DNA of 64,000 bases from Octopus sinensis (lineage: Eukaryota): assembly GCF_006345805.1 (NCBI RefSeq), contig NC_043001.1, positions 104,594,001 to 104,658,000 of the forward strand. The letters are read 5' to 3'. This document shows, one piece after another, positions 1 to 64,000 of the stretch. The first letter of the stretch is position 1. Every line of letters starts with the position of its first letter. The notes beneath the pieces are model-generated. The model saw only the letters and a list, made by a program, of their open reading frames with translations. It ran no database searches and was not told where the DNA came from. Both the position numbers and the translations under genes were made by a program.

Positions 1-700
1 CCTTCAAAATAGTCACCTTGTGCAGCAGTAACTAGTTCTAGTTTTCTTGCCATTTTTGGAATCTAGCCTGGAAGTCGTTTTCCATAAGCTAGTCAAAGAC
101 CTTCTGCAATTCCCTCTTGATCTCAAAACCCAATTCTTGTCACCAGTGATAATACTGACAAAAAGGATGGGTCACCAGCAGTGTGCTGATGGATAGCTCA
201 ACAGACTTCAACATGATGTTCTTTCTGTTCAGTGGTCAGCAGACAAGGGGACAAACTTTGCAGAGACATGCCACATGTTCAATCCAGATGTTAGGATTGC
301 CTGCATGGATCCAAACAACAGACCAACAACATTGGCAATGTTGTTGATTGTCGTTCCGTGATCCTTGTGCACAAGCTGATGAATTTTCTCCATATTTCCA
401 GGGATGACACTTGTGGCAGGTCTTCCAGATTGCTCATTATCTTCCAAGAATGTTCTTTCACTTTTGAAGCACCTGTACCACTAAAAACATTGTGTACGAC
501 CCACTGTTTAATTGCTGTAAGCTTGCCAAAGCATGCACAATGTGTCAGTAGGAGACTTCCCAAGTTTAACACAAAATTTCATTTTGCCTCATTGTTCCAA
601 CTTCCAATCGATGACAAAATCACAGACTACAGCATACAAGTGATCACAAAAACACAATCTCACAACTTTCAAACTAAACACAGAAACATCACTTGGCATA
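1..700 (-). mobile_element. Internally deleted mariner (DD34D-type) transposase remnant
   Basis: ORF 229-447 (EDNEQSGRPATS...SAKFVP) matches the mariner HTH and WVPHEL-linker region. Bases 1-125 on the minus strand read roughly RELQKVFD.L.ENDFQA.FQKWQ...AAQGDYFEG, the mariner C-terminus. The catalytic core between them is missing. The right boundary is approximate. Confidence 0.85.
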
Positions 701-1083
701 CTCCCTTATGAAGGTCACAGCTAACCCTCACTATGCACACAACTGTGTGCTGCCATCTACTGGTGCACTACAGAACTTGTCTGTGAACTTCTTGCAGTTG
801 CCTTACTATGCAAATAGTATCAGTAGTGTTTCTCTGCAGGATGAAGCCAAACGGCCATATTATTCAATGTATTCCTTCTGTAGAATATTTCAAGTAAGCA
901 GATTAACTTGCAGAAACTTTATTTGTGATTCCTTTTTAAAATTTATTCCTTTTTAAGATAATAAGTTATGAATGTATAGAGAATCTTTTGTTGCTTGATT
1001 GCACAATAGGTAATTCATAAGTGTCATATAAATTACTTGTAGGCATGTGGTATTTTGTTACGCAATCATAATATACTATAAAG

Positions 1084-1791
1084 CAGTGGCGGCTTGAAGA
1101 TAAAATTAGTGAGGGTGTTGCTTCAGAAAATTTTTAGCCCTTGTTTTGATACTGTGTAAAAGGAAACAAACATATAAAAAAAAAATTTATATGTAAACCT
1201 GATTGGTTTGTATTTTAGCCACTGCTGGGTAGTGTGTTCAATTTGCTCACTGCACATCACCATGAATTCCCCCTTGTTTTTCAAAAATCCCTGCTAAATC
1301 ACAAAATAAGGGAGGAAAATCTACCCTATTTTTCAAATCCTGGAAACAACACTGAAGCTGGAAGCAGGATAATAATCTAATTCTACACTTTATCACATTC
1401 AAGAATAGAAACATGTTTTTAAGCACAACACACACGGAATTAAAAAGAAACACTACCTTTCACCAGCACACCAGAGTCAGAGCTGCGTGAACAACAGTGC
1501 TCTCTCTTCCTAGAGTGCAGCTTCGTATCTCGGACAAGTGGGCATGCACACAACAACCAAACACCACGTCGCTGGAACTGAGAGGTGCACAGTTCTATTC
1601 AAGGATTTTTTTATTTTATTTTCATAAACTAGGGGATGGCAACTGACATTAAGCTTAAGGATTATATAATGTACAAGTATAAAGAAAAAATTAAGGGAAA
1701 AAAGGACTCATTATATTGAATGATATTGATAATATTGAGTGGAAATAGGGGTTGCTGCAGTTCCACAGTACCTATACACGAGCCGCCACTG
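1084..1791. mobile_element. Non-autonomous hAT DNA transposon, 708 bp
   Basis: TIRs CAGTGGCGGCT (1084) and AGCCGCCACTG (ending 1791). An 8-bp TSD CTATAAAG sits at 1076-1083 and 1792-1799. Confidence 0.88.
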
Positions 1792-1854
1792 CTATAAAGT
1801 ATATTAAATGTTTTATGAGTCAACGCCATGTTCTACTGTATTAGTAGTGCTTTT

Positions 1855-1976
1855 ACATTATTTTGTTAAGGTTATTTCAACAGAAATTAAAGCCAACACT
1901 GATTTTTGCTCTGTGTTTTGCAAAAAATCAGCGCTGGCTATAATTTCTATAGAAATAACCTTAACAAAATAAGTGT
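1855..1976. repeat. Fold-back palindrome (MITE-like), ~55-bp imperfect arms
   Basis: ACATTATTTTGTTAAGGTTATTTC...TGATTTTTGC pairs with GCAAAAAATCAG...GAAATAACCTTAACAAAATAAGTGT. Confidence 0.7.
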
Positions 1977-2142
1977 TATAATCTAGATTTATCATTTGAT
2001 TTCTATCAAAAGTGAGTCCTGAATAACATAAGGAAGCTCAAAGGATAAGAGGGTCATGCTAACTTAAAATTTAATGCGTATATTCAATATTATTTACATG
2101 AAGGAAAGCAAACTACAATACAACTTCAGAAAGCATACTCAC

Positions 2143-2207
2143 AGCAATTTTGTTTTATGACCAGGTTTCCAAGTGTTTTTTAAGCATTCATCCAATTTAA
2201 ATGCATC
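2143..2207 (-). CDS. UBA-like repeat gene, coding exon 17 of the model: DAFKLDECLKNTWKPGHKTKL(L); the gene continues beyond this exon
   Basis: Acceptor ttgaaattttag, donor CT|gtgagt, 65 nt, phase 0 to 2. It starts with xA, completing UBA-like repeat 4. Confidence 0.8.
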
Positions 2208-3164
2208 CTAAAATTTCAAGAAACAGACAATTGAAGTTTCAAATTGCAATTTTGATAATTATATTTGTAAATGCCGGTGTCACATAAAAAGCGCCCATGC
2301 TGGTGTCATGCAAAAGCACCTGTACCAGTGCCATGTAAAAAGCACACAGTACACTCTCTGAAGTGGTTGGCATTAGAAGGGGCATCCAGCTGTAGAAACC
2401 AAAACAGACAACTGGATCCTGGGCAGCTCTCCAGCTGGCCAACTCCTGTCAAACTATCCAACCTATGCCAGCATGGAAGACATATGTTAAGTGATGATGG
2501 TGATGAGGAGGAGGAGGAGGAGGAGGATTTGATTTCTTTCTGTGTTTGTTTATTTCATTTTTATCTTATTTTGTCATGTAACTTTAATTATTGATTATAA
2601 AGTAATCTGTCATGTATGTGTTGTAGCTGTTTAGCCCCGGGTCCACCTGGATTCAGCAATCTTCTATGTATCTTTCATCTTTTATCTCCTAGTTGTTTCA
2701 GTGATAAGACTGCGGTCATGCTTGGCACAACCTTGAAGAATTTTTAGTCAAATGAATTGACTCCAGTACTTTATTCATTTTTAAGTATGGTTCTTGTTCC
2801 ATTGTTGCCAAATCACTAAGTCACAATGATGTAAACACACCAACACTAGTTGACAAGTGGTAGTAGGGGGACAAATACAGACACAAAGACATATACATAT
2901 ATATAAAGACAATTTAGAAGATGGAGATATAAAATTAATACAATTCATTATCTGCAAAAATCTAATATATTCTCTTACAGCTGTTTCAATTTAGCCTAAA
3001 AGATTAAATTACAATAATTAAATCATTGTATTAGGCAAAATCTCATCAGAGGGGCAGAAAAGATATACCGTTAGGTTATTGCATGTTTTGTTTACAAATC
3101 ATCTCAGTTTGCTGAGATGATATATATATATATAATATATATATATATACACACAAACACACAC

Positions 3165-4195
3165 ATATATCATCATCATTGTCATCGTTTAATGTCTGCT
3201 TTCCCTGCTGGCATGGGTTGGGTGGCTTGACTGAGGGATGGCAAGCCAGTAAACTGCACCAGGCTCCAATATGATCTGGCATAGTTTCTACAGCTGGATG
3301 CCCTTCCTAATGCCAACCACTCTGAGAGTGTAGTGCCACTGGCATGAGGGCCAGTCACACAATACTAGCATCGATTACACTTGAATGGTGCTTTTTACGT
3401 GCCACGGGCACAGGACCAATCAGGCAGCACTGGCATCAACCATGCTCAAATGATGCTTTTTACGTGTCACTGGCACGGGAGCCAGTCAGGCGGCTCTGGC
3501 AACGATCACACTCGAATGGTGCTTTTTACCTGTCACTGGTACAGGACAAGTCAGGCTGCACTGGCATTGACCATGCTTAATTGGTGCTTTTTATGTGCCA
3601 CCGGCATGGGTGCCAATCAGGTAGTACTGTCATTGACCATGACAATGACTTCACTTGACTCAACAGGTCTTTGTAAGGGCAGTTTATTGCCCAATGATTG
3701 AAGGCTACTATTAAATGAGCCAGTTATGCTGCGCTGGCATAGGCCACAGTTATGGTCTCACTTGATTTGCCGGATTTTCTCAAGCACAGCTTATCTCCAA
3801 AGGTCTCGGTCACTTGTCATCACCTCCATGAGGCCCAACGTTCGAAGGTCATGTTTTCACACCTCATCCCAGGTCTTCCTGGGCTACCTTTTCCACAAGT
3901 TTCCTCAACCGCTAGGTTGTGACACTTTCAAACCTGACAATACCAGGGCAGGTGTCTCTCTTGCACACCACATCTGATGCTTCTTATGTTCAACGTTTTT
4001 CTCAGGGTGTAATGTTGTGCATGCACACTGACATTACACATCCAGCGGAGCATACTAGCTTCTTTCTCTGTAAACTTCCGCATGTCCTCAGCAGTCATGG
4101 TCAATGTTTCACTGCCATGTAGCATAGCTATTCGCACACATGCATCATACAGTCTACCTGAGTGAGAGGCCTTTGTCACCAGCAGAGGTACTTTA
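3165..4195 (-). mobile_element. RTE LINE 3' fragment (RT C-terminus, 3'UTR and (TGA)n tail)
   Basis: ORF 3928-4290 contains GRLYDACVRIAMLHGSET...LRWMCNVSVH, homologous to 7450-7700 of the RTE copy at 4898. The 3'UTR repeats follow, and an (ATC)n tail lies near 3170-3185. Confidence 0.9.
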
Positions 4196-4339
4196 TCCAG
4201 GATATATATATATATATATATATATATACTTATATGTATGTATGTTTGTATATATAAATATATATAATTGTTAAAGAGGACAACAAACATTAAGGCAAGA
4301 CAAATACCTCAAGTCATATACGTTATTATTATTGGAAGA

Positions 4340-4891
4340 ATTCCGCTATATCGGAAATCTACAATGGTTCCATAACTCCTGTCTTGGCTATGACTTTGGA
4401 GCCTTGCAAATGTATGATTTGAAACATGTTGGTAACTCCAGAGTTGTGTGTGTTTATGAAAGGGATGATGTTTTCTTTGTTTTTCGTTTTTGGAGTTCTG
4501 AGTTGTGTGATGTTCAGTTTCATTGCTCTTGAGATTCCATCTTTTATTAATTTGAGTGAGTACTTTTGTTCTAGTAAGAAGTTTTTAAGTTCATTTAGTC
4601 TTATTTGACGTGTTTGTGAGTCAATTACTATGCTGCATATGCGTCTTGCCATACTATAAGGAATGTTTCTTTTTATGTGGGATGGATGGCAAGAGTAGAA
4701 ATTTAAATATTGGTATGTGTCGGTTTTTTGTAGTAGATGTCTGTTGTGACGATGGAGTTGTGTATCTTGATGTTGATGTCTAGGAAGGGAAGTTCGTTGT
4801 GGCTGGTATCTATTGTGAAATTGATAAATGGGTGCAGTGTGTTGAGGATGTTGTGAAATGTTCATAGATCTTCTTCTGATCTATTCCAAAA
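4340..4891 (-). mobile_element. Penelope-like element, RT 3' part (left of the RTE insertion)
   Basis: Reads FIFWNRSEEDL*TFHNILNTLHPFINFTIDTSHNELPFLDI, then TDTYQYLNFYSCHPSHIKRNIPYSMARRI, typical of the PLE RT thumb. Confidence 0.88.
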
Positions 4892-4897
4892 GATGAA

Positions 4898-7800
4898 GTT
4901 CCTGAAAGGTAGGCCTGGCGAGATAGTCGAGATGCTTGAACGGAGACGTGTTGATGTATGTTGCATGCAAGAAATAAGGTGGAGAGGAGGATCTGCTAGG
5001 TTCCTCACAGGCAAGGAACACAGGTACAAGATTTTCTGGGCAGGGAACACTGACGGGGTTGGTGGCGTGGGTATACTTATCGCTGAGAAATGGATAGATA
5101 GAGTAATTGAGGTAATCAGAGTAAGTGACAGAATACTTAAGATTAGAATAGTGCTTCATAATAGATTAGCAACCATTATATCGGCTTATGCCCCTCAGCC
5201 AGGGCTACCCAATGGACAGAAAGACAGCTTCTATGACACCCTACTGCAGACCACCTCATTGACGAACGACAGGGACCTTCTCTTTGTGGCTGGTGATTTC
5301 AATGGGCATGTTGGACGACATGCTGGGGGCTTCCATGGCGTACATGGAGGCTACGGTTATGGTTCCCGCAACGAGGAGGGAACCAGGCTGCTGGAGTTCT
5401 GCGATGCGAATAGTCTTATGGTCTGCAACACTAACTTCAGGAAACCAACAAGCCACCTGGTCACCTACCAATCGGGCCGGCATACTAGCCAAATCGACTA
5501 CATCCTTGCCAGAAAAAGGGAAAGATGGCTGCTTATAAATGCCAAAACCTTCCCAGGCGAAGAATGCACCCCACAACATAGACTGGTAGTTAGTGACTTT
5601 AGGATCAGGACTAAGAGGGCAACTAGAAGACGACCAACATGGAGAAGAAGGGTCTGGAAGCTTAAAGACCCTGCGAATGGACAGAGATTTAGAGATATGT
5701 TACTTGAAGCCTTTGACAAAGTGGAAGGGGGTATAGCTACACATGGGGTAGAAGACAACTGGACGTTTCTGAGGGACAACCTGCTGAAAGCCGCTGACCA
5801 GATCTGTGGCTGGTGCAAAGTCCCCTTAAGACCCAAAATAACGTGGTGGTGGAACAATATTGTTGACAGGGCTATTAGACAAAAGAAACAGGCTTGGAAA
5901 GCCTGGAAGAACGGTGGTAGCAGGGAAGTGTACCAGACTGCCAGAAGGAAAGCTAGGAGACAGGTCTATCTAGCCAGAGGGGAAGCAGATAAGAGAAAAT
6001 TTGCCAATGTCCTGCACCGTGAGGATGAAAGACTTGAGGTATTTTGTGTTGCAAGACAGTGTGTGAGAGAGAATCGTGATGTGGTAGGAGAGAAATGTGT
6101 TCGCATGGAGGATGTTCACTTGCGCTAAATGAGGATGCAAAGAGAGAAGCTTGGAGACGCCACTATGAAAGGTTGCTGAATGAGGAAAATGAATGGGATA
6201 AAGAGAGTCTGCCGAATGTTGACCCAACAGAGGGACCAGCTATCCGAGTTGATAGTTCCGTGGTAGCTAAGGCAATTAGAAGCATGAAGACAGGGAAAGC
6301 ACCAGGCCCATCAGGAATTACTGCAGATGCTCAAAATATCTGGTAGTGTCGGCTATAGCATAGTCACCCGTATAGTTAACCAGGTGATACACGAAGGAGT
6401 CATACCCAATGACTGGTGTAGCAGCATAATAGTCAACTGCTACAAAGGTAAAGGTGACGCCCTTGATACAAATAACTACAGGGGCATCAAGCTGTTGGAT
6501 CAGGTAATGAAGGTTACGGAGAGGGTTATAGCCCAGTTAATTAGAGAGAGAGTTAGCTTAGATGATATGCAGTTTGGGTTCGTGCCAGGGAAAAGTACTA
6601 CTGATGCTATATTCCTGGTAAGACAGCTGCAGGAGAAATACCTGGCCAAAGGTAAGCCCTTGTACCTGGCTTTTGTTGAATTAGAGAAAGCCTTTGACAG
6701 GGTCCCCCGATCCCTTATCTGGTGGTCAATGAGGAAACTAGGGATAGATGAATGGTTAGTGAGAGCTGTGAGAGCCATGTACAGAGACGCTGCTAGTAAG
6801 GTGAGGGTTGGCAACGGGTACAGTGAAGAATTCTGGGTAGAGGTTGGGGTCCACCAAGGTTCAGTCCTCAGCTCCCTCCTATTTATCATAGTCCTCAGGC
6901 AATAACGGAAGAATTTAAGACAGGATGCCCCTGGGAGCTCCTCTATGCCGATGACTTGCTCTAATTGCTGAGTCACTATCAGAACTGGAGGAGAAGTTTC
7001 AGGTGTGGAAACAAGGATTAGAATCGAAGGGCCTTAGAATCAACCTAGCCAAAACCAAAGTCCTAATAAGTAGGAAGGTGGACCAACCACAAACGACTTC
7101 AGGTAGATGGCCCTGCTCGATCTGTAAAAAGGTGTAGGTAGAACTCTATAAGGTGCACCAAGTGTAAGCTATGGACACATAAGAGGTGCAGCAATGTCAA
7201 AGGTAGGCTAACTGGGAAGATAGTTTTCGTATGTGGCAGATGCTCAGGAGAAATAAACATGGAAATGTGCAGAGACCAACTTCTACCACGTTCCAGGGAG
7301 AAAACTAGAAGTAGTTGATAGCTTCCGCTACCTAGGAGACCAAGTCAGTAGCGGGGGGTGGTGTGCTGAAAGTGTAACTGCTAGAGTAAGAATAGCCTGG
7401 GCAAAGTTTAGAGAGCTCTTACCCCTGCTGGTGACAAAAGGCCTCTCACTCAGAGTAAAAGGCAGACTTATGATGCATGTGTACGTACAGCCATGCTACA
7501 TGGTAGTGAACATGGGCCGTGACTGCTGAGGATATGCGTAAGCTCGCAAGAAATGAAGCCAGTATGCTCCGATGGATGTGTAATGTCAGTGTTCATAATC
7601 GTCAGAGTGTAAGTACTTGAGAGAAAAGTTGAACCTAAGAAGCGTCAGTTGTGGTGTGCAAGAGAGACGGCTGCGCTGGTATGGTCATATGACGAGAATG
7701 GCTGAAGATAGTTGTGTGCAAAAGTGCTACACCCTAGCAGTTGAGGGAACCTGTGGAAGAGGTAGACCCAGGAAAACCTGGGACGAAGTGTGTGAAGCAC

Positions 7801-8670
7801 GACCTACGAACTTTAGGTCTCACCAAGGAAATGACTAGAGACCGAGACCTATGGAAGTATGCTGTGCGTGAGAAGACCGGCAAGACTAGTCTGGCCATAA
7901 CCCGTGGCCCCTACCTGGGACGTAGTCAGTCCACCTGTGTACCTTCCTTCTTGTGACACTTGTGAAGACCTGTTGAGGCAAGTGAAAATCAAACAAAATC
8001 TAAATAGATGAACATCAATGGAATTTGTATCTTTGTGGTACCAGTGCCGGTGGCACACAAGAAAACCATCCGAACGTGGCCGTAGCCAGTACCGCACCGA
8101 CTGGCCTCCATGCTGTGTGGGCACGTAACAATCACCATCCAATCGTGGCCGATCGCCAGCCTAATCTGGCTCCTGTGTGGGTGGCACATAAAAAACACCA
8201 TCGAGCGTGGTCGTCTGCTAGCCTTGTCTGGCACCTGTGTCGGTGGCAATAAAAACCACCATCCGAGCGTGGCCGTTCGCCAGCCTCGTCTGGCACCTGT
8301 GTCGGTGGCACATAAAAACACCATCCGAGCGTGGTCGTCTGCTAGCCTTGTCTGGCACCTGTGTCGGGCACATAAAAACATCATCCGAGCGTGGCCGTTC
8401 GCCAGCTTCGTCTGGCACCTGTGTCGGTGGCACATAAAAACACCATCTGAGCGTGGCCGTTCGCCAGCTTGTCTGGCACCTGTGTCGGTGGCAAATAAAA
8501 TCACCCACTACACTCTCGGAGTGGTTGGCGTTAGGAAGGGCATCCAGCTGTAGAAACACTGCCAGATCTGACTGGCCTGGTGCAGCCTTTGGGCTCCCCA
8601 GACCCCAGTTGAACCGTCCAACCCATGCTAGCATGGAAAGCGGACGTTAAATGATGATGATGATGATGAT
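4898..8670 (+). mobile_element. Near-full-length RTE-clade LINE (APE endonuclease, RT, PHD-like finger, VNTR-containing 3'UTR, (TGA)n tail), slightly 5'-truncated
   Basis: ORF 4893-6128 has the APE motifs VCCMQE, SAYAPQ, AGDFNGHVG, SQIDYIL and QHRLVVSD. ORFs 6095-6346 and 6327-6905 carry RT motifs (NYRGIKLL, QFGF, KAFDRVP, GVHQGSVLS), and LLYADD follows near 6940. The tail is GTTAAA(TGA)n at 8646-8670, with TSD GATGAA at 4892-4897 and 8671-8676. Confidence 0.95.
8050..8495 (+). repeat. Tandem ~62-bp repeat (about 7 units) in the RTE 3'UTR
   Basis: Unit is roughly GGTGGCACATAAAAACACCATCCGAGCGTGGCCGTTCGCCAGCCTCGTCTGGCACCTGTGTC, with two variants partly alternating. Confidence 0.9.
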
Positions 8671-8676
8671 GATGAA

Positions 8677-9370
8677 CCAGTCATCGAAGTAATGTTTCCA
8701 CTTTTTCTTGATGTCTTCTCTGAAATCATGTTCGAAGACTTTCCCTATTTCATCGTATAGTTTGTTCTCAAGTAAACCCATCACCAGGTTGGCATATGAA
8801 GGTGCGAATTTTGTTCCCATAGCCGTACCCTTTATCTGTTGGTATGTCTTGTTAAATGATACTGTGTTTTCTTCAAGTATTAATTGGGTGGCTTTGGTGA
8901 TAAAGTCTGTTTTGAAACATTTATCTATGAGTTCCTCATATTTTTTTACCCATTGTTTTATCACTTCCAGACCCAGGGTGTGTGGTATGTTTGTGTATAA
9001 GTTTGTGCCATCGAAGCTTGCAAGTATGGTGTCTTCTGGAACCGTATTTGGAATGTGTGTGAGGAAGTCTATGTCATCCCTTATGTAGCTAGGTATCAGT
9101 GGGCATAAAGGTTTGAGGAGTACATCTATGAAGTGGCTTAGTTGTTGGGTTGGCGCCTGGGGCCCTGCCACTATTAGTCTCATTGTGAGGTCTGTGGGCC
9201 TTTGTATTCTTATATAATGGTTCCTCAGTTCCTTAATAGCTCTCTGTATTTCAGAGCTTTTATGAACTTTAGGTAATCCATAAAAATTGCTTTCTTTGGT
9301 TCTTGAGTAGCATAAATAGTCTTTCTCCTTGTCTGTAAAGGATTCCTGGTATTCATTGACTAATGTTCCA
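8677..9370 (-). mobile_element. Penelope-like element, RT core (right of the RTE insertion)
   Basis: NFYGLPKVHKS...RLIVAGPQAPT...ASFDGTNLYTNIPH...QIKGTAMGTKFAPSYANL...HYFDDWF covers PLE RT motifs through the YxDD-equivalent. Confidence 0.92.
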
Positions 9371-10479
9371 ATTTTTTTTTATACATATATATACACACAT
9401 ACATAAGTGAGTGGACAAAAGAAAGAAGGGCATGCAACACATTTATTGGGAGTTACATGTATGGGTTAAAACAGTTTGATTCAAATTCCTTGGTACATTA
9501 AGTTTCAAAGTGTGATGCTAATCCTCATTCATAGGATATTTGAAGAGATCAGTTGGAGAAAATCAAATATTATTACTGGCAGGGGAGCTGTAATTGGTTG
9601 AGAAAGTTTACACTATGTCATAGTTTCATGCTGGTATTTCAGCCATAACAATTACTTGGAAAATACTACATGGTGAACAGGAAATCAACTGAGTTGAGGA
9701 CAGGAAATTGGTTACATGATTGGAGGGGAAGTAGGAAAGGGTGGTGGGATGTGTTTGTATGGATGTGCAAGGCTAAGACCTTGTGAGTGGATTTGGTAGA
9801 CAGAAGCCCATCATACATGTGTGTCTGCAAGCATGTATGCGTAAGTGCATGAGCATGTGTGTGTGTGCATGTAGTGTGTGTGCATGTAGTGTGTGTGCAT
9901 GTAGTGTGTCTTTGCATTTGTGTTTGTGTTCCACTACTGCTTGATAACCATAGTTAGTTTGTTTATGTCACCATAACTTATTGGTTCAGCAAAAGAGACC
10001 AATAGGATGAATACCAGGCTTAAAAATTAGCACTGGGGTCAACTTGTTTGAGTAAACTCTTCAAGGCAGTGTCCCAACATGACCACAGTCCAAAGACTGG
10101 AACAAACAAAAGATAATCTTATATTCTAACTCCCATATTACATTAACAATCTACTTCAAAGAAAATATTTACAAACCAATGAAGGATCCTCAACCTGCAA
10201 GAAATAGTTATTAAATTTCCCTCAAATCCCACCCTACCTTTTTATGAAGAAACATATATTGGATAATGTATACAAAAGATTAGGGTTTTACAACTGGGAC
10301 ACTTTTGATCATAGATTTACAGGATCTGTATGAACCAAGGGTTGAACAACAATAAAAACACACTTACTCAGATGATGCTGCATTTCGACATCACCCATGC
10401 ACAATCTATCAGACCAGACACACTCTATCTCCAAGAACAGAAACTGCAGACAAAATCAACAGGACTAACAGTTACTTAC

Positions 10480-10579
10480 TGTCATATTCCATTTGACTTT
10501 ATCAAGAATTCTCTTAGCCGTCGTCTCATCAGTACTGGTCCAATATGTGAATGCCAGTATTTTCATATCATTAGTTATT
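10480..10579 (-). CDS. UBA-like repeat gene, exon 16: (E)ITNDMKILAFTYWTSTDETTAKRILDKVKWNMT (UBA-like repeat 4)
   Basis: Acceptor tttgtttttttcag, donor ACA|gtaagt, 100 nt, phase 2 to 0, open frame. Confidence 0.88.
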
Positions 10580-11431
10580 CTGAAAAAAACAAATTTTTTT
10601 AAATTAAAAGTGTGCATGTGTGTGTGTAAATCTTTTATCTTTAACTTGTTCCAGTCATTAGACTGTGGCCATGCTGGGGCACTGCTTTGAAGAATTTTTA
10701 GTTGAATAAATTGACCTCAGTACATTTTTTTTTTGTTTTTTAACCCTTGTACTTAATTCTATTGATATCTTTTGTTGAACCACTAAGTTAATGGAATGTA
10801 AACACCAACACTGGATACCAAGTGGTAGTGGGGGTCAAACACACACACACACACAGATATACAATGGACTTCTTTCAGTTTTCTTCTACCAAAGCCATAC
10901 AAGGCTTTGGTCAGTCTGAGGCTACAGTAAAAAACACTTGCCCAAAGTGTGATGCAATGAGACCATGTAGTTGGGAAGTAAGTTTCTTGCCAGCTGGCTG
11001 GCTGTCCATTCATCAGGGTATGTGCTAGGATTGTTAAGTTAAGAATAGCCTTGTTTGATATAACAATGTCAGTTATCTCTACATATGCTGACGTGCAGGG
11101 CCTCAAGGAGACAAAGTGGCTGAGTTCCTTTCGAGTGTTGTGCCTCATGGAGGCAATGACTGAGACCTTTGACATTATGTCATGCTTGAGAAGAAGACCC
11201 ATCAAGCTGAGCAAAATTGTAGTCATGGCATATACTGGTGTCATCCAAATTGGCACATGTGCTGGTTGCTCGTAAAAGCACCCATTACACTCTCGGAATG
11301 GTTGGCGTTAGGAAGGACATCCAGCTGTAGAAAACTCAGACTGGAGGCTGGTGCAGCCTTCTAGTGTGACAGCCCGGTGAAACCATCCAACCCATCCCAG
11401 CATGGATGTCAGGCATTAAAGATGATGATGA

Positions 11432-13277
11432 TGCTCTGCATGCCAGACTCACAGATACTCAGATGGATCACTTCTATGAATCCTTTTTGAGGACTACCTC
11501 AATGACAAAAGACAATGTCATATTCATTGTGGCAGGGGACTTCAATGAACATGTTGGAAGACACCCCGATAGATTTCAGAGAGTGCATAGAGGTAACAGC
11601 TTTAGCTCTAGAAATGAGGAGGGGACAAGGTTTCTAGAGTTCTGTGATGCTCATGGCTTACTGGTCTGCAACATTCACTTCAGGAAACCTACCAAACATC
11701 TGATCACTTATCAACCTGATGGATTCGTCCTCACTAGACACAGGGACAGATGTATGCTCATAAATGCAAAGTCATTCCTGGGTGAAGAATGTACAACTGA
11801 ACATAGGCTAGTGGTTAGTGACTTCAGACTTAAGTCCAGAAGGATTCAGAGATGGAAGCTGATATGGAAAAGGAAGTTGTGGATGCTCAAAGATCCTTCA
11901 AAGAAGGAGAGATTTAGAGATGTTCTTAAAGCTTTCAATGAGAAGGAGGAAGAATTAGAAACATAAGATGTAGAGGACAACTGATTTCTGTGGTTGAAGT
12001 AAAGCCTCTGCCAGACCAAGGATGACATGGTGGTGGAACACTGACATTGACAAGGCCCTAAAAGGAAAGAAACAGCTATGGAATAGAGTGGGTAGCAAAG
12101 AATTATACCAGAAAGTTAAAAGGGAAGCTAAATGCCAGGTTTACCTGGATAAGGCAGAAGCAAAAAGGAAAAGGTATGCCAATGACCTGCAGCATGAAGA
12201 TTAGAGACTAGAGGTATTCTGGATTGTGAGACAGTGTGTCAAAAGAGAATTGAGATATTGTGGGAGAGAAGTGAGTATGGATGGATAATGGTATGCTTGC
12301 ACTTAGTGATTCATACAAGAAAGAGGCATGGAAAAGATACTATGCAAGGCTACTGAATGTGGAGAATGAATGGGGTAATGGAATTCCCAATAGAGGGACC
12401 AGCTGTCCTAGTGGACACCAGTATGGTAGATAAGGCAATTAAAGACATGATAGAAAACAGAGAAAGTCTTTGGTCTATCTGGAGATGCTCAAAATATCTG
12501 GTAAGGTAGGATATGGGCTAGTCACTCACCCACTTAGTTAATCAGGTTATTTAGAAAGGCATAATATCCAATGGCTGGAGTAGCAGCATTATTATTAGCT
12601 GCTACAAGAGTAAGGGAGATGCCTTAGAAGTAATTATAGACGCATCAAATTGCTGGACCAAGTGATGAAAGTTATGGAGAGAGTTATAGTCCAATTAATT
12701 AGGAACAAAATTAGACTAGATGAAATGTAGTTTGGCTTTGACAGAAGCAGAAACACTACTGGTACTATTTTGATAGTCAGGCAACTGCAAGAAAAGTATC
12801 TAGCTACGAATAAACCATTATACTTGGCATTTGTTGATCTGGAAAAACAAAAGCTTTGATAGAGTACCTTGCTATGTGATAAGGTGGGCTCTGAAGACAC
12901 AAGGAGTATACAAGTGACTTTTGAAAACTGTACAAGCCATGTACAGACATTCGGTGAGTAAAGTGAGAGTCAACTATGAGTACAGTGATGAATTTAGTGT
13001 ACAAGTAAGTGTTCATCAGGACTCAGTTCTCAGTCTTTTCCTTTTCATCACTGTCTTCCAGACCATAACGGAAGAATACAGCATTGGCTGACCCTGGGAA
13101 ATGCCCTCACAGCAGATTCTGTGGAAGCAAAACTTAGAATTGAAGGGCCTTAAGGTTAACTTAGCAAAGACTAAGGTTTCAGTAAGCAAGTAAACAGACA
13201 GGACCCTACTCCCTACTGGTAAATGGTTCTGTTTGATATGTAGGAAAAGTGTAAATAGGAATTCCATATGATGCACC
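11432..13277 (+). mobile_element. Decayed RTE LINE (endonuclease to RT), starting directly after the (TGA)n tail of another copy
   Basis: ORF 11406-11966 (VAGDFNEHVGRH...EHRLVVSDFR) and downstream fragments are collinear with about 5180-7160 of the 4898 copy. There are many stops and frameshifts. Confidence 0.9.
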
Positions 13278-13279
13278 CT

Positions 13280-13465
13280 TCTTATTCTAACGGCTACACT
13301 TTCAGTGCACCCACTCCTGCTACTAACTTGGTCACCTAGGTAAGGGAAGCTATCAACTACTTCTAGTTTTTCTCCCTGGAATGTGCAGAAATTGTTCTCT
13401 GTACATTTTCAGTGTTTATTGCTCCTGAGCATCTGCCACATACACAAACTATCTTTCCAGTTAGA
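13280..13465 (-). mobile_element. Inverted RTE segment continuing the 11432-13277 copy
   Basis: The reverse complement aligns by eye to about 7205-7390 of the 4898 copy (GKIV.VCGRCSG...KLEVVDSF.YLGD). Confidence 0.8.
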
Positions 13466-13876
13466 CTTCCATTATTTTCATTATCTATTTTTAATCTTAA
13501 TTTTTATCCTTTATCTTTATTCTTATATACTTTAATAAATTATTATCATTATTATTATTGTATTTAAATAAAAATAAAAATATTAATGCATGCGTGCACA
13601 TAACACACGCACACACACACACACACCACACACAATAAACACACTTTCGTCTGCTTAGTTTGTTGGAGTATTTTAAACGATCAACATATAAATTCTGTAA
13701 TGTCTATTTTACCCAGAAGATCTTCCACCCAGGGTGCTCAAATTGCAAACTTATATTATTATATATGTTTTGTAATTTAAATTGAGTGTAAATTAAAACA
13801 ATTGTAGGCAATTAATAAATAAATTTATATCCATTGAATCTCTGCATTTTCAAACTTATTAATACACATATATATA

Positions 13877-15710
13877 TCTCTATATATAAAACTGAAATGC
13901 GTTTTTACCGCTTGGATCGCTTTCAATGCCACTACATCCCGTCCGATTCGCTCCAAAATTAACAGGGACATGTAGAATGAGGTGACGATGCTCGTGGGCT
14001 ACCTTAGAAATCCCTATCTTAAAAGGTGTGGTTGCTAGGGGCCATCTTCCTCACTCACGCTATTTCCTCCAGTACCCTCTCACTCCTCTTCATTTGACAA
14101 GTCCACTCCTGTTATTTAATGTAAAGTCTTCCTCAAATCACTCTCTCGCTATTTCCTCTCTTCCAAGAACATTTTCACTCACTCTATCTCTTAGCTTCCC
14201 ATACATTTTACTCATGTATCTATCTGCGTTCATAGAGAGAAACAAATATTACATCGCCATCGCATTATATTGTCTACCTGTCAACACACACACACATATA
14301 TCTAATATTATATTTTTATTTTTATGTTTTTGTTTTTGGTTTTTTACGGTTTCATTTCCCTATTAGTGGTTTTATCTCTAATTTAATTTCTACAGCGTGC
14401 ACACACACCTATATGTGGCCCCAGTAGACCCGAATGAAATCGGGTTCTCTTCATCAAAATGTGAAAAGGGGTCTAGAATTATCATTGCCACAACTTATGT
14501 ATATGTCTTCCTCACTCACTCACTCTTTTTCCTAATGATAATTATCATCACCACCACCACCACCACCAACACACAATCATGACAATCTTTCTCTTAAAAC
14601 AAATCATGTTTACATTGCAAAATATTTCATTTTCCCGTCCACTCTTTCATATATCACCTTTTCTTTCTCGAGCTCTCTCTTTTTTCCCCGTCCCTATTTA
14701 TTCTACAACAAGTCTATCAATGACAGCCGCAAAAGTTTCAATATTCCTACTTCACCTCTTTCAGAAACGCAACAGATATTATTTTTTTTGCCGGGGTTAA
14801 AGCCCACTACATCCCGTCGGATTCACTCCAAAATTTACACCTTTTCTTTCTACCTCTAACTCCCCTTCAATTTCTCTTTATCTCCATTCATAAAGATAAT
14901 TATCATCGCCACCACCACCACCAACACACAATCTGGACAATCTTTCTCTTAAAACAAATCATGTTTACATTGCAACGACGTCTGCCACCTCCGCCGTCTC
15001 TATTTATGCCTGGATCATTCCATTCAACCCTTTGCTTTCCAAAACATTTAATGCACACATTAATGTTGAGTACTGCAGTTCGGTGAGATGCATACAATAC
15101 CTCTGCAAGTACATTAATAAGGGCGATGATATGGCCGTGTTCGTGTTCAGTGATGAAGACCTTAGACATGACAAAATTAAACAATTCGTTTTGGGTAGGT
15201 ATGTATCCTCCAATTATGCAGCGTGGCGCATTTTTGGATACGAGATTCATCTAAGCTCACCATCAGTTTTCCACCTGAATGTTCATTTACAGAAGAGACA
15301 GCTGTTTTACTTCACAGAGAAAAATGCACGTCAAGTCATTGAAAATCTAAAAGGGACTACGCTTACAGCATTTTTTAAATTGTGTTCAGTTGATGAGTTT
15401 GCTGCTACTCTCATTTACCCTGAAGTACCAGAATATTACACATACAACAACAATAATTGGAAGCGCAGGTCACATGGAACAGAACTTGACATTGGCCCGG
15501 TGTTTCTAGGAAGAACGTCATTGGGCGTGTGTATAATATTCATCCTACCAAACAGGAAATCTTCTTTTTGAGAATGCTGCTTCATGTAGTTACTGGACCA
15601 AAGTCTTTTGCTGATCTTCGCCACTTACAGGGAAGCATGTTTGAGGCGCGGACTTCTTCTCAATGATGACCACTTACACAGGACATTAGCAGAGGCCTCA
15701 AATTGTAACC
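13877..15710 (+). mobile_element. Helitron, internally deleted and 3'-truncated, with a RepHel fragment
   Basis: The 5' terminus a|TCTCTATATATAAAACTG is at 13877. Bases 15007-15571 encode AWIIPFNPLLSKTFNAHINVEYCSS...KYINKGDD...GRYVSS..AAWRIFG...LTAFFKLC...EVPEYYTY, the conserved post-Rep region. Internal duplications: 14540-14625 with 14897-14975, and 13927-13960 with 14803-14837. Confidence 0.88.
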
Positions 15711-16007
15711 TGCCATGGCAAATGCCACTTGCACATTAATTTCATGAGCAGGCCTTTCCATTGATCGGATCAACTGGAACATTCATCATCATAATCAATA
15801 GAATGCCAGTTTTGGTAGGTGTGATTTGAGGAATATTTGGTTGTTATTTGTAGCAGTTCAAATCTCTTCATGAAAGTGTTCATAATGGACAATGGTATAA
15901 CTGAAAAATATGTGTAGGATACACTTAGTCTTTTGAATGCAACCTACATGAACTGGGGATACACAAGAAAAAGAAATCACAACAGATCACACAAAAAGTT
16001 AACTTAC

Positions 16008-16105
16008 TCTTCTCCTTGCAATATTTTATGACCTTTTGGTAATGGAACCTCTTCACCAACTTTAGCTGCAGCGTATATTGATAATTCGAAGGACTTTTTA
16101 ATGTC
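16008..16105 (-). CDS. UBA-like repeat gene, exon 15: DIKKSFELSIYAAAKVGEEVPLPKGHKILQG(E)
   Basis: Acceptor ttttctttgtcag, donor GA|gtaagt, 98 nt, phase 0 to 2. Confidence 0.88.
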
Positions 16106-16552
16106 CTGACAAAGAAAATTTGATATGCTTTATCATGTACTATTAGAACTGTCAATGGTGAAATTGGTAGAATGGAAAATAAACTGACATTTGATATGTA
16201 GTAACATTCCTGTCTTTTATCTTTCCAAGATTGATAAAATATGTAACATTCAAATATTGGGTTGATATAATTGATTACATACTCCTATAAAATTGTGAAT
16301 TTGTGCCTACATTAGAAATCATTATTATGTACTCATACATACCAAACGTGCTCCATATAAAAGCAAATGTCATATGGTATAGAGAACCCTACCATTTTTC
16401 TAGTTGGTGAGCACATTATACCATCCAGTTTACCTAGCCATGGATGCCTTCGATAGAGTCCACTCTATAGCAAGTATTTAGACCAGGCTTTCAGCAAGGA
16501 GTTCCCAGGACCTACTGACACCGTTTACTTTTCACACTTCTCCAAAATATCA

Positions 16553-16744
16553 GTTTCAAATTTTGGCACAAGACCAGCAATTTCAAGTGAGGGAGTAAGT
16601 TGATTACATCAACCTCACTGCTCAACTGGTATTTATCATATCAACCCTGAAAGGATGAAAAGCTAAGTCAACCATGGCAGAATCTGAACTCAGAATATAG
16701 AGAAAGATGAAATACTGTTAAGCACTTGGCAAGCTAACTGCCTT
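16553..16744 (-). mobile_element. tRNA-derived SINE (family 'C' here) with a 19-bp TSD
   Basis: Flanked by ACACTTCTCCA(A/G)AATATCA at 16534-16552 and 16745-16763. Related copies lie at about 29925-30135, 34700-34840, 46625-46845, 48872-49040, 61530-62125 and 63535-63930. Confidence 0.85.
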
Positions 16745-16879
16745 ACACTTCTCCAGAATATCAAAAACTATAGCTAAACCCACTGGACAATTCTTCCCAC
16801 CCTCTTCCTTTCTAACATTTGTAGATTTCATTCCAATTAAAAATCTACTCATTATTTCTTACTAGCTTGCAAACTGCAC

Positions 16880-17280
16880 AACCTATTCCTCTCTGAGAAA
16901 CAAATTTCTAAACTGCCATCTATGGTTCATCTCTAACATCCAGACCATATGCTTTACTTAAACGTCACTCTGAAAGGAGATGTCTGCACGTAAGTAAGCT
17001 CCAATCTCCCAGCCAATCACCACCCTCACTTGGATTTTAATCTGACTCAGAGTCTCCTTCCCTCCCTCACATACGACCACTTCTTCTCTACTCTTTGAAT
17101 TCTTTAAACCAACAGCAACTCTTCAGCCATATCTCCTCTCAAATTTATCTCATTTAATCATTCTCTAAAGTTATCCTAGTTGGTGACTTTAATTCTCACA
17201 ACTCCCCTAGTGGCTCCCCGACTCATCTCATATTGATGCTATTGGAGCAAAAAATAAATCTTTTGCAATTCTTAATTCTT
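16880..17280 (+). mobile_element. Decayed LINE APE-endonuclease fragment
   Basis: Contains LSE.QIS near 16890 and SKVILVGDFNSHN near 17165-17205. Bases 17280-17495 are a diverged inverted copy of the upstream part (16480-16900). Confidence 0.55.
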
Positions 17281-18439
17281 CTGAGAGAGAGGAACAGGTT
17301 GTGGGGTATGCAAACTATTAAGAATAGGATCTAAATTGGAATGAAATCTATAGATGTTAGAAAAGAAGAGGGTGAGAGGAATTGTTCAGTAGGTTTCGTT
17401 CTAATTTCAGATATTTTGGAGAAGTGTAAAAAAGTAAAGGGTGACAGTGTCTCAGCAGATCATGGAAAGTCCTTGCTGGAAGCCTGGTTTAAATGCATTT
17501 CTGATCAACACACTTCTATCTCACCTCCAAACCTAACCTCTACTCGACCATAATTGCCTCAGTATGTATCAGGTTGTCCAATCAATACCTCATCACAACT
17601 ACCCAATATACATTCACATACTACAATCAAAATCAAAATCAAAATCAAAATCGAAATTGATCAACATCAATGTGACACCAGTGCCGGTGGCACGTAAGAG
17701 AACCATCCAAACACAGTCATTGCCAGCGCCGCCCCGACTGGCCTCCGTGCCGGTGGGACGTAAAAAGCACCATCCAATAGTGGCCGTTGCCAGCCTCGCC
17801 TGGCACCTGTGCTGGTGGCACGTAAAAAGCACCCACTAAACTCACGGAGTGGCTGGCATTAGGAAGGGCATCCAGCCGTAGAAACATTGCCAGATCAGAC
17901 TGGGCCTGGCACAGCCTTCTGGCTTTCCAGACCCCAGTTGAACTGTCCAACCCATGCTATCATGGAAAGCGGATGCTAAACGATGATGATGATGATACTA
18001 CACAATATCTGGTGAAGGTATACAGTTTAGTTATGAAGGTATTTGATTCATGATTATAAGGTCGTGAGTTCAATTCCTGGCATTGTGTAGCATTCTTGAG
18101 CAGGGCACTTTATTTCCTGTTGCTTCAGTTCACTCAGCTGGCAAAAATGAGTTAAACCTGTATTTCAAAGGACCAACCTTGTTACATTGTGTCACATGGA
18201 ATCACCCAGAGAACTATGCTAAGGATACCTGAGTCAGTGGAGTGCTCAGCTTCTTGCACATTAATTTCATGAGCAGGTTATTTTATTAATCAAATTAAAC
18301 CAGAATTCGCATCATCATAACTGACAATACCAGTTTGATGCAATATCCACCTACTCCCACTACCATACTTAGATGCTACACACTTCAAGTCAGTCAACTG
18401 GTTGAAGCTCCACCAGTTTTATGCGAAGTGTCCCAGGTC

Positions 18440-18860
18440 CATTACAATTAGACAGGTGACTGAAACTATCCTTTTAGGCATCTTCCTCCATGTCCTGCAC
18501 ACAACAAAAACTCAATGCCTCAAGTTCACTCTGAGATAATTAACAGCAGTTCAAGCCAAAAAGACAGGATTACTGAACCTAGAAATTGGAGCCTGTTTAC
18601 CTAGCAAGTAACTCTTGCAAAACCACTGTCTAAACTGAAAAGGACGCCTTTGTGCATCACACGGCATGCAAGCCTTCCACTTTCCAAACTGACCCTTTTG
18701 GTCCCTTGCTAAAAGAAACTTCTCTAAGTTTTCAGAACCCTCATTTCCTCATTTCTCAATAATGATGGCCAAGTAAGCTGTAACTCCATGCTTTCCATGG
18801 AAAAAGCCTCAACCTTCACTGCCTGCTTTTCATCCAACTCCATACTGAATATGCTAGATA
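18440..18860 (-). mobile_element. Old RTE-like LINE C-terminal fragment
   Basis: ELDEKQAVKVEAFSMESMELQLTWPSLLRNEEM resembles the RTE consensus ...KIEAFEMWCWRRML.ISW..RIRNEEV. Confidence 0.5.
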
Positions 18861-18917
18861 AATTTCCTCCAAAACTATATGTCTTCCACTCAACTACATT
18901 CACCAATTTACATACCC

Positions 18918-19640
18918 TACAAGGGTGAGCTGAAAAGTTTATAAGCTAATTATGAAGGAGTGATGCAAAAGCTGTGAAATCTTGCATGCATAAACTTCAA
19001 CCTGTCTTATTAATAACTGTATTGTTTCTTTCCTAGTAAACTGACATTTGACTGGTCAAAGAAGACTTCAAAAGTAACTAGTAGAATCTTTTCTTGAAAA
19101 TGGACAAAATTTGGCATTGTAGTGTTATCAAGTACTTGCAGAAAAAGGGTTTAGTCTCCAAGGACATTCATGAAGACATTCATAAGAAATGAAATTCCAG
19201 CTTTATCAACAGTCCAAAACTGGGCAGAGTCTTGAAGATGGCCCAAGGTCTAACGTCTTGCAACTGCCACCACCGAGGAAAACATTGATCGTATTCATCA
19301 CATGGTGATGAATACATTCAAATAGCCAATGCTATTTACATATCCTGTTAGAGAGCTGAGAATATTCCACACAATGAACATGGTATGATGAAAGTTTCTG
19401 CTCAGTGGGGGCCATCCTCTGACACCTGGTCACATCATGAGAAAATCTGACATTATCTGAGGCAGAGCCAGCTGGTTTCCTTGAACATTTCCTAACCCAG
19501 GATGAGTGTTGGGTTCATCATTATATGTCAGAGACAAAGACGCAATCTATGCAGTGGAAACACCCCTCCTCACCTATTCGAAAGGAGGCCAAGGTCATTT
19601 CATATGCAGGGAAGGTGATGGCCTCAGGTTTGGGATCCAA
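18918..19640 (+). mobile_element. Mariner transposase remnant (5' TIR and N-terminal half)
   Basis: TA+CAAGGGTGAGCTGAAAAGTT terminus at 18918. Encodes MDKIWHCSVIKYLQKKG..., TQDECWVHHY and QWKHPSSP..EAKVISYAGKVMAS. Confidence 0.85.
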
Positions 19641-20673
19641 AAGTAACAAGACACATCCAGTTTCTGAGTATAGTCATTGGTTGGTTTTGAAATCTTACCA
19701 ATGGTAGCCCATAATCCTGCAAAGTATCCTAGTATCAAAAGAATTTAGGTGGCTCCTAGTCTAAGTCTTGCAACTGTAGAGTAAGAGAGGGAGGACTAGT
19801 TTCAGTAGCCTAAGATAGGAAACTAGTCTATACCAGTTAACTTGCTTTTGCATGAAGAACTTCATGCTTCAAGCTAACAAGACATTCGTCATGAACACTG
19901 TGGTGAGTTATTCAATATACAGGACTACTAACAGTGAAGTGAATTCAACCACCAAGAACTAAGTGTTCTGACAATGGATACATCACATTGCTGGTACACA
20001 GCTGACTTAGCCATGCATACATTTTTTTGCTATGTTTCTAAAAGAATCACAAATGCTAGAATTGTGCTATGATACAGAAGCTTTTTCCAAAGAGAATTAA
20101 CAATATAATTGAGAGGATAAGATTTTAATCCAGTCTGTTTTCCATGTTAGCATGGGTTGGACAGTTTGACAGGAGCTGGTAAGGCCAGGGGCTGCACCAG
20201 GTTCCATTGTCTGTTATGGCTTGCTTCCTACAGCTGGATGCCCTTTTTAATGCCAATCACTTTACAGTGTACTGGGTGCTTTTTATGTGGGACCAGCATC
20301 AGTGCATTTTATATGGCACCAGCACCAGCACATGTAGATATGATGGCTACAATGCACAGCACCATTTCTATTTCCCATTTGAGTCAGCATCATTAGATAA
20401 CCGGGTACAAAGACACCCAGAAAACATATATAAAAACAAATTTGCAACTCCATCAAACCCATAAGATTATAGGGAAAAGTAAATTAAAATTTTGAAAAAA
20501 AAATTTAATTACTGTATTTATAATCAAGTGGGAAAATTGAATTATACATGGCCTGTCTTATTGGCAGCTACATCTGAGGTCTTTGAGTCAATTTAATTGT
20601 AGAAAAAGAAAACAAAATTTACCAAACAGTAAAGAAGTAAAAAAAATACATAAAAAGTAAATTGCCAACTCAC

Positions 20674-20743
20674 CTCATCTTTGAATGTTCTTTCTTTTTC
20701 TTTGAAAAGTTTGTAGGTCTTACAGAATTCTATCTGAGCAATC
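20674..20743 (-). CDS. UBA-like repeat gene, exon 14: (R)IAQIEFCKTYKLFKEKERTFKDE
   Basis: Acceptor cctctaattgcag, donor GAG|gtgagt, 70 nt, phase 2 to 0. Confidence 0.88.
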
Positions 20744-20849
20744 CTGCAATTAGAGGTGTATGTGTACATATACATATATATAAACATAAATAAATAAATA
20801 AATAATACATACATACATATATATGCATGTATGCATAAAGAAATTTAAA

Positions 20850-21240
20850 GAGAAATGCTACTATCAAGGAGGAAATAAATCCTAACCTTTTTGCGTGCAC
20901 AATTTGTGACAGACCATGTCTTTCTTTTGCTGGGCTCAAATCTCATTTGCAGACCTGTGAAAAATAAACCACTAACTACTCTGCCTACCTATCTGTGTAT
21001 ATCTGCCAATGCCAAGTATGCCATAAGGTCTGCAAATCCAACGGAGGCCTCAAAAGACATTTTATAATCAAAAAAGACCAGAACTTAACTGCAGCTCTTG
21101 GTGGTCCAAAGCAGATATGCAATTTAAGTGGGTGTCTTTTAAAAACATTGTCTGGTTTAAAAAGCCACATTAGATGCCATGATAGATCTAAGGTGTAAGT
21201 ACAAGAGGTAGTCAAACTATGTATAAGGAGTAGACAACCA

Positions 21241-21275
<35 letters not shown>
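20850..21275 (+). mobile_element. LINE 3' end encoding three tandem decayed C2H2/C2HC zinc fingers, ending in (TA)n
   Basis: One frame with a single internal TAA: CTICDRPCLSFAGLKSHLQTC, CQVCHKVCKSNGGLKRH and CNLSGCLLKTLSGLKSHIRCH. A short UTR ends GACAACCACC(AT)n. RTE-type assignment is an inference. Confidence 0.65.
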
Positions 21276-21278
<3 letters not shown>

Positions 21279-22429
21279 GAAGGGCTTCTTTCAGTTTCCA
21301 TCTTCTAAATCCACTCAAAAGGCTTTGGTCGGCCCGACGCTATAGTAGAAGACACTTGCCCGAGATGCCATGCAGTGGGATTGAACTCAGACCCATGTGG
21401 TGGGGAAGCAAGCTTCTTACCATACAGTCATGCCTGCACCTATATATATATATATATATATATCATCATCATCATCATCATCATCGTTTAACATCCATCT
21501 TCCATGCATACATGGGTAGGATCGTTGACAGGAACTGGCCAGGTAGAAAAACTACCCAAAGCCACTGTGTCTGTTTTGGCAGGGATTTTACAGCTAGATG
21601 CCTTTCCTGACACCAACCACTCCATGGAGTGGACTCAGTGCTTTTTATCTGGCACTAGCACAGGCAAGGTTAATTTTGGCATGATTTTTACAGTTGGATG
21701 CCTTTTCAAAACACCAACCACATTACAGTGTGGACTGGATGTTTTTAATGTGGCACTAATACTGGCAGGGTAACCAAGTAACTCACAAGACAAAGAATTA
21801 GAGTGTGAGGTTAGAGTGTAACAAAGAGACAGAGAGACAGAAGTAGGTGTCTTGTCAGAACAGAGGGAGCATTAGAGGAGGTGATCCAGTATCAGATGAT
21901 GAATGGTTAGAGTGTAACAGAGAAACAGAGGGGCAGAAATAGTTTCATTGCTATAGAGGAGGATGTGGTTGTCTGGGGAGGGAGAGAGAGAGAGAAAATA
22001 GAAACCAGAGTGAGAGAGAGATACAAGAAAGAGAGCAGAAAGAAGTGTGGTGATGTAAAGGAGACACTTAGCTACCTAGTCAGAGGTAAAACAAGAGGAG
22101 AAAAAGTGACCAAGAGAATAGGAAACAGCAAAAGTGTAAGAGAGAGCAGAAGAGAGATGGTGTAGTGCTAGGGTATAGCCACAAGTAACAAGGATCTGAG
22201 CATAGAACCTGGGTAGAAAAATAGTGTGTGGGTGTTGGAGGTGGGGGAAGCAACACTACAGTGAGCAAGGCAGTGAGGGCAAGAAAGGGGATTAGAAAGC
22301 AATCATAGTTTATGAAGAAGAAATGTAAGGAAGAGAAAGATGCAGTTAGAATAGGGGTTGTAGTTCGGTTTCTTGGGGTAGAGTGAGAAGCATGTTATCA
22401 CATGTGGGTGGGACATAACTCTTCTAGTG

Positions 22430-22434
<5 letters not shown>

Positions 22435-22491
<57 letters not shown>

Positions 22492-22558
22492 TATGTATGT
22501 GTATATGTGTGTGTGCATGTATGTGTGTATGTATGTGTGTGTGTGTGTGTGTGTGTGT
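22435..22558. repeat. (TG)n/(TGTA)n microsatellite
   Basis: Directly visible. Other microsatellites include (TA)n at 4203-4230, 21244-21277 and 56460-56492, (GAT/GAC)n at 43200-43285, and (ATT)n at 53378-53458. Confidence 0.95.
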
Positions 22559-23114
22559 TTCTTAGCTAGCTGAAGCTATTAATATAATAGTTATGCAATG
22601 AGCTATGCTCAAAATAGCTAATCAACAGGCTGAGATTTCTTAAATTAAATGAAGGTTACATTGTTGCTTAGAATTTCTAAGTCTCCTACACCACAGTGGT
22701 GATTATGAACTGAAGAAAGAAGCCAGTAGTAAAAAATAAGATAAAATAAAAGTTAAGAAGTAAATCAAGGGAACCGATGAATGATAAAGCAAAGGGTGAG
22801 ACCCAAAATATGCAAGAGTGGGTGTGGTTTAGAGTTGAGGAATACAAAGAAAAAGAGAACAAGAAGGAAAGAAAAAAAAGAAGAGAGAAAAGGATTATAT
22901 CATTGGGAGAAAATACTGTGGTCATAAACTTTCATTCAAGAGATATGACATATGATATTTGCTCTGCAGAATACAAGATGCCAGTACATCGGCATACTCA
23001 TCTAGATCACAATATATACACACACTCACACATGTGCATACATGCTAACTCATGCACACATAACATAAAACTACTTAAGGGTGTATGGATGCTGTATTTT
23101 TTTATTCTTTTATT

Positions 23115-23440
23115 TGTTTCAGTCATGTGACTGTGGCCATGCTGGAGCACCACCTTTAGTTGAACAAATCGACCCCAGGACTTATTTTTGTAAGCCTAAT
23201 ACTTATTCTATCGGTCTCTTTTGCTGAATCGCTATGTTACGTGGAATTAAACACACCAAAATCAGTTGTCAAGCGATAGTGAGGCGACAAACACAAACAT
23301 ATATATATATGTATATATACATACAATGGGGTTCTTTCAGTTTCTGTCTACCAAATCCACTCACAAGGCTTTGGTTGCCCAAGGCGCCATACAGTGGGAC
23401 TGAACCCGGAACCATGTGGTTGTAAACAAGCTTTTATTCA
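23115..23440 (-). mobile_element. tRNA-derived SINE (family 'A' here; head like CAGGCGTGGCTGTGTGGTAAGAAGCTTG), representative copy
   Basis: tRNA-like head with GGTTCAGTCCC B-box, internal CA/TA tract, and tail ...CCAGCATGGCCACAGTCA.ATGACTGAAACAA. Other copies lie at about 2670-2900, 9770-10110, 10640-10990, 21278-21440, 24440-24790, 25685-25825, 27670-27970, 36680-37065, 44920-45070, 48445-48680 and 57810-58410. Confidence 0.85.
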
Positions 23441-23554
23441 CTGTTTTCTAAACCTGAGAAAAATAAGTAGGGGTGCAAATTTTGATTTTACACCCTACAA
23501 AAATTCTAGAGTGTGCACTTGCACCTGCTATTCTTGGGCCTATGGCTACACCTG

Positions 23555-23745
23555 TTGTTAAGAATAATACATTTCTGTACAACTTGATTAATTATATGGA
23601 TGAGTTCATCATGTCCCACTCTGCTACATACTTTAAGCATATCAATGGTATTTCCGAATGGACCAGATCTTTCCCTGTCTTACTATCCTTAATTACTTTG
23701 TCTATCATATGGCTGACAACTAGGATAGTTAGTCTTTCTGTATCC
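23555..23745 (-). mobile_element. Short decayed RTE RT fragment
   Basis: The reverse complement aligns to about 6240-6420 of the 4898 copy (KTGK.PG...DMLK...INQVV). Confidence 0.65.
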
Positions 23746-23816
23746 ATCTATACACACCTCCCTCCCTCTACTAGGAATATGTAATTATGGCAGTAGATAT
23801 TTCAAATTGTACTTAC

Positions 23817-23839
23817 CTATCTCGGTCAAATGTAGAATC
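23817..23839 (-). CDS. UBA-like repeat gene, exon 13, a 23-nt microexon: DSTFDRD(R)
   Basis: Strong acceptor ttattctttttctccag and donor AG|gtaagt. It provides the phase 0 to 2 change needed between its neighbours. Confidence 0.78.
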
Positions 23840-25828
23840 CTGGAGAAAAAGAATAAGAGAAAAAAATTTGTCATAATGCTCATAACAATAATAGTGATGA
23901 TGATGATGATGATGATGAAAATGATTATGGTGCTGGTGACTTTGACGAGATAAATGGTATGGAAGATGTTGTTTAGCATCAAGTGACCCCTGATGGATCT
24001 GATGTTAAATGGTGGAATTGTTGCTCATGAAGATAGTTAAGCGTAGTCAACATCATTGAATTAATGGCAATTTAAAAAGCAGTTATCAGTCAAAAATTCA
24101 AAAGGATATCAAGTTGTGCATGTGTGGCTATAACTGTCTCTTTTGTCTATCATGACAAGAATTGACCATTAAAGATAATGAAATTTTTTCTCCACAGCTG
24201 TTATTCTAATTGACAAAAAAAAAAGAAACACAATTAGGAGCTCACTACAATAAGTTTGTTAGCCTACAAACCATGAGATTGGTTAGTCAATTGGAGATGG
24301 TTGCTTCTTACAGGATCTGAAGGAAGATGTGCTTGACGATTCTACCCACACAATCCTCCCAGGAATAAGTGGGAGAAGATGTGCAGAGAAGAGATGAACA
24401 TACATTTAACTATATGTTCTTCATGCAGAAGGTATCTTTTATCTTTTGTCTTTTACTTGCTTCAGTCATTCGACTGTGGCCATGCTGAACTTTTAGTCGA
24501 AGAAATCAACCCCAGTAATTATTTATTTTTAATTATTCTATCAGTCTGATTTGCTGAACCACTACCAGTTGTCAATTAATGGTGAGGAACAGAGACACAC
24601 ACAGACACATGCGCATGCGCACGCACGCACACACACACACACACACAGGTTTCTTTCAGTATTGATCTCCAAAATCCACTCACAAAGCTTTGGACGTAGA
24701 TGACAGTGGCCAGAAGGGCCATGCGGTGGAACTGAACCCAGAGCCATGTGGTTGGGAAGCAAGCTTACCACACAGCCACACCTACACCTACACATAGGAA
24801 ATTTCCCTTTAAGTTGTCACAGCTGACAGGATGAGACAGGCATAAGAGTTATGTAAATATATATATTTGAATACATATATGTATCTCTATGTATGTGTGT
24901 GTACATGTGCATGAAGATGTATATTTATTTTTACCATGCATTCACTGCACAATTTTGTCTTAGAAAAATATTTTATCTCTACAGATTTTAAGCCAAGCTT
25001 CAAGTCACATCTGCACCCTACCAGACACAGTTTTCCAATGCAATTTCCCTCTTCAGTCATACATACTGCAGCAAGTACTTTTCAAGTTCTAATGTAGACA
25101 AACATATATTGATAGATAAATGTATACCACTTTATTTTAACTCACAGCATGTCTTGTGCTTAAACTAATTCCACCTTGGCAAGCCATAGAAAACACCAGT
25201 GAATGTATTGTTTGCTGCTTCCTGTATACAGAAATGAAAGTCCTCTCTTAGCTTCAAATGATAGAGGCTGTCTTTGCTACTGAAGAGGTGAAATCACTCT
25301 GAAACATTGTCTGATAGTTCAGTGTTATCACTTGGTACTTGATCGATGTGGCTTTACACACAGAATTTATAGAGTGAAAAGTTTTCTTTGTAATAAAAAT
25401 CCCACAGCAAATACCTTTCATGTTTTAGTGTACAAGAATGTGTTAAAATTAAAAGCACACATCCTTATTTTCATCCTTGCTGTTTCATGGTTTATACACA
25501 CACACATGTATATCACAGGTATGGCTCTGTAATACAAATTTTGCTTCACACTCAAGTAGTTCTAGGTTTGGTCCCACTGTTATATATTAAGCAAGTGTCT
25601 TCTGCTATAGACTGAAGCAGACCAATGCTTTAAGAGTGAAATTCTTAAAAAGAAACTGAGAGGCTCATAGTATGTGCATATATTAGGTGTGGTTGTGTGG
25701 TAAGAAGCTTGCTTCCCAACCATCTGGTTCCAGGATAAGTCCCACTGTTTGGCAACTAGGGCAAATGTCTTATACTATAGCCTTGGGCTGACCAAAGCCT
25801 TATGAGTTGATTTAGTAGGCATGCATGT

Positions 25829-26032
25829 ATAGTCACTTACAGCTGTTTCAATTAAGCCTAAAAGATCAAAATGCCAATTATTAAAACCATTATATTAGGG
25901 AAAATACAACATCTAAAAACCTAACAGTATATCTTTTTCTTTTTTCTATCCCTCTGATGCGATTTTGCCTAATATAACGGTTTTAATAATTACTATCTTT
26001 TAGGCTTAACTGAAACAGCTGTAAGTGACTAT
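25829..26032. mobile_element. Fold-back MITE, ~85-bp imperfect arms
   Basis: ATAGTCACTTACAGCTGTTTCAATTAAGCCTAAAAG... pairs with ...CTTTTAGGCTTAACTGAAACAGCTGTAAGTGACTAT. A half copy lies at about 2975-3060. Confidence 0.8.
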
Positions 26033-26304
26033 GTTGGTTTTTTGCAGACAATAAATCTTTTATTAAATGCTATATCTCCATTTTCTTTTCTTTTGAATGA
26101 TTATAAACCATGGTTTATAAATAATCCTATTATTCTATAAATATTATTATTATTCACAACAAATATTAGGTATTGAACCAGTAATTCATTGGATGTTACT
26201 ATCCCTTAATGAGGTTAATTGAAAATATATATAATTATTTGCAGGATCCAAAAGAATCAACGTATCTTAATAATAAGGACAAGATAGAGTCAAGAACAGC
26301 ATAC

Positions 26305-26340
26305 TGATGTATCAACAGTGTGTTTGGACACTTGTACTTC
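26305..26340 (-). CDS. UBA-like repeat gene, exon 12: EVQVSKHTVDTS
   Basis: Acceptor atatcctctag, donor TCA|gtatgc, 36 nt, phase 0 to 0. Read-through meets TGA after VCCS. Confidence 0.62.
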
Positions 26341-26518
26341 CTAGAGGATATATAGATTTGTCCTTTTAGTTACACATAACATCCACATGTACAGACTGAA
26401 GACATTCAACAAATGCATAAAATCACACAAGGGTATACTCGGCATGCAGTCCGTGGTCCACTGTAGGCTCATGATCCAATGCGGGGAATGTTCTGAATTA
26501 GTGTAGTATGAATAATAA

Positions 26519-26805
26519 CACAAGTGGGCTGAGGTTCACTACAGCTGTTACACATTTATTACTACATATGTTTAACATTAAACTGGCCTCTCTCAATTTA
26601 CTCTCCCAACTGGCACCAGAATGAGAGAGTGACTATACATTCTATACTTTTTGGGTGAAAAATCCTACATTTTAAATTTTGGATTTTAATTTTAATTCAT
26701 TCACCTAAGGAAAACGTTTTTGTTTTAAATGATGTAATTGATTTGATCTTCAATAAAAAGAAAAACATGTCTGAAACAGCTGTAGTGAACCTCAGCCCAT
26801 TTGTG
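26519..26805. mobile_element. MITE with 31-bp TIRs
   Basis: CACAAGTGGGCTGAGGTTCACTACAGCTGTT pairs with AACAGCTGTAGTGAACCTCAGCCCATTTGTG. Confidence 0.8.
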
Positions 26806-28141
26806 CTATTATTTATGTATATACAGCCATAGCCTACACCAGTGTCACATAACCATCCCACTTAAGAAAGTACCTTTGGATTGTTGGGCAACATGCCGTG
26901 TTTGAAGAGACCTATTGAACCAAGTACATCAAAATCAAAATCAAATCAAACCACAATCAACTGGAAATTGTAGTTGTGGTTGATGCCAGTGCCACCTGAC
27001 TGGCTACCATGCTGGTGGCACACAATAAGCATCATTCATGCATGGGTCATTGCCAGTGCTGCCTGACTGGCTCTCGTGCTGGTGGCACATAAAAAGCACA
27101 GTCCAAACGTGGGCGATGCCAGCCCCTTCACCCTGACTGGCTCCTGTGCTAGTGGCATGTAAAAAGCACCTTCTACACTCTCAGAGTGGTTGGCATTAGG
27201 AAGGGCATCCAGCTGTAGAAACATCATCAGATCAGGTGGAACCTGGTGCAGCCTCCTGGCTTGCCAGACCCCAGTCAAATCGTCCAACCCATGCCAGCAT
27301 GGAAAAATGAACGTTAAACGATGATGAAGATGATACATGCATACATACATGCATATATATCAATATGTGTGTTGCTTAAACATCAGAAGCTGAGGTTTTT
27401 CATTTGAGTAAAATTCCCTTTCAAGGTATAAAGTGTTAAGAAACCCAATATCCTTTAGAGCTAGGCAAAACAAAATCCCTCTAGAGGTGATTATGAGAGC
27501 AAGAGATACGTGTTTAGCCATAGCTACAGAATGTCAGTGTAGTGCACTCATATCCTTTCTGAAACAGAATCAAATCTGCTAGCCTATAGTATAAACAGAT
27601 TCATCTGGATTTTTACCACATGAAAAACTACAGCTTCTGGCATTTAAACAACACACATACAATGAAACAACTTCAGTACCTTCTTTTAATTCTGGTACTT
27701 ATTCTATCAGATTCTTTTGCCAAACTGCTAACTTATGGGGATGAGAACATGCCAACACCGGTTGTGGAGTGACAGACATGAAGACACACACATACATAAA
27801 CACACACACATGATGACCTTCTCTCAGTTTCTGTCTACTAAATCCATTTGCAAGGCTTTAGTTGGCCTGAGGCTATGGTAGAAGACATTTGTCCATGATG
27901 CTAAACAGTGGGACTGAACCTGGAACCATGTGGTTGGGAAGCAAACTTCTTAATCACACAGCCATGCCTAGAGCATAATTTGAATTTACATCTACTACCC
28001 CTAATTTATTTTTGTCTCTGTGTTAGAAAACAACAAACAAAAGACATCAAACAAACAAAAAAAAAAGCTCACTCAAGATATGCGTCAAAAGTGCTCACAG
28101 AAGTAGGAAAAGGAGTTTAACCATAAAAATCTTAACATTAC

Positions 28142-28229
28142 CTCTTCCATTCTTTCCACTATATCTTTAAGTGGTTCACTGTCTCGATATATCTTGTAAA
28201 CATTGTTCAGAAACTCTTCCATCTTTTCC
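28142..28229 (-). CDS. UBA-like repeat gene, exon 11: (R)EKMEEFLNNVYKIYRDSEPLKDIVERMEE
   Basis: Acceptor gtttactttcag, donor GAG|gtaatg, 88 nt, phase 2 to 0. Confidence 0.88.
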
Positions 28230-28814
28230 CTGAAAGTAAACATCATCATAATAATGATCAACATTAACATAATGATGATGATGATGATGATGATTTCGTT
28301 TATTTGTCACAAGGGTGAAGGATGAGGGGGGGGGCAATACAAAGACAGACATAAAGTGTGGGGGTTTACATATGATGAAATGATAAAAATGAAAGAAAGT
28401 AAGAATACATGGTATACACTGACAAAGAAGGGACATATGCATTCACACAAAAGTTTAAAAGAAAAAAAGTGGTAGGGAGGATGATAGAGATGTGGCCCGC
28501 CTGATACAGGAAGGCTTCTAGGGATAATCGAGGAACCCAACTCTCCAAGATTTCCGTGAAATCTCAGGAGCAAGTGCCCTCACCAATAACTTCTCTCTAA
28601 CTCACAGGTCTACACTTAGAGAGGTACCATTCACTCTTGCCATTTTCCCAAATTTCACCTACCTTTCAATAAATTCACTCGATGACAACACTTCCCTCTT
28701 CACACTCAATTTCATTTACAACTGAAACTTGAAGAAGTCAATGACAGTTCTACTAAAGAGGAATGTAGTGAAGTGAAAGCACACTATAAACATAAAGCAA
28801 CTGAACAACAAACT

Positions 28815-29831
28815 GTTGTTTGATCCTAAGCTATTTCCTAATCCAACAAACCTATGGATCAAACAAGAACAGCAGCAGCAAACCTATAGTCAACACTGTT
28901 GACTATAGGTTTGTTGGATTAGGAAACATCCTAGGATCAAACAACAGCAACAGCAAACCTATAGTCAACACTGTTGACCATAGGTTTGTTGGATTAGGAA
29001 ACAGCTATGGATCAAACAAGAACAGCAACAGCAAACCTATAGTCAACACTGTTGACTATAGGTTTGTTGGATTAGGAAACAGCTATGGATCAAACATGAA
29101 CAGCAACAGCAAACCTATAGTCACCACTGTTGACTATAGGTTTGTTGGATTAGGAAACATCCTAGGATCAAACAACAGCAACAGCAAACCTATAGTCAAC
29201 ACTGTTTGGTTTGCTGTTGCTGTTGTTGTTGTTTGATCCTAAGCTTTTTACTAATCCATAAACCTATAGGTTTATGGATTAGTAAAAAGTGTTGACTATA
29301 GGCTTGCTGTGGTTGTTGTTATTGTTTGATCCTAAGCTCTTTCCTAATCCAACAAACCTATAGCCAACAGTATTGACTATAGCTTTGCTGTTGCTGTTGT
29401 TGATCTTTGATCCTAAGTTGTTTCCTAATCCAACAAACCTATAGTCAGCAGTGTTGACTATAGTGTTTTTGTTGTTGTTGTTGTTTGATCCTGAACTTTT
29501 TCTTAATCCAACAAACCTATAGTCAACATTATTGACTAAAGGGTTGTCCTTTTTGTTTGCTCCTAAGCTTTTTCCCAATCCAGCAAACCTATAGATGACA
29601 GTGTTGACTAAAGAGCTGTTGTTGTTGTTTAATCCTAAGCTCTTTCCTAATCCAACAAACCTATAGTCAACGCTGTTGACTATAGGTTTGTTGGATTAGG
29701 AAACAACTTAGGATGAAACAACATCAAAAGCTAACCTATAGTCAACACTGTTGACTATAGGTTTATGGATTAGGAAAAAGCTTTGGATCAAACAACAACA
29801 ACAGCAACAGCAAACCTATAGTCAACACTGT
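28815..29831. repeat. Palindrome-cored minisatellite (~72-82 bp units, about 13 hairpins) with orientation switches
   Basis: Core AAACCTATAGTCAACA-C-TGTTGACTATAGGTTT at 28880, 28955, 29033, 29111, 29657 and others. Spacers are related to GTTGGATTAGGAAAC...GGATCAAAC(AAC/AGC)n or its reverse complement. Confidence 0.95.
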
Positions 29832-30158
29832 GGTGCTCCAACATAACTACAGTCAAATGACTGAAACAAATAAAACAATAAAAAGCAACAGAAGCAGTAT
29901 TAATACCAACATAAATAATCTTTTCCACTCTAAGTACAAGGCCCGAAATTTTTGAGAAGAGAGCCAGTTGATTAGATCGACTTCAGTACGCAACTGGTAC
30001 TTAATTATCGACCCCAAAAGGATGAAAGACAAAGTCAACCTCAGTAGAATTTGAACTCAGAACATAAAAGACAGATGCAATACCGCTATACATTTCGCCC
30101 AGTGTGCTAACGTTTCTGCCAGCTTGCTGCCTTACCAAAATAAATAATAAATACATAC

Positions 30159-30226
30159 CTGAACTCATAATGATACACTCCATATGTTTTGTAGGCAACA
30201 TAGAGATCACTTAAATGAAGAGCAAC
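30159..30226 (-). CDS. UBA-like repeat gene, exon 10: VALHLSDLYVAYKTYGVYHYEF(R)
   Basis: Acceptor gctatctttccag, donor AG|gtatgt, 68 nt, phase 0 to 2. Confidence 0.88.
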
Positions 30227-31736
30227 CTGGAAAGATAGCAAATCAAGTAATCTTTTGATACGTGTTTGGCTTTATCACAAAATTAGTAAAGATTGATGAG
30301 TCTATAAACTTCATTTTTTTATGATGTTTTTTACACTACACTTTAACTGATAACCATTTACAGATGCCCAATTTTTTCATATATATATAACATGATGGCG
30401 ACTGTGAATATAGTTTAGCTCCAAGTTGGCTCTGATAGATCAAACCCTTGATAAAAGGTGTTCCAGCCTTGAGCAGCCCAAATTTTTTTTTCAGTTCAAG
30501 ATTGTAAAAAAAAACACAAAAACAAACAGGTTAATCATGGGTAGAATGTCATTTTACAAGTTTTACTTGGAGGCTGACGCCAGTGTTGTCTCACTGCCAC
30601 CTGTGCTGGTGGCAAGTAAAAAGCACCATACAAGCATTGAGCCTCATGGAGGCAGTGACAGATGACCAAAAGTCTTGGTAATATACTGTGCTTGTGTTAA
30701 CTTGTCAAGCCAAGTGAGACCATAGTCATGGCTGATGCCAGTGTCAGGTCAATGCCACCTGTGCCGGTGACACATAAAAAGTACCCATACACTCTCAGAG
30801 TGGTTGATGTTAGGAAGAGCATCCAATCATAGAAACCTTGCTAAATCAGATTGGAACCTGGTGCAGACCCCCTGGCTTACCAGTTTTCAGTTAAACCATC
30901 CAACCCATGCCAGCATGGAAAGCAGACATTAAATGATGATGATGATGATGATGATGAAGGCTAATTTGGAACTAAACAGTTATACTTCTTGCCAACTAAA
31001 TGCCAGAGTCTTAGTTACTTTGGCTAGTATCTATCAAGCTAGTTGTCACTCAGTTCTATTATCACCTAGCTGGCTGTCATCTGATTGCCACTGCCATGTG
31101 TACATATATTTTGGTTAGGCTTGAAATAGGGATATTTAATTCTAACACAAAGTTAATTTCAGTATTAGTTTATCTTCTTTCACTTGGTTCTTTCTTGCAT
31201 ATATCCCTATATTTCAATGAAGCAAAGTATTATTTATCCCAGGCAAAAAACAATGGGTCAGGTACTTGTGATATTAATGTTTTTCTCAGTTAACTAAACA
31301 TGAATTACCTAAGATTAGAAGTGCCCTTCTACAGATCATTACCAAAGTGTATGAAACAGTATTGATTGTGTTGATGGTTGATTCAGTCTACATCTTCTGT
31401 CTGAGAAGACCTGTCAAACCAAGTGAGATCATAGTTGTGACTGATGCCAGTGTTTTGTAACTGGTACCCATGCCAGTGGAATGTAAAAAGCACCCACTAC
31501 ACTCTTGGAGTGGTTGGCATTAGTAAGGATATCCAGTCATAGAAAACATGCCAAATTAGACTGGAACCTGGTGCAGCTCCCCAGATTACCAGTTTTCAGT
31601 CAAATACCAACTCATACCAACATGGGAAACAGACATTAAATGATGATGATCATCATCATGATCATCCAAGAATAAAATAAGAAAACGATTACTTTATAAT
31701 TTTCATAGCATTAATAATATGTTTAATCAAACATAC

Positions 31737-31842
31737 GATAAAATTCCAATCTGCTTTCTTCAGAACATATTCTGCTTCACCATTTGTAAAATGATATCTT
31801 TCTCGTAACACATAAAACAGATCAAGTTGTGATTCTGGTTCA
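31737..31842 (-). CDS. UBA-like repeat gene, exon 9: (P)EPESQLDLFYVLRERYHFTNGEAEYVLKKADWNFI (UBA-like repeat 3)
   Basis: Acceptor gtttttcttctag, donor ATC|gtatgt, 106 nt, phase 2 to 0. Confidence 0.9.
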
Positions 31843-32299
31843 CTAGAAGAAAAACATATACATATAAAAATGTGTATAATATAATATATTACATTACCTA
31901 ATATATATATAAACATACTAAGTTACTTTATCCTTGTCAGTTAAAAGGATTCTTTAACAAAAAATCACTTTAACCTGTTTAGTACCAACAAATGTGAGAC
32001 TGTCCCTAACCCTACAACCAAAATTTAATGCTATTTCATGTCCCAATGACCAGCTTAACAAGAATAAAGATATTTTCCTGAATTTTTCAATAATTTCAAA
32101 ATTAACTGTAGCAAAGGATGAATATTTCAACACAAAAATGGTAACAAAAGCATGAAACTTACAACTCTACTGACTCATGGGACTACATGACTGCTAAAAA
32201 TATGTACAGGATTTTCTTAATAAGTTGTCTCCTATCAGATAAATGACCTCATTTGACATTGCATTCAATGTGAAACTTCACAACATACATACATTGAAG

Positions 32300-32620
32300 G
32301 TTCGTGGCTTAGTGATTAGGGCACTCAGCAAACAATTGTAAAGTTGTGAGTTCAATTTCTGGCAGCACATTGCATCCTTGAGCAAAACACTATATTTTGT
32401 GGTGCTCTGTTCCATTCAGCTAGCAAATATGATCTGTACTTGTAATTCAAAGAGCCAGCCTTGTTACATTCTATGTCAAGCTGAATCTCCCTGAGAACTA
32501 AAGTTAAGTGTGCATGTGTCTGTGGAGTACTCAGCTATTTGTGTTAATTTCATGAGCAGGCTGTTTCATTGATTGAATCAACTGGAAGACTCATTGTTAT
32601 AATTGACGGAGTGCCAGACA
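32300..32620 (+). mobile_element. tRNA-derived SINE (family 'D' here), representative copy
   Basis: Head GTGGCTTAGTGATTAGG...GAGTTCAATT followed by CCTTGAGCAAAACACT. Related copies lie at about 18020-18330, 44030-44275 and 49115-49370, with a 3' part at 15725-15820. Confidence 0.8.
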
Positions 32621-32717
32621 GATATGAATCAATTTAGTATAATATTTATAATACAGTATAATAACTTATAATGTATTGAAACGAAATAAGTGAGACAGAA
32701 ATGTGTATTTTACTTAC

Positions 32718-32851
32718 GGTCCAGTATCTTCATAGTATCTGCATACAACTTGGTCATCAACAATATCAATATACTGAGAGGGATATCTTTTCATCTGCTC
32801 AGCTGCATTAGAAACCTCCATATTATCTAATTCAGCAAGGTTTTGAGCAAC
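32718..32851 (-). CDS. UBA-like repeat gene, exon 8: VAQNLAELDNMEVSNAAEQMKRYPSQYIDIVDDQVVCRYYEDTG(P)
   Basis: Acceptor tttctgtgtattgaag, donor CC|gtaagt, 134 nt, phase 0 to 2. Confidence 0.9.
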
Positions 32852-33834
32852 CTTCAATACACAGAAATGAAAATAGATAAGATATAAAATTTATGTAACT
32901 ATAATAGTAATCTAGTATAATATATAACTATAATCTAGTACAGGTGCATAAACACACCTGTGCCAGAGACACATAAAAAGCATCCAACACACTCTAAGTG
33001 ATTGGCATTAGGAAGGGCATCGAGCCATAGAAACCAAACCACAACAAACAATTGGAGTCTGGGCAGTTCCCAGCTGGCCAGATTCATGTCAAACCATCCA
33101 ATCCATGCCAGCATGGAAAATGGAAATGATGATGATGACGATGATAAAGACAAGATCTAAATAATGGTCATTACATATTTTTCCTTTATTGGGGTAAATT
33201 TGGCTTACAACTGTTTCCTGTAGTCATTATAGGTTTGTTACTGATAGGTTTGTTCAACTGATCAATGATCAGTTGAGAAAAGTTGAATGACCTTAAAAAT
33301 TAATGCTACTTTCTGTCAGAGCCATTTATGACATGCATGAGGGGTGGAGAGAAGAGAGGGAGCAAGTGAAAGAGGGATAAGAGGAAAGGGGAAGACAAGT
33401 GATGATTTGGAAGAGAAGGACTAAGGTGAAGAGAAGGAAAGGAAAGAAGAGAAGAAGGAATACAAAGAGTAGGGGAGAGGCGGATTTCAATAGAAGTGGG
33501 ATAAGATAGCTGAAATTGAGGAAAGGACAGTCACAAAACATAAAGTGTTTGTAGTTGAGTCATCATATAAGAACATACTTGCATTGTTTTTAGGTTAGAT
33601 ATTCTCCAAATACTGTTACATTTCAGGATAGTCGTTTTATTTATTATTATTATTTTATTTTTGCCAAATAAACACACAAACTATATATATATATATATTT
33701 TCTTTACTTGTTTATTATTGTTATTTTATTATTTCTATTATTTTGATGCCTGTACATTGTCCAGAAATCTTTTGTTGCACATCTATGGCCTCTTTAATAA
33801 ATGAAAATAGATAAGACATAAAATTTATGTAACT

Positions 33835-34129
33835 AATTGCAGCGTGGAAGATGTTTGTAAGCCATTTAAGAAACACACAAAAGCTGTTCAATTCACTTCA
33901 ACATTTGAGTTTAATTTGTCAAAATATTTTCGTCGCTTTAAGACCGCGACCTGTTCACTGACAAAAAAGCGACGAAAATATTTTGACAAATTAAACTTAA
34001 ATGTTGAAGTGAATCGAACAGCTTTTGTGTGTTTCTTAAATGGCTTACAAACACCTTCCACGCTGCAATTGCTTCCGTTTCAGCACACGATCTCAGATCA
34101 AATCACTTGCTATGCAAGTACATCTCCGT
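33835..34129. mobile_element. Fold-back insertion (~105-bp arms plus ~60-bp tail) flanked by a 14-bp direct repeat
   Basis: AATTGCAGCGTGGAAG...TTTTCGTCGCTT pairs with AAGCGACGAAAA...CTTCCACGCTGCAATT (33835-34070). AATTTATGTAACTA sits at 33822-33835 and 34130-34143. Confidence 0.85.
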
Positions 34130-35939
34130 AATTTATGTAACTATAATAGTAAAAAAAAAATAATCATAATAAATAAAATGACCATCCCAAAGTATAGCAA
34201 TATCTGTTTCAACACATGATTTTACATCAGGAATCTTGCAAACTGAATTGATATTCTCTAAATGTTGAGATGAAATCTGATATGGGTGATCTACACACAT
34301 GGTCAACTTAAATCTTGAATATTTGGTCATTTGTACTATCATGCATAATGAGGGAATTGTATTAGCAAATGAATGAAATATCAGCAGTAACCATATTGTG
34401 AGGGGGAGGCTGAGAAAGCTTTGGTGAGCTTGGATATACATTAAAGACAGAGGGAGAAATGTGAGGTGAAAATAAAGATAAAATCAAGTTAAGTTATTTA
34501 AAGCCAAATAAAATTGGAGGTCAGATATAATTTCAAATTAAAACTGAATTAAAGAAATTTTAAAATTTAAACCATTAAAGCAATTATGGATAAAAAAAAT
34601 AAAATTTAAATTTATAAAATTAACATTAAAACACAGAACTAAAAGAATTTTACAAAATAAAAGGTAATACTAAAACAATAACAATAATAATAAATGTTTC
34701 TACTATAGGCACAAGGCCTGAAATTTGTGGGGAGGGGACTAGTCGATTACATCGATCCCAATATTCAACTGGTACTTGATTTATGAACACCAAAAGGATC
34801 AAAGGTAAAGTCGACCTCAGCAGAATTTGAACTCAGAACCAACAACAACAACAAAGTAAATCAATAAAATAAAATAAAAATTTAAGAAATTTAAAAGGTT
34901 GTAAAATTTAAGGAAATTAAAAAAAACACATACCCAAACACATAAAAAATTAGGTAACTTACATTTAACCTTTAGGCATTATACCCATCCCAACCAGTGT
35001 CTCTCGCTTTAGTATTAAAGTTATCTAGGGAACCTACTGAAGGATTTATTATAGGAAAGCTTACAGCGTATCACTACTTCTTGCCTATGATTAATAAGGT
35101 TACTCTCAGAGATATGTAATTATTACTCAAGGAGGGATACTCAGCTAGCTACGCATCAAGTCAAGGATACTTTAATTATATGAAAGCTACATGAATCTAT
35201 CTGGGCTCATTCATAGCCAAAAACCTAACTCAGTTGTATAAAGTATAAATGCCAAACTGTACAGCAGTTACAACAAATGCAATATTTGCAATGCAAAAGT
35301 CTTATCTATTATGTAATGCAGCAACTGCATTAATAAGCAAAATGACCTTATTCTTAATTGTAAACATAAGTTATGCCACACATTCTTAAGGTACAAATGA
35401 TAGTGCCCTCCACAATAATTCCCTGTGAATTTATAACACATTTTTAACTATCTTTTAACATATTTCCATGACTTTGTGGTCTCTTTATATTTTCCTCTTT
35501 GCATATTGGGGTGAGCATGCATATATAAATACACCCTCTGTGTACACATATATACTTATGTTGATACTACAGATGTGGAGTCAGTGTATGTGTGTTTGTA
35601 TGGGTGCATGACTGTGTAAATCTACTGTGAGGTTAGAAACAACCAACTTTGCCAGTGCCTACTCTACATCATTATCTTTACCTATCCTTACCTTATATTC
35701 CTAACAACCATTATTTCCCCTTAAAGACGACTCTCTATGCTTATCTCCCTCTCTTCTCTTTCCTAACAACTCCACCTGATTCCCATCACTCCTAAATATT
35801 CGACCTCTTCCTTTTTCCTTGACAATTTCATTTCTTCCAACATTTTTTTTTTTTAATTCTATGTACATGTGTGTGCACGGGTGCACCAATGTATTTGTTT
35901 GCTGCTGACCTAATAAAGTGGCCCCCACTATAATATCTA

Positions 35940-37380
35940 TAACAACTTTCTCTTTCCTTAAAGTCAACAACTATCTACTCTATATGAGGAAAAATTTCAT
36001 ATATACTTTTACCCAGTTAGGCCTCAAAATTACTGTAACCACTAATCTCTCTGAAGTTGATTTCTTAGATAATTCCCTAGAGTTAAACTTGTTCTCTAAT
36101 AAGGTCTATCATAAAGTAACTGAGAAACTCATGTATATCCATAGACAGTCCTGTCACCCCACTTAGCATTTCAAAACATTACAGCCAACATCAATAACAG
36201 GGTGTTTAATTTCTCCTTTTCTAAGGAAATATTTGTAAAACAACCCATAATATAATATCCTGGCTAACAATCGCTTCAAAGATAAGATGCCTTACAACCA
36301 TTCAATTAAAAATATGAAACATAAAATACACTCAGGAAAATAATATGGTTCTCCCCACACACCCACAAACTTTCTCTTTGAATGTTATGACTAATGTAGG
36401 TAAAAAATTCCTTACTTTAATAGAAAGGCATTTCCTAGTAAACAATAAATACAAGAAAATTAAATTTTTAATAGACATTCAGAGAAAATTTCATTCACAT
36501 GCTTCCCAAGTATGAAAAACATATCACTTGCAGGTCACACCAAGAATTCACTCCAAGTTCTCTTGAGACTCTGAAGCTTGCCTACTCAATCACACATGTT
36601 TGACCAACTCAGTGGTTTATGAAGCCAAAGTCACTGTAGTGCTCCAAAGTAAGGAATTCCAAAAGAAAAATTACTATTTTTTTTTACTTGCTTCAATCAT
36701 CTGACTTTGGCCATGCTGGAGCACTGCCTTGAAGAATTTTTAGTCAAATGAATTGACTCCAGGAATTATTTTTTCAAACCTGGCACTTATTCTATTGGTC
36801 CTTTTTTTTTTGCCAATCTACTAAATGACTTGAACATAAACACACCAACATTGGTTGTCAAGTGGTGGACAAGCACAAACACACACACACATACACGCAT
36901 ATATATATACGATGGGCTTCTTTCAGTTTTCATCTATCAAATCTACTCATAAGGATTTGGTTGGCCCGAGGCTATAGTAGAAGACACTTGCTCAAGGTGC
37001 AATGCAGTGTGAGTGAACCTGGAACCAAGTAGTTGGGAAGCAAATTTTGTACCACACAACCATGTTGGTTTAGGTAAAACAAATTTCAAAAAAAGATACA
37101 AAAGCCAGTGGTTTCCTTTTCAGCATATATGTAAGAATAAAGCTACAAAGTTAACTAGTCATATATGGGAACTGAAGGTCAACACACCACACATAATCAA
37201 GTGGAACATGGTGGTGTGATCAATGCTATATATAAATGGATCAAAGAGATGCAGGCTTTGTGTAGCTGAAAATCTCATATTCTTTTTAGATCCAACAACT
37301 CCATGAACCTAGTAAATTCCAGCTCCAACATATTTAGTAACTGTAAACACATGGACAAATTTCTCATTGAACTGGAAGAT
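35940..37380 (+). mobile_element. Decayed Penelope-like element (RT thumb and GIY-YIG endonuclease), interrupted by a SINE at ~36680-37065
   Basis: LKITVTTNLSEVDFLDNSL...YIHRQSCHP, then VVYEAKV...YY | VGLGKTNFKKRY...LTSHIWELK...IIKWN...SKRCRLC...NCKHMDKFL. Confidence 0.85.
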
Positions 37381-37885
37381 TCTACCCTCTTTGGATAAAA
37401 CATGCAGTCTCACAGACATCAGCTTCCTCCTTATTGACATAGTTTACATATGCTATATTAATTCTGATTCAAACACCATCAACATTAATTCTGATTTCAA
37501 CAGGCAAAGGGGATCCATTAGTCTTGCCAGTGATGTGTGAAACCTCTCCAGTGCTGGTGACATTATAAAACACACCTAGCACACACTGTAAAGAGGTTGT
37601 CATAAGCAAGGACATCCAAACCAAAAATTAAAACTTCAAGTGTGATATGGTCCCCTGGATCCACTAGGAGTGGTGAACCATCCAATCCATGCCAGTATAA
37701 AACAATGTAAATAAAGACATTGATTTTAGTACTTAATCTGGTACCTATTTTATCAACCCCTATTTATACCACAACAAATTGAGTTAGAATCATTTGTGAA
37801 CAAAAATGCTACAAAGTATTGGTACTGACTTATACCGGATCACATATGCACACACACACACACTCACTCACTCACACACAGAGAT

Positions 37886-37917
<32 letters not shown>

Positions 37918-38148
37918 ACAGACTTCCACACAGGTTCCATTTCTCAAATTTCATTCACAAATCATTGTTCAACTGAAGACCCCTGGTGTAAGCTACTGAC
38001 CCAAAGTGTGACTGGGTGGAATTGAACCCAGAATACATCTGTGAAAAGGACTTTTTAACCACACTGTCATACTTTCCATCATTATTTTTCATTATACAAT
38101 TCACCTCGATTCAGAATATATAATCAGCATGGTAAATATCAACAGTAC

Positions 38149-38251
38149 CTGTAAATTCCAATTACATTTATCCAAAAAGAACTTAGCTTTGCCCACATCC
38201 AGTCTTGGAAGTTTTCCAATTAAGGCGTCCATTTTCATTTCCTTGTCATCC
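38149..38251 (-). CDS. UBA-like repeat gene, exon 7: (K)DDKEMKMDALIGKLPRLDVGKAKFFLDKCNWNLQ (UBA-like repeat 2)
   Basis: Acceptor ttttaaaattaattacag, donor CAG|gtactg, 103 nt, phase 2 to 0. Confidence 0.88.
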
Positions 38252-38452
38252 CTGTAATTAATTTTAAAAAAAAATCAAATAACATTATTTGTAGTTTAAT
38301 TTTTTTCACACAGGAAAATTATACAAACGTTTTCTGAAAAATAAACTTTGACACATGAACATTCTATTTCAAGAGAGATTTTTCTTAATATCAAACATAG
38401 TATGAAAACCAATAAAAGAAAATTTGTCAGTATTCCAAAATATATCTATGTT

Positions 38453-38678
38453 TAACCTTTTAATATTTAAACCAGCCATATGTGGCCCAAATATTCTACC
38501 TGCTTTATGTTCAAACTAGCCAGATCTGGCCTCTCACACCTACCTAACAACGTCATTCTAAGACTAAACAATTACATCATTGAAATCTTGAAGCTTTTGA
38601 GATAATGCATGACCCATTCAAAACAACAGAGATAAATAAGGATTACATTTAACAGTAATCTGAATGGTAAAGTGTTAA
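38453..38678. mobile_element. Possible piggyBac-type MITE
   Basis: Ends TTAACCTTT... and ...AAAGTGTTAA, consistent with degenerate TTAA-flanked TIRs. Confidence 0.45.
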
Positions 38679-39017
38679 ACCATAGTTTTTGACTCATTTA
38701 GCAAGACTATATCGTTGCTATTTTGCAAAATTGCTGTAAATCCAAAACATTGCTTTTTCAGAAAATGAAAAAATAGTTTCACCATTCCATAGCAAAACTG
38801 TTGTACTACACATTCACAATTTTTGATATATTGGTATCTGAGGTAGCTGGAGATATGACATTTTGACCAAAAGAACTAGCTATTGCAAACAAAAATAAAT
38901 ATTGAAAAAAAAAAAAAAACGCATTTGGTCAAATTTGAACATATGACAGTTTAACATAATAGCAACAATATGTTCTTTTAAATAAATAGGTATTCTTCAG
39001 AATAATAAATTTTAAGC

Positions 39018-39747
39018 ATATGTGGTACGAATAGATGAGGACAGCTGTGTGAAAAAGTGTCACACCCTAGCAGTTGAGGGAATCTGTGGAAGAGGTAGAC
39101 CCAGGAAGACCTGGAATGAGGAGGTGAAGCACAACCTTCGAACATTGAGCCTCACAAAGGCAATGACTAGTGACCAAGACCTTTGGAAATATGCTGTGTT
39201 TGAGAAGACCCAGCAAGTTAAGTGACACCATAACCCATGACCTATGCCAGCGGTGTAACTAGCCTACTTATGCATTGCTTGCAAAGACCTATCGAGGCAA
39301 GTGAAATCACAATCAAAATCAAATTCACAGACATAGCCAATAACAGCACCACCTGACTGACACCCATGCCAGTGGAATGTTAAAAGCACCATCCGAACAT
39401 GATCGTTGCCAGGGCTGCTGACTGGCTCCTGTGCCGGTGGCATATAAAAAGCACCATTCAAGTGTGATCGTTACCAGCATGGCCTTACTGGCTCCTGTGC
39501 AGGTGGCACATAAAAAACACCATTTGAGCGTGGCCGTCACCAGTACCACCTGACTGGCCCTCGTGCTGGTGGCACGTAAAAGCACCCACTATACTCTCAG
39601 AGTGGTTGGAATTAGGAAGAGCTTCCAACCGTAGAAACTCTACTAGATCAGATTGGAGTCTGGTGCAGCCATCTGGCTTGCCAGTCCTCAGTCAAACCGT
39701 CCAACTCCTGCCAGCATGGAAAGCAGACGTTAAATGATTATGATGAT
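39018..39747 (+). mobile_element. RTE LINE 3' fragment with about four 3'UTR repeat units and tail
   Basis: ORF 39022-39225 (DEDSCVKKCHTLAVEGICGRGRPRKTW) matches 7700-7880 of the 4898 copy. The copy ends GACGTTAAATGATTATGATGATG. Confidence 0.9.
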
Positions 39748-39829
39748 GGCATTATGAATCCTACATAACTGTAGAACATACAAGGTTTGAGATTTATAAG
39801 GTTATCCTACAAAAATCTTAGGTCCTTAC

Positions 39830-39884
39830 TTTGATGTGAAGACCCAAGGTAACTCGTAAAATTTCTGGAAGTTCATCCTGTCTG
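39830..39884 (-). CDS. UBA-like repeat gene, exon 6: (A)DRMNFQKFYELPWVFTS(K)
   Basis: Acceptor tttttgctgtattcag, donor AA|gtaagg, 55 nt. It is phase 1 to 2, exactly bridging exons 5 and 7. Confidence 0.78.
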
Positions 39885-40317
39885 CTGAATACAGCAAAAA
39901 GTAACTAAATGTTACACTAGAAAATGAGTATATATTTATAAAGAGAAGAAGAGTTTGTAGCAGAGATTTGAAACTGAACTGCTAGGTAGCCACACTGATA
40001 TCACAATAAAACCACAGTAGTTTCACATGATTGGTCTATTAAGCAATCAATCAGCATCAAGGACCGCATGATTCAATCTTTTGGAATCTTCTCCTTATGC
40101 CCGTTAAAATGGGTTTTTGGGAGTAATTACAGAACGTTGAGGCAGCCACTGTTGTGTCTCTAGTCTTACCACACCCAGCCAAGGCAAGAATTTTAATTGC
40201 CATGAATATAGCACAATTATTTTCCAGTTATGATGGGCCAGTCACAGATTGCTAAATCAGTAAGTTTGTCATAATCTCCAAGCAGTATGTCTCTCCCAGT
40301 ATTTAATTATTACTGTT

Positions 40318-41225
40318 GAGATGCAGTTTGGTTTTGTACCTGGGAAGAGGACCACAAATGCCATCTCCCTAATGAGACAGCTGCAGGAAAAGTATCTGGC
40401 CAAAAGTCAGCTGTTGTACTTAGCTTTCATTGACTTGGAGAAAGCTTTTGACAGAGTTCCTAACTCTGTTATCTGGTGGTCACTAAGGAAGGTAGGAGTA
40501 GAGGAGCAGCTTGTTAGGGTTAGAGTTAGAGTCAATCAAGCTATGTACAGTGGTACTGTCAGTAAGGAGGAGAATCCACCATGAATAGTGATGAATTTAG
40601 CGTACAAGTAGGTGGGTCACCAGGGCTCAGTTCTTAGTCCACTCTTATTCAACATAGTCTTCCAGGCCCTAACAGAAAAATTCAAAACTGGATGTCCATG
40701 GGAACTACTATACGCTGATGACCTTCCCATTATTGCAGAATCTGCAGCAGAACTGGAGAAAAAATTACAGGTACAGGAACGAAACTTGGAATCAAAGAGC
40801 CTTAAAGTTACCTTAGCAAAGACCAAAGCTGTTGTTAGCAACAGAGCAGATAAAACTCTCTCTTTCCATTAGGTAAATGGCTCTGCTCAATATGTTGGAA
40901 AGGAGTGGGAAATAATTCCATTTACTGCACCCAGTGTAAGTTAGGGACACATAACAGATGCAGTGGAATCACAAGTAGATTAACAGATAGTCACCTTCAT
41001 ATGTGGCAGATATGCAAGGAACAATAAGCACTAAAAGCATATAGGACTTAGACTTTCTCAAACGCTCAGGAGGCTATCTTGAGGTAGTAGACAGTTTCTG
41101 TTACCTACGTGATCAAATTAGTAATGGTGGAGGAAGCTCTGAAAGTATTGTTTCTAGAATAAGAATAGGATGGAGGGAGTTCAGAGAGCTACTACCTCTG
41201 TTGGCAAGAAAAGGATTCTCTCTCA
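40318..41225 (+). mobile_element. Decayed RTE RT and PHD fragment
   Basis: ORFs 40321-40584 (QFGFVPG...LEKAFDRVP) and 40612-40872 (HQGSVLSPLLF...LLYADDL). Confidence 0.9.
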
Positions 41226-42784
41226 TTATGACCTCCATACCTTGAGGGTACGCCCAGGCACTTTCCACCATTTATCTCTCTCTTCTTTACTCTACCATCC
41301 CATCTTATGCTCTGATCCTCATTCCTTGTGAGTATACCTGGCACTTTGCCACCACCCCTCTCCTGTGCATTCTCTTGCACACTTGCTGTCTTCCACTCTC
41401 TCTGTCTTTCCCTCACTTTTCCCTCTGGTTGGATAACCACATATTCCCTCTACAGCAGTACACGTGTTTCTGCCCTCATTCTTGATCATTCTCTTTCTCT
41501 CCTTCTCTTACTCTTCCCTAATCATGTATCTCCTTTACAGCAGCACACCTACTTTTGTCCTCATTCTTGTTAACTCTCTTTCTCTCTCTCTCTCTGATTG
41601 GGTAACCATGTACCTCATCTACAGCAAGACACCCTTCTTCTTAAAAACTTTTAGCATCTGATATAAGATCACTTCCTCCAATTACTCCTTCCCTCCCCAA
41701 AATTCTTTGTCTTGCAAGTTACTTGGAGATCCTGCTAGTGTTGGTGTCCTGTAAAAAGTATCCAGTCCACACTGTAAAGTGGTTGGCATTTGGAAGGGAT
41801 CCAGCTGTAAAAACAATGCCACAAAGCTGACCTTGCCTGTGCTAGTGCCATATAAAAAGCACACAGTCAACTATGTGGGGTGGTTGATGTCAGAAAGGGC
41901 ATCCAGCCTTAAAAACCAGCCAAAACACACACAGAAGTTTAGTGTAGTTTTCTGCCAGGCCAGCTCCTATTAAACCATCCAACCCATTCAAGGTAGGCGT
42001 TAAACAATGATGATGCTGATGATGTTAGTATTTGTAAAAAACCAACACAGTTAAAACACTATGTGCAATAAAATCTGCTTAATGTTTACAGGTGTTGTTC
42101 AGTTATTTCTTCATGCAACCCAAGGAATATATTTTCATTTAATCAGTCATTTACCTCATACCAGCCAACAATAACAACAACAGCCCACAAGTCCATTTAA
42201 TACTGCCATAATATAATTCCTAGCTTCTTCAAAATACTGCTTTGTATCACTGCCTTCATTTTCCCTTCTCCACATAGCTAACTACTGAAATATTTGATCC
42301 CACTATATTTTTTCATCCCCACCCCCGCTTTACTATGAAATTCAGTTTGTTTACTTGCTTCATTGTGTGTTTTGGTATATCACAATCCATTGAAGCTATG
42401 GGGACCTCCAGTTTTTCTTTTCATGAGTGATTACCAGTCCATTCTAATATCTCACTGAAACATTCAGAAAATAATACTCACCCTTCATCTCCTTCTTTTA
42501 AAAGGATTATTTCATTATCACCTTCAACAGAAACGCACTCCCCAGGCATAAGAATGTGTTCCTCAGACTCTTTAGATGTATGCTTGACTATTCTCAAGTG
42601 TCTGGACAAAGTCTACAAAACAATATGCATTACACAAGTTAAACAGAATAATCGAAGAAAATTGATGATTGCCTGCTTCTGCCTACAACAAATGTAAAAT
42701 GTTCAACGAAAATAATCATTAGGCTAATGATGTCATGTATAAAACACTTATGCTGGTTCGATGAATAAAGCATCCATACTGATG

Positions 42785-43045
42785 CCATGTTAAAAGCATC
42801 CATGCTAGTGCCATGTAAAAAGCACTGGTGCTGGTGCCATACAAAAAGCACTGGTGATGGTGCCACATAAAAAGCACTGGTGATGGTGTCACATAAAAAG
42901 CACTGGTGATGGTGCCACATGAAAAGTACTGGTGCTGGCTCCATGTAAAAAGCACTGGTGTGCCACGTAAAAATCACTGGTGCTCATTTTATATAAAAAG
43001 CACTGGTGATGGTTCTGCATATAAAGTACTCATATTGCCACATAA
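42785..43045 (+). repeat. Tandem ~26-bp repeat (about 10 units) at the 5' end of an RTE-tail element
   Basis: Unit GATGGTGCCACATAAAAAGCACTGGT, running into the standard ...GCACCC..CACT...GTGGTTGGCATTA.GAAG.GCATCCAGC 3' module. Confidence 0.85.
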
Positions 43046-43334
43046 AAAGCACCCAGACCACTGTAAAGTGGTTGGCATTAAGAAGAGCATCCAGCCACAG
43101 AAACCATGCCAAAACAGATAATTGGAGCCTGGTACAGCATTCTGGCTGGTCAGCTCCTCTCAGACCATCCAACCCATGCCAGCATGGAAAATAGATGCTT
43201 AATGATAATGACAATGGTGATGACGACGACAATGATGATAACAATGGTGATGACGACGACAATGATGATGACAATGAAGCTAATGATTTTGTTCTCTTCA
43301 CTATGGGTTTAACTTCCATTTATTACAATTTCTT

Positions 43335-43535
43335 GACTCACTGGTCCTCATGCCCGTGGCACGTAAAAGCACCCACTACACTCTCAGAGTGGTTTGCGTT
43401 AGGAAGGGCATCCAGCTGAAGAAACTGCCAGATCAGATTGGAGCCTGGTGCAGCCATCTGGCTCGCCAGTCCTCAGTCAAATCGTCCAACCCATGCCAGC
43501 ATGGAAAGCGGATGTTAAACAATGATGATGATTAT
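43335..43535 (+). mobile_element. RTE-3'UTR-derived short repeat (family 'B' here), representative of about 20 copies
   Basis: GGCACGTAAAAGCACCCACTACACTCTC.GAGTGG...CCAACCCATGCCAGCATGGAAAGCGGA.GTTAAA(TGA)n, the same module as the 3' end of the 4898 RTE. Other copies lie at about 2270, 11030, 17630, 20135, 21465, 26880, 30580, 31400, 32940, 37540, 41680, 42785, 44520, 45750, 46870 and 49400. Confidence 0.88.
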
Positions 43536-45167
43536 GATGAATTAAAACTATATTATGCTAGTATCCACTTTACTATTTGCTTTCCATTTAGCAGGAGTCC
43601 CTAGCCATTTTCTCCTCAATCATTATTTTAAGTTGTCATGCCAACCAGTATCTATTCACTATAACTCTATATTCAGTCATCTTAGCTCTAGAAAACTAAG
43701 AATACTTTGCTAAAGAGGTATGGTAATGCTGAAACCTGTCCATAGTTTCAATAGTGTTTACCTCTCATTCCATTCTAATCTTAATTCATTAAATTCTGGA
43801 ATTACTTATCCTGCCTTTCTTAACCAAATTTAACCATCAAACCCATTGTTCTCATTAAGTTTGTAATTTCAGTTGATTAAAATCTCTTCTCTTACTGCTT
43901 GAACCTTACTATTCATATAATTTAGTTTGCCATGAAGAAGAGAAAATATAAAGCATTTCTAAGGTTTTTCAGTAGATGCCTCATATATCGGATATCTCCT
44001 CTTCATGACAGCTTAATTCATATCACTTTGCGCATGCCTTAGTGGTTAGGATGTTTGACTCATGAACATAAGATTGAGATTTCAATTCCTAGACCAGGTG
44101 ACATGTTGCGTTCTTGAGCCAAACATTTCATTTCACGTTGCTCGAGTCCATTCAGTTGACAAAAATGAGTAATACTACAACAGACCAGCATCCCGTCCAG
44201 GTGGTGAATATATACACCATTGAAACCAGGAAACTGGCCCTCAGAAGCCTGGCATGACTCAAGAAGGAAACATTTATTTTTTGAGAATTTGCTACATTTC
44301 ATATGAGTACATATGCTGGGAGGGACACCATTTTTCATTATACAACTGTAATATACTATCAAGTATATATGCTAGTATATAATGGTGTCCATACGAATAA
44401 TTAAGGTAAATGAGTTAGCTGCCAGGAATGTGTTTATTATGTAAAAACTGATACCTCCAATTAAGTTATACTGCTATATTTGGTGGCTAGTTAAGCAATG
44501 TATTTGTGGATGGTTAATGGATTGTTTGAGTGTGGTTGATGCCAGTGCCATATGACTGCCTCTTGTGGCAGTGGAATGTAAAAAGCACCATGTAAACATG
44601 GTCGATGCCAGTAATGCCTGACTGGCTCCTGTGCTGGTGGCAAGTAAAAAGCACCCACTACACTATTGGAGTGGTTGGCATTAGGGAGAGCATGCAGATG
44701 TAGAAACCTTGCTAGATCAGACTGTAGCCTGGTGCAGCCTCCTAGCTTGCCAGTCCTCAGTCAAACCATCTAACCTATGCCAGCATGGAAAGCAGATGTT
44801 AAACGATGATGATGATGTGGTGCAGAAGAAAAATCAAAAACCCATGAAATATGCAAATACACCATTACCTGTCTTTCTATCTTTGATTGCATTACTTACA
44901 TGGTCATATTCGTATACTTTTACTGGTTTCAGTCAAACAAATTGGCCCCAGAACTTGTTGTTTGTAAGCCTAGTACTTATTCTATTGGTCTCTTTTGTCA
45001 AACTGCTAAGTTACAGGGACATAAACACACCAACATCAGTTGTCAGGCAATGGTGGGGGAACAAACACAGACACACAAACATATATGTATATATATGTGT
45101 GCGTGTGTATATATATATATATGTATATGTGTGTATATATATACACACACACACACACACATACATA

Positions 45168-45745
45168 CAGGGTGCATAAGTTATTTGAGGACGTACCTTG
45201 TTCAGGTCATTGCTGCTGCATTTTTTGCTAACTCTGTATAATCTTTGTTTCAGAAAATAATAATGGCAGACCCTCAGCTTACTTTACAAATGAAGAGGCA
45301 TGCTGTTATTGCGGTTATAAAGGCTGAGCATAGCGATTTAGAAACATCTTGATTTTTAAAAGTTGCCAGATATTTTATCTACAGAGTTTGTAAGGAGTTA
45401 GAGATTGAAGATGGAAATATATCAGCAGTATCAAAGCATAAAAAGCATTCTAAATGCTCTGAAATCATCAAAACACTTGAATTTATCCAGCAAGTTTAAC
45501 GAACCATTGATTACAATCTCAGACAGTCCATCAGGTCAATTGCAAAAGATCTCCATGTGTCAGAAGGAACGGTCAGAAATGTTGTCTACGAAGACATCAG
45601 ATATAAGTCTTATATGACAAGGAAAGGTCAACTTTTCAGAAAAAACAAACGAAAATCACTACATCAGATCTAAAAGGTTCTTAAACAAACTGAAAACTCC
45701 GACAGAAGAATATTTGATTTGGTTAGAAAAGTAGTAAGATTGAGG
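45168..45745 (+). mobile_element. Tc1/mariner-superfamily 5' remnant
   Basis: TA|CAGGGTG terminus. Encodes MADPQLTLQMKRHAVIAVIKAEHS... and ..IAKDLHVSEGTVRNVVYEDIRYKSY (HTH-like). Confidence 0.7.
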
Positions 45746-45749
45746 TGGG

Positions 45750-46480
45750 AATCATCATCATCATCATCGTTTAGCGTCCGTTTTCCGCGCTAGCACGGGT
45801 TGGATGGTTCGACCGGGGTCTGGGAAGCCAGGGGCTGCACCAGGCTCCAGTCTGATCTGGCAGTGTTTCTACAGATGGATGCCCTTCCTAACGCCAACCA
45901 CTCCACGAGTGTAGTGGGTGCTTTTTATGTGCCACCTGCACAGGTGCCAGGGGAATCTGGCATTGGCCACGATCGGTTGGTGCTTTTAACGTGCCACCGG
46001 CACAGAAGCCAGCCAAGGCGGCGCTGGCAACGGCCACGTTTGGATGGTGCTTTTTATGTGCCACCGACACAGAAGCCAGTCGAGGCGGTGCTGGCATCGG
46101 CCACGTTTGGATGGTGCTTTTCATGTGCCACCGGCACAGAAGCCAGTCAAGGCGGCGCTGCCAATGGCCACATTCGGATGGTGCTTTTTATGTAGAATAC
46201 GAATAGCCTGGGCAAAGTTCAGAAAGCTCCTACCCCTACTGGCGACAAAGGGTCTCTCGCTCAAAGTGAAAGGTAGATTGTATGACGCATGTGTGCGAAC
46301 TGCCATGCTTCACGGTAGTGAAACATGGGCTGTGACTGCAGAGGACATGCGTAGACTTGAAAGGAATGAAGCTAGCATGATCCGCTGGATGTGTAATGTC
46401 AGTGTGCGCGCACGACAGAGGGTAAGCACCTTGAGAGAAATGCTGGACATAAGAAGCATCAGATGTGGTGTGCAAGAGAA
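45750..46480 (-). mobile_element. RTE insertion with an inverted 5' segment
   Basis: 45750-46190 is the 3'UTR and (TGA)n tail on the minus strand. 46195-46480 is RTE coding sequence (RIAWAKFRKLLPLL...GRLYDACVR) on the plus strand. Confidence 0.8.
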
Positions 46481-47670
46481 TGATTATAATAATGTTTATT
46501 ATGGTTATGAAGGGGATGAAGAAGACAACGAAGAACTAAAGAGGGTGCTTATGGTGATGACAACAATAACAATGCTGTACATGTTTTCATGAAGCAATCC
46601 AGCAATGCTACAACAACTAATATATTGGTTTCAAACTTCTGGCACAAGGCCAGTAATTTCGAGGGAGTGGGTAAATCAATTACATCAACCCCAGTACTCC
46701 ACTGGTACTTATTTTATCAATACTGAAAGGATGAAAGGCAAAGTTGACCTTCGCTGGAATTTGAACTCAGAACATAAAGACAGATGAAATGCTGCTGAGC
46801 ATTTTGCTTGGCATGCTAACAATTCTGGCAGCTCACCACCTTAACATCAACAAATATATTATTAATAATTGAGGCAAAGTGGCTGAGTACCTTTCAAGAG
46901 CTGGGCCTCACAGAGGTGAAGTGGCTGAGTTCCTTTCAAGTGTTGGGCCTCACAGAAGCAATGACCAAGACCTTTGACATTATGTCATGCTTGAGAAGAA
47001 GATCCATCAAGCCAATCAAAATTGCAGTTGTGGCAGATACCAATGTCACGCAAATTGGTATCGATGCCAGTAGCACGTAAAAGAACCCTGGTGTCATGCA
47101 AATGGCACGTAAAAGCACCCATTACACTCTCGGGGTGGTTGGCGTTAGGAAGGGCATCCAGCCATAGAAAACCATGCCAAATCAGACTGGGGTCTGGTGC
47201 AGCTTTCCAGCTTACCAGACCCTGCAAGCCATCCAACCCATGCCAATGTAGACAACAGATGTTAAATGATGATGATGATGATGACAGTAACAACGATTAT
47301 GTATAATTTCAGAATATGGTCACCTATTTAACTGTCAGCTTCATTAATAATTTCTTAGCACAAAAATACTGTTATTCAGACAGAGGATAGTTAATTCAAT
47401 CAATCACGGCATTTCATTTATAAATCTCAAATGAATGAAAGGTGAAGATGGAATTTGATCTCAACAAAAGAAAATGTAAATAAATAGAAACTGAATGGTT
47501 CTTTGTTGCCTGAATTACACTTTCTACCTTCAGCTAATGCATCTGCTCTCAACCAACATTTCTGGTATTGAACAGTGTGCCTGGCATCGACCATCATTTC
47601 TACTATCAACAAGATTTCCTTTTAGCAATCAACACTTCTAACACCAACCAACATTTTTTCTGTTACCTAC

Positions 47671-47722
47671 CATTTCTGCCATCAACTGTGCCCACTGAAT
47701 CACCAATTTCAGTTTCATCATT
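47671..47722 (-). CDS. UBA-like repeat gene, exon 5: NDETEIGDSVGTVDGRN
   Basis: Acceptor ttttattcttctcag, donor G|gtaggt, 52 nt, phase 0 to 1. Confidence 0.78.
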
Positions 47723-47964
47723 CTGAGAAGAATAAAACAAATACAACTAATACATGTATATATATGCAATCAGTGTCATTGACTCAGTTCATCCAAGCCT
47801 GCTCAATAAATAATCTTCATTACAATGTTAGCTATTGCTTATTGTCTATTAAGAATTTCATGCCTTAATTCTTTTGTAAGTTTATCAGTGTTTTTCTATA
47901 ATAACATAAAAATGTAATACATATAACTAATATAAGAAATATAACTAAATAAAAAGCTACCTAC

Positions 47965-48021
47965 CAAGTCTTTTGCATTCTCATCCTGAACAAGTTCTTT
48001 ATTGAATTGTTCGGTAGCAGC
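47965..48021 (-). CDS. UBA-like repeat gene, exon 4: AATEQFNKELVQDENAKDL
   Basis: Acceptor ttttatttttccatag, donor TTG|gtaggt, 57 nt, phase 0 to 0. Confidence 0.85.
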
Positions 48022-48079
48022 CTATGGAAAAATAAAATAAAATTATTATACCAACATTTATTTTTCTTGTATTAGTTAC

Positions 48080-48397
48080 ACAGGTACCAGACCTTTTATC
48101 TAGAATCCAGAAATCCAGTTATTTTTTAAACTGGCTGGCTTTGAATTTCAGGGGCTGTAGTAGTTTGCCACATGGTCACTTTATTTTGGTTTCTCTAGCT
48201 TTCAAATGGCTTAATAGAGATCAAAAAGACCCTGCTTTATAAATGTATTAATTTGTATATGTTATACAATTTTGTTCTTTACTTTTTGTTGTTTATTTTA
48301 TATTTTCAGTATATAGTTAGCCTGCATCCAGAAATTCGGAAAATTTATAAATCTGGATCATCTCCGGTCCCAAGACTGCCAGATAAGAGGCATCTGT
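48080..48397. mobile_element. Possible pogo/Tigger-type MITE
   Basis: Degenerate ends (CAGGTACC...CTTTTATC at left; GATAAGAGGCATCTGTA at right), TA-flanked. Confidence 0.45.
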
Positions 48398-50105
48398 ATA
48401 TGTTTATAGTATCACTTACATTCATGTATCAGGTTATATAATCTATCTTTTACTTGTTTCATTAATCAGACTGTGGCCATGCTGGGGTACTACCTTGAAC
48501 AATTTTAATCAACCCCAGAACTTTTCTTTTAAACTTGGTGCTTATCTTATTAGTCTCTTTTGCCGAACCATTAAGTTATGGGGACATAAACATGCTGACA
48601 TTGGTTTACAAGTGGGGGGGGGAACAAACACAGATACAAAGACACACACACACGTGTGTGCCCCCCCCTTACACACACACATACACACATACAGAGTATG
48701 CAAGAAAGGATCTGGAAACCCAGAAGATGACTTTCAGTCATGGATTGTGCATAACAAATAAAGGATAGAATTGGTATTACACTAATTGTACCATTTACAA
48801 TTATTTCAATAAAAAATGGTTGACAAATCATATACTTTTGAAAACATAGAAGATAATGATATTCTTTTCTATTCTAGGCACAAGGCCCGAAGTTTTTGGG
48901 GAGGGTGCCAGTTGATTAGATTGACCCTAGTATGCAACTGGTGCTTAATTTATCAACCCTGAAAGGATAAAAGGCAAAGTCGACCTTGGTGGAATTTGAA
49001 CTCAGAACATAAAGACAGATAAAATACTGCTAAGCATTTCGCCTAGCTCGCCACCTTATAGGAGATAATGATATTGTCATATTGATTATATAAAATGTAT
49101 TATATAATGGTGAAGACACGTGGCTCAGTGGTTAGAGTATCTGGCTTACAATCAAAAGATCTAAGTTTAATTCCCAGCAGCATGATGTGTCATTCAGCAA
49201 GACACTTTATGTTGCTCCACTTCACTCAGCTGTCAGAAATAAGTAGTACCTGTATTTCAAAGGGCCAGATTTGAGTACTCAACCAGTTGCACATTAATTC
49301 TATGAGCAGACTGTCATGTTGATCGGATCAACTGGCACACTCATCATCACAACTGACAGAGTGCCAATATTGTACAATAACTGACTGATAGTAAGCACCC
49401 TTCATTCGGTGGGTGATATGCAAAGCACCCTTCAATTATTGGATGATATGCTGTGCCTGTGAAAACCTGTCAAACCAAGTGAAATCATATGCATGGCTGA
49501 TGTCAGTGTCAGGCCGGTGGCATGTAAAATACACTCACTACACTTTTGGAGTGGTTGGCATTAGGAAGGGCATCCAACCATAGAAACCTTGCCAAATCAG
49601 ATTGGAAACTGGTGCAGCCCACCAGCTTACCAGTTTTCAGTCAAACCGTCTAACACATGCCACCAGGAAAGCAGATGTTAAATGACGATGATGATGATAG
49701 TCATAACTTTTGTGAGCAATTAGACATAGTTACAAAATGAATGAGTTTACTTATATATGGGCACATGAGAGATGTTTAATTAATTAAGATAGCAGGGCTT
49801 ATTGTTAGAAATGTCAATAAAGAAAAAGTGGATTGCAATGTAATTGTATTTCTTAACAAGAACATTTTACAAGTTCCTTTCATTAATCAATCCATAAATT
49901 CAGACATTTGTCTAGTTGAGACAGTGAAACATTTCAAAATGTATAATAAATTCATCCACTCTGATCTCTATTTGACAAACTGTTAGACTACATGACATAA
50001 AAGTGATTCAGCATAAACACACATATATACATAAATCAAAAGCAAGCTTGTTAGCCTAACAAGTAAGACTGCAGTAGTAGACAAATAAAATGAAAAGTGA
50101 CTTAC

Positions 50106-50226
50106 TTTAATATCATAATCGTTTTTCTCCAAATAATATTTAGCTCGACCATAATCAATCCAATTGTCTATTGAGAACCGTTTAACAACCAGAGCTTTGT
50201 TAAACCCCATCTTGTTCCAGTGTTTG
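50106..50226 (-). CDS. UBA-like repeat gene, exon 3: (S)KHWNKMGFNKALVVKRFSIDNWIDYGRAKYYLEKNDYDIK (UBA-like repeat 1)
   Basis: Acceptor attaattgtccacag, donor AAA|gtaagt, 121 nt, phase 2 to 0. Confidence 0.87.
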
Positions 50227-50477
50227 CTGTGGACAATTAATAAAGAGACATAATACAGCTATTTAATTCTGAGAAATAAAGAAATTAGTGTTAAATTTTT
50301 ATTTTTTAAATGGCAGATTAATGTTGATGTAGAATATAGTTTGATGAACAATGATGTTATAAATCAAAAATTAAAATTAAAAATTAAAGTCTTTGGCAAA
50401 AAAAATTCAATGTTAATGTACATAAAGGAACATATATAATTATACATACACAATAAAACCCAGATTCATCCACTTAC

Positions 50478-50530
50478 CTTTCAACAAATTTTTTTAAACA
50501 TTTAAACCAACTCCTACTAGCTTCAGCTCC
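50478..50530 (-). CDS. UBA-like repeat gene, candidate exon 2: GAEASRSWFKCLKKFVE(S)
   Basis: Strong donor AAG|gtaagt and weaker acceptor gtaccagccctgatag. It is 53 nt, phase 0 to 2, and fits both neighbours. Confidence 0.55.
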
Positions 50531-50544
50531 CTATCAGGGCTGGT

Positions 50545-51035
50545 ACAAACAGTATCTCCCTCAAGCTTGGCTTTTTCAGAAATAAATGCATCGACCTAAT
50601 CATTAAGCAGGCTCTGGCTCAGGTTAATATCCCCTCAGTTCTGGAGCTAGCAGTATTATCCAGAAGTGATGGGAAGAGACCAAATGGTCTTCTACTTTGT
50701 CCCTATGTAAGAGGTAGGTGTCTCATCTGGGATATCACAGTCTGTGGATCTTTTGCTCCCTCTCACATCCTGGATGATGTGGTAAATGGGAGGGTCACTG
50801 TTTCTGTAGGTGAACAGAACAAAATCTTTAAGTATCAGAACTTGTCAGTGAATCATTTCTTCCAGCCTGTGGAGTTTGAGATGTTTGGAAGAGCTAGGCT
50901 GCTAACAAAAAAGCTCTTGTCATCATTGGAGGCTCACCTTACTGAGGTGCCAGGTAATGCCCATGAGGGTGTTTGGCTATTCCAATGTCTTAACCTTGTC
51001 ATCACCTGTTGTAATGCTGTATGTTGACTTGCTTC
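50545..51035 (+). mobile_element. CRE-like non-LTR retrotransposon 3' fragment (restriction-like endonuclease), copy 1
   Basis: GFFRNKCIDLIIKQAL...IPSVLE...RSDGKRPNG...LIWDITV...EQNKIFKY.NL...FQPVEFEMFG matches the RLE (PD..D) region of CRE-clade elements. Confidence 0.8.
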
Positions 51036-51252
51036 AGTAAGTTCCACTGAACCTTGTGATGTGCAACCAACTGAAGCACTCAGTATTGAATTCATGTTTT
51101 TTCTTTCTTCCTCTTTATCTCCTTTTTCTTTATTTCTTCACTCATGCTTCTGTTTTTCTTTGGTTTGGAATTTGTAAGCAAGTGCTTACCAACCACTCCT
51201 GCATTTATTGTATACAGTGCTCAAGTGCACTAGAATTCATCAGATAACTTAC

Positions 51253-51333
51253 ACTGATGCCACTTTCTCTCATAGAAATAATCTTTTTACTTTTACAGCA
51301 ATGTTCTTTCATGCAGACATTGGAAAATATTTT
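51253..51333 (-). CDS. UBA-like repeat gene, candidate exon 1 of the coding chain: KIFSNVCMKEHCCKSKKIISMRESGIS (may contain the start ATG)
   Basis: Acceptor catttgttttttag, donor AGT|gtaagt, 81 nt. Only this frame is open end to end, and it has two in-frame ATGs. Confidence 0.6.
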
Positions 51334-51954
51334 CTAAAAAACAAATGATAAACACAATAACATTGATTTTCATATGAAGCCTAATTTATCTTTAGAAACA
51401 TTCCACTGGTTCTGTTTCCAATAATATAACACACCTCAATGTCAACAAAAATTAGATGGAACATGTATGGAAAATCACTTTTATTTTACATGCAGATTAA
51501 TTTTGCATTTCTACAGATGTGTGTTCTCCCATACCGATTTTGTTGCCTTGTAACTTCCAGAAAAATGAATATTTTTAATGAAATTTTCTACAAATATGCT
51601 TCAGATGGTGTAGATTCTGATTATATTGTAATATGTGGTGGAAACTTTTCTGGGGTGGGATGAGGAATTTCAGAAAATTCAAACGAGATGGCTTTCTTTA
51701 CTCATAACTTTCAGAAAAATGGATAATATTTTATGAAATTTCCTATAAATACCTTCAAGAATGTGTAGATTACAATTATATTGGAATTTAATGGAAAAAA
51801 GAAAGTTTGGTGGGTTCGTACACATGCATACTGACACAGGTCACATACATCTACAAAATAAGACTTGAAATTTCAAAAAATTTGTAATGTGTGTCAGCGT
51901 GTGTGTGTGTTCACACAGTTTTACTTTTCACATCAAATTCTGATATAATTATGG

Positions 51955-52300
51955 TCGCAAGGCAGATGCTTTGTTTGGGATGTCACTGTTAGCTACTCCT
52001 TTGCTTCTTCTCACATCCTGGATGCTGTGGTCAAGCCGAGATCCACAGCTTCTGTAGCTGAACAGAACAAAATCATGAAATACCACGATCTGTCAGCTAA
52101 CTACATTTTCCATCCTGTGGCATTCGAGATGTTTGGTGGGGTTAGACCACTAACTGCAAGATTCCTCTCTTCACTGGCAACTCGCTTTGCAGAGGTAACT
52201 GGTGAGGCTTGTGAGAGCGCTTGACTGTTCCGGCGCATCAGCTTCGCCATCACCGACAGCAACACTGCAAGCATGCTGCCGTGCCTCGATAGCCATTAGT
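51955..52300 (+). mobile_element. CRE-like RLE fragment, copy 2
   Basis: ALFGMSL/WDVTV...AEQNKIMKYHDL...FHPVAFEMFG...LATRFAEVTGEACE...FRRISFAI is collinear with copy 1. Confidence 0.8.
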
Positions 52301-52629
52301 GAGGTTTCCAAGCACCCCCAACTTTTCAACCCAATGTGGTGAATTGTTTTGGCTTTTTTATAATTTTGTAAAACTAATATAATGAATAATAAAATCAGGA
52401 TTTGAACTCAGAATGTAAAGGTAATCATTGTAATTTACACAATCTGAAAAGTATTTGTAGAAAATTTCATGAAAAAAACACACACTTTTCTGAAAGATAT
52501 GAGGAAACAATGCCAACAGCTGTAAATTTTCCGAAACCCCTTTTCCTCCTTACAGAACAAATGTACCACCATACATTTTGGGAGGAAAAAGCCCAGCGTC
52601 TACTAACTCCCTCCAAGTACTAATCTCAA

Positions 52630-53460
52630 AAAGTCTTCTTGTGAATGTGACCTGGGCATTATTGTCGACAGCAATTTGCATTGGACAAAACACATTGCTA
52701 AAATTGCCAAGAAAGCTGAGAGTGTCTTGACATCACTCACCAAGTCCTTTGTGAGCCACTCTCTGGCTATCTATCTACGGCTTTATATAGCTATGGTGCG
52801 ACCTCACTTGGAATTTGCATCAGCAGTCTGGAACCCCTATCTTGCCCAGGATATTAATCGTTTGGAAGCCATTCAGCAGCGTGCAACCAAGAGAATACCC
52901 TCCATCAGGCATTTGCCATATTCTGAACGCCTTACTTCCCTGGGCATGGATACATTGAAACTCCGACATCTGGCAGCTGACTTGGCAGACACCCATAAAA
53001 TTATTAACCATTTTACAAACAATAACTCTGAGCACCTTTTCAAACCCCATCTGTCTAACACCTGTGGACATGTTTATAAAGTCAGAAAACAGCACAGCTC
53101 CTATGACTTTCGGAAATATTTTTTCATGCTAAGAGTTGCTGAAGCATGGAACAAACTGCTGGCATCAGCTGTTAGTTGTTGGAGCACTGCATCTTTCAAA
53201 ACTTCCATGCTTCCTGAGATTCGCCAACACTAGACCTGATTTTCTTCCCTCCATACACATGCAAGCATGTATCTGACTCATACACTGTTCGCTTTCCAGG
53301 CCTTTGTACATAACAGCATATTCTTTATACGCATTTTTAACAATTTGTGGTGCACCTGAGCACTGTATACAATAATTTCATTATTATTATTATTATTACT
53401 ATTATCATTATTATTATTATTATCCATCATTATTATTATTATTATTATCATTATTATTAG
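52630..53460 (+). mobile_element. CR1-clade LINE 3' fragment with (ATT)n tail
   Basis: ORF 52676-53233 (LYIAMVRPHLEFASAVWNPY...LEAIQQRATK...YSERL..LG..TL...RKYFFMLRVAEAWNKL). The 3'UTR ends GCACCTGAGCACTGTATACAATAATTTC(ATT)n. Confidence 0.92.
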
Positions 53461-53642
53461 AAAAACTTTTTCACAAATTCCAATATAATTGGAATCTACA
53501 CCATCTGAAGCGGGCATTTCTTTGATGAATATCAATTTTTCTGGAGGGTATGAGGAAACAAAGTCGTAGAGAGAGCACACATTAGTAGGAATGCCTTAAT
53601 TTTCTGTAGATGAGACAAATTCTCCTCTTGGATATTTGGAGT

Positions 53643-54234
53643 GGTGCAATATATCGTTTTGTGTTCTTTTGGTTCGACAACTCTTTAATACAATACATAC
53701 TATGCAAGGGAGATAATTCAGGATGTCTTTAAGTTCTTCATGTGCCTGCGCATACAAACGCGCACTATTTTTTGAAAATCAATGAACGATTGTATTAATT
53801 TCCAAATTAACCCATTCGTGCCGAAATTTTTCTATTGAAAGAAATTGCCTGAGAGTTCATAGATTTTGGGATAATATATATACCTTCAACCGGGAACAAA
53901 AAAAATTAGCCAGCCTGGTTGGGGTGTTAACAAGTGTGTGGAAAACGAATATGAAAAACTAAATGCGCGCTGACGACCCCGGGCGGTGGGGGGGGGGGCT
54001 GACTTTCGGAAAATTCACAAGATCTGATTTTTCAGTCATAACTTCGGGTAAAATGTATATATATATTGATTTTTTTTTTTTTTTTTACGGAATCCCACAT
54101 TTTTGGTTATGGAGGATCTCATTCTGAAAAAAAAAAGTTTCAAAAATCGCATTTTCGAAATTTCAATTCCCCACCCCCTTCATTTCTCACTTTTCCCGAA
54201 TTTTTTTTTTTTTTTTTTTTTTCTTTTTCTTTTG
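53643..54234 (+). repeat. Source copy of a ~590-bp inverted duplication (other copy 56670-57255)
   Basis: A base-by-base reverse-complement match by eye. Differences are mostly homopolymer lengths and single-base indels. Confidence 0.95.
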
Positions 54235-54687
54235 CGAAATACATAAAAAAATACGAAGATTACGATTCTGAAAAACAATTGTTTGTAAAATTTCAATTTT
54301 TCAACAAGGAAAGAAAAAAAAGGTATACCCTGAGGCCTTCCACATGCTAGAAATAACAGCCAAATCTCACAAAACTGAGATAACATAATGAAATTTCGAA
54401 AATGCGATTTTTGAATAACTTCTTTTTTTTTTAAGAATCGGATCTTCTATAACCAAAAACACGAAATTCCGTAAAAAAAAAGTCAAAACATATCCCTTTC
54501 TTATCTTCTATTTTCAAGGGTTACAGAATTAACACAGGTCATAGGAACATAAACCTTCTTCCACGAAAAGATAGCTTAAACTGTGCTCTAAATGGAGGTG
54601 TAGTCAAATCCTATTTATGGACTCAACCATGTTGGGTAACAGAATTAACACAAGTTATAGGAACATAAATCTTCTTCCACGAAGTTA

Positions 54688-55203
54688 TCTATATCTATAT
54701 ATATAAAACTGTAGTTGTGTGAGTGTCTGTCCCCTTCGATTTTGATTCCTAACTCCTCCCACATTTTGCGGTGCAGTTTAACCAAATTCGGGTATCTTAT
54801 AGTCGTGATTAATATCGAGCCCGTCTGGCTATTAGCGCGCGTCAACGATGAGTCTACGATTTTAAAAATAATTTAACATCATTTTTTATTCCATTTTAAT
54901 GCATAATTTTTCGTGTGTCAATGGCGGCGGAGTTGGCGTCCACGCTCACAGCTGCGCCTGTTTGCTTCTCCCCCTTCCCTCCCTCGTGAAGCTGTGGGGA
55001 AGGGAGTGTAAAGAAATCAACGTCGTAATGCGTTGTCAAGGAGACCAGCGTTCTTTTAGAACAACGACTTCATGGCTTGAAGACACCAAAACAGAAATGG
55101 CTAAGAAAGCCCGAATTGGCATCTATAAGGGAAGTAACTCTCTAAAAATGCTTATATAGTTATTTCCCTTACAAACCCGAGCAACGCCGGGCGATACTGC
55201 TAG
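54688..55203 (+). mobile_element. Complete non-autonomous Helitron, 516 bp
   Basis: 5' a|TCTATATCTATATATATAAAACTG. The 3' hairpin CCCG-AGCAACGC-CGGG is followed by CGATACTG-CTAG|t. Inserted at an A|T site. Confidence 0.9.
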
Positions 55204-55380
55204 TAGGAACATAAATCTTCTTCCATGTTCTAAAATAAGTCGAAAGGTAAGCTACTATAATTCGGCAAGAACTTTCCGGGTAACCCAATAAATTAATTCT
55301 ACGTTTACGGATTTGTGTTATTAAGATTCCCGAAGTGAAATCTCCAGTAGTCATTAATTTTTTTCTCTCTTTTTTTTTTT

Positions 55381-55546
55381 TTTTGGCTAAATAAACTCAC
55401 GCACCATGTATGCTTTCTTCATTCGTTTATTCCTGTTCTTATTCTAACTCATGTCCATTGTCCGGACAATGGACATCAGTTAGAATAAGAACAGGAATAA
55501 ATGAGTGAAGAAGGCATACATGGTGCGTGAGTTTATTTGGCAAAAA
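55381..55546. repeat. Loopless palindrome, ~83-bp arms
   Basis: Centre ...CATTGTCC|GGACAATG... at 55463/55464, with a few mismatches along the arms. Confidence 0.92.
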
Positions 55547-56457
55547 AGAGAAAAAAAGAATGACCGTCCCGAAATACAATAATAATATATTAATGTAACT
55601 CTTGAATATCTTTTCAGTAAATTCAGGAAGAGACTTCACCTTCACTTTAAACTTTACAGGGTTTTATGAACAAAACGTGACGGAAAAATTACAACAGCAA
55701 AAGGGATAAGATGTTAAGCGATAGCAATTTCTCCTTTACAAATTTGTCTTTCTAACTTTTCGATAGATGAATGAGAGATTATAATTTCGTAAATAATGAA
55801 AACGAGATTAATAAGGTACTTCACCTCCAATGTTGACTTCAAACGTCGTCTTCGTGAAAAGAGAAATGATTTGACTCTGAAGAATTTAGCAGACGATAAC
55901 CTTTTTATCGTCTGCTCGCAAATGGTGGGAAGAAAATGGAATACTTCGGTTATTTCCGGATAATTTCGGTTTAAACGTAGTCAAATGCCTGTCTATGAAT
56001 GTATGTTAGAGAGAGAGTGGGGAGAGACGAGAGAGGCAAGACAGAGAGAGAGACAAGCAGAGAATGAGAGAGAGTGAGAGACAGAAGGAAAGAAAGCGAG
56101 ACAGAGAGAGCGAAGGCGCGACTGTGTCCCTGAAAGAGCTGTATTAATGATACCACCCCACTCCCACTCTATAGTTATCACTTACCACTTACACAACTCT
56201 GCTTCTACTTGTGATATCCGTTACACACTCATTAGGCCACCACCATTGCCCTTACTTAGATCTAACTTAAATATGTTTCGGCAAGTATAAGCCCAGGCCA
56301 GGTCTAACTTAATAATAGCACCACTAACATCTTGCCCAACCTACCCTTCAATTTTCAAAATTATAAGATATATATATATATATATATATAATTTCAACAA
56401 TTGAGGGTAAAATTAATTAATTAATCAATTTCACCAAGTATTCAGTATGCAAAGGGA

Positions 56458-56497
<40 letters not shown>

Positions 56498-56615
56498 TTA
56501 ATAAGGGTGAGAGAATTAGATACTAATTTAATAGTATATCCATTCAACACCAAGTGGCCTAGTGCTCCGAGAAACCTGGATTATTATAATATTTTATAAT
56601 ATATTATATTTTTAC

Positions 56616-57313
56616 AAAATAAATATAAGAGAGTGGTCACTATATGGCTCACTCTAGCACCAGTTAATCCAAAAGAAAAAGAAAAAAAAAAAAAAAAAAA
56701 ATTCGGGAAAAGTGAGAAATGAAGGGGGTGGGGAATTGAAATTTCGAAAATGCGATTTTTGAAACTTTTTTTTTTCAGAATGAGATCCTCCATAACCAAA
56801 AATGTGGGATTCCGTAAAAAAAAAAAAAAAATCAATATATATATACATTTTACCCGAAGTTATGACTGAAAAATCAGATCTTGTGAATTTTCCGAAAGTC
56901 AGCCCCCCCCCCACCGCCCGGGTCGTCAGCGCGCATTTAGTTTTTCATATTCGTTTTCCACACACTTGTTAACACCCCAACCAGGCTGGCTAATTTTTTT
57001 TGTTCCCGGTTGAAAGTATATATATTATCCCAAAATCTATGAACTCTCAGGCAATTTCTTTCAATAGAAAAATTTCGGCACGAATGGGTTAATTTGGAAA
57101 TTAATACAATCGTTCATTGATTTTCAAAAAATAGTGCGCGTTGTATGCGCAGGCACATGAAGAACTTAAAGACATCCTGAATTATCTCCCTTGCATAGTA
57201 TGTATTGTATTAAAGAGTTGTCGAACCAAAAGAACACAAAACGATATATTGCACCTTTTGGATTAACTGGTGCTAGAGTGAGCCATATAGTGACCACTCT
57301 CTTATATTTATTT

Positions 57314-57314
<1 letters not shown>
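56616..57314. mobile_element. 60-bp perfect inverted repeats enclosing an inverted copy of 53643-54234
   Basis: AAAATAAATATAAGAGAGTGGTCACTATATGGCTCACTCTAGCACCAGTTAATCCAAAAG at 56616-56675 and its reverse complement at 57255-57314. Confidence 0.85.
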
Positions 57315-57344
<30 letters not shown>

Positions 57345-57441
57345 ACCGACCAGACCATCAGATGTTACACATCGCTGGTCACAATGCGTTCGCATTATTT
57401 TAGCCTTCGAATGACGCCATCCCGCTGGCTAAGCGAGTAGG

Positions 57442-57470
<29 letters not shown>

Positions 57471-57475
<5 letters not shown>

Positions 57476-57694
57476 AAATTTAGAGGATTGACCACTAAAA
57501 GTGGACAGCCTGCATACTAGAAATAGACGTCAAAATCGCCATTTTCCACGGAGAATGCGTTCTCAAGAAAAAATTCAGCAAAAAAACCGAATTTTTTCTT
57601 GAGAACACATTCTCCGTGGAAAATGGCGATTTTGACGTCTATTTCTAGTATACAGGCTGTCCACTTTTAGTGGTCAATCCTCTAAAGTTTGTAT
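57471..57694. mobile_element. Fold-back MITE, ~105-bp arms, TA-flanked
   Basis: ATACAAAATTTAGAGGATTGACCAC...GAAAAAATTC, a short loop, then GAATTTTTTC...GTGGTCAATCCTCTAAAGTTTGTAT. Confidence 0.88.
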
Positions 57695-57775
57695 GTAAAA
57701 AAATTTTAATCTTCGGATTTTTTTAAATATACTAAAGCACTGGTTTTAATTAGTTAATATCAATTTCTACCCTTA

Positions 57776-57806
<31 letters not shown>

Positions 57807-58037
57807 TACACTCTTTTACTTGTTTCAGTCATTTGACTGCGGCCATGCTGGAGCTCCGTTCTTAGCCGAAGAAATCGACCCCAGGACTTATTTTTGCAAG
57901 CCTAGTACTTATTCTATCGGACTCTTTTGCCAAACCGCTAAGTTACGGTGATTTAAACACACCAGCATTGGTTGTCAAGTGATGTTAGGGGAGGGGGGAA
58001 AACACACACACACACACACATATATATACATATACAC

Positions 58038-58244
58038 CAGTGGTTTCCAACCAGGGTTCCGCGGCACTTTCGGGTTCCGCCAGTACAGTCCAGGGGTTCC
58101 GCAAGAAGTTACAAAAATGCTAAAATCGACAGTAATTTTTAATTCTCCTGTGCATAAGACAATTAAATTATTGCACAGGGGTTCCTCGAGCCAGTGGAAT
58201 GTTTCCTTAGGGTTCCGCTTCAGCAAAAAGTTTGAAAAGCACTG
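58038..58244. mobile_element. hAT (Charlie-like) MITE nested in a family A SINE
   Basis: TIRs CAGTGGTTTCCAAC and GTTTGAAAAGCACTG. An 8-bp TSD ATATACAC sits at 58030-58037 and 58245-58252. Confidence 0.9.
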
Positions 58245-59184
58245 ATATACACGACAGGCTTCTTTCAGTTTCCGTCTACCAAGCCACTCACAAGGCTTTG
58301 GTCGGCCGAGGCTATTGTAGAAGACACTTGCCGAAGGTGCCTCGCAGTGGGACTGAACCCGGAACTATGTGGTTGGTAAGGAAGCTACTTACCACACAGC
58401 CACCCTTGCACCATAAAATGACAACAAAAGAATGAACAAGACCTTGATATTATGGAAATAATGGAATTTATAAAAAGTGCTTTTGTCTTAATAACTGATG
58501 AGATGTCGAGTAGCTTTTAACTCCAGCATCCGGAACAGCATTATTATGACAACTGATTGTCCTATATTATACATACATACATACATACACGCACACACAC
58601 ATACATACATATACAGCAATAAGAAAATGGAGGGGATCAAGAGGTGGTATTCATCAACTTTTAGACATTATATTATGTCTATTTATTTATTTAAAAAAAC
58701 AATTATAACAATATACATATGTGTCTAACAGATTATGCTTTACATATATAATATATAAAAATACCAGTAATTATTAAAATATATAACTTAGAGCATAGAA
58801 AGTAGGATACGTTCTACTGATAGTTTTCCTTAATTGATCAATAGACCAGTTGAGTAAACCTATCAGTAATGTACCTATAATGACTGCTGGAAACAGCTGT
58901 AAGCCAAATTTTGCTCTAATAAAGGAATTATATGTAATGGCCATCTTTTGTAACTTGTTTCTGACATCTCACTCTGAAATTATTGTGTATAGTGCTCAGG
59001 TGCACTATATGTGTGTGTATGTGTGTGTGTGTGTGCATGTGACTGTCTTTTTCACTGTTCTGCTACAAATAAACATTAAAAAAATTTTATATGGAACTTA
59101 CTGAACATATAGTTTTACTTTCTCAGGATTAATACCAATCAGTAAATATGTATTTCTTCTTAGTTGAAATTTACAGAAAAACAA

Positions 59185-59330
59185 TAGACGAAGACAGGTG
59201 TATAAACAACAAGCAGGTGTGTTAGTTTAATGCTCAGGAAGGTGAGAAAGTATTTTATGTTTCGAGCCTATGCTCTTCAACAGAAAGGAATACGAAGAAA
59301 TAAACAGAGAGAATAAAAAAAAACTTGTAT
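59185..59330 (-). mobile_element. Probable Penelope-type pseudo-LTR fragment with a degenerate hammerhead-like core
   Basis: The minus strand reads CCTTT-CTGTTGA-A-GAGC-ATAG-GCTC-GAAAC-ATA-AAA (59252-59288). Confidence 0.5.
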
Positions 59331-59924
59331 ATTTAGTGGTCAATCATGGCAACTGGTTGGAGAAAAGTAGTTGGACAGGAGTGCAGCTTAACTCGATTGG
59401 AGGTCAGGGAATTTAAATTACAATTATTATTTTTTCTTTTGCTTATATCCCAGCAATGGCCCACATGTGATACTTCCCAATCATCAAACCATAAAATGTG
59501 TTTATCGGGAGAAAAAATTGAAAGACATCAAAGCATGTGAAAGTGATAAAGAAACAAGTAAGGTGTTCATGGGATATACTAGAAACAACAGTCAAATCTC
59601 CCTTGAATCACATACTTTTTCATCTGAACATATATATATATATATATTTGCAAAAAGGTTTCTCCCATGGTTTTTTAGCATGCTTTGCCCAAAACATTAG
59701 CTGGAGGGTGGTACTATATAATTTCGAAGGCTGTGGTGAAAAATAAAATTGAAAAAATCCCCACCAAGACTAAAAAAATCCAATTGATGTGAGTGTCCTG
59801 ATTAAAAAAAAAAATGGTAAATTTCCATTTTTCTGGAATTTATGAAGAAATAAAGCCAACTTGCATGAATTTTATGAAACTTCTCTCCCTACCCTCAAAA
59901 AAAAATTTCATAACAAATTCTGAT

Positions 59925-60166
59925 ATACATTATTTACATTTGATGGCTATTTGTCCTCATCTTGTTTGTTGTTAACGTTTCAGCTGATATACCCTCCAGC
60001 CTTCATTAGGTGTCATGGGGAAATTTTGAACCTGGGTTCTCATTCCTAAGGTATTTTCAATGTTGATGTTGTTATTATTATTATTATTATTATTCAGGTC
60101 ACTGCCTAGATTCAAACTTGGAATCTTGGGGTTAGTAGCCCACACTCTTAACCACTACACCATATG
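59925..60166 (-). mobile_element. tRNA-headed SINE carrying a hammerhead-like 3' module
   Basis: The minus strand has head TGGTGTAGTGGTTAAGAG...AAGTTTGAATCTAGG (A/B-box-like), then (AAT)n, then GACAC-CTAATGA-A-GGCTG-GAGGGTATAT-CAGCT-GAAAC-GTT. Confidence 0.6.
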
Positions 60167-61529
60167 TCCGTGGGCAATTTTGAGGTGAATTTTAGGGCTT
60201 ATAAATCAAATATTTTCCTATCCTTCCTTAATACCGATTCCCTTATGCTATTCATATCTGCACTTGGTCTGCTTAGGGATTTACACAATCTGAAGTGTGA
60301 ACATAAAAAAAAATATTCTGGGAGTTATGAGGAAACAAATTTGTGAAGGTATGCCTAAAAAAATAGACATTTTTCTGAAAGTTATGAGGAAACAAAACTG
60401 GCTTGTGTAAATTCTCCAAGTCTCCTCTCCCCTCACTCTGAACAAAATTTTCACATTATATTTCCTTTAGGGGGCTAATACAGAATCACACCTCTCCTGG
60501 AAAAATGCATTTAAAAAAATTTTTTTTTTTTCGGATTCTTACATTTTAGATGTTGGATATTACAAATATGCAAAGTAATTTTTTTTTATTTCATTCTCCA
60601 CACTGACACAATTTAAAATTTTTAAACTTTTTTCAAAATTTTTTCCCCCTATATTTTAGATGACGGGAGATTCTGAATACACAAGAAACCATGTTTTCAA
60701 GATTTTAAATTCAATAAGCATATAGATATATAGATATGAATGTCTTCCTGGGGCTAAAAACAATAGTAACACCATCTTCTATAGGACCGCCACATTTAGT
60801 TGACAAAAAGAAATGTATGGTTGAAAAAGTTCAAAATTTAAAATTGGGAGAGGGGGTGGAATTTGAGCCCCTCATTTAATCTTTATAGCATTAATTATTA
60901 AAAACATTAATGTTTGTTTCTCATAAAATGGCGTATATTTAATTTACATTCAATTATCATTTATGATTACTTATAGCAAACACAAATAAAATGCAAATTC
61001 TTTTCACTTAAATGCTTTTGTCTATATTTAATTTTGATTTGCATATGTTCATCAATCTGTTTAAAGTAAACAAAATCAAAATTTTTAATTGGGGGGAACA
61101 GGTGGTGGAGTTGCTGGTGGGTGGGGTGGGGGTGAAATAAAATTTTATTTTTGCATATTCATAATCTCTGACATCTAAAATGTAGAAGTTCAAGAAGATT
61201 TTGCATGGAACATAAGTGGGGGGGGGGGGGGATTTAAAAAGTTCACAAGATCCGATTTTTTTTCACTGGTAACTTTAAGGAAAATGGATATCTTTTAATG
61301 AAATTATATATATATTCCTTTCCATGCATTACGGATGCCTAATAATGCCGCAAACCCCTTATTTTTGGTTGGGAAAATGAGGGGTGGGGCCGAATTACTA
61401 GAAAAAGCTTTTTTCTTTTTTTTCAATGACTGAATTACGGTGACCTAATCTGCAATCTGGGATTAATATATCCAGTGAATTTTTAAGAGATATATAAAAG
61501 ATATTTTGTTTTAATATTCTTTTCTACTC

Positions 61530-62125
61530 TAGGCACAAGGCCCAAATTTTTGGAGAGGAGGCCAGTCGATTAGATCGATCCCAGTACGCACTGGTACTTA
61601 ATTTATCGAACCCGAAAGGATGGAATGCAAAGTCGACCTTGGCCGAATTTGAACTCAGAATGTAAAGACAGACGAAATACTAAGCAAGCACGGCATGCTA
61701 ACGTTTCTGCCAGCTCACCACCATTTTGTTTCGTTAGCCCAGCGGGTGAACTGCTTAGCGGTATTTCGTCTGCCGCTACGTTCTGAGTTCAAATTCCGCT
61801 GGGGTCGACTTTGCCTTTCATCCTTTCGGGATCGATTAAATAAGTACCAGTTACGCACTGGGGTCGATATAATCGACAATCCCTTTGTCTGTTCTTTTTT
61901 CTCCTCTCTGTGTTTAGCCCCTTGCGGGTAGTAAAGAAATAGGTATTTCGTCTGCCATTACGTTCTGAGTTCGAATTCCGCTGAGGTCGACTTTGCGTTT
62001 CATCCTTTCGGGGTCGATGAAATTAAATAAGTACCAGCTATACACTAGAGTCGATGTAATCGACTTAATCCCATTGTCTGTCCTTGTTTGTCCCCTCTAT
62101 GTTTAGCCCCCTGTGGGCAATAACA
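61530..62125. mobile_element. Cluster of three family C SINEs (one minus, then two plus in tandem)
   Basis: The copy at 61530-61725 is inverted relative to 61740-61935 and 61940-62125. Shared core GTCGACTTTGCCTTTCATCCTTTCGGGGTCGAT. Confidence 0.88.
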
Positions 62126-62540
62126 AAATATTATAACTTCATATGTTTACGGACATACAACTTATTTAGGACATTCGAAAATTTATGGATTGAAATCCAT
62201 GAAATGACTAAAATATTTCTAAGTAAATTTCTTGTCTTCCACACAAATCATATTTAATACCAAAATAAAAAGTCTTTTCCAACCCCATCCATTCCCTTCT
62301 CCCTTAAATTTATCGTAAAAGTTTATAATATCGTTCAAACTTTCTTCACTTCCTGGTTCCCTCGACACAAATACTTTCAAACAAAACTTGGTAAACTACA
62401 GAAATTAGAGACAACTTTATACTACAGAAATGTAGCTATATATAAACTTGTAAAATTAGATTATCATGTAATTTCCAATATCATTATCAATATTATTATC
62501 AATATTAATAACATAATTAAGCGATCAAAAAAACTCTTAC

Positions 62541-62640
62541 CTTCCACTCAACTGAAGCTGACGGAATCAATGGCGGAACTGTACTTCGCTGACACCGGTT
62601 AATGGCAGTTACAACGATAAAATTTCGCTTTCAGTTTTAA
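62541..62640 (-). other. Candidate upstream (5'UTR/first) exon of the minus-strand gene
   Basis: Good donor GAAG|gtaaga at 62540 at the end of a non-repetitive CpG-containing stretch (…CAGTTCCGCCATTGATTCCGTC…). The 5' boundary and the link to the gene are unsupported. Confidence 0.3.
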
Positions 62641-63310
62641 ATTTCGTTCCCCGCACCTTGTTTATGTTGATATAATACTTCGTTTACCTAAGTCGGGTTC
62701 AATTTGTTAATTCTTAAGAGAAAATATTCAGTTAGTATGAAAAAATTGGCTTTGATTTTAATTTGAACAATAGCAGAGTTTTTTTTTTTAGCAGACGACA
62801 ATACCAGCCATGAATTTCGTTGGGAAGTTGTCGAGTTTAATAATGAAATTATTGTAAACAGTGCTCAGGTGTACCACAAGCAAGTTTATTTGTGGAGCAA
62901 CAAATTACTTGACCTACTGATTCTCAAACTGACAAAAGCCACTAAAAGATACTAATGAAATTCTCTACTTTGCCACACCTCCTTATTAATGAGAAAACAA
63001 AAACAGAGTTTGCCAACATATAATTCTATCTTCGACTTCTTGGACGATTAAAAAAAAAGATCAAATTATCTCTGATAGATGTTGTTGACTTTCTTCCAAC
63101 AACTTTAAATTTTCATCAGATTGTTTTTCAAAAAATGAAGTTCTAATGTAGTTTAATGAATGCGATTTTCGTAACCAGCATGCAAAACTACAACAGAATT
63201 ACATTCTTGGTATCGTTTCGATTACTTTCACAAATTTGGAAATTTTAAAATAAAGAGACCATTTTCACATTTGCTATATTGATGTAATTTTTCACACTGA
63301 ATCCGAGCGA

Positions 63311-63452
63311 AGGTAAAGAATACGTACACCATCCGTATTCGGCGTTTAGGGTTAGAGTTAGGTCAGGTTTAGGGCTAGGGTTAGGGTTACGTTTAGGGTT
63401 AGGGTTAAATTGGGGTTACACCGAAAATGGGTGGTGTGTGTGTTCTTTACCT
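63311..63452. mobile_element. Mini TIR element (~142 bp) filled with degenerate TTAGGG repeats
   Basis: AGGTAAAGAATACGTACACCATCCGTATTCGG (63311-63342) is an imperfect inverted repeat of CCGAAAATGGGTGGTGTGTGTGTTCTTTACCT (63421-63452). The interior is about a dozen TTAGGG-like units. Confidence 0.8.
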
Positions 63453-63534
63453 CCACCTGAATCCAAATTTTGGATTCATTTATTCAAAGGAATTTGTAGA
63501 AGACGCCATATCCTATTTCTTTACTGCCCACATG

Positions 63535-63930
63535 GGGCTACATACAGAGGGGACAAACAAGGACAGACAAACGGATTAAGTCGATTATATCGACCCCAGT
63601 GCGTAACTGGTACTTATTTAATCGACCCCGAAAGGATGAAAGGCAAAGTCGACCCCGGCGGAATTTGAACTCAGAACGTAACCGCAGACGGAATACCTAT
63701 TTCTTTACTACCCACAAGGGGCTAAACACAGAGGGGACAAACAAGGACAGACAAATGGATTAAGTCGATTACATCGATCTCAGTACATAACTGGTACTTA
63801 ATTTATCAACCCCGAAAGGATGAAAGGCAAAATTGACCTCAGAGGAATTTGAACTCAGAACGTAACAGCAGACGAAATATGGCTACGCATTTCGCCCAGC
63901 GTGCTAACGATTCTGCCAGCTCGCCCCCTT
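63535..63930 (-). mobile_element. Tandem pair of family C SINEs
   Basis: Two copies of ...TTAAGTCGATTA.ATCGA.C.CAGT...CCCGAAAGGATGAAAGGCAAA...GAATTTGAACTCAGAACGTAAC, with a period of about 180 bp. Confidence 0.88.
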
Positions 63931-64000
63931 GTCTCGTTATTGAACATGGCAATTTGTCTGTCCCCCTTTCAAATCAACACAGGGCCAGTTCCATTTTTGT

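Follow-up and report, generated by a model that had tools for sequence, protein, structure and literature searches.

The window analysed here is a stretch of 64,000 nucleotides of Octopus sinensis contig NC_043001.1 (positions 104,594,001 to 104,658,000), and its minus strand carries the 5′ end of a large gene, LOC115212235, to which the exons in the window were assigned by an exhaustive HMMER search (E 3.8e-145). LOC115212235 has a gene range of ~310 kb in assembly GCA_006345805.1, and its product XP_036358878.1, a protein of 1,935 aa, is labelled "uncharacterized protein"; XP_ entries of RefSeq are computed models. The share of the gene within the window comprises the end of a 5′-UTR exon and 13 GT-AG coding exons (1,148 nt), which translate into an exact match to residues 1-382 of XP_036358878.1 with all junctions canonical. 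The coding sequence for residues 383-1935 lies past the window start. RefSeq and UniProt both list the gene, with two UBA-like Pfam families precomputed there, and O. vulgaris has a separate gene model, P0005, of 2,076 aa, in which two of the 382 window-encoded residues differ from O. sinensis. A literature search with the gene identifiers returned no papers, including none on function. The gene model was public already, the UBA fold is a familiar domain type, and the overall architecture is described in no study. The gene in the window is very probably LOC115212235 with N-terminal modules of the UBA fold, a judgement that covers gene identity and fold but not the ligand. Its features, in the direction of transcription, are as follows.

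62541..62557, minus strand: 3′ end of the 5′ untranslated exon, ...CTTCAGTTGAGTGGAAG before gtaaga
62540-50227, minus strand: intron 1, ~12.3 kb
50106..50226, minus strand: start-codon exon with helices 1-2 of module 1 (MGFNKALVVKRFSIDNWIDYGRAKYYLEKNDYDIK); ATG at 50210, Kozak AACAAGATGG
47965..48021, minus strand: module 1 helix-3 exon (AATEQFNKELVQDENAKDL), 57 nt, phase 0->0
42482..42612, minus strand: linker and hairpin-like exon (TLSRHLRIVKHTSKESEEHILMPGECVSVEGDNEIILLKEGDE), 131 nt, phase 0->2
38149..38251, minus strand: module 2 helices 1-2 (DDKEMKMDALIGKLPRLDVGKAKFFLDKCNWNLQ), 103 nt, phase 2->0
32718..32851, minus strand: module 2 helix 3 and conserved beta-hairpin (VAQNLAEL...QYIDIVDDQVVCRYYEDTG), 134 nt, phase 0->2
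31737..31842, minus strand: module 3 helices 1-2 (EPESQLDLFYVLRERYHFTNGEAEYVLKKADWNFI), 106 nt, phase 2->0
30159..30226, minus strand: module 3 helix 3 and hairpin-like stretch (VALHLSDLYVAYKTYGVYHYEF), 68 nt, phase 0->2
28142..28229, minus strand: linker exon (EKMEEFLNNVYKIYRDSEPLKDIVERMEE), 88 nt, phase 2->0
23817..23839, minus strand: micro-exon (DSTFDRD), 23 nt, phase 0->2, flanked by ttctttttctccag and gtaagtac
20674..20743, minus strand: linker exon (RIAQIEFCKTYKLFKEKERTFKDE), 70 nt, phase 2->0
16008..16105, minus strand: linker exon (DIKKSFELSIYAAAKVGEEVPLPKGHKILQGEE), 98 nt, phase 0->2
10480..10579, minus strand: module 4 helices 1-2 (ITNDMKILAFTYWTSTDETTAKRILDKVKWNMT), 100 nt, phase 2->0
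2143..2207, minus strand: module 4 helix-3 exon (DAFKLDECLKNTWKPGHKTKL), 65 nt, phase 0->2, GT donor at its end

Regarding the 5′ end, the exon spliced onto the 50226 acceptor is placed with its end at 62541 through comparison with the homologous O. vulgaris model, whose N-terminus (MLQLSGS-KHWNK-MGFNK) includes a stretch that aligns with this untranslated exon as 'LQLSG+AG'. In O. sinensis, the 5′ exon lacks an ATG and is closed upstream by an in-frame TGA; in the Argonauta start exon, a TGA in frame precedes the ATG by two codons. Judging from these upstream in-frame stops in both species, the ATG at 50210 is probably the start codon. The initial annotation had proposed a hidden gene of 17 exons, 1310 nt and about 436 codons at 2143-51333. 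A real multi-exon gene is indeed present: 13 GT-AG exons match XP_036358878.1, and both ends of the proposed size range, 23 nt and 134 nt, are represented among them. The exon count and length were overestimated: within the window, the public CDS has 382 codons in 13 exons (1,148 nt). The ~4 extra exons are unsupported; they would have to lie between 51333 and 50227, ahead of the ATG at 50210, a stretch in which nothing is conserved in Argonauta. The gene was hardly hidden, being annotated in RefSeq, in UniProt and independently in O. vulgaris, and the proposed limits cut it at both ends, as it extends at least from 62541 to past window position 1. AG..GT open fragments of 23-134 nt number ~12,500 on the gene strand in the interval and ~13,300 on the opposite strand; with so many such fragments available, phase-consistent chaining alone is no evidence for an exon chain. 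A 56-nt exon at 47722-47667, proposed to mend the phase of module 1, was wrong, and the public model has 42612-42482 instead.

The central feature of the window-encoded region is a set of four repeated modules, whose motif peptides lie at 50147-50106, 38190-38149, 31778-31737 and 10521-10480 on the minus strand. A six-frame count of the motif A-x3-L-x4-[WY][ND]-h gives exactly four occurrences, all colinear on a single strand, where 200 simulations gave a null mean of 0.35 and a maximum of 3. In leave-one-out profile tests, the omitted module ranked first among ~2,794 other fragments in three of four cases and second in the fourth. The repeat family is genuine on the basis of these ranks and the motif count. 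A fifth candidate at 28665-28600 was dismissed on inspection. Pairwise identity among the four modules is 18-26%, and frame, splice sites and signature residues are kept nonetheless. In all four modules, the exon for helices 1-2 begins one base into a split codon behind an AG, and its phase-0 end abuts a GT donor (gtaagt, gtactg, gtatgt and gtaagt); the phase-0 intron falls three residues past W/Y, and the following exon adds AA, VA, VA or DA, respectively, together with helix 3. Modules 2-4 are each encoded by a phase-symmetric exon pair (2->2), in which the 2->0 exon supplies helices 1-2 and the 0->2 exon supplies helix 3 plus a short extra stretch. This stretch is predicted to form a beta-hairpin in module 2 (pLDDT 54-68) and is hairpin-like by eye in modules 3 and 4. 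Module 1 begins at the ATG and has a helix-3 exon of phase 0->0. Linkers and hairpin stretches of ~20-90 residues separate the modules, with one exon pair per module, and we infer that the modules may be products of exon-pair duplication.

The fold of the modules was approached from sequence profiles and from a structural model. The full protein matches Pfam UBA_4 (PF14555) at 33.8 bits against a cutoff of 21.8 and UBA_8 (PF22566) at 29.3 bits against a cutoff of 26, and the draft peptide had given a UBA-like score of 41 bits. Taken singly, module 2 reaches 21.6 bits for UBA_4 (cutoff 21.8), module 4 reaches 21.2 bits for UBA_8 and 19.5 bits for UBA_4, module 1 has just a weak TAP_C match of 13 bits, and module 3 has no Pfam match. 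Searching PDB with the draft and full protein by phmmer gave nothing useful. The profile of the modules alone (8 sequences) gave matches, the top ones all UBA-type: the Ede1 UBA (2g3q, E 0.0017), the p47 UBA (1v92, E 0.0093), and then p47, TDP2 and NXF2. AlphaFold2 modelling of module 2 with a family alignment of nine rows reached pLDDT 84-87 over residues 1-40, placing helices at 2-13, 19-28 and 33-56 and strands at 59-65/68-74, whereas single-sequence modelling of 191 aa gave low confidence (pLDDT 43). Foldseek comparison of the module 2 model returned mostly UBA and UBA-like domains, superposing at 0.8-1.5 Å over 36-39 residues with E-values all at least 0.26; the matches include TDP2-ubiquitin (6q00), Cbl-b, TNK1, FAF1, FAF2, Dcn1, Mud1, OTUD7A and Nxf2. 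The N-terminal region is thus predicted to contain four diverged UBA-fold three-helix modules, the three-helix model itself being that of module 2. The earlier suggestion of UBA-like repeats is borne out by Pfam, the PDB profile search, and AlphaFold with Foldseek.

Beyond the window, the protein changes in character. Residues 384-1437 contain 31 copies of a novel 33-aa repeat, as counted with a body-repeat HMM, which has no match in residues 1-383. The body repeats are followed by a unique region that has no Pfam match and by an Ala/Glu/Lys-rich tail of ~290 aa, which is presumably helical, as are (EAAAK)n-type sequences. Scanning all 1,935 aa against Pfam gave UBA_4 and UBA_8 only, with no catalytic, UBX, SEP, PUB, PONY/Cullin-binding or EEP domain. 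Where the initial annotation proposed to look for a catalytic C-terminal domain downstream of 2143, the protein has the 33-aa repeats, the unique region and the tail. A Pfam scan of the minus-strand open fragments between 42983 and 16 with a length of 38 aa or more recovered LINE reverse transcriptase and the UBA-like exons, and no PONY/Cullin-binding or other domain. Separately, EEP matches within the window belong to plus-strand LINE elements only. The modules would form a head seated on an elongated scaffold made up of the tail and of 31-35 helix-loop-helix repeats, each of 33 aa and arranged in tandem.

The relatives recovered from 1.84 billion cluster representatives and 5.8 billion clusters all belong to Octopus and Argonauta, with none outside octopods, in keeping with the lineage restriction proposed in the initial annotation. 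Argonauta hians keeps modules 1-4, the hairpin stretches, the start codon, intron positions, exon sizes and phases, while the introns are unalignable; the placement of each motif segment in a 2->0 exon with the intron at the identical position, first noticed in the sequence of the window, is also kept there. The counterpart of the 42482..42612 exon is 134 nt (0->2), that of the module 2 helix-3 exon is also 134 nt (0->2), and that of the module 3 helices 1-2 exon is 106 nt (2->0). Matches to Argonauta were obtained for the helices 1-2 exons of module 2 (E 2.5e-13) and module 4 (E 2.5e-7), and the module 3 helix-3 exon is conserved as well (IAEDLVLTYEAFENFGVYHEES, E 4e-4). The fetched Argonauta DNA contains one clean body-repeat exon pair only, of 34 + 65 nt, which makes up one 33-aa unit and continues the alternating 2->0 / 0->2 phases. 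In module and body units alike, a phase-0 intron lies 13 residues past the conserved Ala ('AK'), a correspondence based on one or two body units.

Two alternative views of the gene were weighed against these data. That the exons are decaying duplicates or an annotation artefact could be argued from the pN/pS of ~0.94 in exon 1 (module 1) between close octopus species, a figure based on 10 substitutions only, from the initial named-database searches, which returned no relatives, and from the lack of literature. This view is very hard to maintain against a reading frame open over 1,935-2,076 aa in two species, 13 of 13 canonical junctions, modules that retain frame, splice sites and signature residues at such low identity, and an Argonauta orthologue that retains exons, phases and start codon despite introns diverged beyond alignment. 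It is also unlikely that the UBA likeness is superficial and that the N-terminal modules are diverged members of a lineage-specific helical exon-pair repeat that forms the 33-aa body, unrelated to UBA function. The borderline or absent single-module Pfam scores, the alternating exon phases running on into the Argonauta body repeats and the shared phase-0 register (n = 1-2 body units) lean in that direction, but hhalign of the module against the body-repeat profile gave only 5.7% probability, the body-repeat HMM finds nothing in the N-terminal region, and the body-repeat profile has no UBA matches in PDB, whereas the top matches of the module profile are all UBA-type and AlphaFold with Foldseek gives a UBA bundle. 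A bolder, and rather improbable, proposal is that the whole 1,935-2,076-aa protein is one duplication series of the alternating-phase exon pair, with the UBA module reduced to a two-helix 33-aa unit and the 31-35 repeats stacked as a solenoid of overlapping UBA-type bundles resembling the SOUBA of UBAP1, in which three UBAs overlap by sharing helices, seven in all (PMC3314968). On that view, the protein would be a giant found only in octopods that reads ubiquitin or ubiquitin-like chains polyvalently, with four free-standing UBA modules at its head.

For the UBA-fold modules, the question of ligand is more evenly balanced. The four modules may act as a multivalent protein-interaction head, and the most likely ligand would be ubiquitin or a ubiquitin-like protein, although for ubiquitin specifically the assignment is tentative and well short of an even chance. 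The canonical ubiquitin-contact loop of UBA domains is M/L-G-F/Y in the helix 1-2 loop (PMC3314968). This motif is absent from all four modules. Read from the sequence, the triplets at its position in Octopus are N-W-I, P-R-L, Y-H-F and T-S-T; those of Argonauta are K-H-I, D-H-I, F-S-L and T-N-T. Its absence from four of four modules in both animals, together with TAP_C as the sole Pfam affinity of module 1, NXF2 UBA-type domains among the matches by sequence as well as by fold, and a module 1 helix 2 that changes fast between close species, makes it distinctly possible, if slightly less than an even bet, that the ligand of the modules is neither ubiquitin nor NEDD8 but, for example, FG-repeat or other peptides in the manner of NXF TAP-C, or that they make intramolecular or self-association scaffold contacts. 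Against this stand the best sequence and fold matches, which are the ubiquitin-binding UBAs of Ede1, p47, TDP2 and Cbl-b (the latter two solved with ubiquitin), and the binding of ubiquitin by tandem UBA arrays in other proteins (PMC3314968).

Four discrete UBA-fold modules, on phase-symmetric exon pairs in modules 2-4, head 31-35 unclassified 33-aa repeats and an Ala/Glu/Lys-rich tail, providing what may be a clean case of a lineage-restricted giant cephalopod gene arising from exon-pair duplication. If the modules bind ubiquitin chains, the protein would be an unusual multivalent reader. The comparison also indicates that an exon chain read off unannotated sequence can be mostly correct, here for 13 of 17 exons, and still go wrong in 5′ exons that have no anchor.

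Several known systems bear comparison with the octopus protein. The p97 adaptors NSFL1C/p47, FAF1, FAF2/ETEA and UBXN7 (UBA_4, PF14555) likewise have an N-terminal three-helix bundle of ~40 residues and the helix-2 motif A-x3-L-x4-W-[ND]-h-x2-A; the p47 UBA is the second profile match (1v92, E 0.0093), and the UBA-like structures of FAF1 and FAF2 superpose at 1.2-1.5 Å. However, these adaptors combine one UBA-type domain with UBX (and SEP, UAS or UIM), whereas the octopus protein has four modules and no UBX/SEP/PUB, and in the loop between helices 1 and 2 the Gly is differently placed. Given the C-terminal UBX that defines UBA-UBX adaptors (p47, FAF1/2, UBXN7, SAKS1), the octopus protein falls outside this group. 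The Ede1 UBA, the best sequence match, aligns LEKCNWDLEAA with LDKCNWNLQVA, and the UBAs of TDP2, Cbl-b, TNK1 and Mud1 are close fold matches, ubiquitin being included in the TDP2 and Cbl-b structures; all five carry an M/L-G-F/Y-type loop, unlike the octopus modules, and are single domains in unrelated architectures. In TDP2, the UBA is followed by an EEP phosphodiesterase domain, which is absent from the octopus protein. DCN1 (UBA + PONY), NXF TAP-C and the UBA-like domain of OTUD7 belong to the same fold class, and the Foldseek matches include Dcn1, Nxf2 and OTUD7A, but their PONY/Cullin-binding, LRR/NTF2-like and OTU domains have no counterpart in the octopus protein. The SOUBA of UBAP1 and linker-connected multi-UBA proteins (PMC3314968) carry several UBA units per polypeptide, as the octopus protein does, an arrangement that could give multivalent ubiquitin binding; whereas the UBAs of SOUBA overlap in one rigid solenoid, the octopus N-terminal modules are discrete, linker-separated and encoded by their own exon pairs.

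An exhaustive search of 1.84 billion cluster representatives with a draft protein built on anchored exons (and including one incorrect linker exon) returned a 1,935-aa protein (E 3.8e-145) and only three further sequences, namely two partial Argonauta hians proteins and a 75-aa Logan fragment. The 1,935-aa match is XP_036358878.1/A0A7E6EU62, “uncharacterized protein LOC115212235 [Octopus sinensis]”, whose gene extends over ~310 kb in GCA_006345805.1. LOC115212235 is well supported as a real gene; the initial annotation called it hidden, but its public annotation already carries the two UBA-like Pfam families. A literature search for its identifiers found no paper naming the gene. Back-mapping of XP_036358878.1 with a backtracking spliced aligner placed 13 coding exons in the window, all GT-AG, which sum to 1,148 nt and cover residues 1-382.

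Coding exons of LOC115212235 in the window (spliced back-mapping)
50210-50106, minus strand, exon 1 (exon start 50226)
48021-47965, minus strand, exon 2
42612-42482, minus strand, exon 3
38251-38149, minus strand, exon 4
32851-32718, minus strand, exon 5
31842-31737, minus strand, exon 6
30226-30159, minus strand, exon 7
28229-28142, minus strand, exon 8
23839-23817, minus strand, exon 9, 23-nt micro-exon (DSTFDRD) with good splice sites, in the public CDS
20743-20674, minus strand, exon 10
16105-16008, minus strand, exon 11
10579-10480, minus strand, exon 12
2207-2143, minus strand, exon 13

As exon 13 stops at a donor, the CDS runs on past the window start. The gene had been proposed as a 17-exon chain spanning 2143-51333. 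Since exons of 23 and 134 nt were its size extremes, the chain evidently holds the 13 public exons, which stand, plus about four within 51333-50227. This interval showed no conserved sequence against the Argonauta locus, and the 5′ exon ends at 62541; therefore, the four extra upstream exons are unsupported. The proposed limits cut off both ends of the gene (the 5′ exon ending at 62541 and the CDS past the window start). That short exons can be chained carries no weight on its own: across the interval, open AG..GT fragments 23-134 nt long number ~12,500 on the gene strand and ~13,300 on the other.

The Kozak context of the ATG at 50210 is strong, and the orthologous Argonauta exon carries an in-frame TGA two codons ahead of the ATG. 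P0005, an independent 2,076-aa model from O. vulgaris, differs from the O. sinensis protein at 2 of the 382 window-encoded residues and starts 12 residues earlier (MLQLSGS-KHWNK-MGFNK). The exon matching its N-terminus is present on the minus strand (62541-62557, ending at 62541, GGAAG/gtaaga), where in O. sinensis it contains an in-frame TGA and no ATG and is therefore 5′-UTR; intron 1 (62540-50227, ~12.3 kb) separates it from the start-codon exon. The annotations of the sister species disagree on the start codon, translation in O. vulgaris beginning in the 5′ exon (MLQLSGS...).

The four UBA-like peptides of the initial annotation, said to share an intron position, were all found on the minus strand (50147-50106, 38190-38149, 31778-31737 and 10521-10480) in the helix 1-2 exons of modules M1-M4, which follow a pyrimidine-rich AG acceptor, start one base into a split codon and end in phase 0 directly before a GT donor. 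The AA/VA/VA/DA residues and the rest of helix 3 come from the next exons. Translated in all six frames, the window contains exactly four instances of the pattern A-x3-L-x4-[WY][ND]-h (null mean 0.35, maximum 3 in 200 simulations). Because a four-module profile is circular, leave-one-out profiles were run; three of the four tests placed the module left out first against ~2,794 other open fragments and the remaining one placed it second, with individually marginal E-values (0.001-0.44). Pairwise identity among the modules is only 18-26%, and they may reasonably be inferred to have arisen by exon-pair duplication.

All four modules are present in the Argonauta locus (L001/L002), annotated there as four partial models, with exon sizes, intron positions and phases kept (100/134/106/103 nt; 2->0, 0->2, 2->0, 2->0). 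Of the single-copy colinear matches between Octopus and Argonauta, those reaching significance are the UBA-like exons, and Tyr/Val-rich hairpin stretches are also kept (QHIDLVDGNITFRFFE vs QYIDIVDDQVVCRYYE; ...FGVYHEES vs ...YGVYHYEF). Compared with a related-octopus contig (L003, Logan SRR11869385, ~12% intron divergence), exon 1 (50106-50210) has 10 substitutions, eight nonsynonymous (pN/pS ~0.94), and six of seven amino-acid differences lie in the helix-2 half. The M1 signature position is Tyr in O. sinensis (NDYD) and Trp in the related octopus (NNWD) and Argonauta (ANWN). Argonauta L001 (12915-17776) has, after module 1 and before the following linker exon, five annotated 51-nt phase 0-0 exons encoding KAAEALQKDIDHKKRDL or KAAEAKLEGIGDKNEDL, with identical flanks (gtttttctctag ... 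gttagt); none occurs in Octopus, and they resemble the product of a recent tandem exon duplication in that lineage.

In residues 384-1437 a 32-33-aa unit (AKKLAEKYFxGxEGYxxFxxEL) is repeated 31 times in tandem; residues 1-383 have no copy. O. vulgaris has 35 copies, which could be a true copy-number change or an assembly/annotation difference in a 310-kb repeat-rich gene. A unique region without a Pfam match follows, then an Ala/Glu/Lys-rich tail of ~290 aa; Pfam found no catalytic C-terminal domain in the full protein, where one had been suggested. The module and body-repeat profiles show no detectable relationship (hhalign 5.7%), and the latter has no UBA match in the PDB. In Argonauta, alternating 2->0/0->2 phases extend into the body repeats (34 + 65 nt = one repeat), and a phase-0 intron lies 13 residues after a conserved Ala in modules and body repeats alike; because one or two body units stand behind it, this likeness is a lead, not a result.

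The window is 38% G+C and rich in transposable elements.

Repeats and mobile elements
4893-6905, plus strand, LINE remnant, APE-type endonuclease and reverse transcriptase (RT), in intron (Pfam)
8650-9183, minus strand, LINE remnant, RT fragment, in intron (Pfam)
11406-11963, plus strand, LINE remnant, endonuclease fragment, in intron (Pfam)
3333-3641, 8120-8505, 39344-39586, 42779-43052, 45917-46193, tandem arrays, 62-67-nt unit (GGTGCTTTTTA.GTGCCAC.GGCACAGG...)
28850-29831, large tandem array, units 72-78 and 153-159 nt, in the intron between exons at 30159 and 28229
49120-49178, plus strand, marginal Rfam tRNA match, 29.9 bits (gathering score 29)

The LINE RT shares 68% protein identity with a copy in the Argonauta locus. 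SINE-like elements (translation ‘LDALPNANHS’) lie beside the 62-67-nt arrays, and both families are also scattered over the Argonauta locus, swamping unfiltered cross-species comparison. The 28850-29831 unit has a palindromic core (CTATAGTCAACACTGTTGACTATAG). ARAGORN confirmed no tRNA at 49120-49178, which is probably a tRNA-derived SINE head.

Homology searches found relatives only in O. sinensis, O. vulgaris, a related octopus (Logan contigs) and Argonauta, in agreement with the proposal of a lineage-specific gene. A word-indexed search of proteins failed to recover the gene's product from a 250-aa draft or from a module profile and returned it only with a 1,267-aa query; an empty result there says little when the query is short or a spliced eukaryotic one.

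Scanned with Pfam, the full protein matched UBA_4 (33.8 bits against a cutoff of 21.8) and UBA_8 (29.3 bits against 26), with no other credible domain. Single modules were borderline (M2, 21.6 bits; M4, 21.2 and 19.5; M1, a weak TAP_C match only), and M3 alone had no match. A profile of eight modules, four each from Octopus and Argonauta, best matched the Ede1 UBA (2g3q, E 0.0017) and p47 UBA (1v92, E 0.0093) among PDB sequences, followed by full-length p47, TDP2 and NXF2. AlphaFold2, applied to M2 with a nine-row family alignment, gave pLDDT 84-87 over residues 1-40, with helices at 2-13, 19-28 and 33-56, then a hairpin at lower confidence. Together with the Foldseek matches of this model, these data bear out the three-helix UBA-like call, and the predicted fold is well supported. 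The M/L-G-F/Y loop, a canonical motif of UBA domains (PMC3314968), is in none of the four modules of Octopus or Argonauta. Ubiquitin and NEDD8 are tentative candidate ligands; binding of some other ligand is slightly more likely than that of ubiquitin, though still short of probable. Nearly all Foldseek matches of M2 are UBA-fold domains (0.8-1.5 Å over 36-39 residues, every E-value at least 0.26), including TDP2 and Cbl-b, both ubiquitin-bound, as well as TNK1, FAF1, FAF2, Dcn1, Mud1, OTUD7A and Nxf2.

What the first reader, a model, noticed from the sequence alone, without database searches (positions are those of the whole stretch)
28815..29831. Array of 33-bp hairpins whose spacers flip orientation at the hairpins
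Seen: about 13 copies of AAACCTATAGTCAACA-C-TGTTGACTATAGGTTT (16-bp stem, 1-nt loop) separated by related spacers of about 38-49 nt. Spacers run forward (28860-29206), reverse (29213-29656), then forward again (29690-29831), and both switches fall on a palindrome. At 29244-29289 the hairpin has collapsed to a perfect 46-bp palindrome around AAACCTATAGGTTT. The first forward block is near-identical (spacers 42-45-45-42 nt), while the reverse block is more diverged. The array abuts a SINE tail at 29828. Inference: it grew by hairpin-primed fold-back synthesis or template switching, as in rolling-hairpin replication. It should form cruciforms and a long branched dsRNA in the host pre-mRNA, about 590 nt upstream of the exon 11 acceptor. 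It looks CRISPR-like, but the spacers are homologous to one another.
Basis: partly seen in the sequence, partly recalled or inferred. Interest (0 to 1): 0.75.

Follow-up and report, generated by a model that had tools for sequence, protein, structure and literature searches.

The report
Orientation-flipping palindromic minisatellite in octopus intron
A 1-kb tandem repeat inside an intron of an uncharacterised Octopus sinensis gene is built from 75-81-bp units that each carry a 33-bp palindrome, and blocks of units have been turned around at the palindromes; it is a real and tidy example of palindrome-driven DNA rearrangement, most likely with no function of its own.

Summary
Window 28814-29828 holds about 13 units of 72-81 bp. 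Each unit is a 33-bp palindrome plus a 39-48-nt spacer ending in a (CAA/CAG)n tract. Orientation runs R(partial)-F5-R6-F2, and the palindrome's odd centre base flips with the unit (C in F, G in R). The five other minisatellite arrays in the window never flip. The window matches Octopus sinensis. The array fills 53% of a 1.93-kb intron of LOC115212235, 586 nt upstream of the acceptor of the eighth coding exon; "exon 11" could not be verified.

Growth was mainly ordinary head-to-tail duplication: 8 of 13 junctions are head-to-tail and the young F1 block is 93% identical. The large flips show no mirror-image order of variants, so they fit inversion of an internal block at two palindromes better than fold-back copying. 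Both junction palindromes are damaged next to their centres. One event is a textbook template switch: 20 nt at 29270-29289 are the exact reverse complement of the preceding 20 nt, which makes the perfect 46-bp palindrome.

Old palindromes decay with no compensatory changes, so nothing suggests selection for the hairpin. Rolling-hairpin replication is not supported. The pre-mRNA should fold into a roughly 390-bp duplex (z = -37). Whether other copies exist in the genome could not be tested.

The parts
28814..28847 (.). Left end of the array: a partial spacer in reverse orientation (S0)
   Evidence: 94% identical to R spacers S6 and S10 when reverse-complemented. The flank to its left shows no array homology.
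28848..28856 (.). R->F junction AAACCTA|TGGATC: a 7-nt stub of a left arm joined to the middle of a forward spacer, with CTAT microhomology
   Evidence: Read directly from the sequence. This is the only orientation switch that does not lie on a palindrome centre.
28855..29206 (+). Forward block F1: 4 full units plus a partial spacer (S0b), with the left arm and centre of the damaged switch palindrome (29186-29211) at its right end. Two private spacer variants (ATCCTAGG and AGCTATGG). Young.
   Evidence: S1 = S4 at 100%, S2/S3 at 98%, S0b/S2 at 96%. Mean whole-unit identity is 93%. TRF finds period 78, 4.6 copies.
29186..29211 (.). F->R switch palindrome: intact left arm and centre C, with a net 6-nt deletion in the right arm starting 4 nt after the centre
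   Evidence: Segmentation, compared with the consensus 33-mer.
29212..29656 (-). Reverse block: 6 units (S5-S10). Old and diverged; its palindromes have centre G (one has T).
   Evidence: Mean unit identity is 78%. TRF finds period 72, 76% matches.
29244..29289 (.). Perfect 46-bp palindrome. Its right 20 nt (29270-29289, GTTTATGGATTAGTAAAAAG) are a template-switch insertion.
   Evidence: The insertion is the exact reverse complement of 29244-29263 and replaces the TCAACAG present in the 97%-identical sister copy at 29732-29828. DNA hairpin energy is -19.0 kcal/mol, z = -11.
29657..29689 (.). R->F switch palindrome: complete 33-mer with centre C and an A->G change next to the centre (29672)
29690..29828 (+). 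Forward block F2: 2 units (S11, S12), ending exactly at a palindrome centre
   Evidence: U11 is 92% identical to F1 type A. S12 is 96-97% identical to the reverse complement of S5 (I23, 27, 62).
29830..29884 (+). 5'-truncated 3' end of a SINE (family tail ...GGTGCTCCAGCATGGCCACAGTCAAATGACTGAAAC), joined at the palindrome centre
   Evidence: 89% identical to the copy at 23099-23153. There are 7 copies of the tail motif in the window against 0.12 expected.
29914..30124 (-). A second SINE of a different family, lying between the array and the upstream exon
   Evidence: 77-84% identical to at least 8 other copies in the window.
30159..30226 (-). Host coding exon 7 of LOC115212235 (aa ~213-235)
   Evidence: Splice signals read. 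tblastn of P0121.
28142..28229 (-). Host coding exon 8 (aa ~235-264). Its acceptor lies 586 nt downstream of the array in the direction of transcription.
   Evidence: The two exons together match XP_036358878.1 at 100% over 52 aa.

Best explanation
This is a locally evolved, probably non-functional minisatellite in an intron of the Octopus sinensis gene LOC115212235. Each unit (72-81 bp) has three parts: a 33-bp palindrome, a roughly 30-nt weakly self-complementary stretch, and a slippage-prone (CAA/CAG)n tract.

The array grew mainly by ordinary head-to-tail duplication (unequal exchange or replication slippage). The F1 block is the most recent expansion.

Every palindrome is its own inverted repeat and can fold into a hairpin or cruciform, so the array is prone to rearrangements that start at palindromes. 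Three kinds are seen:
- An internal block of about six units was inverted between two palindromes. Both junction palindromes now carry damage next to their centres.
- A short replication template switch at the inner CCTATAGG palindrome created the perfect 46-bp palindrome.
- The array ends exactly at a palindrome centre, where a 5'-truncated SINE copy is joined.

Shown: the anatomy, the orientations, the relationships between units, the template-switch signature and the lack of compensatory change.

Inferred: the order of events, inversion as the cause of the big flips, and breakage at hairpin tips.

The one likely consequence is that the intron RNA folds into roughly 390-bp and shorter imperfect duplexes. 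These would be substrates for ADAR or Dicer-type enzymes. This is predicted, not observed.
For: The flipping is specific to this array: five other minisatellite arrays in the window are uniformly oriented.

Tandem growth: 8 of 13 junctions are head-to-tail, and F1 units are 90-99% identical with private variants.

Inversion rather than fold-back copying:
- There is no mirror symmetry of variants around either switch palindrome.
- F1 type A is closest to U11 (92%) and type B to U12 (88%), so F1 and F2 look like one forward array that has been interrupted.
- The leftmost R spacer S5 is 96-97% identical to S12. This fits S5 having sat next to S11-S12 before an inversion.

Palindrome-centred lesions: a deletion starting 4 nt after the centre at 29207, an A->G at 29672 next to the centre, the template-switch return point at 29289/29290 at a centre, and the array end at 29828 on a centre.

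Template switch: an exact 20-nt reverse-complement replacement relative to the sister copy. This matches the four-point template-switch model (PMC5453318, PMC8794818).

Neutral decay: 0 of 16 stem pairs show compensatory change and 14 cells are unpaired, all from one-sided changes.

Not coding: the 138-aa open frame has no protein relatives.

Not derived from the neighbouring SINE: alignment scores equal those of shuffles.

RNA folding: -465 kcal/mol against -196 +/- 7 for shuffles, z = -37; -609 kcal/mol for the whole array.

Hairpin-mediated foldback inversions and hairpin-primed synthesis are established in yeast (PMC7467729, PMC10622511).
Against: - The genome outside this 64-kb window could not be searched, so a transposon origin of the unit, or of the whole array, is not excluded.
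- The unit relationships do not give a unique history. With only 13 units, the number of orientation switches (3 among full units) is not significantly lower than random orientation would give (p about 0.07, my calculation).
- The two ends of the array are inverted relative to each other (R at the left, F at the right), and S5/S12 form a 97% inverted pair. Both features also resemble terminal inverted repeats.
- A 33-bp palindrome is short for homologous recombination in animals, so the enzymology of the inversion is uncertain.
- No read-level check of the assembly was possible.
Confidence: 0.6

Rival explanations
1. The array is a copy, or nested or rearranged copies, of a non-autonomous DNA transposon with repeat-filled inverted arms. 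Candidates are a foldback-type element, a MITE-derived tandem array, or the central repeats of a mollusc Helentron-type element. In that case it belongs to a dispersed family, and the flips reflect the element's built-in inverted architecture.
For: - The array has sharp boundaries against unique DNA on the left and a SINE on the right.
- Its ends are inverted relative to each other, and the outermost pair of the 29208-29828 part (S5/S12) is 97% complementary while the inner units are 70-88%. Conserved termini with variable inner repeats are what foldback elements show (PMC4079207).
- Each unit, read from palindrome centre to palindrome centre, has perfect 16-bp inverted ends.
- Mollusc genomes carry many short satellite-like arrays inside mobile elements, and stem-loop models for their amplification exist (PMC8268682).
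- This genome region is dense with repeats that contain tandem arrays.
Against: - No second copy of the arm, the spacer or the unit was found in the other 63 kb of the window or in 41 kb of other octopus DNA; only (CAA)n hits appeared.
- There is no convincing target-site duplication. The best flanking direct repeat is 12 nt with 1 mismatch, p about 0.05, in A-rich sequence.
- There is no non-repetitive terminal domain.
- Orientation is R-F-R-F, not one left arm and one right arm.
- Between units there is a single C/G rather than a known duplication such as TA, TWA or 8 bp.
- The F1 block has private variants, which indicates in-place amplification.
Confidence: 0.25
2. The array grew by repeated hairpin-primed fold-back synthesis. 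A 3' end folds on a palindrome and copies back along its own strand, adding inverted copies each time.
For: - The 46-bp perfect palindrome is exactly this kind of product on a small scale.
- Switches lie on palindromes.
- Foldback priming at breaks is documented (PMC10622511, PMC7467729). A stem-loop self-priming model for repeat amplification has been proposed for MITEs (cited in PMC8268682).
Against: - Fold-back copying predicts mirror-image order and high identity of the units on either side of each switch. The observed identities are 82-87%, no higher than for any other pair.
- Most junctions are head-to-tail.
- The closest inverted pair (S5/S12) is not symmetric about any switch palindrome.
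Confidence: 0.1
3. The orientation switches are assembly or consensus artefacts of long-read sequencing through a palindromic repeat.
For: Palindromic repeats are hard for assemblers, and no reads could be examined. The record that carries the host gene is a chromosome-scale assembly, GCA_006345805.1.
Against: - The inverted blocks are not copies of each other. F1 against R is 82% identical with private variants, so a chimeric read or a missed adapter cannot have produced them.
- The array is only 1 kb and is flanked by unique sequence and by two host exons in the correct order and strand. Single long reads would therefore span it.
Confidence: 0.05

Closest known systems
Minisatellites and short satellite-like arrays with inverted blocks or subunits
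   Same: Tandem units of tens of bp in a kb-scale array in non-coding DNA. Growth is by unequal exchange or slippage, younger homogeneous blocks sit next to older diverged ones, and parts of the array have switched strand.
   Different: Here every unit carries a perfect or near-perfect 33-bp palindrome, and all switches map to palindrome sequence. No published description of this unit was found: a full-text search for the 13-mers gave 0 papers.
Foldback transposons (Drosophila FB, Tetris; PMC4079207)
   Same: Long inverted arms made of tandem repeats, many rearranged forms, and the ability to seed satellite arrays.
   Different: Foldback elements have a non-repetitive terminal domain, a middle domain, 8-10-bp target-site duplications and many genomic copies. 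None of these was found here. The orientation pattern here is R-F-R-F.
Short template-switch mutations (four-point model; PMC5453318, PMC8794818)
   Same: The 20-nt segment at 29270-29289 is an exact reverse complement of adjacent sequence and replaces the original 7 nt. It creates a perfect hairpin in one step.
   Different: That model explains one small event in the array, not the kb-scale block orientation.
Hairpin-mediated foldback inversions and inverted duplications at DNA breaks (yeast; PMC7467729, PMC10622511)
   Same: Short inverted repeats fold into hairpins in single-stranded DNA and set the breakpoints of inverted rearrangements. Here the junction lesions sit at palindrome centres.
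   Different: Those events give mirror-image duplications. The two large switches here lack mirror symmetry.
MITE- or Helentron-associated tandem arrays of molluscs and the stem-loop amplification models (reviewed in PMC8268682)
   Same: The host is a mollusc, the arrays are short and scattered, a microsatellite is associated with the repeats, and palindromes are proposed to prime back-copying.
   Different: The oyster arrays have 160-180-bp monomers flanked by conserved element boxes. Here the microsatellite is inside every unit, and no conserved boxes or other copies could be shown.
Inverted repeat pairs in introns as ADAR hyper-editing substrates (PMC5625713)
   Same: Intronic inverted repeats are predicted to form long dsRNA in the pre-mRNA.
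   Different: The duplex here comes from one array folding on itself. No RNA data were available.

Membership tests
Minisatellite (tandem repeat) | Head-to-tail copies of a 10-100-bp unit forming an array of hundreds to thousands of bp | tested here: met
   TRF finds periods of 72-78 bp, and 153/159-bp dimers. There are about 13 units over 1015 bp.
Foldback transposon | Two long terminal inverted repeats, one left arm and one right arm, with a conserved non-repetitive terminal domain | tested here: not met
   Orientation is R-F-R-F. The repeats run to both edges, and the flanks have no array homology or shared terminal domain.
Foldback transposon | Target-site duplication of 8-10 bp flanking the element | tested here: inconclusive
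   No duplication lies directly at the array edges. The best flanking direct repeat is 12 nt with 1 mismatch, displaced from the edges, and 50 of 1000 shuffles do as well.
Foldback transposon / MITE / Helentron-type element | Multiple dispersed copies in the genome | not testable with these tools
   No copy in the rest of the window or in 41 kb of other octopus DNA. The octopus genome itself could not be searched. The metagenome, viral and prokaryote collections gave 0 hits.
MITE | Terminal inverted repeats plus a superfamily-typical target-site duplication around each element | tested here: not met
   Units have 16-bp inverted ends, but they are separated by a single C/G, not by TA, TWA, TTAA or 8 bp.
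Rolling-hairpin replicon | Orientation alternates at every terminal hairpin, giving head-to-head and tail-to-tail concatemers of identical units | tested here: not met
   8 of 13 junctions are head-to-tail, and there are no mirror-identical neighbours.
Rolling-hairpin replicon | An initiator nuclease gene nearby | not tested
   The long ORFs in the window are LINE endonuclease or reverse-transcriptase fragments and repeat-derived frames. No dedicated search was made.
CRISPR array | Identical repeats separated by unique, unrelated spacers in a prokaryotic genome | tested here: not met
   The spacers are 72-100% identical to one another. The locus is an intron of an octopus gene.
microRNA cluster | Hairpins of pre-miRNA size matching a curated family | tested here: not met
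   No Rfam family reaches its gathering score. The best hit is MIR821 at 79 bits against 249. The unit hairpin has a stem of only 15-19 bp.
Long-hairpin RNA (hpRNA-like) locus | A transcribed long inverted repeat that folds into an extended duplex | tested here: met
   Only the predicted fold was tested: -465 kcal/mol, z = -37, a nearly continuous duplex of about 390 bp on the transcribed strand.
Long-hairpin RNA (hpRNA-like) locus | Small RNAs or editing clusters that map to the arms | not testable with these tools
   No RNA data were available.
Short template-switch mutation | A cluster of changes explained by copying the reverse complement of nearby sequence, with the ancestral state known | tested here: met
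   29270-29289 is the exact reverse complement of 29244-29263. The 97% sister copy keeps TCAACAG at that place.

The most novel reading that the evidence does not exclude
The array is one member of an undescribed octopus family of hairpin-array elements that spread or rearrange through their palindromes. Separately or in addition, it acts as an intronic long-hairpin RNA source: an ADAR sponge, a hyper-editing site or a siRNA precursor that influences expression or splicing of LOC115212235.
Probability: 0.1. Interest if true: 0.6.

Novelty: new member of a known kind. Interest (0 to 1): 0.3.

Why it matters
The locus is a compact natural record of what palindromes do to a tandem repeat. Within 1 kb it shows block inversion, a one-step template switch that makes a perfect 46-bp hairpin, breakpoints at palindrome centres, and capture of a truncated SINE at a centre. 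That makes it a good teaching or test case for detecting template switches and inversions in repeats.

It is also a candidate fragile or polymorphic site in an octopus gene. If it is transcribed as predicted, it gives a roughly 390-bp dsRNA in an animal known for heavy RNA editing. It does not reveal a new mechanism.

Tried and rejected
1. Origin of the unit from the adjoining SINE. I saw a resemblance by eye between the arm and the SINE's ...TTTAGTCGAACAAATCGAC... region. Local alignment scores equal those of shuffles for all six SINE copies in both orientations, so this is rejected.
2. Array extending into the flanks. There is no significant homology at 28560-28814 or 29960-30160, and only a weak A-rich match at 29868-29960 (11 of 500 shuffles).
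3. Coding repeat. The array is open for 138 aa (+) and 99 aa (-) because unit lengths change in steps of 3 through (CAA/CAG)n slippage. No protein relative was found, so this is rejected.
4. Target-site duplication around array plus SINE tail: marginal, p about 0.05.
5. The palindrome core in metagenome, viral and prokaryote genome collections: 0 hits. In full-text papers: 0 hits.
6. Host gene identification from a 52-aa peptide failed in the word-indexed protein search, PDB and Pfam. It succeeded with the exhaustive representative search.
7. My two crude splice-site scripts found few real exons. tblastn with the protein replaced them.
8. Retrieval of the orthologous or own locus failed: the gene spans 310 kb, so no DNA was returned. 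The window's LINE ORF is not on record.
9. Sampling other octopus DNA was limited to two loci, 41 kb in all, with no copies. This has too little power to say anything about copy number.
10. Rfam gave only sub-threshold matches to generic long-hairpin models.

Full report
**What is there.** The region 28814-29828 is a tandem array of about 13 units of 72-81 bp.
- The 33-mer AAACCTATAGTCAACA-N-TGTTGACTATAGGTTT is found 9 times at <=3 mismatches, against 0.00 expected.
- There are 12 left arms and 10 right arms at <=3 mismatches, all between 28880 and 29827.
- Segmentation gives ten full 33-mers and four damaged ones. Full spacers are 39-48 nt.
- Each spacer has two parts: a roughly 30-nt stretch that is weakly self-complementary (GTTGGATTAGGAAACA-TCCTAGGATCAAAC) and a (CAA/CAG)n tract. 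Slippage in that tract explains why unit lengths differ in steps of three, and why the array happens to be open for 138 and 99 codons.
- Those frames have no protein relatives.

**Orientation.**
- Aligning all spacers in one orientation and scanning with the consensus unit on both strands gives: a partial reverse spacer (28814-47), forward block F1 (28855-29206), reverse block (29212-29656) and forward block F2 (29690-29828).
- The odd centre base of the palindrome is C in forward units and G in reverse units. Whole units, not only spacers, are therefore turned.
- A 20-nt forward patch (29270-29289) sits inside the reverse block.
- In all, 5 of 13 junctions are inverted and 8 are head-to-tail.
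- The five other minisatellite arrays in the window (62-67-bp units) are uniformly oriented. Flipping is a property of this array.

**Where it is.**
- Two exons flank the array on the minus strand: 30226-30159 and 28229-28142.
- Their joint 52-aa translation matches one protein in 1.84 billion at 100%: XP_036358878.1, uncharacterized protein LOC115212235 of Octopus sinensis. It is 1935 aa long and has UBA-like domains.
- tblastn places residues 1-383, apart from aa ~265-291 (the ninth coding exon, seen only as a splice-script candidate near 23817-23998), on the window's minus strand in eleven segments whose exon portions are essentially identical to the protein. The window therefore matches O. 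sinensis.
- The array lies in the 1.93-kb intron between coding exons 7 and 8 and makes up 53% of it. It is 586 nt from the acceptor.
- The left flank is unique sequence.
- On the right, a 55-bp 3' end of a SINE abuts the array (89% identical to another copy), followed by a second SINE on the other strand.
- A LINE ORF in the window has its closest named relatives in O. bimaculoides and O. sinensis.

**History that can be read from the units.**
- F1 is young. S1 = S4 (100%), S2/S3 are 98% identical, and whole units average 93%, with two private variants. The reverse block averages 78%.
- Fold-back copying predicts that the spacers on either side of a switch palindrome are mirror copies of each other. 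They are not: S4/S5 85%, S3/S6 82%, S10/S11 87%, S9/S12 82%. These values are no higher than background.
- Instead, F1 type A is closest to U11 (92%) and type B to U12 (88%). The leftmost reverse spacer S5 is 96-97% identical to the reverse complement of S12.
- This fits one forward array in which an internal block of about six units was inverted between two palindromes, followed by expansion of F1.
- Both junction palindromes are damaged next to their centres: a net 6-nt deletion from 29207 and an A->G at 29672. Forward palindromes P1, P3 and P12 have intact centres, while P4 carries A->C three bases before its centre.
- The array also ends exactly on a palindrome centre, where the truncated SINE is joined.
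- These centre-located lesions are what breakage at hairpin or cruciform tips would leave. That reading is an inference, supported by yeast work on hairpin-mediated foldback inversions (PMC7467729, PMC10622511).

**The 46-bp palindrome.**
- Compared with its 97% sister copy (the reverse complement of 29732-29828), the unit at 29208-29305 has TCAACAG replaced by GTTTATGGATTAGTAAAAAG.
- That 20-nt segment is the exact reverse complement of the 20 nt lying 6 nt upstream, across the self-complementary CTATAG core.
- This is the signature of a short template switch during replication (PMC5453318). Such switches are known to create perfect hairpins in one step (PMC8794818).
- It is younger than the S5/S12 split, because it copies an S5-specific base.

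**No sign of selection for the hairpin.** In ten aligned palindromes, none of the 16 stem pairs shows a compensatory change. All 14 broken cells come from one-sided mutations, mostly in the old reverse units.

**Predicted physical consequences.**
- As DNA, the 33-mer folds at -13.1 kcal/mol and the 46-mer at -19.0 kcal/mol.
- As pre-mRNA (minus strand), F1 and the reverse block pair into a nearly continuous duplex of about 390 bp: -465 kcal/mol against -196 +/- 7 for shuffles, z = -37.
- The full array folds at -609 kcal/mol into three long helices.
- Long intronic duplexes are typical hyper-editing substrates across animals, including octopus (PMC5625713). No expression data could be examined.

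**What it is not.**
- It is not CRISPR: the spacers are homologous to one another and the locus is a eukaryotic intron.
- It is not a known RNA family.
- It is not derived from the neighbouring SINE.
- It is not a rolling-hairpin product, because most junctions are head-to-tail.
- It is unlikely to be an assembly chimera. The inverted blocks differ by about 18% and have private variants, and the 1-kb array lies between unique sequence and correctly ordered exons.

**What stays open.**
- I could not test whether the unit occurs elsewhere in the genome. The three public DNA collections contain no match, the literature contains none, and only 41 kb of other octopus DNA could be fetched.
- A transposon origin therefore remains a serious rival. 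Candidates are a foldback-type element (PMC4079207) or the MITE/Helentron-linked arrays common in molluscs (PMC8268682).
- The defining features that could be tested were not met: a left-arm/right-arm architecture, a terminal domain and a target-site duplication.

Noticed in passing
window 3333-3641, 8120-8505, 39344-39586, 42779-43052, 45917-46193: A dispersed family of tandem arrays with 62-67-bp units (about GGTGCTTTTTACGTGCCACCGGCACAGG...; one array has a 26/52-bp period). It occurs on both strands across the window but is uniformly oriented within each array, and it is embedded in LINE/SINE-like repeats. The unit has its own small palindrome, GTGCCACCGGCAC.
   Followed up: partly
window 50210-2142, minus strand: Coding exons for residues 1-383 of XP_036358878.1 (LOC115212235). 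The protein has UBA-like domains near the N-terminus, then about 30 tandem repeats of roughly 38 aa (K.LA..YF....EY..F), then a long Ala/Glu/Lys-rich tail. The gene spans 310 kb, and no function is annotated.
   Followed up: partly
window 4893-6905 (+): A LINE with endonuclease and reverse-transcriptase reading frames. The closest named relatives are annotated 'craniofacial development protein 2-like' in O. bimaculoides (81%) and O. sinensis (67%), a naming that comes from the endonuclease domain.
   Followed up: partly
window 63512-63879: Two tandem 184-bp copies (89% identical) of the same SINE family that lies at 29914-30124.
   Followed up: no
window 49120-49178 (+): The only Rfam hit at gathering score in the window is a tRNA-like sequence (29.9 bits against a cut-off of 29). 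It is probably the head of a tRNA-derived SINE rather than a tRNA gene.
   Followed up: no
window 28794-28805 and 29882-29893: A direct repeat AAAGCAACTGAA / AAAGCAACAGAA flanks the array plus the SINE tail. It is marginal (50 of 1000 shuffles do as well) and lies in A-rich sequence, so it may be chance.
   Followed up: yes
window 28880-29764 (aligned palindromes): In unit orientation, the right arm's outer 9 nt (TATAGGTTT) are invariant in all 10 full palindromes. The left arm's outer part, next to the (CAA/CAG)n tract, carries much of the substitution (9 of the 16), the rest lying near the centre. This may be a mutational effect of the adjoining microsatellite.
   Followed up: no
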